Part shown: piece by piece, positions 1-64,000 of the stretch
Position numbering within the stretch: the first letter of the stretch is position 1
Layout of the letters: each line of letters begins with the position of its first letter
NCBI RefSeq assembly: GCF_902652985.1
Contig: NC_047027.1
Span: 8,990,001 to 9,054,000, forward strand
From: Pecten maximus
Lineage: Eukaryota
DNA length: 64,000 nucleotides
Direction of reading: 5' to 3'
Position numbers and translations under genes: made by a program
Notes under the pieces: generated by a model
Told to the model about the DNA's origin: nothing
The model's input: only the letters and a program-made list of their open reading frames with translations
Databases searched by the model: none

Positions 1-265
1 TACTGACAAATCTATACTGACCACCTGTCTATCATATACTGACATGTCTATGCTGACCACCTTCCTATACTGACATATATACTGACCACCTGCCTATACT
101 GACAACATATGATTATTATCAACCACCTGTCTTATCTGACCATCAGTCTTTACTGACCACCTGTCTATACTGACATAATGATAACCATCTGTCTGTACTG
201 AAAACATTATGTTATAACCAGATGTCTTACCGAACCATCTGTTTATTCTGACCGCCTGTATATTC
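1..265. repeat. Degenerate ~17-bp repeat (TACTGACCACCTGTCTA)
   Basis: Recurrent motif visible in the sequence. Confidence 0.6.
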
Positions 266-269
266 TAAA

Positions 270-2151
270 TCATGACTATTTAGGACAGCTCTGGTCTCTT
301 ACTGACAACATGACTATTTAGGACAGCTCTATAGTCTCTTACTGACAACATAATTATTTAGAACAGCTCTAGTCTCTTACTGACAATATGACTATTTAGG
401 ACAGCTCTATAGTCTCTTACTGACAACATAACTATTTAGGACAGCTCTATAGTCTCTTACTGACAACATAACTATTTAGGACAGCTCTGGTCTCTTACTG
501 ACAATATGACTATTTAGGACAGCTCTATAGTCTCTTACTGACAACATAACTATTTAGGACAGCTCTGGTCTCTTACTGACAACATGACTATTTAGGACAG
601 CTCTGGTCTCTTACTGACAATATGACTATTTAGGACAGCTCTAAAGTCTCTTTCTGACAACATGACTATTTAGAGGACAGCTCTAGTCTCTTACTGACAA
701 CATAACTATTTAGGACAGCTCTAGTCTCTTACTGACAACATGACTATTTAGGACAGCTCTGGTCTCTTACTGACAACATAACTATTTAGGACAGCTCTAG
801 TCTCTTACTGACAATATGACTATTTAGGACAGCTCTGATCTCTGTCTGACAACATGACTATTTAGGACAGATCTGGTCTCTTACTGACAACATGACTATT
901 TAGGACAGCTCTATAGTCTCTTACTGACAACATGACTATTAGGACAGCTCTGGTCTCTTACTGACAACATAACTATTTAGGACAGCTCTAGTCTCTTACT
1001 GACAATATGACTATTTAGGACAGCTCTGATCTCTGTCTGACAACATGACTATTTAGGACAGCTCTAGTCTCTTACTGACAACATGACTATTTAGGACAGC
1101 TCTAGTCTCTTACTGACAACATGACTATTTAGGACAGCTCTATAGTCTCTTACTGACAACATGACTATTTAGGACAGCTCTGGTCTCTTACTGACAACAT
1201 GACTATTTAGGACAGCTCTGGTGTCTTACTGACAACATAACTATTTAGGACAGCTCTTATCTCTTACTGACAACATGATTATTTAGGACAGCTCTGATCT
1301 CTTACTGACAATATGACTATTTAGGACAGCTCTAGTCTCTTACTGACAACATGACTATTTAGGACAGCTCTAGTCTCTTACTGACAATATGACTATTTAG
1401 GACAGCTCTTATCTCTTACTGACAACATGATTATTTAGGACAGCTCTGATCTCTTACTGACAATATGACTATTTAGGACAGCTCTAGTCTCTTACTGACA
1501 ACATGACTATTTAGGACAGCTCTAGTCTCTTACTGACAACATAACTATTTAGGGCAGCTCTAATCTCTTACTGACAACATAACTATTTAGGACAGCTCTA
1601 ATCTCTTACTGACAACATGACTATTTAGGACAGCTCTTATCTCTTACTGACAACATGATTATTTAGGACAGCTCTGATCTCTTACTGACAATATGACTAT
1701 TTAGGACAGCTCTAGTCTCTTACTGACAACATGACTATTTAGGACAGCTCTAGTCTCTTTCTGACAACATAACTATTTAGGACAGCTCTGGTGTCTTACT
1801 GACAACATGACTATTTAGGACAGCTCTGGTCTCTTACTAACAATATGACTATTTAGGACAGCTCTAGTCTCTTACAGACAACATAACTATTTAGGACAGC
1901 TCTGGTCTCTTACTGACAACATAACTATTTAGGACAGCTCTGGTCTCTTACAGACAACATAACTATTTAGGACAGCTCTGGTCTCTTACTGACAACATAA
2001 CTATTTAGGACAGCTCTGGTCTCTTACTGACAACATAACTATTTAGGACAGCTCTAGTCTCTTACTGACAACATGACTATTTAGGACAGCTCTGGTCTCT
2101 TACTGACAATATGACAATTTAGGACAGCTCTGATCTCTTACTGACAACATG
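270..2151. repeat. 37-39-bp minisatellite (CTGACAACATGACTATTTAGGACAGCTCTGGTCTCTTA), about 50 copies
   Basis: Direct tandem periodicity. Confidence 0.97.
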
Positions 2152-2948
2152 TGCCAACTTGCACATAACTATGCCATAGATTTTTGTGTTAGATTTTTAT
2201 CTCTGATATATCTTGTAAATTTTACATGGGATACTGCTCTGTTATAAAAGAGTTTGTGCGTACAAGACCCAGCTTGTGACGAGAGGTTTGGCACTAAGAA
2301 CACAAAGCTACTAGCACTACCATGTATAGTATTGAGTGTTTGTATTTCTGGCCAGCATCAGTACCCAGGGAATCTACCTGGGACCTCGCCTATACCACTG
2401 CTGATTATTCACAACACAAAAGCGACCATGGCTTGCTTGAGCGACTCAACAGCCAGAGTAGTTTCGCCTGAGTGACCTGGGGCTCGGCACTGGAGCTAGG
2501 TGTGACATCCCAAGCTGATGGGACCACTAGTGGATTCTATACTGCAGTTGTAGGAGATTTTATGGATGAATTTTACAGTACTTACAAAGGATATTACAGT
2601 ACATCATTAATTGGTGATACATACCTCGCAGTAAATGTTGGAATGTAGGACATTTTGTGGAATTGGTATCTTCAGTTTCTATCGGATATTTAATGGATGG
2701 ACATTTTGATGTGTTTGAGAAGCATTATTGACAGTCAGTATGATATTACAGTGGTGAATGTGTCATAGTGGCATTAGTAGTGTAAAATCTGTGAATAGTG
2801 GCCTTATTCTGATACAAGTGTGATATAAGAGGCATATTTTGTTTGGATAGAAAAATCCCAAAACAAAATCATTAAATGCAGAAGAGAAAGAAATATTCTT
2901 GAGAGCTAGTTTTGTGAGTTCTGACGTGGAATTTTAATACCTGTCGCC

Positions 2949-3057
2949 ATGGGCACCAAGTTTTCACGCCTTGTTGAGGTTGTAAATAAGGCACGAAACC
3001 AAAGGAACAATTCAACATCTAGAATCCCTCCATCGGAGAGCTCTGCCAGTACAGCAG
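2949..3057 (+). CDS. SPA17: Candidate (alternative) first coding exon, MGTKFSRLVEVVNKARNQRNNSTSRIPPSESSASTA, with N-myristoylation consensus MGxxxS
   Basis: Strong Kozak gtcgccATGG; open frame to donor CAG|GTAGGG in phase 1, which matches the phase-1 acceptor of the next exon. Confidence 0.7.
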
Positions 3058-4750
3058 GTAGGGTCACAGGTCACAGGGTCATTTTGTAAAGGTCATAGAA
3101 CATTGATGAAATCACAAGGTTGGAGGATAAAGGTCATGTAGAATAGACGAAAGCATGCAGGGTCATTGATCCTTGGGTTGTTTGTAATCATTGAGAGTTA
3201 CTTCCAAACAGCCATGTTAAATGTTATAGGAGCATGTGTAAAGGTCACACTATCCCCTAATGTAAAGGCCACATCTTTGATGATGCCAAAGAGATCAGTC
3301 TTCATGTAATTTGTTCCTGTAAAGATATTCATAAAGCTATAATTTAAAGTCATCACTTTTATGATCAGAACGTCATGAGGTTGAAGATATGATGGGTGTA
3401 ATTATGGGTCGTAATATCATAGGGTTGACCTATAGAATGAGGGATGGTCTTACAAGTAAAAACCTCTACAACATACAGACATCATTGTCTGGGAATATGA
3501 AGGGTGTTAGAGGTTGAACCTGGATGTCAGCTTTATGTACAGAATGGGTGATAGCCTTTCAAAATAAAACCCTGTCCCACGTACAGCACTAAGGTATTCA
3601 TTGATCCCACACTGTGGCTGAGCGTCATACAGGTTGTGTCGGATCAATGCCAGACCCCACTGTCAGGAACGTTTTACCTCGTGCTGACAGAATAAAAAGG
3701 ATGGCTGCCACTTCCTGTTAAAATATTTCAAATTGTCTTCATCACAGCATTGATCTGCTGAATCATTCAACAGTTTTCACAGGGTGTTCAGGACTTTTTC
3801 TGATGGCCTTTTGGGGGGTGGGGCCAAGATTGAGCCCCAGTTTTCCAACTGAAATATATTTAAGTCTGAAATTAATTTGCTCCTGGAAATGTCCTTTTCT
3901 CCTTTCACCAATTGGATAAGTTTAGACAAAAAAGACTCCATCGCAATTGTCTGAAGAGTAATATCCTACTATAGTTTTACATGTAAATGTGCACTGTATA
4001 TATATAAGAATGGTGTTCAGTGGCAATTTTTTCAAACATTGGTAACTGAGTAGTATATCTCATCACCCAACTATACATATATCATTTAAATTTAGAAGCT
4101 ACTTGCATGTGTTGGATAAATTTCACAGGAACAGTCAGAATTGTTTTAGGCAGACATGTGTGACGATATAAATAATGCTAGCTAGGAGTATAGATATTGG
4201 TCCTGTACTGATGCCAGGGTGTATTGATTAAAGGGCCTGGCTACTACTTCCTACTGAAGCTGGCTGTTTCCTAGACCAGCCTGCATGTCATGTATAACGG
4301 CAATCATGTGTGAAGTGTTTGATTTTTTACTGTCCAGCTTTTTATGCCTCTGTAGCCATCCCCCTCAATTAAATGTTTGTCGAAACCAATTACTCTTGTT
4401 AGAGTTCAAACATATTGGTTTTTATCTGTCAGTGACCTGATTGATTGATGTGGTGGCGTCGCAGAGCGGTCTGATCAGGGATAGGAAGGAAGTGAAAAAA
4501 CAAATGAGGGAAAAAATAAAATGAAAAAGTGCTTATAAGGCAGGTTTCTTTTTTGAGAACTTTATGTTAAAGTACTAATGGGAGATGATTTATGAATAAT
4601 AATAAGTATATGTTACACACAGAACACTCACTAGTAAGAATAACCAGAGCACTGGCTCACTAATAAATCATCGTCGTCATCGTCGTTGTCGTCGTCTTCA
4701 TTTAAATGATAAAAAAATAAGTCACTATTGTTTATTTTTCTGTTTGACAG

Positions 4751-4821
4751 AGACCGGCCATGATCCTGCTGTCCATGGCGCTCGAATGGAGGATCGGTTC
4801 TACAATAATGACGCCTTCAGG
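4751..4821 (+). CDS. SPA17: Sp17 conserved central exon (E)TGHDPAVHGARMEDRFYNNDAFR
   Basis: Acceptor tttttctgtttgacag, donor AGG|GTATGT. Translation closely resembles vertebrate Sp17 FDPAEWGSKVEDRFYNNHAF (recalled, not searched). Confidence 0.92.
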
Positions 4822-5051
4822 GTATGTATATATATATAACTTATATAAAAGCTCTCTTGGTAAGCCTTCAGGGTATTTAAAAGCTCTCTTGGTAAGCCTT
4901 CAGGGTATGTATATATATATAACTTATATAAAAGCTCTCTTGGTAAGCCTTCAGAGTATTTAAAAGCTCTCTTGGTAAGCCTTCAGGGTATGTATATATA
5001 TATATAACTTATATAAAAGCTCTCTTGGTAAGCCTTCAGGGTATGTATATA
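4813..5051. repeat. Tandem repeats containing copies of the exon-2 splice donor (GCCTTCAGGGTATGT)
   Basis: Alternating long and short units sharing AAAAGCTCTCTTGGTAAGCCTTCAG. Confidence 0.9.
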
Positions 5052-6338
5052 TAGGGTAAACCTCCGGTTAGTTTGAACAAAATTAAATAAATATTGACAA
5101 ACCTGTTCAAATTATTCGAAATTATGCTTCAGAAAATAAGTGCGAGTTCGAACTATTCGAATCAATATCGGTGAAAATCTCGGCAGAGTAAAATCATTAG
5201 GCACAAACACATCCATCGTAAATCTGATACGTAATAACGGCGGCCTGAACAATGGCACATTTACAAGTAAGTAAAATGATAGTATTTCATTTAATTCAAT
5301 GTTAATTGATCGTTAACGTTCTTCATTTCGCGATAATTATGATGGTTATTGCGCGAAGCCGCTCGGGCAATGCGTAGCTACAGTACTGTCAGTAGGCCCC
5401 AAAACAGTACCGTACACGTTTCATTTGTGACACAAAAGTTAAACATTTGTACAGTGTAATCTTTGCATGGTTATATTTTTTATCTGAATGAGAAACTATC
5501 GCTATATTATTATAATAAATGGTCTCTTAAATACATCAAAAGCAGTCTACATAACCTGTTGCGTTTACGAAAGCACTACTGTAAAAATAGGCGATATATG
5601 TTGGTAAAATTAGGTCAGAACATCAACATGTCTGCTTTTAAATATGCCCAATCGTATTATCTACCAAACATAGTTGATACCTGCAAAATTATCCATCACT
5701 AATTGGGACACCTGTGGATTGTTTTGACTGGATATGAATGCTCTTCACGTCACTCAGCACGATCGGGCAGCCGATCCTTTCAACTATACCGCAGGCGACA
5801 CCTCGCGTAGCATGCTTACCTAGTGTGAGGTCGCAGGTTTTCAGGTAATACTTTGATTGGTAGTACTTAAGAGATGTCCAGTCACAATTAAATAATCATA
5901 ATGCTAAGTTAACACTAGTTATATGTGAAAATTCACGGACGATTTCTTAGTTTGCCATACACAGCACAAATACAAATATCGCATGTTATTTATACATTAT
6001 TGGGGCCTACATTTGCAAACAACTGTCTCGTGCGTGGTGTATTTTGCAATGTAACAAAAACTAAATTAACGCTAAAATATGTGGCATATATTAAATCACA
6101 GACGCATTCTAATGATCACGCATACAATCTAATAACCTAAACGTGCTTGTTGATCAAATTTAAATCTTGGCAATTTTTCTGGGCCGGTCATCGGGGTCGT
6201 CGCGAGCTTTCAATGGAGTTTGCCAGAAAAAATGTTACTTTACGTTCTTCATTTGACAAGTTTGAACTATCCGAAATGGTGTCTGTTATAAACAGCCAGA
6301 GTTCGAACTATTACTAGCTAAAAAATTACTGTTTTTCT
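5052..6338. mobile_element. Probable non-autonomous DNA transposon, 3'-truncated at the 32-bp satellite
   Basis: CpG-richer block; recurring GTT(C/T)GAACTA motif near both ends (about 5146, 6260, 6302); TIR-like start GTAAACCTCCGGTTAGTTTGAAC. Confidence 0.4.
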
Positions 6339-9300
6339 AGACTGTGTTAGGATGTCAAACTCCAGTCTTGTGACTGTGTTAGGATGTACAACTCCAGTCT
6401 TGTGACTGTGTTAGGATATACAACTCCAGTCTTGTGACTGTGTTAGGATGTACAACTCCAGTCTTTAGACTGTGTTAGGATATACAACTCCAGTCTTGTG
6501 ACTGTGTTAGGATGTACAATTCCAGTCTTGTGACTGTGTTAGGATGTACAATTCCAGTCTTGTGACTATGTTAGGAACAGTCTTGTGACTGTGTTAGGAT
6601 ATACAACTCCAGTCTTGTGACTGTTAGGATGTACAACTCCAGTCTTGTTACTGTGTTAGGATGTACAACTCCAGTCTTGTGACTGTGTTAGGATATACAA
6701 CTCCAGTTTTGTAACTGTGTTAGGATGTACAACTCCAGTCTTGTGACTGTGTTAGGATATACAACTCCAGTCTTGTGACTGTGTTAGGATGTACAACTCC
6801 AGTCTTGTGACTGTGTTAGGATATACAACTCCAGTCTTGTAACTGTGTTAGGATGTACAACTCCAGTCTTGTGACTGTGTTAGGATATACAACTCCAGTC
6901 TTGTGACTGTGTTAGGATATACAACTCCAGTCTTGTGACTGTGTTAGGATGTACAACTCCAGTCTTGTGACTGTGTTAGGATGTACAATTCCAGTCTTGT
7001 GACTGTGTTAGGATGAACAATTCCAGTCTTGTGACTATGTTAGGAACAGTCTTGTAACTGTGTTAGGATATACAACTCCAGTCTTGTGACTGTGTTAGGA
7101 TATACAACTCCAGTTTTGTAACTGTGTTAGGATGTACAACTCCAGTCTTGTGACTGTGTTAGGATATACAACTCCAGTCTTGTGACTGTGTTAGGATATA
7201 CAACTCCAGTCTTGTGACTGTGTTAGGATGTACAACTCCAGACTTGTGACTGTGTTAGGATGTCCAACTGAAGTCTTGTGACTGTGTTAGGATGTACAAC
7301 TCCAGTCTTATGACTGTGTTAGAATATACAACTCCAGTCTTGTGACTGTGTTAGGATGTACAACTCCGGACTTGTGACTGTGTTAGGATGTCCAGCTCCG
7401 GACTTGTGACTGTGTTAGGATGTCCAACTCCAGTCTTGTGACTGTGTTAGGATGTCCAACTCCAGTCTTGTGACTGTGTTAGGATGTACAACTCCAGTCT
7501 TGTGACTGTGTTAGGATGTACAACTCCAGTCTTGTGACTGTGTTAGGATGTACAATTCCAGTCTTGTGACTGTGTTAGGATGTACAATTCCAGTCTTGTG
7601 ACTGTGTTAGGATGTCCACCTCCAGGTCTTGTTACTGTGTTAGTATGTACAACTCCAGTCTTGTGACTGTGTTAGGATATACAACTCCAGTCTTGTGACT
7701 GTGTTAGGATATACAACTCCAGCCTAAATGTGACTGTGTTAGGATGTCCAACTCCAGTCTAAATGTGACTGTGTTAGGATGTACAACTCCAGATTTGTGA
7801 CTGTGTTAGGATGTCCAACTCCAGTCTTGTGACTGTGTTAGGATGTACAACTCCAGTCTTGTGACTGTGTTAGGATATACAACTCCAGTCTTGTGACTGT
7901 GTTAGGAAGTACAACTCCAGTCTTGTGACTGTGTTAGGATGTCCAACTTCTGTCTTGTGACTGTGTTAGGATGTACAACTCCAGTCTTGTGACTGTGTTA
8001 GGATGTACAACTCCAGTCTTGTGACTGTGTTAGGATGTACAACTCCAGTCTTGTGACTGTGTTAGGATGTCCAACTCCAGTCTTGTGACTGTGTTAGGAT
8101 ATACAACTCCAGTCTTGTGACTGTGTTAGGATGTACAACTCCAGTCTTGTGACTTTGTTAGGAACAGTCTTGTGACTGTGTTAGGATATACAACTCCAGT
8201 CTTGTGACTGTGTTAGGATGTACAACTCCAGTCTTGTGACTATGTTAGGATATACAACTCCAGTCTTGTGACTATGTTAGGATGTACAATTCCAGTCTTG
8301 TGACTGTGTTAGGATATACAACTCCAGTCTTGTGACTATGTTAGGATATACAACTCCAGTCTTGTGACTATGTTAGGATGTACAACTCCAGTCTTGTGAC
8401 TATGTTAGGATGTACAACTCCAGTCTTGTGACTGTGTTAGGATATACAACTCCAGTCTTTTGACTGTGTTAGGAAGTACAACTCCAGATATACAACTCCA
8501 GTCTTGTGACTGTGTTAGGATATACAACTCCAGTCTTGTGACTGTGTTAGGAAGTACAACTCCAGATATACAACTCCAGTCTTGTGACTGTGTTAGGATG
8601 TACAACTCCAGTCTTGTGACTGTGTTAGGATGTACAACTCCAGTCTTGTGACTGTGTTAGGATGTACAACTCCAGTCTTGTGACTGTGTTAGGAACAGTC
8701 TTGTGACTGTGTTAGGATGTACAACTCCAGTCTTGTGACTGTGTTAGGATGTACAACTCCAGTCTTGTGACTGTGTTAGGATGTACAACTCCAGTCTTGT
8801 GACTGTGTTAGGATGTACAACTCCAGTCTTGTGACTGTGTTAGGATATACAACTCCAGTCTTGTGACTGTGTTAGGATGTACAACTCCAGTCTTGTGACT
8901 GTGTTAGGATGTACAACTCCAGTCTTGTGACTGTGTTAGGATATACAACTCCAGTCTTGTGACTGTGTTAGGATGTACAACTCCAGTCTTGTGACTGTGT
9001 TAGGATGTACAACTCCAGTCTTGTGACTGTGTTAGGATGTACAACTCCAGTCTTGTGACTGTGTTAGGATATACAATTCCAGTCTTGTGACTGTGTTAGG
9101 ATGTACAACTCCAGTCTTATGACTGTGTCAGGATGTACAACTCCAGTCTTGTGACTGTGTTAGGATGTACAACTCCAGTCTTGTGACTGTGTTAGGATGT
9201 ACAACTCCAGACTTATGACTGTGTTAGGATGTACAACTCCAGACTTGTGACTGTGTTAGGATGTCAAACTCCAGTCTTGTGACTGTGTTAGGATATACAA

Positions 9301-12288
9301 TTCCAGTCTTGTGACTGTGTTAGGATGTACAACTCCAGTTTTGTAACTGTGTTAGGATGTACAACTCAAGTCTTGTGACTGTGTTAGGATGTCAAACTCC
9401 AGTCTTGTGACTGTGTTAGGATATACAACTCCAGTCTTGTGACTGTGTTAGGATTTACAACTCCAGACTTGTGACTGTGTTAGGATATACAACTCCAGTC
9501 TTGTGACTGTGTTAGGATGTACAACTCCAGTCTTGTGACTGTGTTAGGATGTCAACTCCAGTCTTGTGACTGTGTTAGGATATACAACTCCAGTCTTGTG
9601 ACTGTGTTAGGATATACAACTCCAGTCTTGTGACTGTGTTAGGATGTCCAACTCCAGTCTTGTGACTGTGTTAGGATATACAACTCCAGTCTTGTGACTG
9701 TGTTAGGATGTACAACTCCAGTCTTGTGACTGTGTTAGGATGTACAACTCCAGTCTTGTGACTGTGTTAGGATGTACAACTCCAGTCTTGTGACTGTGTT
9801 AGGATGTACAACTCCAGTCTTATGACTGTGTTAGGATGTACAACTCCAGTCTTGTGACTGTGTTAGGATGTACAACTCCAGTCTTGTGACTGTGTTAGGA
9901 TGTACAACTCCAGTCTTGTGACTGTGTTAGGATATACAACTCCAGTCTTGTGACTGTGTTAGGATGTACAACTCCAGTCTTGTGACTGTGTTAGGATGTC
10001 CAGCTCCAGTCTTGTGACTGTGTTAGGATGTACAACTCCAGTCTTGTTACTGTGTTAGGATGTACAACTCCAGTCTTATGACTGTGTCAGGATGTACAAC
10101 TCCAGTCTTGTGACTGTGTTAGGATGTACAACTCCAGTCTTGTGACTGTGTTAGGATGTACAACTCCAGACTTGTGACTGTGTTAAGATATACAACTCCA
10201 GTCTTGTGACTGTGTTAGGATGTACAACTCCAGTCTTGTGACTGTGTTAGGATGTACAACTCCAGTCTTGTGACTGTGTTAGGATGTACAACTCCAGTCT
10301 TATGACTGTGTTAGGATGTACAACTCCAGTCTTGTGACTGTGTTAGGATGTACAACTCCAGTCTTGTGACTGTGTTAGGATGTACAACTCCAGACTTGTG
10401 ACTGTGTTAGGATGTACAACTCCAGTCTTGTGACTGTGTTAGGATGTACAACTCCAGTCTTGTGACTGTGTTAGGATGTACAACTCCAGTCTTATGACTG
10501 TGTTAGGATGTACAACTCCAGTCTTGTGACTGTGTTAGGATGTACAACTCCAGTCTTATGACTGTGTTAGGATGTACAACTCCAGTCTTGTGACTGTGTT
10601 AGGATGTACAACTCCAGTCTTGTGACTGTGTTAGGATATACAACTCCAGTCTTGTGACTGTGTTAGGATGTACAACTCCAGTCTTGTGACTGTGTTAGGA
10701 TGTACAACTCCAGTCTTGTGACTGTGTTAGGATGTACAACTCCAGTCTTGTGACTGTGTTAGGATGTCAAACTCCAGTTTTGTGACTATGTTAGGATGTC
10801 AAACTCCAGTTTTGTGACTGTGTTAGGATATACAACTCCAGTCTTGTTACTATGTTAGGAAGTACAACTCCAGATATACAACTCCAGTCTTGTGACTGTG
10901 TTAGGATGTAGAACTCCAGACTTGTGACTGTGTTAGGATGTACAACTCCAGTCTTGTGACTGTGTTAGGAACAGTCTTGTGACTGTGTTAGGATGTACAA
11001 CTCCAGTCTTGTGACTGTGTTAGGAAGTACAACTCCAGATTTGTGACTGTGTTAGGATGTACAACTCCAGTCTTGTGACTGTGTTAGGATGTACAACTCC
11101 AGTCTTGTGACTGTGTTAGGATGTACAACTCCAGTCTTGTGACTGTGTTAGGATGTACAACTCCAGTCTTGTGACTGTGTTAGGATGTACAACTCCAGTC
11201 TTGTGACTGTGTTAGGATATACAACTCCAGTCTTGTGACTGTGTTAGGATGTACAACTCCAGTCTTGTGACTGTGTTAGGATATACAACTCCAGTCTTGT
11301 GACTGTGTTAGGATGTACAACTCCAGTCTTGTGACTGTGTTAGGATGTACAACTCCAGTCTTGTGACTGTGTTAGGATGTACAACTCCAGTCTTGTGACT
11401 GTGTTAGGATGTACAACTCCAGTCTTGTGACTGTGTTAGGATGTACAACTCCAGTCTTGTGACTGTGTTAGGATGTACAACTCCAGTCTTGTTACTATGT
11501 TAGGATATACAACTCCAGTCTTGTGACTGTGTTAGGATATACAACTCCAGTCTTGTGACTGTGTTAGGATGTACAACTCCAGTCTTGTGACTGTGTTAGG
11601 ATATACAACTCCAGTCTTGTGACTATGTTAGGATGTACAACTCCAGTCTTGTGACTGTGTTAGGATATACAACTCCAGTCTTGTGACTATGTTAGGATAT
11701 ACAACTCCAGTCTTGTGACTTTGTTAGGATATACAACTCCAGTCTTGTGACTGTGTTAGGATGTACAACTCCAGTCTTGTGACTGTGTTAGGATATACAA
11801 CTCCAGTCTTGTGACTGTGTTAGGATGTACAACTCCAGTCTTGTGACTGTGTTAGGATGTCCAGCTCCAGTCTTGTGACTGTGTTAGGATATACAACTCC
11901 AGTCTTGTGACTGTGTTAGGATATACAACTCCAGTCTTGTGACTGTGTTAGGATGTCCAGCTCCAGTCTTGTGACTGTGTTAGGATGTACAACTCCAGTC
12001 TTGTGACTGTGTTAGGATGTACAACTCAAGTCTTGTTACTGTGTTAGGATATACAACTCCAGTCTTGTGACTTTGTTAGGATATACAACTCCAGTCTTAT
12101 GACTGTGTTAGGATGTACAACTCCAGTCTTGTGACTGTGTTAGGATGTCCAGCTCCAGTCTTGTGACTGTGTTAGGATATACAACTCCAGTCTTGTGACT
12201 GTGTTAGGATGTCCAGCTCCAGACTTGTGACTTTGTTAGGAACAGTCTTGTGACTGTGTTAGGATGTATAATTCCAGTCTTGTGACTT
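6339..12288. repeat. 32-bp satellite (GACTGTGTTAGGATGTACAACTCCAGTCTTGT), about 5.9 kb, about 185 copies
   Basis: Direct tandem periodicity with recurrent deletion and insertion variants. Confidence 0.98.
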
Positions 12289-13153
12289 TCAGCAAGTGTG
12301 TACTGTTGTTATATTTGATGCTGTAATATCACGCATGATTTGTTTATTTGATGATATAGCCATTAACTGTGTGTTCATTAGCCACAAACGGTCTATCTGG
12401 CTGATCAGACCTCCAGTATTGATTGATAGACAGGACGGAGTAGGGAGCTAGAGTGTTTACAGGTCTGTGGACGGCTCCATTTATCTCTGTCAAAATAGTT
12501 TGTTGAATGTGACCAGAGTTTGTTTGTTTATAAATAATAAGGAGGGCTAATGTCACTCTCTGACGAGCCTTAATTGACAAAGACTTTTAAGGCCTGTGTT
12601 AAAGTTCATATCTTCAGTTCCATCCTGATTGATGCTTTAAATTTTACATTTCTAAGAAGAATTGACAAAATGTTTTTTTTTCGGATAACTGGAATTCTAA
12701 AGCCCTTGGTGGACATCAGCATGTAGAGGGGGGATATAACTGGATGAGGATTATCTCTTCCCTTACAAAAAATTGTCCGGAACAAATAAAAAAACCCAAA
12801 CAAAGCAAAATTCTTTTACCAGCTAGCTGACACAAAACTGATGAGCCAGCAATGTTAGGATAATAGAGCTATACCCCCATGTTATATAACAGTATGATAA
12901 TTGCTAAGGTGCACAGCAGTTCCTATAAAATTTTGTACTTGTCAGTGCAGTTACAAGTCAGTTAGCACTAATGTGTCAACAGCAATCAATGAACACAGAC
13001 ACGTTCAAGTTTTCTGTTAATTTTTGATGAGAATGAGGAGACTAAATGTATCTTACTTAATGTTTTTAACAGCTTGCATTATTTGTATGAATGACAGTAC
13101 AACACTTAGTCAAAAGTGGGGAAAATATGAGATATCAAAAATGATTTCCATCT

Positions 13154-13281
13154 GGGGAGCAGTGGCCGAGTGGTTAAGATGTCCCAACACTTTATCACCT
13201 GAGCCCTCCACCTCTGAGTTGCGAGATCAGAATCCTCGTGGGGGTTAAATAGGACGTTACACAAAATAAATGAAACCAAAC
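13154..13281 (+). mobile_element. Internally deleted copy of the same SINE family
   Basis: Shares head (GTGGCCGAG...ACACTTTATCAC...CTCCACCTCTG) and tail (AATAGGA.GTTA.ACAAAATAAA..AAACCAAAC) with 54915-55148. Confidence 0.75.
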
Positions 13282-14369
13282 AGAGGTCACCAGGTTCTAG
13301 AAACATGTTAGTGATGAGAATTGTTGATATAGAAAATCCAGCATAATGCTGAAAATTGATTGAAATATTTTTTGAAGAAATGTTGTTTGGATCATATTGT
13401 ACCACATCTTAGATAGGATGATGTCCTGAGATCTTTTGTTACATAGATAAGTACTTTTACCAGGATTGAATCTCAGGGATCACTGTATAAAGTTAAGAGA
13501 CATGGAGAAAATTTTGCTGGCATAGTTTGTTCAAAGCTGATCATAGTCTCCCGCTTCAGGGAAAAATTAAAAAGCTATCCTTGTGAGAACAATGGTAAAT
13601 ATTTGTTCATAATTTCCTCCTGAGTATTAGATGTTAAAAAGATTAATGGAGGTCATTTATTTCCCCAATGTCCAGTGCTAGGGTACTGACATGAAACTCA
13701 GGACCTCAGGTTTGCTGGTCAGCATTGAGCTTTAGACATTTTCTGTAGCTTTGTCAGTTGAGGAAGTGACTACTGTTTTACCAGGGTTTAGTTACATATG
13801 ACTATACTAGTGGGAAAATATTCCAGGGGAAGAAATTTTAAAAGAAAATTCATGAATGAAAATCTGCTGGAAATTTTCCAAGGCAGTTCCAGTGCCTATT
13901 TTGGTGTTTCTGAATAAGTTGAATGATTTCCGTAGCTGTGGTATACCACACATGTTGGTAAATGTTCAGTTTAATAGCGATCTGGAGAGAATTGTGTGAG
14001 AACAGTCTGCCAGGTTTGAGAATTGATCTGATGGTGAAGATCCAAGTTTGTTTTTTTCCTTTATTGTTTTCCTAGTGGAATATTGCCAGCTATGCAGTCA
14101 GAGATATTGATTTGAGGTGAAAGGATGTACATTTTTTCTAGTGTATTTTTGTAGTTTTTTTTTATATTGATTTGAGGTGTTAGAGTGTACATGCACATTT
14201 TTTCTAATTTAAATCATTAGTTTTTTTTATCGATCAGTTTACTATTGCTTTTTGTATTGAAACTTCACAGAAAGTTTTAAAAAATTGATTAAACTGATGC
14301 TGCATTTAGTTGGAAAGTTTGTCAGAGTTTGACTTGTTTAAAGCTCTGAAACCAATGATAAATTGTGCT

Positions 14370-14925
14370 AGAGGAACAAACCCACCATAACTACAGGGAC
14401 ACACCCACCATTACTAGAGGGACACGCCCACCTTTACAAGAGGGACACACCCACCTTTACTACAGGGACACACCCACCATTACTAGAAGGTCGCAGCCAC
14501 CTTTACTATAGGGACACACCCACCTTTACGAGAGGGACATACCCACCATTAATACAGGGACACGCCCGCCTTTACTACAGGGACACACCCACCTTTACTA
14601 TAGGGACATACCCAACATTACTACAGGGACACACCCACTTTTACTATAGGGACACACCCACCTTTACTACAGGGACATACCCACCTTTACAAGAGGGACA
14701 CACCCACCTTTTAAAGAGGGACACACCCACCATTACTAGAAGGTCGCAGCCACCTTTACTATAGGGACACACCCACCTTTACTAGAGGGACATACCCACC
14801 ATTACTATAGGGACATGCCCACCATTACTATAGGGACACGCCCACCTTTACTATAAGGACACACCCACTTTTACTATAGGGACACACCCACCTTTTAAAG
14901 AGGGACACACCCACCCTCACTATAG
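14370..14925. repeat. 23-bp minisatellite (GGGACACACCCACCTTTACTATA)
   Basis: Tandem periodicity. Confidence 0.93.
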
Positions 14926-15017
14926 ACTTCAACATTGACATCAAGTCCTAATTCATACTAGGACTAAGACATTATACAAAGGAAAGTCTTTATAGAACTT
15001 TCTGTTTGTGTTTGTAG

Positions 15018-15196
15018 TCGCCAGGTGTAGACAGTGGAGATCCTCAACAACAAGATGCTGCCCTCAAAATCCAGACAGAATACCGCAGACACTCTGCCAA
15101 AAAGGAAGTGGATGGCATGCGCGAGGAGGATGCTGCCACGACCATCCAAGCTGGGGTCAGAGGTCACCAGGACAGACAGAAAGTTGATGAAATGAA
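15018..15196 (+). CDS. SPA17: Exon with two IQ motifs: SPGVDSGDPQQQDAALKIQTEYRRHSAKKEVDGMREEDAATTIQAGVRGHQDRQKVDEM
   Basis: Acceptor tttgtag, donor AA|GTAAGT; phase 0 to phase 2. Confidence 0.9.
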
Positions 15197-15625
15197 GTAA
15201 GTACACTAATGACAGCAAAGTTAAAAGGTTATATGGGGTCAAAGGTCACCAGGAAAGACAGAAAGTTGATGAAATGAAGTAAGTACACTAATAACAACAA
15301 AGTTCAAAGGTTATTTGGGGTTAGAGGTCATAAGATTAGACAGAAGCTGGAAGAGATAAAGTAAGTTACACTAGTTACAACAGAGTTAAAAGGTCGAATG
15401 GGGTCAGAGGTCATCAGAACAGACAGAAAGTGGAAGAGATGAAGTTAGTTAAACTAGTGACAACAGAGTGAAAAGGTTGGGTCAGAGGTCACTAAAATAG
15501 ATGCAAGATGGAAGAGGTTTAATGGCACTTTAGTGACCAGCTGAGATAAAAGGTCATTTTGTACCAAAGGTCACCAGGTCAAACAGAAGCTTGATGTGAT
15601 GAAGTAAAATCCACAATTGACAACA
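15152..15625. repeat. ~82-bp degenerate tandem repeat spanning the exon-3 3' end and donor
   Basis: GGGGTCAGAGGTCA...ACAGAAAGT.GA.GA.ATGAAGTAAGT recurs 5-6 times with increasing divergence. Confidence 0.8.
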
Positions 15626-15903
15626 GACTGTTTAGTCCACCAATATACTAGCAAACACAGATCTTTATATTGTCACAGCAATAGTTTATTACCGGGAAAT
15701 CAAGGTGATGCTGGAGGTAAAGTGAGGATGCCTCTGTGCCAAATCTAATAATGAGACTGATTACATATTGGTCACGTTTTATTATAGTAAAGTAATATAG
15801 TAATGGTCCTGTATATCAGTAGATGTCTGGACCAGCTGATGTTCACATCCTGACAGCTCCCAACCATGATCATCAAGTAAGTCACATCATCTGTTTATGC
15901 TAG

Positions 15904-16633
15904 TATTTGGAGATATTAAGGTTGAGAATTTTGAAATATATAGGTTGAGAATTTGGAGATATTAGGTTGAATGTTTGGAGATATTAGGTTGAGAATTTTG
16001 AAATATATAGGTTGAGAATTTGGAGATATTAGGTTGAGTATTTGGAGATATTAAGTTGAGAATTTTGAAATATATAGGTTGAGAATTTGGAGATATTAGG
16101 TTGAATATTTGGAGATATTAGGTTGAATATTTGGAGATATTAGGTTGAGAATTTGGAGATATTAGGTTGAGAATTTGGAGATATTAGGTTGAGTATTTGG
16201 AGATATTAGGTTGAGAATTTGGAGATATTAGGTTGAGTGTTTGGAGATATTAGGTTGAATGTTTGGAGATATTAGGTTGAGAATTTGGAGATATTAGGTT
16301 GAGTGTTTGGAGATATTAGGTTGAGAATTTGGAGATATTAGGTTGAGTATTTGGAGATATATAGGTTGAGAATTTGGAGATATTAGGTTGAGTATTTGGA
16401 GATATTAGGTTGAGAATTTGGAGATATTAGGTTGAGTGTTTGGAGATATTAGGTTGAGTGTTTGGAGATATTAGGTTGAGAATTTGGAGATATTAGGTTG
16501 AGTATTTGGAGATATTAGGTTGAGTGTTTTGAGATATTAGGTTGAGAATTTGGAGATATTAGGTTGAGAATTTGGAGATATTAGGTTGAATATTTGGAGA
16601 TATTAGGTTGAGTGTTTGGAGATATTAGGTTGA
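15904..16633. repeat. 22-bp minisatellite (TTGGAGATATTAGGTTGAGAAT)
   Basis: Tandem periodicity. Confidence 0.95.
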
Positions 16634-16834
16634 CAATAGATTTAAAATGGGTATTCTGTCCTGTGTTACAGCAATAATGTACCACATATATATGTTGAAT
16701 TTTTGGAAGGTAAGGCTTGATTATCGAGATAGTTCAACTTAAGATAAATGTTCATTTTAGAGGCTACAGATTTACAAAGTTACTCATGTATCTGTGATGA
16801 AAGTTCAATAATTTTGCCATTAATGTTTTTCTGT

Positions 16835-17140
16835 TAAGGATTAAGGAAGATAGGGCCAGCAAATTTTGGTATAAGGATGATACGGCTAGTAGTTTAAGGA
16901 TTAAGGAAGATAGGACTGGTAATTATAGGATTAAGGAAGATAGGACTGTTAGTTTTAGGATTAAGGAAGATAGGACTAGTAATTATAGGATTAAGGAAGA
17001 TAGGACTGGTTATCTTAGGATTAAGGAAGCTTGGACTGGTAATTATAGGATTAAAGAAGACAGAAATGGTAGGATTAAGGAAGATAGGACTTGTAATATA
17101 AGGAAGATATATAGGGCCAGTAGTTTAGGAAGATAGGACA
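16835..17140. repeat. 30-bp minisatellite (GGATTAAGGAAGATAGGACTGGTAATTATA)
   Basis: Tandem periodicity. Confidence 0.85.
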
Positions 17141-17382
17141 GTATATAATCAGTTTTACGATTTCAGCTAAGGTATCGGTGATTGCTGAACAATACCACAT
17201 AGGGAAACTTCTTGTTTGGATCAGCTATTTAAAGGAAAGAGTGGAAGTTTATATTAATGTAGGCTCGCCTGTTCTGAGTTTGTTAGAATTGTTCATGCCA
17301 TTTTAATCTCTTTACTGTGTTGACACTTCTTGACTTATTGAAAAAATTAATGGAGAAGAAAGTTAGGTGAGAAGAAAATTTA

Positions 17383-17620
17383 GGTGGCAAGGTTGCACAG
17401 AAGTAACATTGGACATTGACCTAGACTTCCAGGGTTCAATTTCCAGAGCGTATGTGAAAAGGTTTGGAGATCATCTGCCTAACTAACTGGGTACTTTAGT
17501 TTTCTCTATGAGTAAGACCTCCCCCAATTGTTTTCTATCCAGGCAAACAGGACGTGATTCATTATGAGTTGATAAAACTTGTTTTACAATTGTTGAAAAG
17601 AAAACAAGGTTTACACTTTT
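17383..17620 (+). mobile_element. Possible old degenerate SINE of another family
   Basis: GGTGGC start, GGGTTCAATTTCC B-box-like motif, GGGTACTTTAGTTTTCTC central motif. Confidence 0.3.
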
Positions 17621-17645
17621 TATAAAGTTTATTTTGATGTTACAG

Positions 17646-17778
17646 AGAAACTGAGGAGAGACTAAAGTCTCAGGATGTCGACATTAACCTGGAAGATCCC
17701 GAGGTTGAGGCTGCCGCCGTCAAAATACAGGCAGGGTTCAAAGGGTACAAGGCAAGGAAAGAGGTCAAGGAGACCAAG
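17646..17778 (+). CDS. SPA17: Acidic-IQ exon (K)[44 protein letters not shown]
   Basis: Acceptor gttacag in phase 2 matches the previous exon; donor AAG|GTTAGT. Confidence 0.92.
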
Positions 17779-18742
17779 GTTAGTCGGGTCACATGTTATA
17801 AACAGCCTGGGAAATATATTGGCTTTACTCATCATATCCTGATTGTGATGGCTTCATCTACAGAGCAGGACTCTGTTATAAAATAGTAATGGCAGCCAAA
17901 GGTCAAATACTGACCTTGACCTCGAAATTTATCACGGACAGGTAAACACAGAAAGGTACAATTGACCAAGGGTCAATAGATGACTTCAAAGGGTAGTGCA
18001 AGGTCATGTTTTGTAAGATGATCTTTAACCTCATAAGGTAAGGTTTGTATGATGACATTGGGTTTTTAAAAAGATGTATTGGTGTGATGACCTTTGACCT
18101 TTAAAGGTAAGATTTTGCTAGATCTGAAGGTAGATGTGGACAGCTTGTGCTACTTACTTGAGTTTGCTTTGTTTGGCTTGCTTAGCTGATGTTGTTTGTG
18201 GTTTCAGCACATGAGGTACTTTTGTACACCAAAATAACTCACATTTGATGTCACATTGTGTGAGGTTATCTCCCTTTATTCTACATCAATCCTACATCAT
18301 TATTTCATGGATTTCAATGTTTTTCATTGTACAGTTTACCTCAAATATTTGAAGGAAAAAAAAATATTATTTTACTTATAACTGCATGAGCATAGTTACA
18401 TTCATACATATATGAATGTATCATGGTACAATACACTGACTGGGAATTGTATGCATGCTTGATAGAGTAAACTAATTTGTATTAAAACAGCGAAATGTAT
18501 GTAAATCATATTACAACTCATGGTGAACAAAGAAAAAGTAAATATCAATTGATTACATTGATGGAAGCTGTACTGTAAAGGGAGGTAATCGATGTCTGAT
18601 CAATTTTATATTTAACTACAGTCCTGTAATATATAGATACTATATAATTATAGATTACTGGATGGCACGAACTTTATTCATAGTTTTAGTGGTAGATTAT
18701 AAAAAATAATATAAAAAATCTTGAATTTAATTCAAAATATAG

Positions 18743-18910
18743 AGTAAGAGTGAAGTTCAAGAGTCCACAGAAGATGCAGCTCAAGGGGAGACAACTGTGA
18801 CAAAACAGGAATCAGAAGAGGTAATTGACATAGACCTTGAGGACCCTGATGTAGAGAAAGCGGCCAACCTTATTCAGAATAAATTCCGCCGTCATCCCAA
18901 AAAAAAGTGA
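18743..18910 (+). CDS. SPA17: Alternative terminal exon, PEP-19-like: SKSEVQ...EEVIDIDLEDPDVEKAANLIQNKFRRHPKKK*
   Basis: Acceptor aaaatatag, phase 0; acidic-IQ module ending in in-frame TGA at 18908-18910; AATAAA at 19654 and 20366. Confidence 0.8.
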   Translation, partial: SKSEVQESTEDAAQGETTVTKQESEEVIDIDLEDPDVEKAANLIQNKFRRHPKKK

Positions 18911-21348
18911 CTGAAAACATTAACAAAGACTTGTTTTGAAATTTGCGATTTAATGAATCCATTTTCATGAAAATTTGTTTAGAATATTTGGTGCTTAGTA
19001 AAATGAATTCAAAGGAAATAATTGGCTTTTATGTTTGAATTAAATTTTTCTGTAATGCCATTTTTGGAATTCAATTTTATTAGATAAAAATAGGTAGAAC
19101 TAGAGTGCTGCCCCCAATAGTACAATGACCGGTAACTTAATCTGTATAGTATATAACTGTACTGTCTTCTTTAGCTGGTCTGGGAATCAAATCATTGTAG
19201 AGGTCAGTCATGTCGGTTTGTAAAAAGGAAATCTTGAATATAGTAAGTGAGGATCAACTTCAAGTTAGAAAAGAGCCAAACAAATGAGAACTCTTCATCC
19301 TTAGAGGTACATTATAGTGCAGGGTCACTCTACCTTAAGTGTAATTATTTGGAGTTTAAGTGCCCCAGTATAACATAACTCCCTATTGACATATCAAAAA
19401 TATATGATATTCATGTGTACGGCCATTCATTTAAGTGGACATCATTGGTCTAGTTTGCTGGATAACAGGACTATGTTGTGATACCTAGTCATTATAACTA
19501 AAGGCTCAGCCAGCGGGAGTCATTACTCTGATAGGTTAATACAGTACCCTAGAGGAAACAGTACTGTAGTTCTGAATAGGATATTCTGGTGGTGCATCAC
19601 ATAGGACCAATTACTGTTTTATAAGTTAGACCAAGCAGTGGTAGAAACTCCCTAATAAACACACTCCTACTGTTAGCAGGCAGCCATTTCATCACTTGTT
19701 GATTTTTGGAATGATTCCAAATTTGCACCCTTCATCCAAAATTACCTTTATTGTGGGAAAAAATGGCACATTTATACATTTCATGGAATTTATAGCTATT
19801 TTATTATAGAAAAATGTAAAATATCATTTTTCATAGGAGTTGTTGGGTAGTAGAGAGGTGGGATGTAGATGGGAGTCTTATACATTTTTCAGAAATGTTT
19901 TGTATTGCCATTCAGAATAGGTATTGGGCAGTGTGCATTAATTTGTTAAACTGTCCCGGGTACACATGTACACATATATGACACCCTGTGTATTACCTGG
20001 GCTAACTTGTGGAAACAATGAATTACAGATTAGATGATTTAATAATGCTTTAAATCTTGTACTGATGTAAACTATTTCGGCACAGTTAGGGGGGGGGGGT
20101 CAAGATTTTATGGGGGGGATCAATATTTTATGCATAAAATACTGACCCGGGTCGGTATTTCATGGGGATCAGAATTTTATAGGACACCGGTACATTCAAA
20201 CCACTCTTTGTTTTTCCATAACAATTGAATATGATGCAGTCATCAAATAATCAAATTCTGTGTAAATCTTGTTATTTATTGAATTTCAACTCTATAATTT
20301 AACTATGTAATATACTGGTTATAATAACTTCCATGGGATATTGATTGATTAAAGTTTTCAGCAGTAATAAAGTTTTACTGATAATTTGTGTCTAAATTCA
20401 GGGTTCAATGTCAAGAGTACTCCCCTTATATAGGAAGGGTTAATTGACAGGTAGATGACTTGATTGAATAGGAAATGAAACCTTTTTAAACCCATGTTTA
20501 CAAGGAGCATTCAGCAAAGAGAACTAAACATTATAACCAATAAGTAGGTCTTTAACATCTTGTTTGACCAATCAGATGTCCCGTAACATCTATCAGAATA
20601 ACAGTATACAGTACCAGGAAACATTGTTGTCAATAGGCTCTTTAATATTCATACAACAAGAAAATGAAAATGGCTAGTACGAACAATAAATTATTTAGGA
20701 TTTTGTTATCAATTATTCAATACTTCATGCCACAATCAACCAAATTTATTTAAAAAAAATCAATACTTGCCTAACAGCTTTTCATATTCGTGCAGTCATT
20801 GGGGAACCTTTAATGAATAGAAAAGTGTTTTATTATGGAGGCACTAACACATCTAGAAAAAACCTGATAACAGCTCAGTGTAGTCGAGACTCGTTCATAA
20901 CAGGCAGTACACATATCAAAAACAGTTTATTTGTTCATGACAGATTCATTATAATGAACATGATGTGAACATTGGGCACTTTGTTATACCAGATGTAATT
21001 CTTATATTTACTGTTAATTTCTTCCTGAATAATTTTTTTTTTAAAGGACAAAATGTTGATAAAAGATGTCTTCTGAACTGACTTCTTCAAAATTATGAAT
21101 TTAACATGGTAAAAAAACTACAACAGTTAGAAAAATAGCAGTTCGTCAGATATTGTTTGATCTTAGTGCTTAACGAAGACATCAGGAAGGAGTGTTAATC
21201 TTAGTGCTTAGTTGTGTTCTACAAAAAAAAAATAGATTTAAATGAATTAATTTAAGTTTTGTTTTGTGTTTTATTTGTATTTATTGTGTTATCTACAGTT
21301 TTACTTTTGAATAGGTAAAATGGAAAAAAAAACTGCATTGAAAGTTGC

Positions 21349-22057
21349 AATAATAGTTCATTCAACCTTAGGTATACAAAAATGATAGTTAATTCAACCT
21401 TAGGTATACAAAAATAATAGTTCATTCATTAACCTTAGGTATACAAAAATAATAGTTCATTCAACCTTAGGTATACAAAAATAATTGTTCATTCAACCTT
21501 AGGTATACAAAAATAATTGTTCATTCAACCTTAGGTATACAAAAATAATAGTTCATTCAACCTTAGGTATACAAAAATAAAAGTTCATTCAACCTTAGGT
21601 ATACAAAAATAATTGTTCATTCAACCTTAGGTATACAAAAATGATAGTTAATTCAACCTTAGGTTTACAAAAATAATAGTTCATTCAACCTTAGGTATAC
21701 AAAAATAATTGTTCATTCAACCTTAGGTATACAAAATTAATAGTTCATTCAACCTTAGGTATACAAAAATGATAGTTCATTCAACCTTAGTTATACAAAA
21801 ATAATAGTTAATTCAACCTTAGGTATACAAAAATAATAGTTCATTCAACCTTAGTTATACAAAAATGATAGTTAATTCAACCTTAGGTATACAAAAATAA
21901 TAGTTCATTCAACCTTAGGTATACAAAAATAATAGTTAATTCAACCTTAGGTATACAAAAATGATAGTTAATTCAACCTTAGGTATACAAAAATAATAGT
22001 TAATTCAACCTTAGGTATACAAAAATGATAGTTCATTCAACCTCAGGTATACAAAAA
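21349..22057. repeat. 32-bp minisatellite (TTCATTCAACCTTAGGTATACAAAAATAATAG), about 22 copies
   Basis: Tandem periodicity. Confidence 0.96.
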
Positions 22058-22790
22058 GTTGTTTGGCCAAGGAGATTGGTACTCTACAGATTTGAATATA
22101 AACAAGTGAATTTATATCAAATCTTCATCTTGGATTGTGCATTCTTATAAGGACCGCTTTCAAGAAAAAACATTAAAAAGTCTTCAAAACAGGTTTGGCT
22201 AAACTTAAAATAAATGAATAAATGAATATGATCAATTATATAGGGAAATATTCCCACAGCCGTTTTCTTATTTTATCAGCCTGTTGCTATTTTTCACATG
22301 TACCACTTACACTACTTGTTGTTGGTAGTACACGAAAGCCTCTAACAGCTTGTTGCTTTGGAAATAATTTATCTCATAAGTATAATGCTATATAAGTGTT
22401 GGTTTTTTTGGCCGTCATTTTGAGAAAACATTGTTAACAGGTATCTGATAATTTAAAATAGATGTCACAGAAACAGTCTGTTGTCATGTATCAATGTGGT
22501 GATGTTGTTTTGGTTTAATGTTTTATAGCCAAAAACGTTGTTATTTCTCTTATTTATTAGGTGTTTTTTATTATTCATTTTTTAATAAAAGTAGAATATT
22601 TTTCAAAATTTCGTTTTGATTACTAGAATATATATTTACGATATCCCCTTTTAAATTAAAGCAGACACCATAAGGCTGGTGGAAAATTAGTACAAAATAA
22701 CTCCCTCTACAAAACTGTTGTTTAACAGAAATTATTAACCATCAATAAAGCTGTTATCAGAGGCTGATGTGCTACAGTTTTTGTTAACTT

Positions 22791-22966
22791 TACCATATTT
22801 ATCCAGCTATAAGCCCATGCTTGGTAATAAGCCACCTATATCTAATGTAGCTCAGTAAAAGTATTAACAAATACTGTTTTATTGCCCGGCTGAATAAACC
22901 CAGTCTCTATTTTGAGTCCAAATTAATGTGTCGGCCTCCTGGGCTTATTACTGGATAAATATGGTA
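22791..22966. mobile_element. Tc1/mariner-pogo type MITE
   Basis: 27-bp terminal inverted repeats including the flanking TA: TACCATATTTATCCAGCTATAAGCCCA and TGGGCTTATTACTGGATAAATATGGTA (2 mismatches). Confidence 0.8.
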
Positions 22967-23077
22967 GTTATTGCTGTTGCTGCTCTTGTTGTCTTGTTTA
23001 CTGTTGCCACGAGTGTTTGTTGCCACTAGCTTGTTGCCACTGCATGAGTTTGTTGTGTTGTTTGTTGATTAATCAAG

Positions 23078-23185
23078 GCTAATGCTGATCAAGCTGATTT
23101 AGACCCAACTGCTAACGAAGCGGCCACTAAAATACAGGCTGGATTCAGAGGTCACAAGGTCAGAAAGGAGGTCAGGGCCAAAAAG
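23078..23185 (+). CDS. SPA17: IQ cassette exon ANADQADLDPTANEAATKIQAGFRGHKVRKEVRAKK
   Basis: Acceptor aatcaag (weak), donor AAG|GTAGGT; 108 nt, phase 0-0. Confidence 0.85.
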
Positions 23186-23244
23186 GTAGGTCAGAGTTCA
23201 AAGGTTACATTCTGTTATATCTTTGACTTTTGAGGATTTGAGGG

Positions 23245-23917
23245 AGTACATCATGTCACAGGTGTGTAAATGTTGTGACATTAGATAGAAGGGTGTACAT
23301 CATGTCACAGGTGTGTATATGTTGTGACATTAGATAGAAGGGTCTACATGATGTCACAGGTGTGTAAATGTTGTGACATTAGATAGAAGGGCGTACATCA
23401 TGTCACAGGTGTGTATATGTTGTGACATTAGATAGAAGGGCGTACATCATGTCACAGGTGTGTAAATGTTGTGACATTAGATAGAAGGGTGTACATGATG
23501 TCACAGGTGTGTAAATGTTGTGACATTAGATAGAAGGGTGTACATCATGTCACAGGTGTGTATATGTTGTGACATTAGATAGAAGGGTGTACATGATGTC
23601 ACAGGTGTGTATATGTTGTGACATTAGATAGAAGGGTGTCCATGATGTCACAGGTGTGTAAATGTTGTGACATTAGATAGAAGGGCGTACATGATGTCAC
23701 AGGTGTGTGAATGTTGTGACATTAGATAGAAGGGTATACATGATGTCACAGGTGTGTAAATGTTGTGACATTAGATAGAAGGGTCTACATGATGTCACAG
23801 GTGTGTAAATGTTGTGACATTAGATAGAAGGGTATACATGATGTCACAGGTGTGTAAATGTTGTGACATTAGATAGAGGGCGTACATGATGTCACAGGTG
23901 TGTAAATGTTTTGACAC
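23245..23917. repeat. 48-bp minisatellite with internal inverted repeat ATGTCACA/TGTGACAT, about 14 copies
   Basis: Tandem periodicity. Confidence 0.96.
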
Positions 23918-24835
23918 TAAACACTACCACCATTCAGTTTTTATAATTAACAACTGTGGGTGTAGTTTTTTTCTATTTAATTAGTATTTGTTTTCCTGTT
24001 ATATACAATTTTCAAATTTATTGATTTATCCTGTACATGTTTAAAGTCCGTTTTTTTGCCATTGCCTCCCACTCTGCCAGATCAAAGGCTAGGGTAAAAT
24101 TCCTAGGCCTATTGTGGGTTTACCAGAGATATCATTCACATTTTTAACTCGATCATGTCAACGTTTATGTGGGGACAGCTTCAGTTTATTTGTCAGTCTA
24201 AAATACATGAATAACAGATTAGTAATATATTGTTAAAAGTGTATCTGATGGTGACAATGGTTAGCTAAATAAGACTGTATGCCATATTATTTTAATTCAT
24301 CTTAAGCAGCTTTTCTTTGGATTACTTGAATTCTTAAATTGATGAACAATAACAAAACTTAACTGCTGTTCATGTCTAAACTCGACCCAAGAAGTTGAAA
24401 ATATCTCTCCTAAATAGTGAGAGTTTGCATGTTTAACTTTTTTTCAAATTGAAAAGTTCACATTTATTTGTAAAAATCTTTTTGCAGCATGGAAAATTTC
24501 CATATTTGAAGTGCTGCTACAATGTCTGATAACATGATATAAAATAGCAGTATATTTGTGTATCTGTTCTGCATTAAACAGGAACCATACTACAAAAAAT
24601 TATCATTAAAATGTTATCGTCTGTTTCCTTAATTACACCAGTGTGTAAAATTAGGAACGTAACAGTTTGCAGATGAATCTGCTTAGTATCAACATTGAGA
24701 TATCATGACTGAGAATATCAGAAAAACATCAAAGATAGTGTCTTACTGAAATTCATTTCCATTTAATCATTCTTGGGAGTGTCAGTATCATTTAATTCTT
24801 TTACGACAAAATTAGCTGACATACCAGCAAAACCT

Positions 24836-25031
24836 TTTTATGCCCCCCGGCCGCCATGAAATAGGGGGCTTATAGTGTTACCCATGTCTGTCCCAAACCG
24901 CCGCACTGCGTCCCGTCTCATCCCAATGTAACTACACAGTAGCTAATCTCTGGAATTTTAACTACTGATGTGATGTGATCAGGGTGTCAAGTGGCAGCGG
25001 GTCATTTATGTCTAACAGACATTTTCTAGTT
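24836..25031 (+). mobile_element. Short degenerate HINE-like element
   Basis: TTTTATGCCCCC...GGGGGCTTATAG 5' hairpin, gtctgtcc remnant, and 3' end ATGTCT-AAC-AGACAT-TTTCTAGTT. Confidence 0.5.
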
Positions 25032-25213
25032 TTAACAGCTAGCTTCTATGATTTCTATGGCAACTTTCAACACCACCATTTAAATTTCTGTTTTGTAATG
25101 TGTAACCTTTAAGGGAGGAAGTCGGTAGTATTTGCTGTATTTTCTGTTAGTTTGGTGTCTGATATACATATGAAAGTTCCATCAATCAATATGATTTTGA
25201 TTTTTCTTACTAG

Positions 25214-25345
25214 GAATCCCAAGAGACCAGCACTGAGGAGAAAAAAGAAGAAATTGATATTAATCTTGATGATCCTGAAGTAGAAAAAGCAGCGACCAAG
25301 ATTCAGGCAGGTTTCCGTGGCCACAGGACGAGAAAGGAAATGAAG
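25214..25345 (+). CDS. SPA17: Acidic-IQ cassette exon ESQETSTEEKKEEIDINLDDPEVEKAATKIQAGFRGHRTRKEMK
   Basis: Acceptor tttttcttactag, donor AAG|GTAAAT; 132 nt. Confidence 0.92.
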
Positions 25346-25945
25346 GTAAATACATACATCATGAGTATGTGTACCAGTGATCTGATTAATATTATATACA
25401 TCTTCTTTATACAGAATGCTTCTCCGGACTGTTTTCAAGCGAAAGGAATAACCGACTTTATATGTTGTACCTGCTTCCTTGGTAATCAATACAGTAAATA
25501 TATTAGTGGGATCAGCTTATAAACACATAAACAAGCACCAATTTGAGGTTAGTCAAGGTCACACAAGTATTTGGAATGTAGCATACATTTGTATATATTA
25601 TAATTTCAGATTACGATAGAAATAAGATTTCTCATATTTTTTGTTCTTATTGTAATCAGATTATTTAATCACCTAATTGAAAAAATTATACATCATCTTG
25701 GCTGTAAGTTCAGAATTTCCTTTTAAGAACAACACAATGCTATTTCTAATGATTATTTATAAACTTAACATTAGTGTGCTATTTTTTTTTATTTTTTTTT
25801 ATTACCAATGTAAGAATCTAGAATTCTTTTACTTTTAATGGAGATGAACTGATGAGTTCAATTATAGAGGTACTTAAGAGAGAAAGACTTGTACTTCTGT
25901 CAATTCGATAGCTGCCACATGAACTTCCAATTCACTAAATCACAG

Positions 25946-26488
25946 GGAACAACACAGACATCTGGTGGAGAAGAGGCTGGAGTATCTGATACAGGGGAGG
26001 TAACTCAAGAGAAATCAGATGAAACTAAAGTAGATGAGACTTCCCAAGAAAATACTGATGAAGTTAAAGAGGAAACATCTGATAAAAAAATAGATGAAAC
26101 TGAAGTTTCAGAGCAAAAATCTGACGAAGCTTCTGAACAAAAAACCGATGAAGTTTCTGAACAAAAAACTGATGAAGTTTCTGAACAAAAAACTGATGAA
26201 GTTTCTGAACAAAAAACTGATGAACAATTAGATGAGGTCAGAGAACAAAACTCTGATGAAAAAGTTGAGGAAACTCAGATTGAAGAAAAATCTGAAGAGA
26301 AAGTTGATGAAAACAAATTAGAACAAACTTCTCAAGAAATTGCGAAGGAAACCGTAGATCAGGCTCAATCAGAAGAAAAACTTGATGAAAATGTATCAGA
26401 TACTCCAGCTGAAAAAACAACAGATGAAAAATCAGAGGAAAAAGTTGAGGAAAGTCCTTCCACACAGACTGAAGAGCAAAATGAACAG
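25946..26488 (+). CDS. SPA17: Glu/Asp/Lys-rich disordered exon (181 aa, EQKTDEVS repeats), no IQ; read-through ends at TAG 26501-26503
   Basis: Lies within ORF 25889..26503; acceptor cacag, possible donor CAG|GTGATA; phase 0-0. Confidence 0.8.
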
Positions 26489-29400
26489 GTGATACAGCTG
26501 TAGAGTTATTACTAGTTAGAGAATCTATTGCTCTCTCTCCAAAACAAAACATAGACCAACATTCTGTATTTAACAGTTCTACTCCTCTACTACAGCGTCG
26601 CTCAGATTTTCTCAAGTTGCATATTTAACAGTTGATTATTAAATTTAACACCTTAATACCATTCATTATGCCTTTTTTGTGAAAGTCATCTTCAGCCAGT
26701 TTCTTATTTGAAATGATAGAAGGATTCTAATGATTTTTGTTTTTGTTTTCTTTATTTATATTTTCATGTTAAATGGAATTTGCAATATTGTTTTTTTAAT
26801 ATTCCTAAAATCCACATTTGTTTTGTATCCTGATTTGTCCGAAGACTTGCTTAATGAATAACTTCATTTGATGGTATATTTTACAATTGGATTTATTGTT
26901 GAACATAGGTAAAAGAATTATTAAACAAGTATAATTTACTGTTGTAATATGCACCTTGACAGAACTGACCCGTATTTGCTCTTTTCCTGGAAGCATTATG
27001 GATCTTTCCTGTATTTAATGAAATATATTTTTTCTAGATTAATATATAATGGGTTTGATGTAGATGTACCTACTCAGAGGGAGTATATATTATATAATCT
27101 ATTCTAGACACTAGATGTACAACTTTAGAAATATATCAGTAGTACTCTGTCAAATCAGGGAGTACAATTGTTTTTCTTTTTCTATACATTATTACAATTT
27201 AGAGTATTATAAAAAAAAATTAAAAAAAAAAAAAAAAAAAATTGTTTACCTGTGTTTATTTTTTCTGAATATTCTAATGAATCAAAGTGAATATAAATAC
27301 AATATTTAACAATGATAATTCTTTGTTTTATATTATTATTGTATGATTTTCCTTCTATAGTTAAGTACAAAATAATTACAATTTAATACATACGGCTAAT
27401 GTAGTTGCTAGAAATTGCTAGACGGTAAAGGGTTTTTGTAGATATTTTATAACAGATAGTTTTTCCTTTAAATTATCAAAATACTAATGAATTTGTGAAA
27501 TTTTCTTATTAAGTATTTTCCTATATACACACACAAGTCTTAGGAGTGAACAATATAATAACACCGCTTATCTCCCCTGCTCATGTATCGATCTGTATAT
27601 ATTACATCGTAGATATAAATCTACATTGGAAACAAATAACCAACCTTGCTTGTCCAAATTATACATTCCTCTACTAAACATATGTATCAGAAATACTAAC
27701 GAAGATATCTCTACTTTATGAAATATCATAAATGTTTAATTTGGTTAAATGTATTGATTTTTATTTCATGTATGTACTGAAGTATTTTTGTTTATAAGTA
27801 CATTTTGTTGGTATATGCTGGTGTCTGTATATTGATTAACGACTGTTGTAAATGAATTAAGTATATATATCACTCTGTTTGCCTGTCATTGTTCTATTTC
27901 AGTGATAGTTTAAGTTACAGCTGCTGAACTGGTGTGTTTCTTAATATAAAGTGTCTGCCCTTATATGACTCTTGCTGTTCAGAGGGCATCAAACCCTGAA
28001 AATTTATAAAAATAGAAATAGCATGCTGAAGTGTATCACCATGGATACAAGATATCATAAACTTATATAGTTTTGTTTTCAGGATCCTCCTTAATGCTGG
28101 CCTAAGAATGCTTAATCCTTTGTAGACTTTATATTGAATGTTTCATATCTTTTATTGTATTGATACTGTTTGTTCAAGCAGGTTTCTATATATGGTGAAG
28201 GGGATATGTGACAACTGACTTTGAACAAAATGAACAGTTTAAAAAAAATAGTAAATTGCATTGAATGTGGAACATTCTCTTTTTTTTTTTTTTTTTGTCA
28301 AATTGCATCAAAGTTCGGTCCAGCTTAACATGATTTGAAAAGAAAAATTTCCATATTTTGTTGAACAAAAGTTTATAAAGTACATATTGTATAATGACAT
28401 GTTGACGAACCTTAAATCTATATCAATTTAACTGCTCTTTATGTGGATGAATTAGACTTTTTGTATAATGTAAAGTTTCACTATCAATATTGCAAAAAAA
28501 TAAAGATATATAAATAGAAAACTTCTCTTAAAAATTAGAAGGTTGACATGTATGATGATGATTATAAGTATCATACACATATGGTGGATTCCAAATAATG
28601 ATGTTTTGATGTATAGTACAATAAGTAGTTTCAAACTGTGTTGTTGGTATAACCATGGTATAAGAAGTGAGTTTTTTTGTTTGAAAGGTGTTGGAATTCA
28701 AATGACATTTCTTAATGCAGTCAAATTATAATACTTGTAGGTGTATGTCACCAACAGCTTCTGTATACTATATCACAGCACTGCCAAGTATCATAGGATT
28801 TCAAAGCTTATAAAACCATATTCTCACTACCACCATTAATTTTTTTGACACACTTAAATACATTAAAATGCATGTCCATGAGACAAGAAAGCTAGACCCA
28901 TGGATGCTTCATTATATTGATAGAAAACAAAACATGCAGAATGAAAATAAGTTTTGATTTGAAATTTCGGACTTTTAAGCAGAATGAAAATAAGTTTTGA
29001 TTTGAAATTTCGGACTTTTAATAATTACCACAAAACATATCCCCATTCCGAAATATTTAATCCTTTATTAAAAAAGTATTGGAATTGATGATCAGTGTGA
29101 ATTTTTTAAAACTTAGATCCACTAAATATATAACATTGGCCCAGAATGGACCAATGTCAGGTGCCCCTCTTCATGATCCAAGCTGTATATGTCTGGTAGT
29201 TTTTTGTTTGTCAAGGAAATTTGAAATATTAATTTATTTTTATTTCATTCAGCATTAAATCATCTATGATCAGTTAATTTTATAAAGTCAATGAAGTAAG
29301 CATTTAAAAATATATAGAAAAATGTCAAAGGCCAAAGTTACTATAGAAAAGCAGATTTTCTACTGCTATCAATATCCTAAATTTTCCTCAGATTGTTATT

Positions 29401-29538
29401 GTTCTTGCTTAGATGAACTTAATATACATTTATAACACAGCTAGCTAGTATAGCTGGGATTGCCAAAAGATTGTATTTCGTGGTATTTGATTTCAATATC
29501 CATAGGAATTACCGATATTCTGTATTAACTTTTTACAG

Positions 29539-29694
29539 TCTAGCCAAGATGCTCCAAAGTCTGATGAGACAGAGAAAAGCGAGCCTGAAAAGATAGACAT
29601 TGATTTAAATGACCCTGATGTCGTAAATGCTGCCACAAAAATTCAGGCTGGGTTTAAGGGTTATAAGACTCGAAAAGACATGAAAGGACAACAG
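29539..29694 (+). CDS. SPA17: Acidic-IQ cassette exon SSQDAPK...[35 protein letters not shown]
   Basis: Acceptor ctttttacag, donor CAG|GTTGGG; 156 nt. Confidence 0.9.
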
Positions 29695-32600
29695 GTTGGG
29701 ATACCATTTGAATTCTTTTGTTCCTGCATGTTCCTTTGTAGTTTTCTCATCCCTGTAATCTAATTTAACAACTGGAGTAGCATGTCAATCCTGTAAATAC
29801 GGTTCCAATTTTTACAGGAAAGAAAATCTTAATTTGGAATTTTCCTGCAAAAAAATGTATGGATTTTTAAAGGAATTTCAGGTTCCTATTATAATACATT
29901 AGTCAGTTTTTCAGATACGTACATCTAGGGAAATAAATTTCAAAGCATATATCTTTTTAGGAATTGTAATTGTAGAATTTTAAAAGATTTTATAAGAAAA
30001 ACATAATTATTTTTTATATTAGCAAATATTTCTTTTAAAAGTTTCATTTATATTCGATTGCATTGACATACTTTTTAAAAGAAAGAAAAGAGAGGAAAAA
30101 AAATCTTTGAAAATTAGAAACAAAATATGTATAAGTAAAAGAATAAAATATTATTGAAAATTAGAAACAAAATATGCGAAAGTAAGAGAAGAAAATTATA
30201 TCAAAATTAAGAGTGTAAGATGAGAAAAAGATATGAGAATTAAAAGAAAAAAAATTCTGAAAATAAATTTCAGAAAAATTTTGACAACTGTGTTAATTAC
30301 TAAGAATTGTCTGTGAACTTACTTGTGTTCTGTTGATAGTTAGACTGACTAACCCGTGTCTGACCTGAGCATGTGATGATTTATATATATAGTATTAACC
30401 CATTCCTGATGGAAAGTTAGCTCCTAACAAGTCAACCCTGTAATCAAGATTTCTGAAACATCCATGGATATGGTAGCATAGTCACATGAGCCAAGTCCAT
30501 TATCATCTTCCTTCATCCTTTGACATGTTCAACTTCTTCTCAAGAACCATAAGACCAATTAACGGCCATCTGTGTTTCCTCCATAGCTTCATGCAAGGCC
30601 AAAGGAGTCAATTTAGAGTCATCATTCTTTAGAATTGTACATGTGAACAACTCATTTTATAGACTTGCCAAGTCCTAAAAAATCAATCTGATAAAATTCT
30701 CAGAATCTATACGGCAGAAATCTAGAAAATCATAATTTGATTTAGATTAGGTTGTAGAGTGATAGAAAGCATTCAGTGAGGCAGTGGTGGTGATATAACA
30801 GGGATGATTAGTGTTAGCCAGACTACCTGGAGTCTTTTCAGGTGTTTCTGACTGCCGACACTTACCAAGACAGTAAACTTTGATTACATAAGAAATAGTT
30901 ATGTCATCCCTTCCTTATATATTTCCCTGAATACCAACACCGTAAAACTAATCAGAGTGAAGATAAACAGAACAGCTACCTGTCTTAAAGCTATCACAAG
31001 TTGTGCTTTTGTTTTGACCAATATAACTGACAATCAGTTATCAAATTAGTCATAAGACAGTTTAAATATATATTATATAGTAAATACAACTTTTTTTTCT
31101 GTACATCAGTAAATTCTAATATTCTCTTAACTCTATCTAATTGAGTGTTTGGTAACATCATGCATGTTAGATAATAATTTAATATTTATATATTTTTTTG
31201 TGAGAGCTTAAAATTTTGTGTTTGGTAACATCATGCATGTTAGATAATAATTTAATATTTATATATTTTTTTGTGAGAGCTAAAAATTTTGGTTGCACTT
31301 AAATAAGAAGCATGATGTATGTTTGGTGTTAATTTTTTCTAATGCTGCATGTATGGACATCAGTTTTTTTGTAAATTTTGATGTCAAAAGTTGATTTGTT
31401 AATTTACATTTCAATATATTTTGACATTTTTAGGGTCCATGTCAGCATACATGATAAGATTTTCCAGTAAATGTTGGCCTGTACATTATCATATGTCAAG
31501 TATATATATATATATATGTATAACATCAGTGTTTCTATATATTGTCTTCTCATTTCTATATCGAATCAAAACAGGATTCCAGAGATAGCTTACATAGTTC
31601 ATTAAAGTATATAATTTGTGTTTTAATGACAAATTATAGAATTGATTGTTTAGTAAAAGTTTAAACTTATAATAATGCGTGACATGAAATGATTTGTCTT
31701 TATTTTCAGTTTAGTGTTGGCTAATTTTATACCTAAAGATTTTATGTTTGAATTTCAGAAATATCCTGTTGAATTACTTGCTATACTAATTATTCTAGAG
31801 TTTCAGCCATTCCTATCTGTGGACTATCTACTGGAGGTTACAATATTATTGTCTGTTTAGTGTGAATGTTTTAAGTGTATTGTCCTATTTTGTCTGTGTA
31901 TTATGTGATTGTATCAGAGTGACCTCCCCTTGTTTCCTGTGATGTTTGTTGATGCGTTGTAACATTTCAAATATAAACAAACAAATCTGTCCCACAGAAG
32001 ATATTGACATATATAACAGAAAGTTATGGTATATATGCTGAAAATTACGTACACTGCTGGCCATGTGTAAGAATTAATTCTTTCTGATTTCCCATAATCA
32101 CATTCTTGAGCTATAAATTGATTCATATTTTTTTTTTATCCCCAAGTAAAATTTTGTGCCAAGCAACTACCCTATATAAGGTAGTGTATATAGAGCCTCC
32201 TTCACGTTCCCTCTTGTCTTTCCAGCTAAATTGTCTAATTCATGCATTTCAAATCTCAGATTTTTTATACAAAGTGAGAATAATTAAATATTTGATAACA
32301 AATTTGGATAGTTGCGACTGAATTCTCATCTTTAAATTTGGATAAAGATGCAATTTATGCTTAAGAGTCCGCTTGCTATATAAGATTTTAAAGGGAACCT
32401 GTTTACTGTGTGGAATCATCAAGGCGCTGTCTAAGTCTCAAAATAGCAACAAGACCGTTAACACATTAACTGTTTAACAGCTCAAAATGTCACCAAACTG
32501 ACATACACTAAGGTAGGATTGGGGCAATCACTTCATTCTGTAACATTACTGTCCTCTGGACCGTTACTGTGTGTGGTGATGTTGTCAGTGATTTGTACAC

Positions 32601-33057
32601 CACGACCACAATAGTAATGGTGATAATTGTGGTGAGGATTTCTTATACAAGATACAATTATTACGTGATCCGTGTGGCTGAGTGTTGGCACACACAGCGG
32701 ACACTTTATATCATAAAGTGAATATTTTGGCCTACGTAAGAGATTGTTAATATTTACATGTATATGATGAGATGTGATTGAATTTCCATCTATGATTAAA
32801 ATCTATACACACACCTCATAATTTTACATGTATATGATGAGATGTGATTGAATTTCCATGTATGATTTAGATCTATACACACACCTCATAATTTGCCTAA
32901 TGTCAAATATCCTTAAGGGATGCAATAGGTATGCAGCTTTTTCCACAGACGTCAATAGAAGACTTGTTTTCTTTTAAAATGTACCGTAATCGTAGGCGAT
33001 TGACATTGTGAGATTGTTACATATTGACATGCCATTCTTATAAAGTCTCTATGGAAT

Positions 33058-33192
33058 TACACATCAGCCAATCAAATCCGTAAAGCTACACATCAGCCAA
33101 TCAAATCCGTAAAGCTACACATCAGCCAATCAAATCCGTAAAGCTACACATCAGCCAATCAAATCCATAAAGCTACACATCAGCCAATCAAA
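33058..33192. repeat. 29-bp tandem repeat (TACACATCAGCCAATCAAATCCGTAAAGC), about 4.6 copies, abutting an acceptor
   Basis: Tandem periodicity. Confidence 0.93.
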
Positions 33193-33210
33193 CTGATACT
33201 TTTATTCCAG

Positions 33211-33363
33211 TCGTTATCTGATCAGGAGTCGGGAATGCCTGATGCGGATCAGGGCGATACAGACGACATTGATTTAAATGATCCAGATGTGGCAAAGGCA
33301 GCCACAAAAATCCAGGCTAGTTTCAAAGGTCACCAAGTGCGAAAAGAAATCCGTAAAAAACAG
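33211..33363 (+). CDS. SPA17: Acidic-IQ cassette exon SLSDQ...DDIDLNDPDVAKAATKIQASFKGHQVRKEIRKKQ (neuromodulin-like IQ)
   Basis: Acceptor ttttattccag, donor CAG|GTTCGA; 153 nt. Confidence 0.9.
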
Positions 33364-34994
33364 GTTCGAACTGCACGTTAAACCGGGCTTAGTTTGTCGG
33401 CCGTGATGTCTTTATTTTCTGTGCTGGTAATAGGTGTATATTGTTTATCACTCAGATGGGATCTCTTTTTATCATTTCCTATTATCATTTTTTGTTTTTG
33501 TTTTTGTTCATAGTTGTCGGTGTGCCCATAGGTAACCTTTCAGCATGGTACAGCTTTTCATAAATACTGTCTTACTGTTTCGTAGTAAAGAGCAAGAAAA
33601 CTTTGGATTCTATATGCCATGACTTATTGTCAAATAAATCAGAGAAAATATCTGGTAAAACCTGAATCCTCACTGTTATCCTAATGATATTGGTTTTCTC
33701 TACATAGACACATTTGTTATAGGATTTTCATTCCCTGACTAGAATCTAGCTGATATGTAGCTTTTACAAACATGTATGTGTATTGACATTTTTAGCTGAT
33801 CTTGCTAAATCTATTGGTTTACCAATTTTGGCTGCTGTTAAGTTACCTTGGATCAGGCAGCTCTAAAGTCATATCGGGACATAAAAGAAAATCTCAAGGA
33901 TACAGTGTTTTCAAGGTTATGTCTCCACACAAAGATCTTACAGGAGTATATATAAAGATAATGTGACCATGTAATTTGAGCATCTGTGTAAATTGCACAG
34001 GTACTTTTTGTAGCTGAAAATGCTGAAAACAAAACCTGTATATTTATTTGCAGAAAAAAAAAATCATTTTATTTTATGCTTTATGTCTTGAAATAACCAT
34101 TGCTTCCCCTAGACATTTACATATTGGTGATATCATTCGATATGACAACATAATTTGGTGTGTTCAAGGCAAGCTTTATTATCATGGCATGTCAGTGGTA
34201 AGCCATTTTGGTGACATATAAAACCAGTCATAGAAAACAAAACTGTTTACAAGTTTTAACCCTCTAGTGGTATAGACTTCATCACCTTCCATCAAATCAA
34301 AGACATGTAAAGTGTTCGCGGCACACTTAAAGATGCTGAGGGCAGTTCAGTATGTTGCTTTGTAATTGTGTGTATACTGTTCATCATTATTGGCCGAGTT
34401 ATGTCCCTTTGAACTTGTGAGGACTTGTAGGGGACATGTTTTTAAGCAATTTTCAGTAATTGCTTAAATGTCAATTTTACTTTTTTGCTAAAGCTAAGAC
34501 AGATGATAAATCTAGCTGAGATTTCTTTGAAGTTACAAGGGCTGATGGTGATGGGTGCTTTAATTGCTTCATTTTGGTGACTTTATCTATTTATAGAATA
34601 AGGAATCATTGCTTTATGGAATAGGGACCTGTAGGATAAGGATGGCAATATAGATGGGGATAACAATTCAGGCGTGATTTTTATTGGCAGGTTGCTGGAC
34701 AATTTTGAGGTGATACTTGTACACTTGTAACTAATGTTCTCATCGTCTGGCTTCCTGTGTTTCAGTGTCATGGTTTGTGAATAAAGCATAGCATTGTATC
34801 TATAAGGGCCTGCCAAATCAATACTCGTTATACAATTTGTAGTTTGTCAGTCTGGCTTCTGTGATTTCTGACCCCCGGCGTTTCCTGGGTGTTTCCAAAC
34901 TGTGGTCAACATTGTACGTGGTAAAGTTCTATTGACCTTCAGCACAGAGTATAGAATTCTATGAATATGATACATATAATCATCGTCTATAACA

Positions 34995-36082
34995 CTGTCA
35001 TTGAAGGTTTGTCCATGATTCACCTCTAGACCTCTTTGTCCTAGTCTCTGTCATTGGGGATTTCTGCCCTTTGTTGACCTCTAGACCTGTTGGGGTAAGT
35101 CTCTATCATTGGATAGTTCTGTCCCTTGTTGACCTCTAGACCTCTCAGTGCTAGTCTCTATCATTGGAGATTTCTGTCCTTGGTTCACCTCTAGACCTCT
35201 CAGTGCTAGTCTCTATCATCAGAGATTTCTGCCCTTTGTTGACCTCTAGACCTCTTAGTGCTAGTCTCTATCATCAGAGATTTCTGATCATGGTTGACCT
35301 CTAGACCTCTTGGTGCTAGTATTTATCATTGAAGGTTTGTACTTGGTTCACCTCTAGACCTCTAAGTGTTAATCTGTACCATTGGAGATCTCTGCCCTTT
35401 GTTGACCTCTTGACCTGTTGGGGCAAGTCTCTATCATTAGAGATTTCTGTCCTTGGTTGACCTCTAGACCTCTTAGTGCTAGTCTCTATCATTGGAGATT
35501 TCTGTCCTTGGTTCACCTCTAGACCTCTCAGTGCTAGTCTCTATCATCAGAGATTTCTGCCCTTGGTTGACCTCTAGACCTCTTAGTGCTAGTCTCTATC
35601 ATTGGAGATTTCTGTCCTTGGTTCACCTCTAGACCTCTCAGTGCTAGTCTCTATCATCAGAGATTTCTGCCCTTGGTTGACCTCTAGACCTCTTAGTGCT
35701 AGTCTCTATCATTAGAGATTTCTGTCCATGGTTGACCTCTAGCCCTCTGAGCGCTAGTCTCTATCATCAGAGATTTCTGTCCATGGTTGACCTCTAGCCC
35801 TCTGAGTGCTAGTCTCTATCATCAGAGATTTCTGTCCATGGTTCACCTTTAGACCTCTTAGTTCTAGTCTCTAACATCAGAGATTTCTGCCCTTTGTTGA
35901 CCTCTATACCTCTTAGTGCTAGTCTCTAACATCAGAGATTTCTGTCCTTTGTTGACCTCTAGACCTCTTGGTGTTAATCTGTACCATTGGCTATTTCTGG
36001 CCTTTGTTGACCTCTAGACCTCTTAGTGCTAGTCTCTAACATCAGAGATTTCTGTCCATGGTTGACCTCTAGACCCCTTGGT
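34995..36082. repeat. 59-bp minisatellite (GACCTCTAGACCTCTTAGTGCTAGTCTCTATCA...), about 18 copies
   Basis: Tandem periodicity. Confidence 0.94.
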
Positions 36083-36352
36083 GATAGATATGTGTGGGGT
36101 TTGATTGTATCTGTTGTTCCTCTGTCACCACTGGGAGTTGGAATCTTTGATTACCGACCTCATTAGTAGCTGTGTTGTATCACTCTGTATTACATTTTCA
36201 TAACTTGTCCATAACAGACATTCCATGAGAATAGTAGCATTAACAAGTATCAAAAATATTTCATAATCATCGACCCAGATGGTTTTCAATTTTTTAAAGG
36301 TGACCACAAATTCTCTGGTCTATTTATCTACAGTAACAGTGATGAAGGTGAC

Positions 36353-38888
36353 TGATCTCCCAGTATCTAACTGTAACTGTGGAGACAGATCTCCCAGTAT
36401 GTGTAACTATAACTGTGGGGACAGATCTCCCAGTATGTGTAACTATAACTGTGGAGACAGATCTCCCAGTATGTGTAACTATAACTGTGGGGACAGATCT
36501 CCCAGTATGTGTAACTATAACTGTGGAGACAGATCTCCCAGTATGTGTAACTATAACTGTGGAGACAGATCTCCCAGTATGAGTAACTATAATTGTGGAG
36601 ACAGATCTCCCAGTATGTGTAACTATAACTATGGAGACAGATCTCCCAGTATCTAACTATAACTGTGGAGACAGATCTCCCAGTATGTGTAACTATAACT
36701 GTGGGGACAGATCTCCCAATATGTGTAACTATAACTGTGGAGACAGATCTCCCAGTATGTGTAACTATAACTGTGGAGACAGATCTCCCAATATCTAACT
36801 ATAACTGTGGAGACAGATCTCCCAGTATGAGTAACTATAACTGTGGAGACAGATCTCCCAGTATGTGTAACTATAACTGTGGAGACAGATCTCCCAGTAT
36901 GTGTAACTATAACTGTGGAGACAGATCTCCCAGTATGTGTAACTATAACTGTGGAGACAGATCTCCCAGTATGTGTAACTATAACTGTGGGGACAGATCT
37001 CCCAGTATGTGTAACTATAACTGTGGAGACAGATCTCCCAGTATGTGTAACTATAACTGTGAAAGACAGATCTCCCAGTATGTGTAACTATAACTGTGGG
37101 GACAGATCTCCCAATATCTAACTATAACTGTGGAGACAGATCTCCCAGTATCTAACTATAACTGTGGAGACAGATCTCCCAGTATGAGTAACTGTAACTG
37201 TGGAGACAGATCTCCCAGTATGTAACTATAACTGTGGAGACAGATCTCCCAGTATCTAACTATAACTGTGGAGACAGATCTCCCAGTATGTGTAACTATA
37301 ACTGTGGAGACAGATCTCCCAGTATGTGTAACTATAACTGTGGAGACAGATCTCCCAGTATGTGTAACTATAACTATGGAGACAGATCTCCCAGTATGAG
37401 TAACTATAACTGTGGAGACAGATCTCCCAGTATGTGTAACTTTAACTGTGGAGACAGATCTCCCAGTATCTAACTATAACTGTGGAGACAGATCTCCCAG
37501 TATGTGTAACTATAACTGTGGGGACAGATCTCCCAGTATGTGTAACTATAACTGTGGAGACAGATCTCCCAGTATGTGTAACTATAACTGTGGGAACAGA
37601 TCTCCCAGTATGTGTAACTATAACTGTGGAGACAGATCTCCCAGTATGTAACTATAACTGTGGAGACAGATCTCCCGGTATGTATAACTATAACTGTGGA
37701 GACAGATCTCCCGGTATCTAACTATAACTGTGGAGACAGATCTCCCAGTATGTGTAACTATAACTGTGGAGACAGATCTCCCAGTATGTGTAACTATAAC
37801 TGTGGAGACAGATCTCCCAGTATGTGTAACTATAACTGTGGAGACAGATCTCCCAGTATGTGTAACTATAACTATGGAGACAGATCTCCCAGTATCTAAC
37901 TATAACTGTGGAGACAGATCTCCCAGTATGTGTAACTATAACTGTGGAGACAGATCTCCCAGTATGTATAACTATAACTGTGGAGACAGATCTCCCAGTA
38001 TGTGTAACTATAACTGTGGAGACAGATCTCCCAGTATGTGTAACTATAACTGTGGAGACAGATCTCCCAGTATGTAACTATAACTGTGGAGACAGATCTC
38101 CCAGTATGTGTAACTATAACTGTGGAGACAGATCTCCCAGTATGTGTAACTATAACTGTGGAGACAGATCTCCCAGTATGTGTAACTATAACTGTGGGGA
38201 CAGATCTCCCAGTATGTGTAACTATAACTGTGGAGACAGATCTCCCAGTATGTGTAACTATAACTGTGGGACAGATCTCCCAGTATGTGTAACTATAACT
38301 GTGGAGACAGATCTCCCAGTATCTAACTATAACTGTGGAGACAGATCTCCCAGTATCTAACTATAACTGTGGAGACAGATCTCCCAGTATGAGTAACTAT
38401 AATTGTGGAGACAGATCTCCCAGTATGTGTAACTATAACTATGGAGACAGATCTCCCAGTATCTAACTATAACTGTGGAGACAGATCTCCCAGTATGTGT
38501 AACTATAACTGTGGGGACAGATCTCCCAGTATGTGTAACTATAACTGTGGAGACAGATCTCCCAGTATGTGTAACTATAACTGTGGAGACAGATCTCCCA
38601 GTATGTGTAACTATAACTGTGGAGACAGATCTCCCAGTATGTAACTATAACTGTGGAGACAGATCTCCCAGTATGTGTAACTATAACTGTGGGGACAGAT
38701 CTCCCAGTATGTGTAACTATAACTGTGGGGACAGATCTCCCAGTATGTGTAACTATAACTGTGGGGACAGATCTCCCAGTATGTGTAACTATAACTGTGG
38801 AGACAGATCTCCCAGTATGTGTAACTATAACTGTGGGGACAGATCTCCCAGTATGTGTAACTATAACTGTGGGGACAGATCTCCCAGT
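36353..38888. repeat. 36/34-bp satellite (GATCTCCCAGTATGTGTAACTATAACTGTGGAGACA), about 70 copies
   Basis: Tandem periodicity; explains the many repetitive ORFs in this region. Confidence 0.98.
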
Positions 38889-39427
38889 GTCTATTGTAGG
38901 TGTGCTACTGTCAGTATACACACGAGCTCAGGTGTTTGTACAGTTTTCGATGCGTATGTTATCGTGATGTTTCATCACATTATTTTTCCCCTCGGTACGA
39001 CTTTTACTTTCCTCACGATCAATCAGACAAAGCTCATGCACACTTGGATGACACCACTTGCCTCGCGGTGCCGTCACGTTTTTTTCACCATCTTCGTTTT
39101 ACACTGTGTACCTTTTTTAAACTTTGCTCCATCAGTTGTTGGCATGTTACCGACATGTTATTCCTGTTTTGATTTCAAAGTTTTGAGAAAGAGTTCATAA
39201 GAAAATAACTTTTCATTATAATTACCATATGACATTTGAATACTTCTTTGACACATGAATTTTCAGTGTAACGTTTAACGGCAGGGTTGAGAAATCTTAC
39301 CACTATAACCATATATTGAAACATACAGTCATTTGAAGCTGTGTAGTTGAGTTTTTTTTTATCACTGTGAGTACTAGTACCGATCAATATCGCTCAAGCC
39401 TGCTAAGATACTGTACTTGTGTTACAG

Positions 39428-39607
39428 TCGGCTTCTGAGACCGACAGAGGACAAACCAACATCCCTGGTGGAGATGATAAACATGTAGGGGAGGTCGACA
39501 GTGAAATAGACATTGATTTGGCAGATCCTGAGGTGGAAAGGGCTGCCAGTAAAATTCAGGCCGGATATAAAGGTCTAAAAACTCGGAGGGAACTCAAATC
39601 AATCAAG
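39428..39607 (+). CDS. SPA17: Acidic-IQ cassette exon SASETD...EIDIDLADPEVERAASKIQAGYKGLKTRRELKSIK
   Basis: Within ORF 39419..39613; acceptor gttacag, donor AAG|GTTTGA; 180 nt. Confidence 0.9.
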
Positions 39608-40406
39608 GTTTGATGGCACATAGAGTTTTTGTCATTTTAATTTCTCTTTTTTTACAGTATCATTATTTAGATTTGCAGGACTTTGCATGAATGGTTCACA
39701 AATTAGTTACTTTCAGAATGTGATATTATATATCACACTTTTTTCAATCATTATTATCCACTCATTGCTTCATCATGTTTTAAATTCAATCTGGTTGACA
39801 TTTTACAATGCAGTTTTTAGCATGTTTAATGTTCTTTCTGATTCTTGTCATTTTCACTGTCTTTGTCAGGATCTTTTCACATTGAACCTTATATAATCTG
39901 TGCAATGACTTCTTGCAGCTTATCTAAGTGTCAAATGGAAAACATATTTTTAAACTTAAATTCACTCATTGGTGATACTATTAATATGTTTATCTAATTT
40001 CATATCAATAAGGACTTATTCCTATTGTTTCTTTTTTATTTAAATAAATATTGTAAACTAAAACATTTAAAATATCAGTTATATCTTATATGTGTTTGAT
40101 CGACATTCTATCATTATGATTGCAAATCCTAGATTTTATTGTTGGTTTACTTTCTCTCAAATGAATTTCTAGAATTTGTAACAATACTGTCAATTTGATC
40201 CTCAAGCCACATGATCTTTGTTAATCAGGGTCCAGTTTGTTTACCGTGTGATATAAAACCAAGTTTTTTAATCTGTGTTGATGTTTTCAATGCCGTATTA
40301 ATGTATTTTTGTACTTTAATAATTTCTTCGGGATATTTTTAATGTTTTTATTATATATACTAGTTTTTTAATAGAAATATTATGTACATGTTCATTTCAC
40401 TGCACA

Positions 40407-40731
40407 CTACATCATGTTTTGGGTTTATAGGTCCATAACTACATCATCTGTTGGGTTTATATGTCCATAACTACATCATGTGTTGGGTTTATATGTCCAT
40501 AACTACATCATGTGTTGGGTTTATATTTCCATAACTACATCATATGTTGGGTTTATATGTCCATAACTACATCATGTGTTGGGTTTGTAGGTCCATAACT
40601 ACATCATCTGTTGGGGTTGCATGTCCATAACTACATCATGTGTTGGGTTTGTAGGTCCATAACTACATCATCTGTTGGGTTTATATTTCCATAACTACAT
40701 CATGTGTTGGGTTTATAGGTCCATAACTACA
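40407..40731. repeat. 32-bp minisatellite (GTCCATAACTACATCATGTGTTGGGTTTATAT), about 10 copies
   Basis: Tandem periodicity. Confidence 0.93.
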
Positions 40732-40949
40732 GTATATCACCAGTATACTAACATTACACACACTCCTTCCATTTCCTGTGTAAAGTAGATGTCATGGTAA
40801 ACCTTCAACTCATCAATCATCATTTTACAAGTGTGGGCGGTAACTTCATTTCCTTTACTTTATACAGATTACAAATGAAGTTTTGCATGCAGAGAATGGG
40901 TAACTTTTGGGCAAATTAAATGTTTAAATGCTGTCACATGACCCAGGTC

Positions 40950-42150
40950 TCTGTTGAGGATTGGCACATAAGATGTTGTTACAGTGTGGTGGGTCCTCCT
41001 GATTTCATTTGTCTTTGCAAATATCTGAAATTGAGATGATTGTTTGAAACCAAAAATAGGTTTCCTGAAGACAAAGACCTTCACACTTTCTATAACAATA
41101 AAGGTCACTTTTAAAATCTAACATTTGTGTAATTTTTTGTTCTTCAAGCTAACAATTCGTCCCTATGATGGTGTTTAGTTTCCTGTTTTGTCATAATGTG
41201 GGCTTTATTATCTTCACTGGACTGGTAGTTAACTTATGTGGATACGTTCACTTATTATGGTCCTTTTAGAAGGAAAACTTCCTTTGTTAAATGTCATCCT
41301 AGAACATAGAACTCCATCATCCTCTCTCACTCCCGCCTGCTGGTCTGTTACACAACATCATACAGGGATATACCGGACATGCTGTAATGAGGAGGAAGTT
41401 TACAGCCTGTAATAAAAATAAGTTTTCTCTAAGTTAATCATCATTAAGTCTATAATAATGGCCTTAAATGTTAGATACCTCCTCACAGGTTTCATCACTG
41501 TATATATATACCTTTATGAGTATGAGTTATGCAGATCTGGGGCCTTTGTTGTGAGTATGAGTTATGCAGATCTGGGGCCTTTGTTGTGAGTATGAGTTAT
41601 GCAGATCTGGGGCCTTTGTTGTGAGTATGAGTTATGCAGATCTGGGGCCTTTGTTGTGAGTATGAGTTATGCAGATCTGGGGCCTTTGTTGTGAGTATGA
41701 GTTATGCAGATCTGGGGCCTTTGTTGTGAGTATGAGTTATGCAGATCTGGGGCCTTTGTTGTGAGTATGAGTTATGCAGATCTGGGGCCTTTGTTGTGAG
41801 TATGAGTTATGCAGATCTGGGGCTGTTGTTGTAAGTTTCACATGTGCCTCTTTGATATAGTCTTCTTTGTTTTGGATGACATTCACGGGGCCCAAATCTC
41901 TCATCTTCTGTCTTCTGCATGAAATACCTGCTATCTTTTATCTTCAACATGGCAATGTTCCTGACAAATAGCCTTCTAGGCATTGTCGGTTATATACACA
42001 CGTTTTGTGATTGTCATACATAAAATTTCTGATTTCATCCGTCTCATCCTTCTCTCTGTGATGGTTTGGGTTCTCTGTTTTTATTTTTCCAACTTCTTCC
42101 TTTGTTGATATTTGAGTTTCAATCTGTCATTTTGCATCAACATTGCAATT
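40950..42150 (-). pseudogene. Decayed Penelope-like retroelement RT fragment, interrupted by a 35-bp tandem array
   Basis: Minus-strand peptide remnants occur in PLE order: DLGPVNVIQNKEDYIKEAHVKL (about 41835-41900), EFYVL (about 41301-41314), RTIIS (41250-41264), with stops and frameshifts between them. Confidence 0.45.
41517..41832. repeat. 35-bp near-perfect tandem repeat (TGAGTATGAGTTATGCAGATCTGGGGCCTTTGTTG), 9 copies
   Basis: Units are identical except the last. Confidence 0.97.
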
Positions 42151-42421
42151 CTGATTTGTTCTGTACCATTTAGGTTTTGTTTTCCTTGTTTTCCCTATTG
42201 TTGTGTTTGGACTCTATTGACAAGTATTGTAACAGGTCTGAGATACATCAGTACAGATTTATATGATATTGTTCAGTTTGTATCCAAACTGTCGTTTTTG
42301 ATATAGGAATGCTCCAATGTAACTGATTTATAGTAAAACTTTGTGTCTCTAAATGGGCTGATGATTTCAAGCTCCTCTTTTTCTCAAACACTTCAATATT
42401 GGACCCTACCTACTCCTGTAG

Positions 42422-42601
42422 GAGCCTATATCCGCCTCACCACCTACACAGAACTCGATGGAGAGTGTTCCACGCGAAGAGGAAGTTATTGATATTGACC
42501 TCAATGACCCGGAAGTAGAAAAAGCAGCGGTAAAAATCCAATCAAGTTTCAAAGGACTAAAGGCACGGAAGTCAAAGACAAGAGTACCGGCTGGTGTGGA
42601 G
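42422..42601 (+). CDS. SPA17: Pro-rich acidic-IQ cassette exon EPISASPP...IDIDLNDPEVEKAAVKIQSSFKGLKARKSKTRVPAGVE
   Basis: Acceptor ctcctgtag, donor GAG|GTTTGA; 180 nt. Confidence 0.88.
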
Positions 42602-43407
42602 GTTTGAAATCTTCTTTTCTTGTCTCTCTTGTTTCTTGTCATATTTTCTGCTTCTTTTATGATATGATAAGAGTTATTGATGTTTTATGCTTAGCTTGGG
42701 GGTGGGGGGGGGGGATGATGATTCTAGATAAAATGTCTTAGCTGTGCTGTTCTTGCTAAGAATCTATTTAACTTTGTGTTAATTATGTGGCAAGTAAATT
42801 TTCTATACCTGCTGTAAAGTTGATTGCGAATGTCAGCAGTGTATTTTAACCTACAGAGCTGTTAAATTAATCAATTACTATATTTCTGAAGAACATAAAG
42901 CATAAATTTTGCAGAGAACGTAAGGGTTTGACACAAGGGCTGTAGGAACTTAGTTTTGGATGAATTCATTGTATTTTTTATATAATTTTCAGCAAATTTC
43001 ACAAAGGGATACACTTTATATATATCATTTTATTTGATGAAATGTTACAAATTCAGAACACGATATTGTAAAAGGAAGTTAGAATATCATTAAGAAAACA
43101 ATTTTCTCTTATTTTTTAGAAGTTGTAAACTTTAGCAACTTAAAAACAATATCAAACACATTTTTTTTACTAGATTGCATGGGTATATGGTGTTTTCAAG
43201 AGAAACTCCAGACTTGAAACTGAAATAGGAAGTTTGGATATGTTTCAGAAAATTTCTTTTTTTTTTAAGAAGTTACAAATTTTAAGAAAATTGAAAAAAA
43301 AATTTGAATAAACCTGGTACTCTCTGATATAAATATCATGCATGAGTACATTTTCATTACCACAATTCACAAACTGTTTTTCTTTCTACTTTCTCTTTTC
43401 ATCATAG

Positions 43408-43578
43408 TCACCACCTGTTAATAATCTAAATATCACAAAAACGGACACTCCACCTCTCGTCAATATTCCAGTCGAGGAAGAAATTGACATTGATTTGAAT
43501 GACCCTGAAGTCGCGAAAGCAGCACTTAAGATTCAGTCAACATTCAAAGGCTTAAAGTCTCGGAAGTTTGGCTATAAG
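43408..43578 (+). CDS. SPA17: Pro-rich acidic-IQ cassette exon SPPVNN...EIDIDLNDPEVAKAALKIQSTFKGLKSRKFGYK
   Basis: Long polypyrimidine tract ending catag, donor AAG|GTTTGC; 171 nt. Confidence 0.9.
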
Positions 43579-44572
43579 GTTTGCACTTGGCTGTTGTGTT
43601 TGTGAAAATTTGTGAAAAATGTTGAAAACTTCAAGGTGAATCTTTGTACATTGTATTGATTGTGTAGTGTTAGGCAGGGATGTTCTTACACGATCATATA
43701 CCGTTCATGATTTGTCATGCTGAGTAAGGTATAGAATGAGAACCGAGTCCAAAGATATAAAGGTAAACATTACCAGGTTCTCCTTCCAGATAGAATTTCA
43801 TTTCTCATTTTAGAATATTTATATATTAGGTTTAACACCCAGTTGTGTGTGTACATGGAACACTGATAATCTCTCCCCTATCTAGTTTTTATCACAAGGC
43901 ACAAGACACTATGATTATTTAGGGTCTTGTGAACACTAATTCTGGATACATCTACATATATTGATTGATTATATTGTTTCCTTGTAATCTTGAAAATAAG
44001 CTAACTATACCGTATTGCAGCCTATATTTCTCCTAGGAATGATTCCATGGATAATTTTTCAGACTTTTTTGATTTATGGGGTTTTAGTGCAAGCAAAATG
44101 AAGATTTAAAAAAAAAATATTGAGCAATATGGAATTGCAGCCAGTGTTTAGCTCGATCTAGCTCAAGGGCAAAGATGAGGGATTGATTTATCAAAGCCAT
44201 ATTATAAGTTTGTGTAGTACAATCACTAATTACGACCTGGTAAAATTTCATGTATTTTAAAAGATTAGACTCCAACCTGCAAGGATTCCATTTTTATTTT
44301 TGTCAAAATATTCTTCCATAAAGTGTGAATCCTGTTTATTTTCTACATTGGGTGAAAGGAATAAATGGCTTCATTTATTATACCAATGTTATTTTCAATA
44401 CCATGTCTTATTTTCAAGATTCTTCCTTGCTAGTAATCATGGCTTATTTTCAGAATTTCCGGTTCTCTCTGTCATTACTCTAAATACTTTATATCCCAGG
44501 GTTTTACCCGACGTCGAGATTCTATCAGTCTTGATGTTTCACTCTTTACGCTGTCTAAACAATTATTTGCAG

Positions 44573-44752
44573 ACATCAGATTCTTCCCCTCCAATCACTA
44601 ATGTCAAACCTACATCCCCTTCACCGCCTGTAACAGCTCCCATAGAGGACGATATCGATATTGATCTAGATGATCCAGAAGTTGCGAAAGCAGCTGTCAA
44701 GATTCAATCAACATTCAAAGGTCTCAAGTCTCGGAAATTAAAGACTAAACAG
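44573..44752 (+). CDS. SPA17: Pro-rich acidic-IQ cassette exon TSDSSPP...DIDIDLDDPEVAKAAVKIQSTFKGLKSRKLKTKQ
   Basis: 3' part of ORF 44300..44758; acceptor atttgcag, donor CAG|GTTTGA; 180 nt. Confidence 0.9.
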
Positions 44753-45221
44753 GTTTGATATTTTTTGTGGAATGTATGAGGAATTTGAATCAATTAATTA
44801 GATTCTGAACACTTTGTCAACTGTAAAGAAAGGAAAGACTACAAAAATTATTTTCATATGGATTTACATATATTTTTATAGTTGATGATTATGTGTATAA
44901 GTGTGAAAAGGAAACTAGGGGGCTTATTGTTATCACAGTTCAATAAGTCAGTTACTGAATGGATCCTCAGGTTTTTGTTTATCACACAGTTTAAACAGTT
45001 TGTCGGATGGACCAGATTTGTTAGTTTATGAAATATGGACTGACCTAGTAATAATATGATTATGCATTCTTGTGACTCTTAATTGAGAAAAGTTTTATGT
45101 ATAAAATGTTCAATAGAAAATTGAAAAACCTAGGGACCAGCAAATAAACAACTCGTTGGACTTCCAAGAACCAAGTTGTTTATCTTCTATCTGTGAATAT
45201 TCTGATATATATTGTTTGTAG

Positions 45222-45410
45222 TCAACCCAGCCACCTTCCTATAACATCCAACCTTCCCCTCCGCCTCCTGCCCCTGCGGCCCCTCCGCCTCAGGCTCCCA
45301 TGGAGGATGAAGTTGACATTGATTTAAATGATCCTGAAGTTGAAAAGGCAGCCCTTAAAATACAATCTACGTTTAAAGGTTTAAAGTCGCGGAAGTTTGG
45401 AGCCAAGAAG
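45222..45410 (+). CDS. SPA17: Pro-rich acidic-IQ cassette exon STQPPSYNIQPSPPPPAPAAPPPQAP...KIQSTFKGLKSRKFGAKK
   Basis: Acceptor tgtttgtag, donor AAG|GTTTTT; 189 nt. Confidence 0.88.
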
Positions 45411-45515
45411 GTTTTTAGTTTTGTTGTTTGCTTCTTAACATTAAAGAACAAAATATTTTGAAAATCTGAATTTAATAAAACTTTAAATTTGAAAACATAT
45501 CTTAATGCAATGTGG

Positions 45516-45713
45516 TGATATCAAAACAATAGTTTATTTGACATTGATAATTATATTGTTTGAGTCCTAATTGTGTACAGTAGATATCAAAACAATAGTT
45601 TATTTGACATTGATAATTATATTGTTTGAGTCCTAATTGTGTACTGTAGATATCAAAACAATAGTTTATTTGACATTGATAATTATATTGTTTGAGTCCT
45701 AATTGTGTACAGT
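45516..45713. repeat. 66-bp tandem triplication
   Basis: GATATCAAAACAATAGTTTATTTGACATTG... occurs three times. Confidence 0.9.
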
Positions 45714-45952
45714 AGTTGATACTTGTTGAGAACAATCATTAACATTCACCGAACTAAAAAGTTATTTGCCTCTATCACTTTAAAACATTCGGCCTTAATG
45801 TATAAGTGTTGAACACAGTACCCTGTTGATAGATCTTAACTAGATTGTCAACGTGTCTAGAAAATTTAAGATTTGAGCTTGTTAATATAAAGTGTAACAA
45901 AAATAAAAACCAGCTTCTATCACATGACTTAGATATGATATCGTAATTACAG

Positions 45953-46126
45953 CCATCACCCAATAGCAACGAAATTGTATCTCCACCCGTCCCTTCATGT
46001 CCCGTAACTCCGCCCAAGCAGGAAGAAATTGACATCGATCTGAATGATCCAGAAGTTGAAAAAGCTGCTGTGAAAATTCAAGCTACCTTTAAAGGTTTAA
46101 AGTCGCGGAAATTTGGATCAAAAAAG
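45953..46126 (+). CDS. SPA17: Pro-rich acidic-IQ cassette exon PSPNSNE...KIQATFKGLKSRKFGSKK
   Basis: Acceptor taattacag, donor AAG|GTTTGA; 174 nt. Confidence 0.88.
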
Positions 46127-46441
46127 GTTTGATTCACTGTCATGGTTTTAAAGAAAATAGCTGTAATTGTGGAAGTCATTACAATCGAGTTTGATATTAG
46201 GCATATATAGACTGAATTGTGGCTCTCTTTCTAAGGAAATGATATATTATGCAGAAAACAGAACTGAATTAAAAATGTATGCAGAAATAAAAGTAAAAAT
46301 TAATTGTTTAATTAGTGAGTTTGGTGGCAACACCTGGGAATATACTTTCTTTAATGACAGAATTATACACATTTTTATGTCACTGGCTGGAAATCCTGGC
46401 CTTTAGGTATGTGAACACACTGATATATTTTCTTACTTCAG

Positions 46442-46612
46442 TCTTCAGCGCCACTAACAAATAATATTCCAACACCCCCTCCATCGACTGTCAATATCCC
46501 ATCAGAAGAGGAAATTGACATCGATTTAAATGACCCAGAAGTAGAAAAGGCGGCTGTAAAGATCCAAGCTACCTTTAAAGGGCTAAAGTCCCGGAAGTTT
46601 GGGAAATCAAAG
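46442..46612 (+). CDS. SPA17: Pro-rich acidic-IQ cassette exon SSAPLTNN...KIQATFKGLKSRKFGKSK
   Basis: Acceptor ttttcttacttcag, donor AAG|GTTGGA; 171 nt. Confidence 0.9.
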
Positions 46613-47184
46613 GTTGGATATTTGGGTGTTGTCTGTATGCTTCCTTGTTCCAAGAATTGTTTGATTCAGAGGACAACAAATATTTCTTACAAGATACGAC
46701 CACTACAAGTTACTTTACTGGGTGAATGGTAGAACTAATACTTTCGTGAAGTAAGATTGAAATTTAGATTTTAGTCGGGCCTCTTTAACTGTAAATCATT
46801 ACCTCAAAAACAAAGAAAAGGAGAGAACCATATTTGTTATATAGGTCTAATATAATATATTATGGCATCGTTTGCCCATTTTCTCTCTCTTACCAATAAT
46901 TACAATCAGTATAGAGACATACTAACATTATTATGGTGTATATTTTATGCTTCATTACCTAATAGAAATTGGCTAATTGAAATATATAGCCAAGGAGAAA
47001 ATGTCATGTACTAGTAGAAATCTGATGACAATTGGAGGTCTTTGGGACACTTGATGGCGTTTCAGTATTGGGAACAGACTCGTTTGTATCACTTAAGAAT
47101 ATGACCGATGTAAATCCTTTGTAATGAGATTACTTGCGTGTACTGAAGCAGGTTCAAATGTCATTATATTGTTCACACTTCCAG

Positions 47185-47334
47185 ACATCTGTAGAACAGC
47201 CACTGAATCACAGGGACACTAAACCACCGGAAGTCGTAGATATTGACTTGACAGATCCAGAAGTTGAGAAGGCAGCCGTTAAGATTCAGGCTAGCTTTAA
47301 AGGCCTCCGGGCACGAAAAACAAATGTTCAAAAG
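47185..47334 (+). CDS. SPA17: Acidic-IQ cassette exon TSVEQ...VVDIDLTDPEVEKAAVKIQASFKGLRARKTNVQK
   Basis: Within ORF 47134..47340; acceptor cacttccag, donor AAG|GTTTGA; 150 nt. Confidence 0.9.
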
Positions 47335-48766
47335 GTTTGAATGTTATTTTGTTCTAAGCATCGCATGCTGACTAGCTGCCTCTGTTTGCATGAGTGGTGT
47401 ACATCCGCTCATGTCATCACGAGCAGAATTCCTGTCGTCGTTCGGTGTGGTGAGGTTGACTCTCCCTTAGTTAGAGAACACTAGTTGTTCTCTTCATAGA
47501 ACCTTTATTTCATCATCATTTTCCACGTTTGATTTGGAATGTTGGTATTTGGAAGTTACGTAGTTTGTTTTTTCATTTTTCAGATCAGTTTGAACTTTGA
47601 CCTCTTTTGTGACTCTTGACATTTTGTGATGGTGCCTCTTTTTGTGTTTGCTTTGAAAGATTTATAATGGCTCGGTGAAGGTTTATAAATGTCACACTCT
47701 CTGAGAAAGCACTTGTTCACATTCTATTTTCAGGACTTTTTAGTGTTCCTGGTGTAGGAAACACTAAAATGGCTGGATGCATGTTAGATTTATTTGTCTA
47801 TCTAGAAATAAACATTTCTTCTACTTTAGTAAATGATTTTTTCTAAAAGATTAAACAACCTTGAAGCAATATTTGTCTATTGTCTTCAAAGCCTTATAGA
47901 AATGTAACTTTCTAAAAATGTGTCTTTTATCTCTGTCATTGATATTTCTAGTTGTTAATGATAAATAAATATACTGTGTTGTAAGTTTACTATACACTGA
48001 ACTTTGCTGAAAAATACCTGGATATGGGCCAATTTCAGGTAGCAACTTTGCTAGCTAGCTTAAAGCTAGTGTTCAGCTTTAGTTCAGCAAAATGTTGAGC
48101 AAAAATTCAGTTAAAGGTACAGCAAAAGCTCGGAATCTTTTTTTTCTCGTGAGGGTAATACTCTTCTTTTCTTGAGAGTGATGTTACTTGTTGTTAGTGT
48201 TTCCCTGTGAAATGTGTGTTTTGTGTCGATGTTAATTTTATGTAGTATATCATTCAGAGTTATTGGATATATTTTGACTTGTAAGAAGATTTCAGCTAAT
48301 TGAAGTATCTGTACATGCCTTTAAAAAAATGTTTGTGAAATGATGTATATGTAATCTCATAAAAAAATGGTTTTATTTCTACATGTCTCATTACGTATGT
48401 GTAAGTCTGTAAGATTGGGAATGTATTAATAGCTCCTGTGATAAAGTGTTTACTAATATGTTTGGTTGAGTTAAAAATCTCAACTGGACCACATACATTG
48501 ATGTAGTGTAATTCACAATACTGAGGTAAAGACTCACATTCCAGTTTTATAGAATTAGAAGCAATTCTTGAAAAGTCATGCAGTTTTTAATTTTTCCACA
48601 AAAGTCTTGGAAATTGAATTTTAAGGATTTCCTGCAAAATGTAGATTGTATGGGTAGCTTTAGGATTACATCGACATTTGTCCCCTACAGAGTATTGGGG
48701 GGATTTTATTTTTTCTTCTTTGTTTGATTTGGAAGGAAATACATTTAACATGCTTCAGAAATACTT

Positions 48767-49140
48767 TGATGGCCCTGTACAAACGGACGTGCTTCAGTGA
48801 CTAACCAGGGATTGATGGCCCTGTACAAACGAACGTGCTTCAGTGACTAACCAGGGATTGATGGACCTGTACAAACTGACGTGCTTCAGTGACTAACCAG
48901 GGATTGATGGACCTGTACAAACGGACGTGCTTCAGTGACTAACCAGGGATTGATGGACCTGTACAAACGGACGTGCTTCAGTGACTGACCACGGATTGAT
49001 GGACCTGTACAAACGGACGTGCTTCAGTGACTGACCACGGATTGATAGACCTGTACAAACGGACGTGCTTCAGTGACTGGCCAGGGATTGATGGCTCTGT
49101 ACAAACGGACGTGCTTCAGTGACTGACCAGGGATTGATGA
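48767..49140. repeat. 46-bp minisatellite (TTGATGGACCTGTACAAACGGACGTGCTTCAGTGACTAACCAGGGA), 8 copies
   Basis: Tandem periodicity. Confidence 0.95.
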
Positions 49141-49818
49141 CCAACATGCTGGCTAAGCTTCCTCTCTGATACTGTGGCCCAGCACCCTTTCAGAGTTCAT
49201 CACTGTCAATTATTCCACTCGATCAGAATACAAAGATCAGTTTTTCTACTCCCATACATCCTTAGCTTTACTAGACATAAAACTTTTTTATTTATACATA
49301 TTTTTTTTCAAAAACAAAGAGGCAGAAGAAGGAACATTACAATAGACCATCATGTGAATGTTCCTTTACATATTTGTGTGAATTTTCTCCCTGCATCCTA
49401 CCATTAATATTTTCTAAGCAATAAAGGTTCCTGATATATTTTATTAGTGAAGTTGACTAAACACTACTGATAGAACGGTAATCAATAGATCGGCCAGTCA
49501 TCACAAGGGTTCCTGGCTGTAGCTGGTTGGTTGTAAATCCTAGTCTATTTAAGGTTATTTGATAGCTATTTATGTTAGAAGTCCTGTCACGAGCCAAATA
49601 ACCTCTCTATGTACTCTTAAATAGACTATTAATCTATCAAAACTCTGAACCAACTGTTCTTTTCATGTCCTAATAAAAGCATTTAGTTTATATATATAAG
49701 ATCTTGCAGATTTTGGAAGACACTTACTTATCAATTTCATCAAAGATACTTTTCAAAATTTAATCTGAATTTGGTTATGTTATCTTTCTATAAACCTGTA
49801 TTGATTTTCTGCTCTTTT

Positions 49819-50709
49819 TGTCCCTTATATCACTGACGAGTCCTAGAGAATGAAACAGCTGTATTATGTCCCTAATATAACTGACGAGTCCTAGAGAATG
49901 AAACAGCTGTATCATGTCCCTACTATCACTGACGAGTCCCAGAGGATGAAACAGCTGTATTATGTCCCTATAATATCACTGATGTCGAGTCCTAGAGAAT
50001 GAAACAGCTGTATCATGTCCCTAATATCACTGACGAGTCCTAGAGAATGAAACAGCTGTATCATGTCCCTAATATCACTGACGAGTCCCAGTGGATGAAA
50101 CAGCTGTATTATGTCCCTATAATATCACTGATGTCGAGTCCTAGAGAATGAAACAGCTGTATCATGTCCCTAATATCACTGACGAGTCCTAGAGAATGAA
50201 ACAGCTGTATCATGTCCCTAATATCACTGACGAGTCCCAGAGAATGAAACAGCTGTATCATGTCTGTAATATCACTGTCGAGTCCTAGAGAATGAAACAG
50301 CTGTATTATGTCCCTAATATAACTGACGAGTCTTAGAGAATGAAACAGCTGTATTATGTCCCTATAATATCACTGATGTCGAGTCCTAGAGAATGAAACA
50401 GCTGTATCATGTCCCTTATATCACTGATGTCGAGTCCTAGAGAATGAAACAGCTGTATTATGTCCCTAATATAACTGACGAGTCCTAGAGAATGAAACAG
50501 CTGTATCATGTCCCTAATATCACTGACGAGTCCTAGAGGATGAAACAGCTGTATTATGTCCCTAATATCACTAACGAGTCCTAGAGAATGAAACAGCTGT
50601 ATCATGTCCCTAATATCACTGACGAGTCCCAGAGGATGAAACAGCTGTATTATGTCCCTATAATATCACTGACGAGTCCTAGAGGATGAAACAGCTGTAT
50701 GACATTATG
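49819..50709 (+). ncRNA. Tandem array (18 units, mostly 48 bp) of minimal type I hammerhead ribozyme motifs
   Basis: Consensus unit: CTGACGA - GTCC-4 nt loop-G(G/A)AT - GAAAC-AGCT-GTA. The last copy has a full stem I: TAATATCA 50661-50668 with TGACATTA 50700-50707. Confidence 0.85.
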
Positions 50710-51578
50710 ACTTGTTTAGTTGAGTTTTTCAAAAAGTATTCCAATGTTTATTGCTATACTCATCAATTCGATCAATTCCATTCTATCAAACAGAATTTTT
50801 TTTTTTTTATGTTTTTTTTTTTTTTTTTTTTAATATTGAAATTTTATTGAATTTCAGAGTTTGCTTAATCGGGACAGATGAGTCGTATATTTTTTGTAGT
50901 TTTTGTTAATTTGATCAACGCTTTTATTTGCAGACATACACCTTCCTGATGTTCCTCTGTAGGCTTTGGTTATGATACTTTATGTACTAAATGTCTAATG
51001 GTGTACTTTAACCGGTTTATTTCTTCAAATGACTTGATGCTTTAACGATTAATTAGAAGGGACTTGCATGATTTCAGATTGTTCTGGTGAATTTCATGTC
51101 TTTTTTATTGGATAAGATCAGACGCTGTATGATCAATTGAGCTGTCCAATTTGACCAGGGATATATACCTCTTCAGTTTTCGTTTACAAATAAGTAAAAA
51201 CCGTTTCTGGAATCCGTATAAACGAAGTGTCCATGGTAATCCTGGCTACCATTACAGATATAGCTGACATATATAGATAATATTGATCATAGATGTAAAG
51301 TCTTTTAATACCCAGGAAAATCCATACAATCCTTGATATGAATGTAACAGACAAGAATTAAGGAGAGTTCCTATTCCTTTTCTATTTTAAATCTCGCACT
51401 TGTCTGGTTATTTTGGTTCTATTTGGGCCGTCCAGTCCCCATAACACAGAGAAAATTAGATATCTCAACAGGCCAAGTTGCCACAAATTACCAGTGAACG
51501 GACAGATTGTCTGGCGAGATGGATTCTATATGACAATTCTCACAGCGTGTAGTTGTAGTTTATGTACGCTCCTTCATT

Positions 51579-52012
51579 ATCTCAGCTGTAGTGTTAGGTC
51601 CAGATGCTGAATCTCAGCTGTAGTGCTATAGGTCTCAGAATGCAGAATCTCGGCTCTAGAGTTAGGTCCGGATGATGAATCTCGGCTCTAGTGTTAGGTC
51701 TGGATGCTGAATCTCAGCTCTAGTGTTAAGGTCCGGATGATGAATCTCGGCTCTAGAGTTAGGTCCGGATGATGAATCTCAGCTCTAGTGTTATGTCCGG
51801 ATGCTGAATCTCAGCTCTAGTGTTAAGGTCCGGATGCTGAATCTCAGCTCTAGTATTAGGTCCGGATGCTGAATCTCAGCTCTAGTGCTATAGGTCTCAG
51901 AATGCTGAATCTCAGCTCTAGTATTAGGTCCGGATGCTGAATCTCAGCTCTAGTATTAGGTCCGGATGCTGAATCTCAGCTCTAGTGTTAAGGTCTGGAT
52001 GCTGAATCTCAG
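51579..52012. repeat. 32-35-bp minisatellite (GGATGCTGAATCTCAGCTCTAGTGTTAGGTCC), about 13 copies
   Basis: Tandem periodicity; internal hairpin GCTGA-ATC-TCAGC. Confidence 0.93.
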
Positions 52013-52204
52013 AGCTTTTACCATTTGCTCTATTTATTTTTAACAAAGATCATAATAGATTATATTTCAATGTATTTACAAGGGATTGACTCTGACAATG
52101 GACCTTTGGATTAGGCCACACTACTCTTATTCACAAAGGATTGAGCATAAGAGACGTTCTCTCTATAGTTGAGCAATATATTGTAGCTATAAATATTTAC
52201 ATTA

Positions 52205-52264
52205 TTAGTCCCCTGCCGTTTGAAAAACGGGGGGACTATAGGTTTACCCTCCGTCCGTCTGTCC

Positions 52265-52302
<38 letters not shown>

Positions 52303-53073
52303 CTGTCTGTCACGCAATAGTTGTCCGGACAACTCCTTCTAAAGTACTACTCCGATTTAATAAAACTTGGTATACATGATCAGTATAACATGTAGTTGTG
52401 CATCCCACATTTTTTTTTTCTCCAAAAACCAATTTTCAAAATGGCTGCCGGCTTCTCATTGGTTGAGGCTTGTCCGGACTACTCCTCCTAAAGTTCAACT
52501 CCGATTTTAACGAAACTTGGTATACATGATCAGTATAACATGTAGTTGTGCATCCCACATTTTTTTTTTCTCCAAAAACCAATTTTCAAAATGGCTGCCG
52601 GCTTCTCATTGGTTGAGGCTTGTCCGGACTACTCCTCCTAAAGTTCAACTCCGATTTTAACGAAATTTGGTATTCATGATCAGTATAACATGTAGTTGTG
52701 CATCCTACATTTTTTTTTCCGAAAAACCAATTTTCAAAATGGCTGCCAACTTCTCATTGGTTGAGATTTGTCCGGACAACTCCTCCTAAAGTACTACTCC
52801 GATTTTAACGAAACTTGGTATACATTATCAGTATCACATGTAGTTGTGCATCCCAATTTTTCTTTTCGAAAAAAAAACATTTTTCAAAATGGCCGCCGGT
52901 TTCTCATTGGTTGAGGCGTGTCTGGACAATCCTAAAGTACTACTCTGATTTTAACGAAACTTTGTATACGTGATCAGTATAACACGTAGTTTAAAAAATG
53001 GGAAATAAATAGTTGCACTCCTGGGTCAGGCAGGGGACTTTGTATTGCTGTTGCAATACTATCCATCCTTGTT
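52205..53073 (+). mobile_element. Non-autonomous Helentron-associated element (HINE/DINE-1/pearl-like)
   Basis: 11-bp subterminal inverted repeats AGTCCCCTGCC (52207) and GGCAGGGGACT (53029); 5' hairpin; (GTCT/GTCC)n microsatellite 52250-52310; about 4.5 tandem 150-bp cores; 3' stem-loop GTATTGC-TGTT-GCAATAC. Confidence 0.85.
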
Positions 53074-53775
53074 CAACATCTTTGACAGCAACATGCAACT
53101 ATCCCCTATGACAGGCCTGAATTAAAATTTATTGATGTTGACATGTTTGTGTTTCTTGAAATATAGGTTCTCCGTGGTAACATCAGTGTATTTCTCCATT
53201 CTATGGTACATTGTATATATATATATTTACATGGTATAATGTATCCTTTCCCACCTTGAATTAATGTGACAATAATGACATGTACTAATTGTTTTTGTTT
53301 TTTTGGCATTGATAGGTAAAATATTATACAGTGTTTTTTTAATTTGGATTCATAAATATTTTTCTTTTTTAAACTTTTATTTCAGGTTGGGAAAATTAAA
53401 AGAAAACATGTTTATAATATTGCTTTTTGTTTTCAGATTGTCTTTGGTTATAAAATGTTTTTTGTTTTTTCATCTTTTACATGATTTCTCGCTAAAATCA
53501 TATTTAGTTTCATCCATGCTAAAAGTACTGATCTTTTTCAGATTAAGATTAATTAAACTGTTAAATTAAATAGTACAATTAAGCTCTATAATGTTTATGT
53601 ATAATTTTACTATAAAATCTAATATGTCAATTTCTTTCAGACTCAATTTATTTGATATAGGTACTTATATATAATTATCTCTATGACAATTTGTTTTATT
53701 CACAGCATGTCTGTGTTATATATACCATTAACGTTTTAGATAATGAATAAATTTAAATACAATATGTCTGTACAG

Positions 53776-54412
53776 GAATCGGCCCCTGCTCCAACAGAGG
53801 GAACAGAAGAAAAGAAAGAGGAGCCCGTAGGCGATGTTGATATTGATCTGAATGATCCAGAGACGGCACAAGCTGCCCTGAAAATCCAGGCTGGATTCCG
53901 GGGTTACAAAACTAGAAAAGAAGTAAAGGAAAGCCTTGAAACAGAGGAAGGTAAGACTTCAGAAGAGGCACCTCAGACAGAAGGAGAGAAGCCTTCAGAA
54001 CAAACAGAGGAAGCTAAACAGGAGGAAACAAAACCAGAGGAAGTGAAACAAGAGGAAAGCACCACAGAGACACAACAGGAAACAGTGGACATCGACCTTA
54101 ATGATCCCGAGGTGGCCAAAGCAGCGACTAAAATCCAAGCTGGGTTTAAAGGGTACAAGGTCAGAAAAGACATGAAGAAGGAAGGAGAAGAAACAACGAC
54201 GGAGGAGGCTCCACAAGAACAGGAAACAGCGCCCAAGGAAGACGCACCAACAGAACAAGCACCTGCGCCAACAGAAGATGCGCCTGCACCTACAGAACAA
54301 GCACCAGCGCCTACAGAACAAGCACCAGCGCCTACAGAACAAACACCTGCGCCTACAGAAGAAGCACCTGCGCCTACAGAACAAGCACCAACAGAAGAGG
54401 CACCTAAAGAAG
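53776..54412 (+). CDS. SPA17: Large exon with two acidic-IQ modules and APAPTEQ heptad repeats (GAP-43-like composition)
   Basis: Within ORF 53743..54432; acceptor ctgtacag, donor AAG|GTGAGA in phase 1. Confidence 0.92.
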
Positions 54413-54914
54413 GTGAGAATCTGTCAGTGTAGGATGTTATCTCAGTGTTACTGCCTGGTTTGTCAGGTTTTATTTCTGTAATCAGCATAAACGTTATATA
54501 GCACAATTCTTCAAGTGTAATTAACGGTTAGCATAAATATATTTTTATGTTGTTGAGATATTACACAAAATGATGGAGTGTACACTCATCATAAACTGCT
54601 TTGCTTTTGCTTTGCAAAATTAAATTAAGAGTTATGAAGTAAGATAAACACATGAAATATTGATAATTACACCAACACATTGGGTCTTCAGTCTTGTTTT
54701 TGTGTTATTGATAGTTTTAAGTGTAGTTGTGAGGGGTAAAGTAACACACACCTGGAAGTTGAAGCAACCTCACTTAAAATGATATCATTCATCTATGATA
54801 CACACATACATGTATTTTTCATACTCTACATATATAAAAATTGTTAAGGTGTTAGTCAGCAGTAGCAGAACTATTTACATCAGTAAATTTACAATACAGT
54901 ATATATTACAATAT

Positions 54915-55148
54915 GGGGCCGCGGTGGCCGAGCAGTTATAAGGTGTCCTGACACTTTATCACTAGACCTCCACCTCTGGGTTGTGAGTTTGAAACCCACG
55001 TGGGGCAGTTGCCTGGTACTGACAGTAGTCCGATGTTTTTTTCACTGGGTATACTCCGGCTTTCCACCATCTCAAAAACCTGGCATGTCCTTAAAAGACA
55101 TTGGCTGTTAATAGGATGTTAAACAAAATAAACCAAACCAAACCAATA
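54915..55148 (+). mobile_element. tRNA-derived SINE with target-site duplication
   Basis: A box GGTGGCCGAG, B-box-like GAGTTTGAAAC, central TACTCCGGCTTTCC, (AAACC)n tail. Flanking 26-bp direct repeat ttacaatacagtatata(t/c)tacaatat at 54889-54914 and 55149-55174. Confidence 0.85.
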
Positions 55149-55243
55149 TTACAATACAGTATATACTACAATATATTATCATACAATATATTACAAATCG
55201 TTTGAATTTCTCCTTTATTTTCTTTGTTCTCTCTTGCTTGCAG

Positions 55244-55248
55244 ATTAG
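55244..55248 (+). CDS. SPA17: Coding part of terminal exon (completes Asp, then TAG)
   Basis: Very strong polypyrimidine acceptor ttctttgttctctcttgcttgcag; G+AT TAG fits the phase-1 donor. Confidence 0.75.
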
Positions 55249-58140
55249 ATCTTGTGAATTAAATTGAAGATTCCAGTACAAGTTCTCCAAAACAACTTAA
55301 TGAATGTTGAATTGATTTATATCAAGTTTCTCTTTAAGAAATGCCAGTGATAGATGTGTGTTTGTAAGAGTGTGGGTGATATGTGAGACCTGATGTAATC
55401 TCCAGTCCTTGTCCAGTTTATCATACTAACCTTAAATGTTAGATATCTGAGAATTTTATAGAAATCAATATTGGTGATGTATCCAAGGTGTTAGTTACGG
55501 TGGAATTTCATTAATCTGGACATATTGATATTTAATTAGTTATTGGTCAAACCCAACACCACCAGAAGAGGGAAAATTGAAATTAATGGAACAGAAATCA
55601 CTACCTCTGAATGAGATATCTCATTCTATATATAATGGATTGATGTTAAAGTTTAGATGTGATTTATTAACAGTAGTTTGCAACAACTATTAAACAGGCT
55701 ACTGAATTCTATCTCTCAACTTATAAATGAAGTGATCGTTATTGTTAGGGATGTAAATGTGGGAGGGGTCCTGCTGTGGGAAGATACTAGATCGAGTATG
55801 GGGAGAAAACTCACATGGTCAGGCAACAAAGGCCCCATAACAACCAAAAATGGGTCACCTTGGTATAACATGGGTGTGCTATCTGGAACACCACCCATCA
55901 GTTACCCCTTATCCTTGGTAGATTATTTCAGCAGGTCAAATAACCAGCTTCAATAAAAAGAAATTACAGCTTCAATAAAAAGAGGTCCAGATTAATGACT
56001 TTTACATTGATTTATACCTGTTGTAAGGCCAGTGCCCTTGTCACTGGACAAAAAACTGTGATTGGTGCACATGACTGAATGGTGAATCTCACGTCTCTTT
56101 AAGCTGAAATAGTTCAGTTGTGATAAATGGTCAGGTGTATAGTTATGTGTTAATTGAGAATCTTTGTTATATTATAGCATGACTGTAAACAGTGTTATCA
56201 GGGTTAAAACACCAACGAAATCACATTGAAATGATTCTGTAGAACTATATCTATATATGCTGCACCTAATGTAGTGTGTGTATGTTATATTAACACTTGT
56301 GTAGCTTCTGATATTATCAAACATAACAGGGGAGGTAACTTCATATACAAACATATACAAAAGAGTTGTCTTTCTCCTTTATCTGAGGAATTTAGTTGTA
56401 AATATCATTATCTAGGAAGACTGGATTTATTGTATTTGACAAAAACAGCAAAGAATGCCGACATAATAAGGAAATCATAATTCATAATCAAAATCTTTTC
56501 AAATGAGTGAGGTCAAAATATAAACAAAAATATAGAGTTTCCGTGGAGACTCCTGAAAATCAAAATAATAATTATGATTGATGCTAAAAATTTCAGCCTT
56601 TTTATCTTTTTTTATAATATGTTATATTTGATAATCTCAGAAATTAACATATCTCTATCAATATAAGCTGCTTTCTACTTGTAAAAGTTTTTAATTAATT
56701 GAATTGTAACCTTCATGAGAGCTTGTCCATCACTGTATTAACACCTGTGATAACTGCCTTTAGTCTTGCACTCTGACTGTCTCGACTGACATTTAGTATA
56801 AATCTTTCATTTCCTGTTTGATCCTTTACCTCAGTAGCAGTCGTACGATGATTCTGTTTATTTGAATTTCATTTATAATAGAGAGGATTTTTCTAGAAGG
56901 TAGATTTCTTCTATTTTAATTATTAAAACAATCATTTTTATGTGCATGTTCCTGGTATATTTACATGATGTTTGTAATATTGGTATCATTTTATTATTTA
57001 CTAAATGTTACAAATTTGTCAATATCACACAAGTAAAGTGAAAGTAAATGGATTGTAATTCTGAGTGTGTAATATATCACAAGTGTGTTTAGACTGAATT
57101 CCTTTCTTTCTCCTGCAATGCATTCTCCTATATAGTTCGATTTACAAATTACTTAATAAAACAATATTTAGGATTCTTGCCAGAATTTATCTATCATTTT
57201 ATAATCAAAATGGGCTTAAATCCCTATTTCATAAGTTAGTGACAACGATTGCAGTGAGCTTTCTGTCATCAAGTTATTTTTTTGTTAAAACTTTTTTTTC
57301 ATAAGTTAAAATTAAAACTTGAGAGAAGATGTCATTGTGTTAAAGTGGATTTTTCACACTGCATGGGATCTTTAATTACTGTCAGCAAATTGGGGGGGGG
57401 GGGGGGGGGGGGGGGGGTGCAGTTTTAAGGTGAAATTTATGACAGATTTTGTTCAGATTGGTCTGATTTGTGGAACCTTTCGTGATTATTTAGTAATAGT
57501 GTTTATGTTGTATACAATGGTCTTTCCCTAGTGTTATGATCTTTTTTGGTACATTGTTTTGATACACGAGGAATAAAATGTGATATTTCTTGTCTTAGTA
57601 GCCCATTCCATTGCTCTTTCTAATTTCAAAATATTTCAAATTAAGAGATATTTTTTGTTCAAATAACTGATAAACAAAAATTCAAAATGTGCTTAACTAA
57701 GGAATTATATGTTCAATTGTCAACTATAATAGTTTTTTTCTGACTTTTTAGATGTTTATATCTGTTTAAATTAGATTTTAATGCTAAATTGATTAGAGCC
57801 AGATTTGATTGAATGTAACTTTTCACAGATTCTATAGCGAATTCATTCATTTCTGCACTATGTTTTGCCTTGTGAAGGGCCACTGGTTGGCTTAAAACTA
57901 ATTATAAAAATCCTTATGCAATTTTAGTGAATTAAACTCTATGTAAATATACCTACCAACGTAACATCCTGATCCTTGTTTTATGTTGTACAGTTGTTTA
58001 AATTTTATATAAACATATCTCAGTATACAAAACGTTCCATTATTTATTAGATTATTTATTTGTATGCATTACTTGCAATTGAAAATGACTTTCAGTCTTT
58101 TCCATTTACTTAATAAAATGAAATTCAAACTAAACACGTT
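55249..58140 (+). other. Probable long AT-rich 3' UTR; 3' end uncertain
   Basis: Follows the stop codon; AATAAA candidates at about 55952, 57155, 57572 and 58112. Confidence 0.45.
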
Positions 58141-58516
58141 TTTTCTTATCTATAATTCTTTTGCTCTTGTAGAGTATACTGCACTTCAAGTCACACATAT
58201 ACCTCGCAAAATTTATCTGTCATTTCTATATTGAATTTATTGCAACAAATATTATTCAAAAGTTAACACTTGTAACTCATAATATCATAATACATTTCCC
58301 CATAAATTAGTTTTATATCTTGATAATTTTTTTCCTGAATAATAGTTTCATATCATAAATTGTACAGGATATTATTAAAAAAGATTAAAAATGATATTGA
58401 TAAATGAATTCCGAGATATATGTGTGTGACTTGCTGAAGTCTATCAAGCTTCTCTAACATAATGACCTGTGGAGGTAGACATCAACCCAAATGTATTTAT
58501 GGATTAAGCTGAAATA

Positions 58517-58660
58517 TACCATACATATCCTCAAATAAGCTCTCCGGTGTTACAGTTTTAGTATGTAAGTTTTGGGAGGATTTATTTATTTTGCTCACTA
58601 CTTTAAAATTGATGATTCTGCAAAAATGAAGAAAGGGGCTTATTTGAGGATAAATAAAAC
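58517..58660. mobile_element. Related degenerate MITE
   Basis: TACCATA start and a perfect 15-bp inverted repeat TATCCTCAAATAAGC / GCTTATTTGAGGATA. Confidence 0.55.
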
Positions 58661-58881
58661 AGTTGTATTATTCAGCTTGAAATTCTATAACTGCCAATTG
58701 TGAATTTTGCTTAATTTGTGGCTTGTAAATTCCTGTGTTTCAAGACATTCACACCATGATGATTTATCACAAAATACTCAAAATTTATTGTCTATACATA
58801 ATATACTAGACGTATCTAGCTGAGAATTCCATTTGATTCACTTAAGTAAGATTGTTGCTAGATTCAAATGTTGAAAGGCAG

Positions 58882-59016
58882 AGTCAAATTCAAGGTCAAA
58901 CTTAAGGTCAAACTCAAGGTCAAACTCAAGGTCAAACTCAAGATCAAACTAAAAGTTGAACTTAAGGTCAAAGTCAAACTCAAGGTCAAACAAAAGGTCA
59001 AACTCAAATTCAAACT
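58882..59016. repeat. 12-bp repeat (TCAAGGTCAAAC)
   Basis: Tandem periodicity. Confidence 0.88.
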
Positions 59017-59909
59017 ACATAAAATAGTAACACTTACATCGTATTTCTCCTACACTATTACCAATACAACAGAGATGACAAGACAATCTAATTCTTACTA
59101 GAGTAGAGAAAACAAGGGTAAACTTCCAGAGTAGGACCTCTTTGTCTAGATCCTTGTTGAGTACTTTCTGGTGTACACGTTTAGTCTTACTGTCCATTTC
59201 TGTCCCGTGAAACCATACATACCTATGTAAAAAAACGATTGTTAAACATATAGAATTCATCTAAATTGGTACATGACCATATTGGATAATCAAAAATAAA
59301 CAAGATATGGCACACGTTTGAATATGCTGAGTGCGGAGTCACTATTCAAATCATTACGACGCCGCATTCAAGGCTGCTGCATATTACGAAATTGAGATTC
59401 TACTCTATTTTTGTCAAGTTACAGAAATACCAGACATTAAAGATCATATACACATTCTCAGAAACATAGTTTGAATGATCATCATTTTTTAAATGATTGT
59501 ACAAACGACAGAAGATATAAACACCTTATACACACCGAGAGTTTAACATGGATTAAACTGTATCACATAGCTGTGTCGTCCCTCTAGGTGTTCAGTCATG
59601 TGAAGGATGTATAACGTGTTGATACAAAGGAGGTGACTGAGGTTACTAAAATGGATCAAAAGAAATGTCAGAATCTTGGCAGGGAGATACAATACCCCCA
59701 TAGTTCAATAAATCCAAGAATTAATTGTTAATTTCAGAAGAAAGTTAATTTCATGTGTACAAAAATTAAGATATATGCCTATGCTACATAACCTAACAAA
59801 ACACATTGTTATCACCTAGGATTATTTTGATCAGTTATTGTCATTACAAAACATTCTAGAGCAAATCATATTACGTTTCTATGGAACAAAAATAACGCTA
59901 TACATGATG

Positions 59910-60361
59910 TATATCAATGTCGAACCTTCAGAACGTCACTCACAAATAATATCGAGATATATCCATGTCCAACCTTCAGAACGTCACTCACAAATAACGC
60001 GATATATCCATGTCAAACCTTCAGAACGTCACTCACAAATAACGCGATATATCCATGTCAAACCTTCAGAACGTCACTCACAAATAATATCGAGATATAT
60101 CCATATCCAACCTTCAGAACGTCACTCACAAATAACGCGATATATCCTTGTCAAACCTTCAGAACGTCACTCACAAATAATATCGAGATATATCCATGTC
60201 CAACCTTCAGAACGTCACTCATAAATATCGCGATATATCCATGTCGAACCTTCATAACGTCACTCACAAATAACGCGATATATCCATGTCGAACCTTCAG
60301 AACGTCACTCATAAATATCGCGATATATCCATGTCGAACCTTCATAACGTCACTCACAAAT
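59910..60361. repeat. 45/48-bp minisatellite (AACCTTCAGAACGTCACTCACAAATAACGCGATATATCCATGTC), about 10 copies
   Basis: Tandem periodicity. Confidence 0.94.
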
Positions 60362-60947
60362 ACCTAAACCTTATATATGTTTTTAAACACAGTAGTATCA
60401 ACATGTAAAACAAACTGTAAATCTAAATCTCAATCAGCAATGCGTCGGTAAAATACATCAGAATATAGATTTACCCACACACTGTTACTGTCTAGAAATA
60501 TTAAATGTTTTTATCCCGCTGTTTTGTGTTATGTGTACATTGAACCATTTACACATTTATATGGTCAGTCTAGAGACGGCAGCGCAGAACATGGGGTTCC
60601 GAATTGTATCAGAATATTCCCTCGTATTGGTACCTTCAAAATGAATATATGTTCATTAGAAGTGCGATGACCTTATCTCCCTTTTTGGAAAATAAGCTTT
60701 AAAGTGAATCACAAGTCCAATTATAGATGACCCGGTCACATTATACTTACAGCAGGCAAGGTAACACCAACTTTTAAACGGAGAACAACAAGGACCGATT
60801 GTAAAGCATATTGGTCTCTTTTCAGTATTGTACATTGTCCGTTTTGTGGGCGAGCTTAAGGCGAATAATTGGGCATTGTCGACACAAGCTTCAGGAAAAA
60901 ATGAACAAAATCATTTTCTGTAAATCTAATTGCCTGTCTCGAAAAAG

Positions 60948-61700
60948 CCGTTGTCTCCTTCGAACCAGACGTTGTCTCTTTCGAGTCAGACATTGTCTCC
61001 TTCGAACCAGACGTTGTCTCTTTCGAGTCAGACATTGTCTCCTTCGAACCAGACGTTGTCTCTTTCGAGTCAGACGTTGTCCCTTTCGAGTCAGACGTCT
61101 CTTTCGAATCAGACGTTGTCCCTTTCGAGTCAGACGTTGTCTTTTTCGAGTCAGACGTTGTCTCTTTCGACGTTGTCTCTTTCGAGTCAGACGTTGTCCC
61201 TTTCGAGTCAGTCATTGTCTCTTTCGAGTCAGACGTTGTCTCTTTTGAGTCAGACGTCTCTTTCGAGTCAGACGTTGTCTCTTTTGAGTCAGACGTTTTC
61301 CCTTTCGAGTCAGAAGTTGTCTCTTTTGAGTCAGACGTTGTCAGTTTTGAGTCAGACGTTTTCTCTTTCGAGTCAGACGTTTTCTCTTTCGAGTCAGACA
61401 TTGTCTCTTTCAACGTTGTCCCTTTTGAGTCAGACGTTTTCTCTTTCGAGTCAGACGTTGTCTCTTTCGTGTCAGACGTTGTCTCTTTCGAGTCAGACGT
61501 TGTCCCTTTCGAGTCAGACGTTGTCCCTTTCGAGTCAGACGTTGTCCCTTTCGAGTCAGACGTTGTCCCTTTCGAGTCAGACGTTGTCTCTTTCGAGTCA
61601 GACGTCTCTTTCGTGTCAGACGTTGTCCCTTTCGAGTCAGACGTTGTCTCTTTCGAGTCAGACGTTTTTTCTTTCGTGTCAGACATTATCTCTTTCGAAC
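60948..61700. repeat. 21-bp minisatellite (CTTTCGAGTCAGACGTTGTCT), about 36 copies, with open frames on both strands
   Basis: Tandem periodicity; indels are multiples of 3. Confidence 0.95.
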
Positions 61701-61706
61701 CGACCA

Positions 61707-61749
61707 ATGGGGACAGCAGGTACAATACCTGCAGGGACGTTGAAGTCTG
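61707..61749 (+). CDS. Possible upstream exon of the second gene (MGTAGTIPAGTLKS); start uncertain
   Basis: ATG in accaATGG context and phase-1 donor TG|GTAAAA, compatible with the 62407 exon. Confidence 0.3.
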
Positions 61750-61877
61750 GTAAAATTAATTACTTTTTAACTTTATGTTAATGGTCATCATTAAACCTCA
61801 CCAAACCTGTTGTCGCTCAGTCACAACATTTCCAACTAGTTAAAGTTATTGCTGCAATGATTAATTGAAAATAAATA

Positions 61878-62336
61878 ATACAGACCTTCAGATGATCATA
61901 CAGACCTGTAGGTAATGAAACAGAACTTCAGGTATTCATACAGAACTTCATGTAACGAAACAGATCTTCGGGTAATGATACAAAACTTCGGGTAATGATA
62001 CAGAAATTCAGGTAATGACACAGAACTTCGGATAATGACAAAGAACTTGAGGTATGGGAAGATTCAGAACTTCAGGTAATGATACAGACCTTCAGATGAT
62101 CATACAGAACTTCAGGTAACGATACAGAACTTCAGATGATCATACAGAACTTCAGGTAACGATACAGAACTTAAGGTAACGATACAGAGCTTCAGGTAAC
62201 GATACAGAACTTCAGGTAATGACACAGAACTTCAGGTAATGACACAGAACTTCAGGTTATGACACAGAACTTCAGGTAACGATAAAGAACTTCAGGTAAT
62301 GACAAATAACTTCAGGTAACGATACAGAACTTCGGC
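61878..62336. repeat. 20-bp minisatellite (ACAGAACTTCAGGTAACGAT)
   Basis: Tandem periodicity. Confidence 0.9.
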
Positions 62337-62406
62337 TAATTTTATTAAGCCGATTGCTGAGTTGTCAAGTAGATGGCAATTTAATTACGTCATGATTATT
62401 TTGTAG

Positions 62407-62508
62407 GAAAAGAGAAGAAGATAGTTGACCTTCCTTTGGAGGACAGCCAGAGAATCATGGAAGCTCTCTCAGCCTTTAAAACGTTTAAGAAACCAGAGAA
62501 ACTGCCAG
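62407..62508 (+). CDS. Exon of an unidentified second gene: KEKKIVDLPLEDSQRIMEALSAFKTFKKPEKLP
   Basis: Acceptor tattttgtag, donor CAG|GTAATA; open frame, phase 1-1. Confidence 0.6.
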
Positions 62509-63209
62509 GTAATATTTACTATTCCTCGGTAACTGTTGATGGTTACTATGAATGGTTTTATGTTTAGGTTCTTTATTTTGGACGTTTTACTGATACATAG
62601 AATATCGAGAATAAAAACATCGAAAGAATTTGAAATAACAAACAGAAATTTATCTCTATTAATTATTTTCCACAAACGAATTATACATTTATTTATTATC
62701 TTTTATCTACGTGTGTTTATTTAGTTAAGATATCTTTTCTTTTTGTGAAACCGTGAAAATTCAAAGCATTGGTAAAAGGAATTGGCATTTTCTATCAAAA
62801 TAGACTAAAGGCAATAATCAGCGTGCCACCATATCAATAGTATAATGCGCTTGTCGTGTTATGTAAAATACGTTGTGTTAAAGGTGTAATTCAAACAGCA
62901 GTAAATACCACGTTTCCATATAAAGCCTGTCACAATGTTCAGTACTTGATAATTGAGATTAAATTCATTTAAAATCTCCAAACATTAAGTCAAAGATTGG
63001 TATATAAATACGGAAGTGGTAATAACTAATAATATCATTGTGCATGCGTACGAAGGATATGCCTTACATAACAATTATAGTTGTTGTATGTTACGAATTA
63101 TTTTTTAGTAGGGCAAGAAACATTTCATTCTGTTATGATTTTCGAGTTAAAATACAAATTGATTTGATTAATTTCAATGCATTATTATATGTGCTGATTA
63201 CTATTTCAG

Positions 63210-63286
63210 ACCGACTCAAGTTGTCACGTAACCAGGTTAAAAAGATACTGAGATGGTACAAGACGTCCAAGGAAAAGATCGATGAG
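63210..63286 (+). CDS. Next exon of the unidentified gene: (D)RLKLSRNQVKKILRWYKTSKEKIDE
   Basis: Acceptor ctatttcag in phase 1 matches the previous exon; donor GAG|GTAGGC. Confidence 0.6.
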
Positions 63287-64000
63287 GTAGGCTGAACCGG
63301 TGTAGTCTCCGTAAATCTTTCCAAATCAGTATCAGTTTCTATATAATATATATGATAACGGGAACATGTCTCAGAGATTTAGAAGACAGTAACACGATTT
63401 TTACATTGAACAGGGGAACCACCAACTGGGGCACCTCTAACTAGGGATTCTCCAATTGGGGAACCCCCAACTTGGGAACTTTAAACGGAGAATCTCAAAC
63501 TGAGTATTCTCCAACTGGGGATTCCCGACTGTTCATACCTTTAAGCCTTCGTTATTCTAGTTATTTTTAGTGGGGCTGTTTGTTTTTGATTTACATGTAT
63601 AAATCTTAACACCTTACTCTTATTTCCCTGATAGAGGAATTACATTGTGTAAGTTAATTATTCATAAAAAAGCTTAAAGAAAAACAACTAGAAAACGATT
63701 TTGATTAGGGGCTGGCTAAATAAGTTTGGTGAAACCTACACAGAGGACGGGTACCCATCTTGAGTAGAATTCCTACTTCAGCTTGCGTGCATTTTATTGC
63801 GCATGTCATGTCGTCATGGATATGAGAACTTGTGCTTTTGCTAATGTTTCGAACGTTAATGATGTCAATGCCATAAGTACATTGGACACACTATTCCTTT
63901 TAGACATTTGAAATAGCGAAATTGAAGATCATCATCATTTTTTCATCGACAAAAACGGACTACTTTTAACCTACTTCCAATCTGGATTTCTACCCTCGGT

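What the first reader, a model, noticed from the sequence alone, without database searches (positions are those of the whole stretch)
2949..4821. Candidate alternative first exon swaps the AKAP-binding D/D domain for a myristoylation signal
Seen: a Kozak-optimal ATG opens MGTKFSR..., matching MGxxxS(R/K), and splices in phase 1 to the Sp17 central exon. No RIIa D/D sequence was found in the window. Known: canonical Sp17 has an N-terminal RIIa dimerization/docking domain directly before this segment. Inference: the D/D exon lies upstream of the window, and this exon comes from an internal promoter. It would retarget the IQ array from AKAP scaffolds to membranes, giving a GAP-43/MARCKS-like isoform.
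Basis: partly seen in the sequence, partly recalled or inferred. Interest (0 to 1): 0.75.

Follow-up and report, generated by a model that had tools for sequence, protein, structure and literature searches.

The report
Mollusc Sp17's alternative membrane-anchor first exon
In scallops and other molluscs the Sp17 gene splices either a scaffold-docking exon or a second, conserved start exon onto the same long chain of predicted calmodulin-binding repeats, and the second start is predicted to carry a fatty-acid anchor that would hold the chain at membranes rather than on ciliary scaffolds.

Summary
Confirmed. The window is the Sp17-family gene of the scallop Pecten maximus. The D/D (RIIa) exon lies 46.6 kb upstream of the central exon; exon 2949-3057 lies 1.7 kb upstream; both end in phase 1 on acceptor 4751. 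Contigs join 3057 to 4751 in 4 of 8 runs laid (3 distinct data sets, 2 studies) and the D/D exon to 4751 in 8 of 8. RefSeq already models the isoform (XP_033758759.1) under an automatic name. The exon is conserved in bivalves and gastropods: Gly2 and Ser6 in 9 of 9, hydrophobic residues at 5/8/12, basic at 14-16. All 17 non-D/D proteins carrying the central segment start Met-Gly. Myristoylation, membrane targeting, start site and tissue are untested. Refinements: the IQ repeats match PEP-19's acidic/IQ module in register (11 of 16), not MARCKS; and both scallop isoforms end in a Pex19-like domain with a CaaX box, so the switch may be one versus two lipid anchors. My paper searches found no description; this scan noted a similar arrangement earlier in an octopus Sp17 gene (unreviewed note, not checked here).

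The parts
2449..2948 (+). 5' leader of the alternative exon as far as the longest junction-bearing contig reaches; holds 11 upstream ATGs, none of whose frames overlaps the main ATG; true start not mapped
   Evidence: contig X1 2449-3054; uATG list
2949..3057 (+). Coding part of alternative first exon B: 36 aa, predicted N-myristoylation signal (Gly2, Ser6, Arg7), likely amphipathic helix 4-16, basic residues, Ser-rich linker; phase-1 donor
   Evidence: RefSeq XP_033758759.1
3058..4750 (+). 1693-nt GT..AG intron skipped by junction contigs
4751..4821 (+). Sp17 central exon, common acceptor for exon B and for the D/D exon (G000:C13:8948000-8948153, outside the window, intron 46,597 nt)
15018..15197 (+). 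Next exon, first two IQ motifs; joined to 4821 in 8 of 8 runs
17647..54414 (+). Array of 15 coding exons of isoform X2 holding IQ motifs 3-16, most preceded by a PEP-19-type acidic stretch, with acidic or Pro-rich linkers
33211..33345 (+). Further acidic/IQ coding stretch after an AG, present in none of the stored proteins; likely an unmodelled cassette exon (end approximate)
62409..63286 (+). First two exons of the C-terminal region that continues past the window (L011:487-2912) into a Pex19-like domain ending in the CaaX box CTIL

Best explanation
The gene splices one of two alternative upstream exons, a D/D exon or exon B (2949-3057), onto the same central exon and IQ array, and exon B, likely transcribed from its own promoter, is predicted to give an N-myristoylated amphipathic-basic N-terminus that would hold the predicted calmodulin-binding chain at membranes instead of on AKAP/ciliary scaffolds. 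Shown: two exons, one acceptor, both junctions in contigs, conservation of the peptide across bivalves and gastropods. Inferred steps: (1) Met removal and myristoylation of Gly2 by NMT; (2) residues 4-16 form a helix whose F5/L8/V12 face and basic residues give the second membrane signal; (3) without D/D the protein would neither dimerise through that domain nor bind AKAP helices; (4) each acidic/IQ repeat would bind the C-lobe of calmodulin as PEP-19 does, so the chain would be a multivalent calmodulin store and Ca2+-kinetics tuner under the membrane; (5) Ca2+-calmodulin or phosphorylation may release the single-lipid basic end; (6) in scallop and mussel a C-terminal CaaX would add a prenyl anchor at the other end.
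For: Junction 3057-4751, GT..AG, 32 nt on the short side, in X1, X3, X6, X7 of 8 runs laid (X7 repeats X1's contigs: 3 of 7 distinct sets, studies P1 and P3); D/D-4751 in 8 of 8. One genomic match for each exon. Exon-B peptide 36/36 identical between Pecten and Mizuhopecten against 1164/1457 (80%) over the whole protein. Orthologous starts joined to the same central segment in Crassostrea virginica, Mytilus trossulus, Ruditapes, Pomacea, Haliotis cracherodii, Biomphalaria and two unnamed mollusc-like records: G2 9/9, S6 9/9, K4 8/9, K/R7 7/9, hydrophobic at 5 and 8 9/9 and at 12 8/9, basic at 14-16 8, 7, 7 of 9. Of 186 stored proteins with the central segment near the N-terminus, 169 have D/D and all 17 others begin Met-Gly (14 fit the myristoylation pattern), against 13 of 122 Met-Gly starts in background hits (the 17 include redundant records). 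A basic residue 7 is favoured by NMT (PMC7048800, passages); myristate needs a second, for example basic, signal (PMC5526564, passages). PEP-19 chain 2n77_B is the best PDB match of an IQ exon (E 0.01); its F30/D31/I32/D33/M34/P37 determinants (PMC5122967, passages) are all kept in register in 11 of 16 scallop repeats, 13 of 16 keep at least 5, against 6 of 287 IQ motifs in 11 long control proteins.
Against: No direct test of acylation, localisation or calmodulin binding. Seven of the 8 runs are only guessed to be RNA (or unlabelled), and the one run on record as RNA (X8) shows only the D/D junction. The longest leader holds 11 upstream ATGs in 500 nt, which would hinder translation unless most starts lie nearer. 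Hydrophobic moment beats shuffles at p<0.05 only in Pecten/Mizuhopecten (0.03) and Biomphalaria (0.009); 0.06-0.37 in the other five; the predicted helix 4-17 has pLDDT about 50. Modelled D/D isoforms of scallop and mussel carry the same CaaX, so they may be membrane-bound too. No MG isoform was among the cluster members read for Mya, Dreissena, three other Mytilus species, three other Haliotis species, Liolophura, Lineus or echinoderms (these lists are partial). Sensitive searches for D/D-less forms used exon-B or MG-isoform queries, which favours finding such starts.
Confidence: 0.78

Rival explanations
1. Exon B is a real coding first exon, but its main job is to remove D/D or to give a protein-binding helix (for example a Ca2+-calmodulin site); stable membrane anchoring is minor or absent.
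For: Basic amphipathic helices are typical Ca2+-calmodulin targets and myristoylated basic termini are pulled off membranes by Ca2+-calmodulin (PMC7216078, parts 1-2 of 7). A third modelled isoform (P0125) starts at an internal Met with neither D/D nor Gly2. Scallop exon B has no Cys in residues 1-10 for a second acyl chain.
Against: Gly2 and Ser6 are invariant in 9 of 9 while residues after 17 vary freely in sequence and length; unrelated alternative starts in Biomphalaria (P0162), two unnamed non-mollusc-like records (P0254, P0307) and amphioxus (P0175, P0277) also begin Met-Gly with a nearby Cys.
Confidence: 0.13
2. The switch is between one and two lipid anchors: with myristate at the N-terminus and a prenyl group at the C-terminal CaaX, the 1500-aa isoform would act as a long tether or spacer between membranes, possibly involving peroxisome-type cargo through its Pex19-like domain.
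For: P0123 and P0151 carry both ends; the Mytilus C-terminus hits Pfam Pex19 at E 1e-16 and Glandiceps at 5e-28; the scallop C-terminus aligns to the Mytilus one at E 5e-29; a separate PEX19-like locus lies at C13:13.4 Mb; the oyster model is extended with no compact fold (pTM 0.19).
Against: The oyster, clam, abalone, Pomacea and Biomphalaria MG isoforms have no Pex19-like end or CTIL-type box, so this cannot be the conserved purpose of exon B; short contigs do not show that exon B and the last exons share a transcript; the scallop protein itself does not reach Pfam Pex19 at E 0.01.
Confidence: 0.15
3. Exon B is a spliced but poorly or non-translated leader (cryptic intronic transcription), and the RefSeq isoform is an annotation by-product.
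For: uATG-rich leader; junction seen in only half of the runs; no Pfam, Atlas or word-search hit for the peptide alone.
Against: Peptide identical in two scallop genera and motif conserved across Bivalvia and Gastropoda, always in frame with the same central exon.
Confidence: 0.03

Closest known systems
Sp17/SPA17 (R2D2 docking/dimerisation protein; PDB 8j07, 9fqr, 7my4)
   Same: Gene has the RIIa D/D exon (Pfam E 9e-14), the central segment and IQ motifs; best PDB matches of the oyster MG isoform are Sp17 chains (E 6e-11). SPA17 is described as an AKAP-binding D/D protein of cilia and flagella (PMC8339350, parts 1, 2, 4 of 7).
   Different: 16 IQ motifs instead of one, 1500 aa instead of about 150, a D/D-less Met-Gly isoform, and a Pex19-like/CaaX end. 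The word 'myristoyl' does not occur in PMC8339350 or PMC11276731.
PEP-19 (PCP4) and neurogranin, acidic/IQ calpacitins
   Same: Hydrophobic-Asp-Ile-Asp-hydrophobic-x-x-Pro stretch at -16 to -9 before IQ in exact register; Ser/Thr at the neurogranin Ser36 position in 7 of 16 scallop repeats.
   Different: Those are small single-IQ proteins; here the unit is repeated, one per exon in most cases, behind an exchangeable targeting exon; the Ser/Thr site is absent from all 9 oyster repeats.
GAP-43/neuromodulin and Drosophila igloo
   Same: N-terminal acylation signal plus IQ-bearing disordered chain; neuromodulin IQ peptide matches weakly (E 0.07); Atlas feature neighbours of the Pomacea isoform's first 140 aa are arthropod 'Neuromodulin' and 'Igloo' clusters (0.88, 0.87: leads only). 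Igloo is called the invertebrate GAP43-like gene (PMC6917273, passages).
   Different: GAP-43 is palmitoylated on N-terminal cysteines and igloo has a described myristoylation site (both recalled; the igloo paper, PMID 7925024, is not held); scallop exon B has no early Cys. Orthology of igloo to Sp17 was not tested.
Alternative first exons that add or drop a myristoylation signal (PKA Calpha1 versus sperm-specific Calpha2)
   Same: Alternative 5' exons, phase-1 junction to a shared exon 2, myristoylated somatic form versus non-myristoylated sperm form (PMC5526564, passages).
   Different: Here a whole protein-docking domain is exchanged for the lipid signal, on a calmodulin-binding scaffold and not an enzyme.
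CAP23/NAP22 (BASP1), Src and MARCKS: singly lipidated polybasic termini
   Same: Predicted myristate next to basic residues, a motif reported to bind Ca2+-calmodulin and to leave the membrane (PMC7216078).
   Different: Net charge of residues 1-18 is only +3 to +5 with an acidic residue at position 10 in 7 of 9; no MARCKS family hit.

Membership tests
Sp17/SPA17 (gene) | N-terminal RIIa D/D domain | tested here: met
   Upstream exon, PF02197 E 8.7e-14, spliced to 4751 in 8 of 8 runs
Sp17/SPA17 (gene) | Central segment after D/D and C-terminal IQ motif(s) | tested here: met
   PDB Sp17 chains matched over residues 32-128 of P0148; 16 IQ motifs in P0123
R2D2 D/D proteins (exon-B isoform) | D/D domain in the polypeptide | tested here: not met
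   No PF02197 hit in P0123 or seven other MG isoforms with the central segment: an isoform of an Sp17 gene, not itself a D/D protein
Sp17/SPA17 (gene) | AKAP binding and ciliary/flagellar location of the D/D isoform in molluscs | not testable with these tools
   Inferred from vertebrate SPA17
N-myristoylated proteins | Gly2, small residue at 6, permissive 3 and 7 (PROSITE PS00008-type pattern, recalled) | tested here: met
   8 of 8 named mollusc exon-B peptides match; G2 and S6 9 of 9
N-myristoylated proteins | Second membrane signal (basic cluster or amphipathic helix) | tested here: inconclusive
   Conserved hydrophobic 5/8/12 and basic 14-16; moment significant in 3 of 8 only; helix predicted at low confidence
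N-myristoylated proteins | Actual acylation of Gly2 | not testable with these tools
   Needs labelling or mass spectrometry
Calpacitins (GAP-43, neurogranin, PEP-19, igloo) | IQ motif with upstream acidic sequence in PEP-19 register | tested here: met
   11 of 16 repeats keep all six positions; control 6 of 287 keep five or more
Calpacitins (GAP-43, neurogranin, PEP-19, igloo) | PKC-site Ser in the IQ motif (Ng Ser36, Nm Ser41) | tested here: inconclusive
   Ser/Thr at that position in 7 of 16 scallop, 0 of 9 oyster, 2 of 9 abalone repeats; phosphorylation untested
Calpacitins (GAP-43, neurogranin, PEP-19, igloo) | Small stand-alone protein with one or few IQ motifs | tested here: not met
   1500 aa, 16 IQ, isoform of an Sp17 gene: works like a calpacitin, not filed as one
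Calpacitins (GAP-43, neurogranin, PEP-19, igloo) | Neuronal expression and apo-calmodulin binding | not testable with these tools
   Runs carry no tissue label
MARCKS family | MARCKS family profile match | tested here: not met
   No such Pfam hit in 12 proteins scanned at E 0.01
Pex19-like C-terminal domain | PF04614 match and terminal CaaX | tested here: inconclusive
   CaaX present; Pfam match in Mytilus and Glandiceps orthologues, not in the scallop protein, which aligns to Mytilus at E 5e-29

The most novel reading that the evidence does not exclude
Sp17 is the ancestral calpacitin gene of animals: one locus makes a D/D form for cilia and sperm and, from alternative first exons, N-acylated acidic/IQ forms for membranes of neurons or other cells; igloo and vertebrate GAP-43, neurogranin and PEP-19 descend from, or took over the job of, the acylated forms. 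Acylation-type starts on D/D-less Sp17 forms in molluscs, two non-mollusc-like records and amphioxus (one model begins Met-Cys-Gly-Cys), and PEP-19 determinants kept in register, fit this; no phylogeny, synteny or expression test was possible.
Probability: 0.25. Interest if true: 0.85.

Novelty: new variant of a known kind. Interest (0 to 1): 0.58.

Why it matters
Sp17 is treated as a small sperm and cilia scaffold protein, and the origin and invertebrate counterparts of the neuronal calmodulin buffers (GAP-43, neurogranin, PEP-19) are poorly defined. A first-exon switch, conserved across bivalves and gastropods, that exchanges an AKAP-docking domain for a predicted lipid anchor on an array of PEP-19-type units names a candidate for that role in molluscs, including gastropods used in neurobiology, and makes it testable with isoform-specific probes and a single G2A change. 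The isoforms sit in RefSeq under names such as 'titin-like', so they are easy to miss.

Tried and rejected
Word-based protein search with the exon-B frame found no scored hit (26 candidates), although identical proteins are in the collection as cluster members: a limit of that search. Pfam and Atlas gave nothing for the peptide alone. No listed holder run is on record as RNA; no raw reads were offered, so start sites, strand and levels could not be read. Contig depths for exon-B versus D/D junction contigs differ between runs (14.7/12.5 in X1, 8.5/7.8 in X3, 3.7/47.8 in X6; no exon-B contig in X2 or X8), which could reflect tissue-specific use, but contig depth cannot rank parts of a gene and tissues are not labelled, so it is not used as evidence; nor is the lack of intron cover in 7 of 8 runs. 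Exon-B contigs end 5' at different places (2449, 2553, 2552, 2827, 2885) without loose ends: compatible with a first exon, no proof. A processed copy as source of the junction: no second match for either exon (such a search can miss copies). Contigs at 4667-4699 in X4-X6 lie on a short TCG-type repeat and their loose end maps to none of the loci held: not treated as an exon. The tree of the central segment is mostly unresolved (1 of 25 branches starred); it only suggests that P0254 and P0307 are not molluscan. The fold prediction is low-confidence (mean pLDDT 57.7), so no fold search was run. No complex prediction was run: calmodulin with an IQ motif would pass by likeness to solved pairs. Pfam hits to Yop-YscD_cpl, Seipin and a phage terminator come from summed weak repeat matches with 0 passing stretches and were rejected. 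The shared Phe5-Ser6 of the two first exons is too little to claim that one arose from the other. Literature: ten searches listed no paper on an invertebrate Sp17 isoform without D/D; (sperm protein 17 + isoform + myristoyl) gave 0 papers; most subscription journals are not covered and no supplementary files were read.

Full report
What is there. The window is G000:C13:8990001-9054000. Its + strand carries most of one large gene; named proteins identical to it are from Pecten maximus. An in-frame stop lies 27 bases upstream of the ATG, so the peptide is an N-terminus. A crude scan of 168 kb for the same combination of start, motif and donor found this site only.

The D/D exon. A genome search with PF02197 gave 4 matches; one lies on the same contig and strand about 42 kb before the window. 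It encodes 51 residues plus one base (154 nt, phase 1) and is separated from 4751 by 46,597 nt; exon B is 1693 nt from the same acceptor. Both exons can therefore feed the same frame.

Splicing. Of 24 runs listed I laid 8. A contig joins 3057 to 4751 with GT..AG ends in X1, X3, X6 and X7; X7 repeats X1's contigs, so this is 3 of 7 distinct data sets from two studies. All 8 runs carry the D/D exon's last bases as a loose end before 4751, and all 8 continue from 4821 into 15018. Only X8 is on record as RNA and it shows the D/D junction alone; the others are guessed RNA or unlabelled. Neither exon has a second match in the genome. Exon-B contigs reach 5' as far as 2449 with no loose end; contigs cannot show a start, so the internal promoter is inferred. 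That leader holds 11 upstream ATGs, a point against efficient translation of the longest form.

Already in databases. RefSeq models the isoform as XP_033758759.1 ('titin-like isoform X2'); it maps exon by exon onto 2949-3056, 4750-4821 and 22 further blocks. Of the 8 Pecten isoforms seen, 6 start with D/D, 1 with exon B and 1 (P0125) at an internal Met.

Conservation. The Mizuhopecten peptide is 36/36 identical, against 80% for the whole protein. Related starts, joined to the same central segment, are modelled in Crassostrea virginica, Mytilus trossulus, Ruditapes philippinarum, Pomacea canaliculata, Haliotis cracherodii and Biomphalaria glabrata, and in two unnamed records that group with molluscs (P0231, P0263). 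Over 9 sequences (Mizuhopecten left out as identical): G2 9/9, K4 8/9, hydrophobic 5 9/9, S6 9/9, K/R7 7/9, hydrophobic 8 9/9 and 12 8/9, basic 14-16 in 8, 7 and 7; beyond residue 17 length (20-36 aa) and sequence drift. What is kept is the lipid-signal end, not the linker. Among 186 stored proteins with the central segment in their first 170 residues, 169 have D/D and the other 17 all begin Met-Gly; these include redundant records, and forms lacking the central segment, such as P0125, are outside the count. Different Met-Gly starts with an early Cys occur in a second Biomphalaria exon (P0162), in P0254 and P0307 (probably non-molluscan; weak tree), and in amphioxus models that lack both D/D and the central segment (P0175, P0277; P0176 begins Met-Cys-Gly-Cys). 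No such form was among the members read for several other species (see evidence against); those lists are partial.

How it likely works. Shown: exon choice changes only the N-terminus. Inferred: Gly2 with Ser6 and a basic residue 7 suits NMT (pattern recalled; residue 7 from PMC7048800 passages); myristate needs a second signal (PMC5526564 passages), which the 5/8/12 hydrophobic face and basic residues would give. The helix is predicted at residues 4-17 but with pLDDT near 50, and its hydrophobic moment beats shuffles in only 3 of 8 peptides. The D/D form would behave like vertebrate SPA17, an AKAP-binding dimer or tetramer of cilia and flagella (PMC8339350 parts 1, 2, 4).

The cargo. P0123 has 16 IQ motifs. 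The best PDB match of an IQ exon is PEP-19 (E 0.01; E 4.7e-4 for the oyster isoform), and the alignment is in register with the residues that anchor PEP-19's acidic loop on calmodulin and speed Ca2+ exchange: Phe30, Asp31, Ile32, Asp33, Met34, Pro37 (PMC5122967 passages). 11 of 16 scallop repeats keep all six classes, 13 keep five or more; 6 of 287 IQ motifs in the 11 longest control hits do. Seven carry Ser/Thr at the neurogranin PKC position (PMC3589724 passages), but none of the 9 oyster repeats do. A myristoylated basic end is also a reported Ca2+-calmodulin target (PMC7216078 parts 1-2), which offers a release switch; this is conjecture here.

A complication. Scallop and mussel models, D/D and exon-B alike, end in a region that Pfam calls Pex19 in Mytilus and Glandiceps, followed by a CaaX box; Lineus models end in the same box. 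A separate PEX19-like locus exists 4.4 Mb away. If those last exons are used, the D/D form may already be prenylated and the exon-B form would be lipidated at both ends. Oyster, clam and gastropod MG isoforms lack this end, so the N-terminal signal is the conserved element.

What is known. Alternative first exons that add or drop myristate are a known device (PKA Calpha1/Calpha2). Ten paper searches listed nothing on a D/D-less or acylated Sp17; passages of PMC7720611 (clam gonad) and PMC11276731 treat Sp17 as a single sperm protein; PMC9618489 (passages) lists the calpacitins without Sp17. The igloo paper was not available; no supplements were read. An unreviewed note of this scan describes alternative starts of an octopus Sp17 gene with the same reading; I did not check it and do not count it as support.

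Verdict. Observation confirmed; interpretation supported, with acylation, promoter and tissue untested. New variant of a known kind; interest 0.58.

Noticed in passing
window 62409-63286 and L011:487-2912: The gene ends in a Pex19-like domain plus CaaX (CTIL). The same fusion is modelled in Mytilus and a hemichordate (Pfam Pex19 hit) and the same terminal box in a nemertean, while a separate PEX19-like locus lies at G000:C13:13.4 Mb.
   Followed up: partly
window ~33211-33345 (+): An acidic/IQ coding stretch with a good acceptor that is in none of the stored proteins; likely an extra cassette exon.
   Followed up: partly
window 42422-47334 (+): Seven tandem Pro-rich acidic/IQ exons, each with Ser/Thr at the neurogranin PKC position; three of them are skipped in isoform X6 (P0001), so phospho-regulated repeats may be spliced in or out as a block.
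   Followed up: partly
window 15018-17647 (+): Isoform X5 (P0125) starts at the Met at the end of exon 15018-15197, with neither D/D nor Gly2: a possible third start.
   Followed up: no
window 53776-54430 (+): The long IQ exon reads on past its donor to a nearby stop, and a Mizuhopecten model (P0132) ends near here without the Pex19-like part: a possible splice-or-stop choice for the C-terminal anchor.
   Followed up: no
proteins P0212, P0217, P0222, P0227, P0317: Unnamed proteins with a diverged D/D-like N-terminus followed by arrays of the same acidic/IQ repeats but no central segment; if arthropod, they would link Sp17 to igloo.
   Followed up: no
window 271-2151, 6340-12287, 36350-38888: Long minisatellites (38-, 32- and 36-bp units) in the introns; the first ends about 300 bases before the exon-B leader.
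   Followed up: no
window 4813-5044: An 83-bp tandem repeat starts at the central exon's donor and repeats its last bases and GT donor nearly three times, giving decoy donors.
   Followed up: no

Follow-up and report, generated by a model that had tools for sequence, protein, structure and literature searches.

Exon structure of the scallop Sp17 gene

The window (the whole stretch of DNA that was analysed, 64,000 nt) contains most of the Pecten maximus SPA17 (Sp17) gene, in a long form of ancestral type. This gene is real and transcribed; its coding exons span ~109 kb, splice phases match throughout the exon chain, and all exons given below in window coordinates are on the forward (+) strand. 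The exon for the RIIa docking/dimerisation domain (C13:8948000-8948153) is located outside the window, 42 kb upstream, and the window itself contains no RIIa domain. Long introns separate the RIIa exon from exon 2 (~46.6 kb) and exon 2 from exon 3 (10.2 kb). The initial annotation had taken the exon at 2949 for the Sp17 exon, but Pfam has no match there; the true Sp17 signature, ETGHDPAVHGARMEDRFYNNDAFR (..DPAVHGARMEDRFYNNDAFR; EDRFYNN), is exon 2 (4751-4821, phase 1 in, 0 out), which encodes the C-terminal stretch of the docking/dimerisation domain in its extended Sp17 form and is collinear with residues 52-75 of gecko Sp17. Over ~140 residues, gecko Sp17 is collinear with scallop residues 1-136 (50% identity, E 3e-42), and it matches this RIIa locus alone among the five in the genome that score above the Pfam cut-off.

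Exon 3 (15018-15196, phase 0 in, 2 out) encodes two IQ motifs, 25 residues apart and without an acidic lead, the second of which aligns collinearly with the only IQ that reptile Sp17 has; exon 4 (17646-17778, phase 2 in, 0 out) encodes the first acidic-plus-IQ module; and exon 5 (18743-18820), found in RefSeq isoforms and RNA contigs, is an acidic linker without IQ. Further downstream are a cassette exon whose IQ has a degenerate acidic lead (23078-23185), phase 0-0 module exons at 25214-25345, 29539-29694, and 39428-39607, a cassette exon of acidic low-complexity sequence (25946-26488; 181 aa, no IQ, no Pfam family), and one intact phase 0-0 module exon (33211-33363) that is absent from all P. 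maximus RefSeq isoforms. Orthologues of the latter are present in Mizuhopecten X1 (79% to residues 499-545) and in the Argopecten model. Seven Pro-rich module exons of the KIQ[SA][ST]FKGL type, all phase 0-0, then form a cluster at 42422-47334 (42422-42601, 43408-43578, 44573-44752, 45222-45410, 45953-46126, 46442-46612, and 47185-47334), followed by exon 53776-54412, which encodes two modules plus an (A/T)PAPTEQ repeat and has a phase-1 donor (54412) that every one of the eight RefSeq isoforms uses.

The exon at 2949-3057 (MGTKFSRL...) is an alternative first coding exon, with which RefSeq isoform X2 (XP_033758759) starts instead of the RIIa exon. It matches the N-myristoylation pattern G-{EDRKHPFYW}-x(2)-[STAGCN]-{P}, and it has a phase-1 donor (CAG|GTAGGG) that suits the phase-1 acceptor of exon 2. 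Mizuhopecten isoform X2 agrees with it at all 36 residues (100%); a Lymnaea relative has a similar MG.KFS start, and parallel isoforms starting with MG are found in Lymnaea, an annelid-like transcript, amphioxus, and mantis shrimp.

At the other end, the gene had been closed at 55248; donor 54412 is instead joined, in eight of eight RefSeq isoforms, to six further exons that reach from 62407 to 66912 in window-extended coordinates. Two of them are within the window (62407-62508 and 63210-63286) and four beyond it (64487-64795, 64967-65071, 65531-65752, and 66769-66912, the last ending in CTIL and a stop). Exon 65531-65752 matches Pfam Pex19 (PF04614; 28.3 bits, cut-off 22.2) and also the C-terminal domain of PEX19 in structure 2wl8 (E 9e-4); both proteins end in a CaaX box. 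The scallop tail differs from PEX19 in being a divergent paralogue fused behind an IQ array, with the PEX3-binding N-terminal region unrecognised. This Pex19-like tail, a part of the scallop gene that was initially overlooked, is kept in four scallops and in Mytilus.

IQ motifs and the acidic-plus-IQ module

A six-frame scan reproduced the 18 IQ motifs that had been proposed in 16 exons, all of them on the forward strand and within 16 open exon-sized segments; the IQ cores start at 15069, 15144, 17725, 18872, 23132, 25301, 29641, 33310, 39554, 42536, 43531, 44702, 45360, 46076, 46562, 47284, 53884, and 54133. Every exon tested exceeds the cut-off of Pfam IQ (PF00612), and the full RefSeq protein reaches E 4e-76 with this model. 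The idea that the motifs are all in frame is sound for 16-17 of them and fails for the one at 18872, which lies past the used donor 18820 in a read-through segment (18821-18907) that encodes a divergent module, VIDIDLEDPDVEKAANLIQNKFRRHPKKK, and runs into a stop at 18908. Donor 18820 is used by the RNA contigs and by all RefSeq isoforms that have exon 5, and no contig from four RNA runs covers 18822-19034. A 286-aa clam RNA contig has a module with a 13-residue stretch, DIDLEDPDVEKAA, of this segment and ends with an IQ and a basic tail; the segment is a candidate alternative last exon (~234 aa product) or a relic.

The repeated acidic context of the IQ motifs was likewise borne out, 16 of 18 fitting one gapless 30-residue module with the consensus ExIDIDLNDPEVEKAAxKIQAxFKGLKxRK (D4, D9, P10, A15, A16, I19, and Q20 invariant), which matches the complete IQ pattern IQxxx[RK]Gxxx[RK]. 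Searched against the 918-Mb P. maximus genome, the module profile is found at full length 16 times, always within the window, which excludes chance. Most modules are spaced by 44-83 residues through Pro-rich or acidic linkers, an arrangement more in keeping with beads on a string than with a rigid lever. The module of exon 33211-33363 has a Ser at the position of the neurogranin/GAP-43 PKC site; across the 16 modules this position is Ser in three, Thr in five, and Gly in seven.

Isoforms and transcript evidence

RefSeq lists eight isoforms (1272-1515 aa, 14-16 IQ motifs), named "titin-like" and similar; public databases already annotate the many-module Sp17, though the names mislead. All eight map exactly onto the exons of the gene, and RIIa, EDRFYNN, and 14-16 IQ motifs are joined in them. 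X5 lacks the whole docking/dimerisation region and starts inside the array; exon 18743-18820 is skipped in X4 and X8, exon 23078-23185 is missing from X3, X4, and X8, exon 25946-26488 is missing from X7 and X8, and X6 skips three of the seven cluster exons. Through exon skipping and alternative starts the gene has eight or more isoforms, which carry 14-16 IQ motifs; use of exon 33211 would raise the number to 17.

RNA evidence came from Logan contigs. The Sp17 exon had been proposed to join the downstream IQ exons, and it does: in contigs from two studies 4821 is spliced to 15018, the last 30 bases of exon 2 being fused to exon 3, which is followed by exon 4. Altogether, two to three studies provide the joints 4821>15018, 15196>17646 (GT..AG, in two RNA runs), 17778>18743 (also two runs), 17778>25214 (exon 4 joined directly to the 25214 exon, in contigs of two runs), and 18820>23078 (via a loose contig end). 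For junctions 3057>4751 and 54412>62407, as for the long-range continuity between exon 1 and the tail, the source is RefSeq and other gene models. Separate genes for exons 2, 3, and 4 are refuted by the RNA contigs.

Could predictors have merged neighbouring genes? A short Sp17 gene (RIIa plus EDRFYNN) followed by a distinct IQ-repeat gene would agree with the two very long introns, with the ATG-bearing alternative first exon at 2949, and with an isoform (X5) that starts within the array, but the exon 2-3-4 fusions seen in two independent studies make this extremely improbable, as do a 916-nt clam RNA contig in which a single reading frame covers RIIa, EDRFYNN, and five IQ motifs, 6-8 kb metatranscriptome contigs encoding RIIa and many IQ motifs, and the same join in models of more than 20 species from several pipelines. 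A misfusion at the 3′ end, with the Pex19-like tail as a separate neighbour and the true end at the stop at 54430, has more to recommend it: the intron 54413-62406 is 8 kb long, read-through of donor 54412 adds ENLSV before that stop five codons on, polyadenylation-like signals lie downstream, Pfam Pex19 is matched on one scallop tail exon only, and the junction comes from gene models. We nevertheless regard it as unlikely, since the tail is present in all eight P. maximus isoforms, in Mizuhopecten, Ylistrum, and Argopecten models (including the Mizuhopecten authors' own, OWF40450.1), and in Mytilus models, which another pipeline produced; CTIL is likewise the end of Lineus isoforms that have RIIa and IQ; the phase-1 donor and acceptor are compatible; in the models the tail lacks a separate start codon; and the higher-scoring Pex19 matches, which we take for the canonical gene, occur elsewhere on the chromosome, 4.4 Mb away.

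Relation to Sp17, calpacitins, and axonemal IQ proteins

Sp17 has been described as a docking-domain protein of cilia and flagella, conserved across metazoan phyla (PMC8339350). The scallop protein shares with vertebrate SPA17 an orthologous N-terminus (the RIIa domain and the extended EDRFYNN segment, then IQ), whereas reptile Sp17 extends no further than the counterpart of exons 1-3 and has a single IQ that lacks the acidic lead. Compared to the latter, the scallop protein is ~10 times longer, with 13-15 additional acidic-plus-IQ modules, an alternative, predicted-myristoylated start, and a Pex19-like CaaX tail.

Against PDB, the module profile matched PCP4 over all 30 positions (E 1.6e-7), followed by neuromodulin, neurogranin, and Sp17 IQ, and by the axonemal RSP23, CFAP91, DRC9, and DRC10; the Sp17 chains lie beside DRC10 in 8j07 and 9fqr, which are thus axoneme structures. 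The assignment to the PEP-19/neurogranin type stands, with PCP4 (residues 28-57) aligning with the entire module, acidic part and IQ, and the IQ peptides of neurogranin, neuromodulin, and Sp17 with its IQ half. Calpacitins are small single-IQ proteins (62-240 aa), unlike the scallop protein, in which the module is repeated 14-16 times over a length of 1300-1500 aa that also includes docking and prenylation domains. The suggestion that the locus makes both Sp17 and calpacitin-like products is right as to docking-free forms (X2 and X5) and wrong as to size, these being 1382-1500 aa. Isoform X2 (MGTKFS...) resembles GAP-43 and, by description, igloo in having an N-terminal acylation signal before AATKIQAxFRGH-type IQ motifs, a layout also seen in a mantis-shrimp relative (MGC..., 160 aa, three modules), but it is 1500 aa long and has every downstream exon in common with the docking-domain isoform. 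RSP23, CFAP91 (FAP91), DRC9/DRC10, and SPATA17 have the same IQ subtype (AA.KIQAxF[KR]G...RK), and a ciliary context is likely common to them and scallop Sp17; they differ in matching profile positions 11-30 only, without the DIDLxDPE lead, and their other domains are unrelated.

The hinted link between the Sp17 and calpacitin families gains weight from a cichlid Sp17 (nrgnb) with RIIa, EDRFYNN, and three to four neurogranin-type modules. Zebrafish nrgnb has gone under the name spa17 (PMC9415131), and in the mouse Nrgn and Spa17 belong to a single locus (PMC4098794). At the level of sequence, a link of Sp17 to PCP4 and neurogranin is supported.

Evolution of the module array

Sp17 orthologues have five IQ motifs in Trichoplax, Nematostella, and amphioxus, and 8-10 in other molluscs, and the module is conserved in animals as far apart as Trichoplax, Nematostella, amphioxus, and copepods. 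Since Sp17 is multi-module from Trichoplax to amphioxus, the array is ancestral, and the gene, which had been described as expanded, is so only in the seven-exon Pro-rich cluster. This cluster, the sole scallop addition, is present in four of four scallop genera and absent in mussel, oyster, clam, and abalone.

The modules are under purifying selection. Per module pair, 13.0 of 30 codons differ synonymously and 4.9 non-synonymously; modules 46022 and 46508 differ by 13 synonymous and no non-synonymous codons; and up to four codons are used at invariant residues, and six at the near-invariant Leu7. Neutral, recent tandem duplication or gene conversion, giving mostly non-functional exons, would account for a lineage-specific cluster whose copies vary from ~7 to 10 among scallop genera, but we give it almost no credence: the cluster module cores share only 69-84% DNA identity, with introns that do not align, yet, by the codon differences just given, their residues are nearly the same, and copy order appears (by inspection) to correspond across the four genera. 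The gene structure, the exon 2-3-4-5/7 splicing, the orthology, the module conservation, and the purifying selection are what the analysis has shown.

A putative calmodulin store

A function of scallop Sp17 as a calmodulin reservoir is inferred, and so are calmodulin binding and stoichiometry, the part played by the acidic stretch, and localisation. The exon order runs from the RIIa exon or the myristoylation-signal exon (2949) through the EDRFYNN exon and the exon with two plain IQ motifs to 13-15 cassette exons, nearly all phase 0-0 and encoding one acidic-plus-IQ module each (two in the last), with the Pex19-like tail and its CaaX box, CTIL, as the presumed protein C-terminus. Each module may be an independent helix binding one calmodulin, the complete IQ pattern would favour the Ca2+-free form, and the acidic DIDLxDPE stretch, as in PEP-19/PCP4, whose acidic part tunes Ca2+ exchange, would speed up that exchange on bound calmodulin. 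At one calmodulin per module, a single chain would hold and tune up to 16-17 calmodulins. In the literature we found no calmodulin-binding, stoichiometry, or kinetic measurement for the scallop protein or its invertebrate relatives. IQ motifs can also bind other EF-hand proteins, and the array might be an axonemal or cytoskeletal scaffold or spacer with fixed light chains, as in RSP23, CFAP91, and myosin necks, and no calmodulin store. Such a scaffold would suit the axonemal best PDB matches of the IQ half (RSP23, CFAP91, DRC9, DRC10, and SPATA17), the myosin-neck-like spacing of the first two IQ motifs, and the testis enrichment of bivalve Sp17 transcripts (PMC7720611); we consider it rather unlikely, given the linkers and wide spacing of most modules, unlike a lever, the strictly conserved acidic lead with its full-length alignment to PCP4 only, and the isoforms without docking domain.

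For the calmodulin store, the chosen N-terminus would set the location. The RIIa form may dock AKAP-like axonemal helices, as Sp17 does in solved cilia structures, an axonemal location that is carried over by analogy from vertebrate Sp17; the predicted myristoyl start would direct the protein to membranes, and the predicted prenylated tail may provide a second membrane or cargo contact. Taken jointly, a long SPA17 orthologue of ancestral type, the proposed calmodulin-module mechanism, and a location set by the N-terminus probably describe this gene correctly. Multi-module Sp17 is an old animal-wide state and no scallop oddity, the short single-IQ Sp17 of reptiles is a reduced form, and Sp17 is, judging from sequence comparison, a likely source of vertebrate neurogranin.

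A transcribed Sp17 orthologue with cassette module exons

The locus is one transcribed Sp17 orthologue with alternative starts and cassette module exons, and it is already modelled in RefSeq. We utilized HMMER to search the last module exon against 1.84 billion representative sequences, which gave 1338 matches (86 of them with E < 1e-30, and up to 24 matched stretches); a follow-up search retrieved the P. maximus RefSeq proteins XP_033758758 to XP_033758765, eight isoforms of 1272-1515 aa with 14-16 IQ motifs, which carry the public names titin-like, futsch-like, kinX-like, and CABYR-binding-like. Full-length analyses were made on public protein records, window exons were searched singly, and the isoforms were placed on the window and its flanks by exact peptide matching. 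Isoform X1 (16 IQ motifs) consists of the following forward-strand exons: a RIIa exon upstream of the window, 4751-4821 (exon 2), 15018-15196 (exon 3, with two IQ motifs), 17646-17778 (exon 4), 18743-18820 (exon 5), 23078-23185, 25214-25345, 25946-26488, 29539-29694, 39428-39607, seven exons of a Pro-rich cluster (42422-47334), 53776-54412, and six more at 62407-66912 (extended coordinates, running past the window end at 64000). Isoform X2 begins at 2949; isoform X5 begins at the Met that ends exon 3, and so lacks the whole docking/dimerization (D/D) region; exons omitted in other isoforms are those at 18743, 23078, and 25946, or three exons of the cluster. Nearly all module exons are phase 0-0 (exon 3 runs from phase 0 to 2, and exon 4 from 2 to 0).

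We also examined Logan RNA contigs from four runs, belonging to four studies, over 14900-20800. The joint 15196>17646 (GT..AG) was found in runs X1 and X5 (run labels, distinct from the isoform names), and the joint 17778>18743 in runs X1 and X8; for example, a 617-base contig of run X1 carries 304 upstream bases followed by exon 3 and exon 4. The loose end before 15017 (runs X1 and X5) places uniquely at 4791-4820, where the Sp17 signature exon ends, and the loose ends behind 17779 and 18821 place at 25215-25240 and 23079-23108, respectively. The contigs therefore link exons 2, 3, and 4 and continue onward with exon skipping like that of RefSeq, which bears out the proposal of the initial annotation that the Sp17 exon is joined to the IQ exons; given these joints and loose ends, the alternative, that the Sp17 exon never joins them, does not hold. 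In addition, a complete protein of 286 aa (P0119), with RIIa, EDRFYNN, and five IQ motifs, is known from a clam close to Ruditapes through a 916-base RNA contig; the protein terminates in an IQ and a basic tail.

A 3′ UTR after 54430 was considered from word-sharing, as about 0.7 of the words of 53776-55248 occur in runs X1-X4. We rejected this as UTR evidence because 54915-55130 resembles a repeat, so the words may stem from other transcripts. On visual inspection this stretch, which lies just 3′ of the stop that read-through from the last module exon would reach, resembles the head of a tRNA-derived SINE (GGCCGAGC...GAGTTTGAAACCC); ARAGORN found no tRNA at 54915-55130, and an Rfam scan (gathering thresholds) and a tRNA scan gave no match in the whole window.

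The acidic-plus-IQ module

A six-frame scan of the window found 18 IQ cores on the forward strand in the context first described for this locus, contained in 16 open segments; the remaining IQ-core matches are isolated and interrupted by stops. Pfam IQ scored above its cut-off for every exon tested, and reached E 4e-76 with the full RefSeq protein. Sixteen of the 18 motifs align without gaps as a 30-residue module, ExIDIDLNDPEVEKAAxKIQAxFKGLKxRK, with 7 invariant positions. When the assembly (918.3 Mb, 3983 contigs; the window itself, C13:8990001-9054000, without any N) was searched with the module profile, the complete module was found 16 times; the sole further matches, on C18, cover the IQ half only. 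Since all 16 full-length genome matches lie inside the window, the module repeat is a genuine and specific feature that no other locus in the genome shares. Pfam matches to Seipin and Yop-YscD on the full proteins were discarded as repeat artefacts, having no significant stretch and scores summed over repeats.

The count of 18 IQ motifs over 16 exons thus stands for motifs and open segments, but a single reading frame holds 16 of them, and 17 at most; two motifs need separate treatment. The IQ at 18872 sits 3′ of the donor GAG|GTAATT at 18820, in a frame that meets a stop at 18908, and is only possible as an alternative last exon or a relic. A module's Val-Ile codons (GTA ATT) form this donor, and splicing there deletes the module; read-through would leave 18821-18907 open, encoding a divergent yet recognizable module and a basic tail before the stop, and this segment has a 13-residue stretch (DIDLEDPDVEKAA) in common with a module of clam P0119. 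A short, Sp17-sized product ending at 18907 was a candidate, but no contig of the four RNA runs covers 18822-19034; these runs therefore lend the read-through form no support, although absence from contigs is not proof against it. The second motif lies in exon 33211-33363. This exon is intact and its splice sites are good, but every P. maximus RefSeq isoform lacks it; its orthologue is used in the Mizuhopecten X1 and Argopecten models.

At the DNA level, module cores share 50-74% identity outside the cluster and 69-84% within it, and their introns are unalignable. In a pair of cluster modules, 13.0 of 30 codons differ synonymously and 4.9 non-synonymously; the modules at 46022 and 46508 have 13 codon differences, all synonymous. 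Up to four different codons encode the invariant residues, and six encode the near-invariant Leu7. Every module copy is old and maintained by purifying selection.

Local repeats are present as well. The 66-bp tandem triplication at 45517-45715 (98-100% identical), in the intron between 45222-45410 and 45953-46126, is much younger than the exon duplications. At 15152-15478, the end of exon 3 (..GVRGHQDRQKVDEMK) and its GTAAGT donor are part of an 82-bp tandem repeat (4 copies, 83% matches), so that the intron holds three additional donor-bearing half-IQ copies without an acceptor of their own. The introns around exon 3 also hold minisatellites at 14368-14922 (23-bp x24), 15905-16637 (22-bp x33), and 16837-17104 (30-bp x9).

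The Sp17 N-terminus and its alternative starts

The RIIa-type docking/dimerization exon (MAVPFSNTKLRVPKGF...; PF02197, 51.2 bits against a cut-off of 22.4) is located at C13:8948000-8948153, 42 kb upstream of the window, and no IQ motif lies between it and the window; seven of the eight RefSeq isoforms carry the domain. The initial annotation had implied a D/D exon within 2949-4821, which does not exist: neither a regular-expression scan nor the whole-genome PF02197 search found RIIa inside the window. The Sp17 signature itself is the 71-base exon 4751-4821, encoding ETGHDPAVHGARMEDRFYNNDAFR; it carries the extended D/D segment (DP..G...EDRFYNN) and aligns with residues 52-75 of gecko Sp17. 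This segment directly follows the RIIa helices, within residues 1-75 (PMC8339350).

The open reading frame at 2949 (MGTKFSRL...) has no Pfam match and is not Sp17-like. Since the RIIa exon and the 2949 exon each finish in phase 1, the phase in which exon 2 starts, either can begin the protein. The MGTKFS exon matches the myristoylation pattern, and its 36 residues are identical in Mizuhopecten X2. Similar starts were observed elsewhere. In Lymnaea, MGAKFSKF... leads into the EDRxYNN segment, and in a transcript assembly deposited as that of a polychaete parasite, MGAILTTVCPC... leads into EDRFYNN. The two amphioxus isoforms X1 and X2 show the same kind of difference (RIIa vs an MGSCSS start), and a 160-aa protein of a mantis shrimp starts with MGC... 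and contains three modules.

A Pex19-like C-terminus

The models go on past 54412 for 319 residues, ending in CTIL (a CaaX box). This tail occupies 62407-63286 of the window and then runs outside it to extended 66912 (L015:487-2912, numbered from the window end). Its exon at L015:1531-1752 matches Pfam Pex19 (PF04614, 28.3 bits against a cut-off of 22.2) and the PEX19 structure 2wl8 (E 9e-4); the other tail exons have no Pfam match, so no N-terminal PEX3-binding region was recognized. The Mytilus orthologue scores 62 bits with Pfam Pex19. The tail shares 62-70% identity among scallops (four genera) and 27.5% with Mytilus (E 2e-28), and the Lineus isoforms also end in CTIL; the fusion of tail and array probably predates the bivalve/nemertean split. 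This is not the peroxisomal PEX19 of the genome: stronger Pex19 matches lie at C13:13407865-13408563, which argues that the tail is a divergent paralogue fused to the array. As modelled, then, the gene includes a tail predicted to be prenylated, and the UniRef name Peroxin-19 of the Mizuhopecten and Mytilus proteins is due to this tail.

Orthology and distribution

Residues 1-140 of gecko Sp17 (160 aa) are collinear with residues 1-136 of isoform X1 (50% identity, E 3e-42), and although five RIIa loci in the genome pass the Pfam cut-off, only this one has a strong gecko Sp17 match. The single gecko IQ (binding predicted from the motif) aligns with the second IQ of exon 3, so that reptile Sp17 corresponds to exons 1-3. 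Proteins that combine a MAVPFSNTKLRVP... start with several modules occur in bivalves, gastropods, and a chiton; in the annelid Owenia, the nemertean Lineus, and flatworms; in sea urchin, sea cucumbers, and amphioxus; and in Nematostella, a jellyfish, a coral, and Trichoplax. In copepods and the midge Culicoides, long multi-IQ relatives combine a Pfam RIIa match with a different N-terminal sequence (20-26 IQ motifs in the RIIa-bearing copepod proteins, about 15 in the midge).

Counted as IQ motifs or module-HMM matches, there are 5 in Trichoplax, Nematostella, and amphioxus, 7-9 in oyster, clam, and abalone, 10 in Mytilus and chiton, 11-13 in Lineus, 14-21 in scallops, 25-26 in copepods, 4 in a cichlid, 1 in salmon, and 1 in reptile Sp17, where the acidic part is absent. 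These counts indicate that the array is ancestral and the single-IQ Sp17 of reptiles a reduced form. All four scallop genera have the Pro-rich KIQ[SA][ST]FKGL cluster, which is missing in the other molluscs seen. Four copepod proteins (P0002, P0013, P0164, and P0200; Pfam RIIa, 20-26 modules) also have precomputed glutathione S-transferase matches (PF02798, PF13409, and PF13417), which would be a C-terminal fusion unlike the Pex19-like tail of bivalves.

Relation to calpacitins

The resemblance of the module to the acidic-plus-IQ unit of PEP-19/PCP4, noted at the outset, is confirmed: the 16-module profile matches residues 28-57 of PCP4 end to end, over all 30 positions (E 1.6e-7), and the IQ peptides of neuromodulin (E 4.5e-5) and neurogranin (E 1e-4). 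A search of PDB with the module profile returned, in order, RSP23, PCP4, CFAP91, the neuromodulin IQ, the neurogranin IQ, Sp17 (9fqr and 8j07), SPATA17, and DRC9/DRC10; with one module exon alone, PCP4 was the first match. The likeness to PCP4 and neurogranin consists of an AA.KIQ..FRG-type IQ directly after an acidic segment. Another hallmark of calpacitins is a phosphorylatable Ser within the IQ (IQASF), which releases calmodulin; at this PKC-type position the 16 aligned modules have Ser in three, Thr in five, Gly in seven, and Lys in one. Calpacitins are, however, small, single-IQ, and otherwise domain-free, whereas all eight scallop isoforms have 14-16 IQ motifs plus other domains in 1272-1515 aa, and the four RNA runs (14900-20800) showed no small product; the suggestion that the locus also encodes calpacitin-like products was not borne out, as to size, in these isoforms and runs.

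Cichlid proteins once named Sp17 and now neurogranin b have RIIa, EDRFYNN, and 3-4 modules of neurogranin type. According to a zebrafish study, the name spa17 has also been applied to nrgnb, which resembles rat neurogranin more closely than rat Sp17 (PMC9415131); mouse Nrgn and Spa17 have been described as one locus (PMC4098794), and human and cattle lists place NRGN and SPA17 within one interval. A paper on the docking-domain superfamily treats SPA17 with IQ motifs and calmodulin unmentioned. In the searchable literature, multi-IQ Sp17 is undescribed and, except for the zebrafish naming remark, a link between Sp17 and calpacitins is absent; neither this architecture nor what it implies for the origin of calpacitins appears to have been described there.

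It is quite possible, though we would put it at somewhat below an even chance, that the scallop locus represents the unsplit ancestral gene that gave rise to vertebrate calpacitins. The reading fits because teleost spa17/nrgnb is one gene with both parts, and mammalian Nrgn lies at the Spa17 locus; human NRGN presumably lies downstream of SPA17 on the same strand. Under this reading, neurogranin would be the 3′ acidic-plus-IQ exons of the ancestral Sp17 gene after these acquired their own promoter. PCP4 and GAP-43 may perhaps share this origin, via later duplication, and what remained after the split would be a short single-IQ Sp17, as in the reptiles here; this short form is expected in tetrapods generally. 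Similarly, the docking and N-acylated starts (in scallops, pond snail, the annelid-like transcript, and amphioxus) would be the forerunner of the split between Sp17 and GAP-43/igloo.

Predicted function and significance

Calpacitins prefer Ca2+-free calmodulin and tune its Ca2+ kinetics. By analogy, each module (which has the IQ pattern IQxxx[KR]Gxxx[RK]) would bind one calmodulin, chiefly in its Ca2+-free form, the acidic lead would tune Ca2+ exchange as that of PEP-19 does, and the start chosen would place the array on axonemes or membranes; binding per module, the role of the acidic lead, and placement by the start are all inferred. The main rival reading gives the array a fixed structural role with light chains. 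The IQ lever of a myosin neck has contiguous IQ motifs, one every 23-25 residues, in one long helix; here only the first two motifs, 25 residues apart, fit such a spacing, the others being 44-83 residues apart with one gap of 230.

As the gene is real and already in RefSeq, the value lies in its reading and not in discovery of the locus. Sp17 is usually studied as a short antigen of sperm, cilia, and tumours with one IQ, and calpacitins are regarded as small proteins, chiefly of vertebrate neurons. The reading corrects dozens of public models (at present called titin-like, triadin-like, futsch-like, DNA ligase-like, or Peroxin-19). Together with its relatives, the locus also shows that the acidic-plus-IQ module of PEP-19 and neurogranin is old, going back to Placozoa and Cnidaria, and exists as arrays in Sp17 orthologues, behind interchangeable anchoring ends. 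This gives a testable origin for neurogranin, and a natural multivalent scaffold, predicted to bind calmodulin, in which to study local calmodulin supply at cilia and membranes.

What the first reader, a model, noticed from the sequence alone, without database searches (positions are those of the whole stretch)
23078..47334. Thirteen symmetric phase-0 cassette exons, most with non-consensus GTT donors
Seen: every exon from 23078 to 47334 is a multiple of 3 in phase 0. All ten from 29539 onward have T at donor +3 (GTTGGG, GTTCGA, GTTTGA x5, GTTTGC, GTTTTT, GTTGGA). GTTTGA also reads Val-stop if the donor is skipped. Inference: the layout allows combinatorial or block-wise skipping (2^13 theoretical in-frame combinations) or staged truncation, setting the number of calmodulin sites per molecule.
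Basis: partly seen in the sequence, partly recalled or inferred. Interest (0 to 1): 0.7.

Follow-up and report, generated by a model that had tools for sequence, protein, structure and literature searches.

The report
Scallop calmodulin-module exons keep rare donors
A scallop's version of the sperm-and-cilia protein Sp17 carries a long row of repeated exons, nearly all encoding one predicted calmodulin-binding module, and ten of them keep a rare splice signal, likely so that cells can tune how many modules go into the protein.

Summary
All 13 exons are symmetric phase 0, and the ten donors are as stated. RNA-type contigs use 7 of the 8 GTT donors tested.

The gene is the scallop (Pecten maximus, by RefSeq names) SPA17/Sp17 ortholog. 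It is extended by up to 17 IQ motifs, most of PEP-19 acidic/IQ type, and 12 of the 13 exons carry one each.

GTT is rare in a scallop background (1 of 67 introns). Its run here comes from exon duplication. Yet +3 T stayed in 10 of 10 copies while synonymous sites fell to 36% identity (random 27%), which points to selection. A U-rich tract follows the donors.

The 2^13 reading is not supported. Skipping is seen for 6 of 13 exons in RefSeq models (2 of 3 non-GTT, 4 of 10 GTT, three of these as one block), and no skip joint appeared in four runs. No truncation isoform exists among 8 models.

Module-wise skipping recurs in RefSeq isoforms of other molluscs. Eight of ten GTT modules carry the neurogranin-type Ser/Thr. 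Verdict: a new variant of known parts, of moderate interest.

The parts
2949..3057 (+). Alternative first coding exon (isoform X2), starts MGTKFS; replaces the RIIa docking domain, whose exon lies about 42 kb upstream of the window
4751..4821 (+). Exon with the second half of the SPA17 extended D/D region; donor GTATGT
15018..15196 (+). Exon with the first two IQ motifs (the second matches the IQ of vertebrate SPA17); donor GTAAGT, phase 2
17646..17778 (+). Acidic/IQ exon (IQAG); 11th GTT donor, GTTAGT; in 8 of 8 isoforms
18743..18820 (+).
23078..23185 (+). Exon 1 of 13, IQ module (IQAG), donor GTAGGT; skipped in X3, X4, X8 and in two Mizuhopecten proteins
25214..25345 (+). Exon 2 of 13, acidic/IQ (IQAG), donor GTAAAT; in 8 of 8 isoforms
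25946..26488 (+). Exon 3 of 13, 181-aa acidic spacer without IQ, donor GTGATA; skipped in X7, X8 and in two Mizuhopecten proteins
29539..29694 (+). Exon 4 of 13, acidic/IQ (IQAG), donor GTTGGG; in 8 of 8 isoforms
33211..33363 (+). Exon 5 of 13, acidic/IQ (IQAS), donor GTTCGA; in 0 of 8 Pecten models, ortholog in 7 of 8 Mizuhopecten proteins and in Argopecten; likely unannotated cassette exon
39428..39607 (+). Exon 6 of 13, acidic/IQ (IQAG), donor GTTTGA; in 8 of 8 models; its joint to 42422 not seen in four runs
42422..42601 (+). Exon 7 of 13, acidic/IQ (IQSS), donor GTTTGA, used in contigs
43408..43578 (+). Exon 8 of 13, Pro-rich linker plus acidic/IQ (IQST), donor GTTTGC, used in contigs
44573..44752 (+). 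Exon 9 of 13 (IQST), donor GTTTGA, used in contigs
45222..45410 (+). Exon 10 of 13 (IQST), donor GTTTTT, used in contigs; first of the block skipped in X6
45953..46126 (+). Exon 11 of 13 (IQAT), donor GTTTGA, used in contigs; skipped in X6; matches PEP-19 (2n77, E 1e-5)
46442..46612 (+). Exon 12 of 13 (IQAT), donor GTTGGA, used in contigs; skipped in X6
47185..47334 (+). Exon 13 of 13 (IQAS), donor GTTTGA; loose ends in three runs continue with the first letters of exon 53776
53776..54412 (+). Exon with two IQAG modules and a PTEQAPA repeat; donor GTGAGA, phase 1
62407..62508 (+). First exon of the C-terminal region that ends in a Pex19-like domain and CTIL
63210..63286 (+). Next C-terminal exon; four more follow beyond the window end

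Best explanation
The 13 exons are the repeated middle of the scallop Sp17 gene, 12 of them encoding one predicted calmodulin-binding module each; they likely arose by tandem exon duplication, and the ten GTT donors are likely kept weak by selection so that inclusion of these modules can be regulated. Mechanism, step by step. (1) Shown: each module exon ends 15-22 codons after the IQ in phase 0, so any exon or block can drop out in frame. (2) Inferred: one ancestral AG|GTTTGA donor was copied with the exon. (3) Shown: +3 T and +5 G stayed while neighbouring free sites decayed. (4) Inferred from human work: such donors pair with ordinary U1 snRNA through the exonic AG, +5 G and a U-pseudouridine contact, helped by a TIA-type protein on the U-rich tract behind the donor. 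(5) Shown in gene models: a few exons or blocks are skipped, giving 13-16 IQ motifs (17 with exon 33211). (6) Inferred: because 8 of the 10 GTT modules carry Ser/Thr at the neurogranin PKC position, splicing would set the number of kinase-switchable calmodulin sites on a cilia-type scaffold, in a few tissue-set patterns and not in thousands of combinations.
For: Gene identity: residues 1-138 match vertebrate Sp17 over nearly its whole length (E 1e-31), with Pfam RIIa and IQ. Modules match PEP-19 at its hydrophobic anchors, Pro and acidic residues (PMC5122967 passages; alignment). Rarity: 1 of 67. Selection: 4-fold sites 123 of 343 identical (36%; 27% by composition), intron +7..+60 31%, and 0 of 21 synonymous columns invariant, against +3 T in 10 of 10 and +5 G in 9 of 10. 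Fewer U1 matches than background (6.2 against 7.5, p 0.0008). T content at +7..+46 is 45% against 36% elsewhere in the same introns (p 0.0002), the pattern reported behind weak donors (PMC2766253 passages). Human AG/GUUUG donors are read by normal U1 (PMC4856993 Table 1 and section 16), and 38 of 42 scallop U1 copies read are canonical there. Conserved skips: exons 18743, 23078, 25946 and 33211 vary in both Pecten and Mizuhopecten, and module skips appear in all 11 mollusc isoform sets. Homologous exon ends in unnamed contigs mostly have A/G at +3 (17 of 19), while a second lineage has T/C in 10 of 10.
Against: Six of the ten GTT exons are in all 8 Pecten models, and no skip joint was found in four runs. 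Non-GTT exons are skipped at least as often (2 of 3), and the GTT donor at 17778 is in 8 of 8 models. A human CAG/GUUUGG donor gave 91% inclusion in a minigene, so GUUUG need not mean weak. The background is 7 genes from one 600-kb region, probably constitutive, and holds no known cassette exons. The tree that groups the ten is weak (84% on 84 bases). RefSeq isoforms are gene models, not sequenced molecules. The ten modules have Lys where neurogranin has the key Arg38. The second lineage's copies are recent (75% 4-fold identity), its donors are predicted only and its background is unknown. Calmodulin binding, phosphorylation and tissue were not tested.
Confidence: 0.58

Rival explanations
1. 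Inherited but harmless: most GTT exons are constitutive. The donor was copied with the exon, works well enough through AG, +5 G and U-pseudouridine pairing, and is not under selection to stay weak; only a few exons are truly alternative.
For: Six of 10 GTT exons are never skipped in 8 models; consecutive joints only in four runs; 91% inclusion of a human GUUUG donor; the ten form one group in the tree.
Against: It does not explain why +3 stayed T in 10 of 10 while 0 of 21 synonymous columns stayed fixed, when A or G at +3 makes up 63 of 67 background donors; nor the local U-rich tract.
Confidence: 0.25
2. Staged truncation or decay: the GTTTGA motif is kept because an unspliced donor reads Val-stop, giving shorter proteins without the C-terminal anchor, or sending retained-intron transcripts to nonsense-mediated decay.
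For: Stop at codon 2 in 5 of 10 against 0 of 35 background phase-0 donors; +6 A in 7 of 10 against 9 of 67; contigs run through several of these donors into the intron, two introns bridged whole.
Against: +3 T is irrelevant to Val. The other five read on for 5-39 residues, and overall read-through is not clearly shorter (p 0.057). AATAAA within 200 bases in 2 of 10 against 12 of 67. No model ends there in two scallops. Intron cover in contigs may be pre-mRNA or DNA.
Confidence: 0.1
3. An internal promoter upstream of exon 42422 makes a separate short product from the Ser/Thr block, and the donors serve the cell type that uses it.
For: Contigs of X1 and X4 enter exon 42422 unspliced from 42111 and 41794 and then splice onward; the 39607-42422 joint was not seen. 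Ser-Met-Glu in this exon is kept in 4 of 4 scallops.
Against: Thirteen upstream ATGs in 41794-42421; contigs cannot show starts; all 8 models splice 39607 to 42422.
Confidence: 0.07

Closest known systems
SPA17 / Sp17 (R2D2 docking-domain protein of cilia and sperm tails)
   Same: N-terminal RIIa-type D/D domain with its conserved flanks, followed by an IQ motif; residues 1-138 align to the vertebrate protein (PMC8339350 and PMC11276731 passages).
   Different: Vertebrate protein is about 150 aa; this one is 1272-1515 aa with 13-17 IQ motifs, an alternative first exon and a Pex19-like CaaX end.
PEP-19 (PCP4), neurogranin, GAP-43 calmodulin regulators
   Same: Acidic run with three hydrophobic anchors and a Pro before the IQ core; Ser/Thr three residues after the IQ Ile in 8 of 10 GTT modules, the place of neurogranin Ser36.
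   Different: Those are small single-motif proteins; here the unit is an exon repeated in one chain, with Lys at the Arg38 position and Thr in five modules.
Symmetric cassette-exon clusters in disordered regions (TNNT3 exons 4-8; symmetric exons born by tandem duplication)
   Same: In-frame optional exons born by tandem duplication (PMC2447309 abstract; PMC3632108 abstract).
   Different: Here each exon is a whole signalling-protein binding module, and ten share a rare donor.
Human AG/GUUUG donors read through +4U-pseudouridine and +5G (Tan et al. 2016), and weak donors followed by U-rich TIA sites
   Same: Six of 10 are AG|GTTTG; 10 of 10 have exonic AG; U-rich tract behind.
   Different: Known cases are scattered single donors; here a paralogous row keeps the motif after neutral sites have saturated.

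Membership tests
SPA17 / Sp17 | N-terminal RIIa-type docking and dimerisation domain with conserved flanks | tested here: met
   Pfam RIIa E 1.5e-11; 7my4_A residues 3-73 E 1.9e-25
SPA17 / Sp17 | IQ motif after a short linker, colinear with the vertebrate protein | tested here: met
   Residues 1-138 align with 9fqr_Ic and 8j07_K, E about 1e-31
SPA17 / Sp17 | AKAP binding with ROPN1L; location in cilia or sperm tail | not testable with these tools
   An oyster transcript named Sp17 is high in testis, gill and palps (PMC3348941 passages); its identity with this gene was not checked
PEP-19 acidic/IQ regulators | Hydrophobic anchors (F30, I32, M34), Pro37 and acidic residues before the IQ | tested here: met
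   I, L, D, P, IQ invariant in 14 of 14 aligned modules; alignment to 2n77; residues
PEP-19 acidic/IQ regulators | Small free protein with one motif | tested here: not met
   13-16 IQ motifs per isoform; the modules work like PEP-19 at best, the protein is not a PCP4
PEP-19 acidic/IQ regulators | Speeds calcium exchange at the calmodulin C-lobe | not testable with these tools
   needs stopped-flow assay
Neurogranin/GAP-43 PKC switch | Ser at IQ Ile+3 | tested here: inconclusive
   Ser in 3 and Thr in 5 of 10 GTT modules, Gly in the other 2 and in the five other modules of that table; phosphorylation untested
Neurogranin/GAP-43 PKC switch | Arg at Ile+5 | tested here: not met
   Lys in 10 of 10 GTT modules (role of Arg38)
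Combinatorial cassette-exon cluster | Symmetric exons | tested here: met
   13 of 13
Combinatorial cassette-exon cluster | Each exon skipped independently | tested here: inconclusive
   6 of 13 skipped in models, three only as a block; no skip joint in four runs of contigs, which drop rare forms
Mutually exclusive array (Dscam type; features recalled) | One exon of the array per transcript | tested here: not met
   Neighbouring exons are joined to each other, up to three in one contig
AG/GUUUG donors read by normal U1 | Exonic AG, +4 U, +5 G, canonical U1 5' end | tested here: met
   AG 10 of 10, +4 T 7 of 10, +5 G 9 of 10; no matching U1 variant in 38 of 42 copies read
TIA-dependent weak donors | U-rich tract just behind a weak donor | tested here: met
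   T 45% against 36% in the same introns and 32% in background
TIA-dependent weak donors | Inclusion depends on TIA binding | not testable with these tools
   needs knock-down or minigene

The most novel reading that the evidence does not exclude
A splice-signal class acts as a switch for a kinase-sensitive calmodulin reservoir. The ten GTT donors form one co-regulated set, held weak across old duplicates, that adds or removes up to eight PKC-switchable PEP-19-like modules on an Sp17 scaffold in a given ciliated or sperm cell. A second animal lineage reached the same pairing of tandem modules and pyrimidine +3 donors on its own.
Probability: 0.25. Interest if true: 0.7.

Novelty: new variant of a known kind. 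Interest (0 to 1): 0.45.

Why it matters
The row is a natural experiment on why non-consensus donors persist: ten paralogous donors kept the rarest +3 base while the free sites next to them saturated, and one minigene set can test it. It also shows an invertebrate Sp17 as a large spliced array of PEP-19-like modules, which links a ciliary anchoring protein to the vertebrate neuronal calmodulin tuners. RefSeq names for this gene (titin-like, futsch-like) hide all of this, and exon 33211 is missing from its models. The parts themselves (symmetric cassette exons, GUUUG donors, U-rich helpers) are known.

Tried and rejected
GTT as species norm: rejected, 1 of 67. That sample is limited. Of 16 exon queries, 6 scallop proteins came back. 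Rabaptin mapped over 639 of 967 residues. Clathrin gave 26 of 27 junctions by homology, one with a small margin, kept (GTG).

A U1 variant that reads GTT: none in 38 of 42 copies.

Recent copying as the whole explanation: rejected by saturation. GTT as a property of every such module exon: rejected, 1 of 19 predicted donors in other contigs (long open frames and modules without AG|GT at codons 17-20 were left out).

Missed module exons or paralogous arrays: none further in the window; only a different one-frame IQ cluster on contig C18.

Mutually exclusive splicing: rejected.

RBFOX and other motifs (recalled motifs, nine tested on two sides): TGCATG behind 3 of 13 exons against 5 of 67 (nominal p 0.045) does not survive the number of tests, and the T-rich words only follow base content. 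Acceptor pyrimidine tracts do not differ from background (p 0.39).

Expression by tissue: no RNA holder listed on record. The four runs laid are contigs whose RNA status is a guess, though they hold spliced joints. Only 39200-48700 was laid, so the donors at 29694 and 33363 and the upstream skips have no read check here.

No structure or complex prediction was run. Three look-ups of earlier scan findings gave nothing.

Paper searches listed no paper describing this multi-IQ mollusc gene, and none giving mollusc +3 frequencies; the library lacks most subscription journals. No supplements were read.


Full report
What is there. A six-frame scan found a repeated IQ motif on the plus strand between 15 and 54 kb. 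A protein search with the last IQ exon returned 100% matches named Pecten maximus, and the clusters hold eight RefSeq isoforms. Mapping them gave the exon table, and 24 coding exons reproduce isoform X1 exactly. The first 138 residues align with vertebrate Sp17 at E 1e-31, so the gene is the scallop SPA17 ortholog. It continues with 13-16 IQ motifs and ends in a Pex19-like domain (E 0.002 against solved PEX19; Pfam Pex19 in the Mytilus ortholog) and CTIL.

The observation. All 13 exons are multiples of three in phase 0, and the ten donors read as stated. In contigs of four runs laid on 39200-48700, six GTT donors appear as GT..AG joints to the next exon. The seventh (47334) appears as loose ends that match exon 53776. 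The joint from 39607 was not seen, and no joint skips an exon. These runs are RNA only by guess, and contigs drop rare forms. Exon 33211 is absent from all 8 Pecten models, but its peptide is in Argopecten and in 7 of 8 Mizuhopecten proteins, so it is likely a real cassette exon.

Is GTT unusual? I placed 41 introns of six other scallop genes exactly and 26 clathrin introns by homology with no preference at +3. At +3 there were A 54, G 9, C 3 and T 1; among AG|GT donors T was 1 of 47. The upper 95% limit is 8%. The sample is small, regional and probably constitutive. Phase 0 is ordinary (35 of 67). No U1 copy among 38 of 42 read has a changed pairing end.

Copying or selection? The module exons end at the same place, 15-22 codons after the IQ, and the ten group together weakly (84%), so one ancestral donor was likely copied. 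The copies are old: 4-fold sites are 123 of 343 identical (36%, composition gives 27%), intron positions +7..+60 are 31% identical, and 0 of 21 synonymous columns are invariant. Against that, +3 T is kept in 10 of 10, +5 G in 9, +4 T in 7 and +6 A in 7. Since A or G at +3 is the norm, I infer selection against strengthening. The donors have fewer U1 matches than background (6.2 against 7.5), all ten have exonic AG, and the next 40 bases are T-rich (45% against 36% in the same introns, p 0.0002). Human AG/GUUUG donors are read by ordinary U1 through +5 G and a +4 U-pseudouridine contact; one gave 91% inclusion (PMC4856993, passages and section 16). U-rich tracts behind weak donors are the TIA-U1C pattern (PMC2766253, passages), and exon-intron compensation is general (PMC10599564, passages). 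In unnamed metagenome contigs, homologous module ends have A or G at +3 in 17 of 19 predicted donors. One other lineage has T or C in 10 of 10, but its copies are recent and its background is unknown.

Are they cassettes? In Pecten models, 23078 (X3, X4, X8), 25946 (X7, X8), 33211 (all) and the block 45222-46612 (X6) are skipped; seven exons never are. That is 2 of 3 non-GTT and 4 of 10 GTT exons, so GTT does not predict skipping in the data at hand. The skips of 18743, 23078, 25946 and 33211 recur in Mizuhopecten. Single and combined losses of whole IQ modules appear in all 11 isoform sets compared, including mussel, oyster, abalone, chiton and clams. These are gene models, which to my knowledge usually rest on RNA-seq joints. 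Module-wise splicing is thus a conserved habit of the gene; 8192 combinations are not shown.

Val-stop. It is more frequent than background (5 of 10 against 0 of 35), but it is inherited with the motif and cannot explain +3 T. No model ends there, and poly(A) signals are not enriched (2 of 10 against 12 of 67). Contigs do run through several donors, which pre-mRNA or DNA would also give. I keep truncation or decay as a minor rival.

What the modules likely do. An exon peptide matches PEP-19 (E 1e-5), and the residues that anchor PEP-19's acidic run on calmodulin and speed calcium exchange (PMC5122967, passages) are kept across 14 aligned modules. At the position of neurogranin Ser36, whose phosphorylation blocks calmodulin binding (PMC3589724, passages), 8 of 10 GTT modules have Ser or Thr; five non-GTT-block modules have Gly. 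The Thr block has 5, 6, 8 and 5 copies in four scallops, and the mussel and oyster proteins checked are nearly all Gly. The Arg that matters in neurogranin is Lys here. Binding and phosphorylation are untested. Sp17-named transcripts are high in bivalve testis and ciliated tissue (PMC3348941, PMC7720611, passages), but I did not check that they are this gene.

Verdict. The feature is real and has a likely regulatory reason, built from known parts. Best reading 0.58, harmless inheritance 0.25, truncation or decay 0.10, internal promoter 0.07. Five searches listed no paper on this gene's structure, within a partial library. Novelty: new variant of a known kind. Interest 0.45.

Noticed in passing
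window 2949-3057: Alternative first exon starts MGTKFS, a Gly-2/Ser-6 myristoylation-like start (motif recalled). Similar starts occur in Mizuhopecten, Mytilus, Haliotis and Ruditapes isoforms, so the N-terminus may switch between AKAP docking and membrane anchoring.
   Followed up: partly
window 62407-63286 and L011: C-terminal Pex19-like domain ending in CTIL (CaaX-like, motif recalled) in scallop, mussel and Lineus proteins; oyster, abalone and clam proteins and Mizuhopecten X7 end earlier. A separate, stronger Pex19 match lies at G000:C13:13.41 Mb, so this looks like a diverged second copy fused to Sp17.
   Followed up: partly
window 18821-18910: Reading through the donor of exon 18743 gives one more acidic/IQ-like motif and a stop: a possible short terminal isoform close to vertebrate Sp17 in layout.
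   Followed up: partly
window 41794-42470: Contigs of two runs enter exon 42422 unspliced and splice onward; Ser-Met-Glu is kept in four scallops; possible internal start.
   Followed up: partly
window 25051-25064: X-box-like site (RFX, pattern recalled) 150 bases before exon 25214; 11 pattern matches in the window, six in tandem repeats, no shuffle control.
   Followed up: no
window 45279: One run carries a 9-base in-frame insertion in the Pro-rich part of exon 45222, likely an allele.
   Followed up: no
L245, L251, L237-L244: An unnamed animal has tandem phase-0 acidic/IQ exons with GTTCAT, GTCGAT, GTTGAT and GTTTGA donors.
   Followed up: partly
P0005, P0008, P0040 and other hits: Crustacean-type proteins join about 20 IQ modules to glutathione-transferase N-terminal domains, some with RIIa.
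   Followed up: no
window 271-2151, 6340-12287, 35010-38888, 60949-61698: Long tandem-repeat arrays fill the introns (periods 38, 32, 55, 36, 21); their long open frames are repeat artefacts.
   Followed up: no
L149-L150 (G000:C7:2.41 Mb): A cluster of six shorter, diverged U1 copies (158 bases) with a normal pairing end.
   Followed up: no
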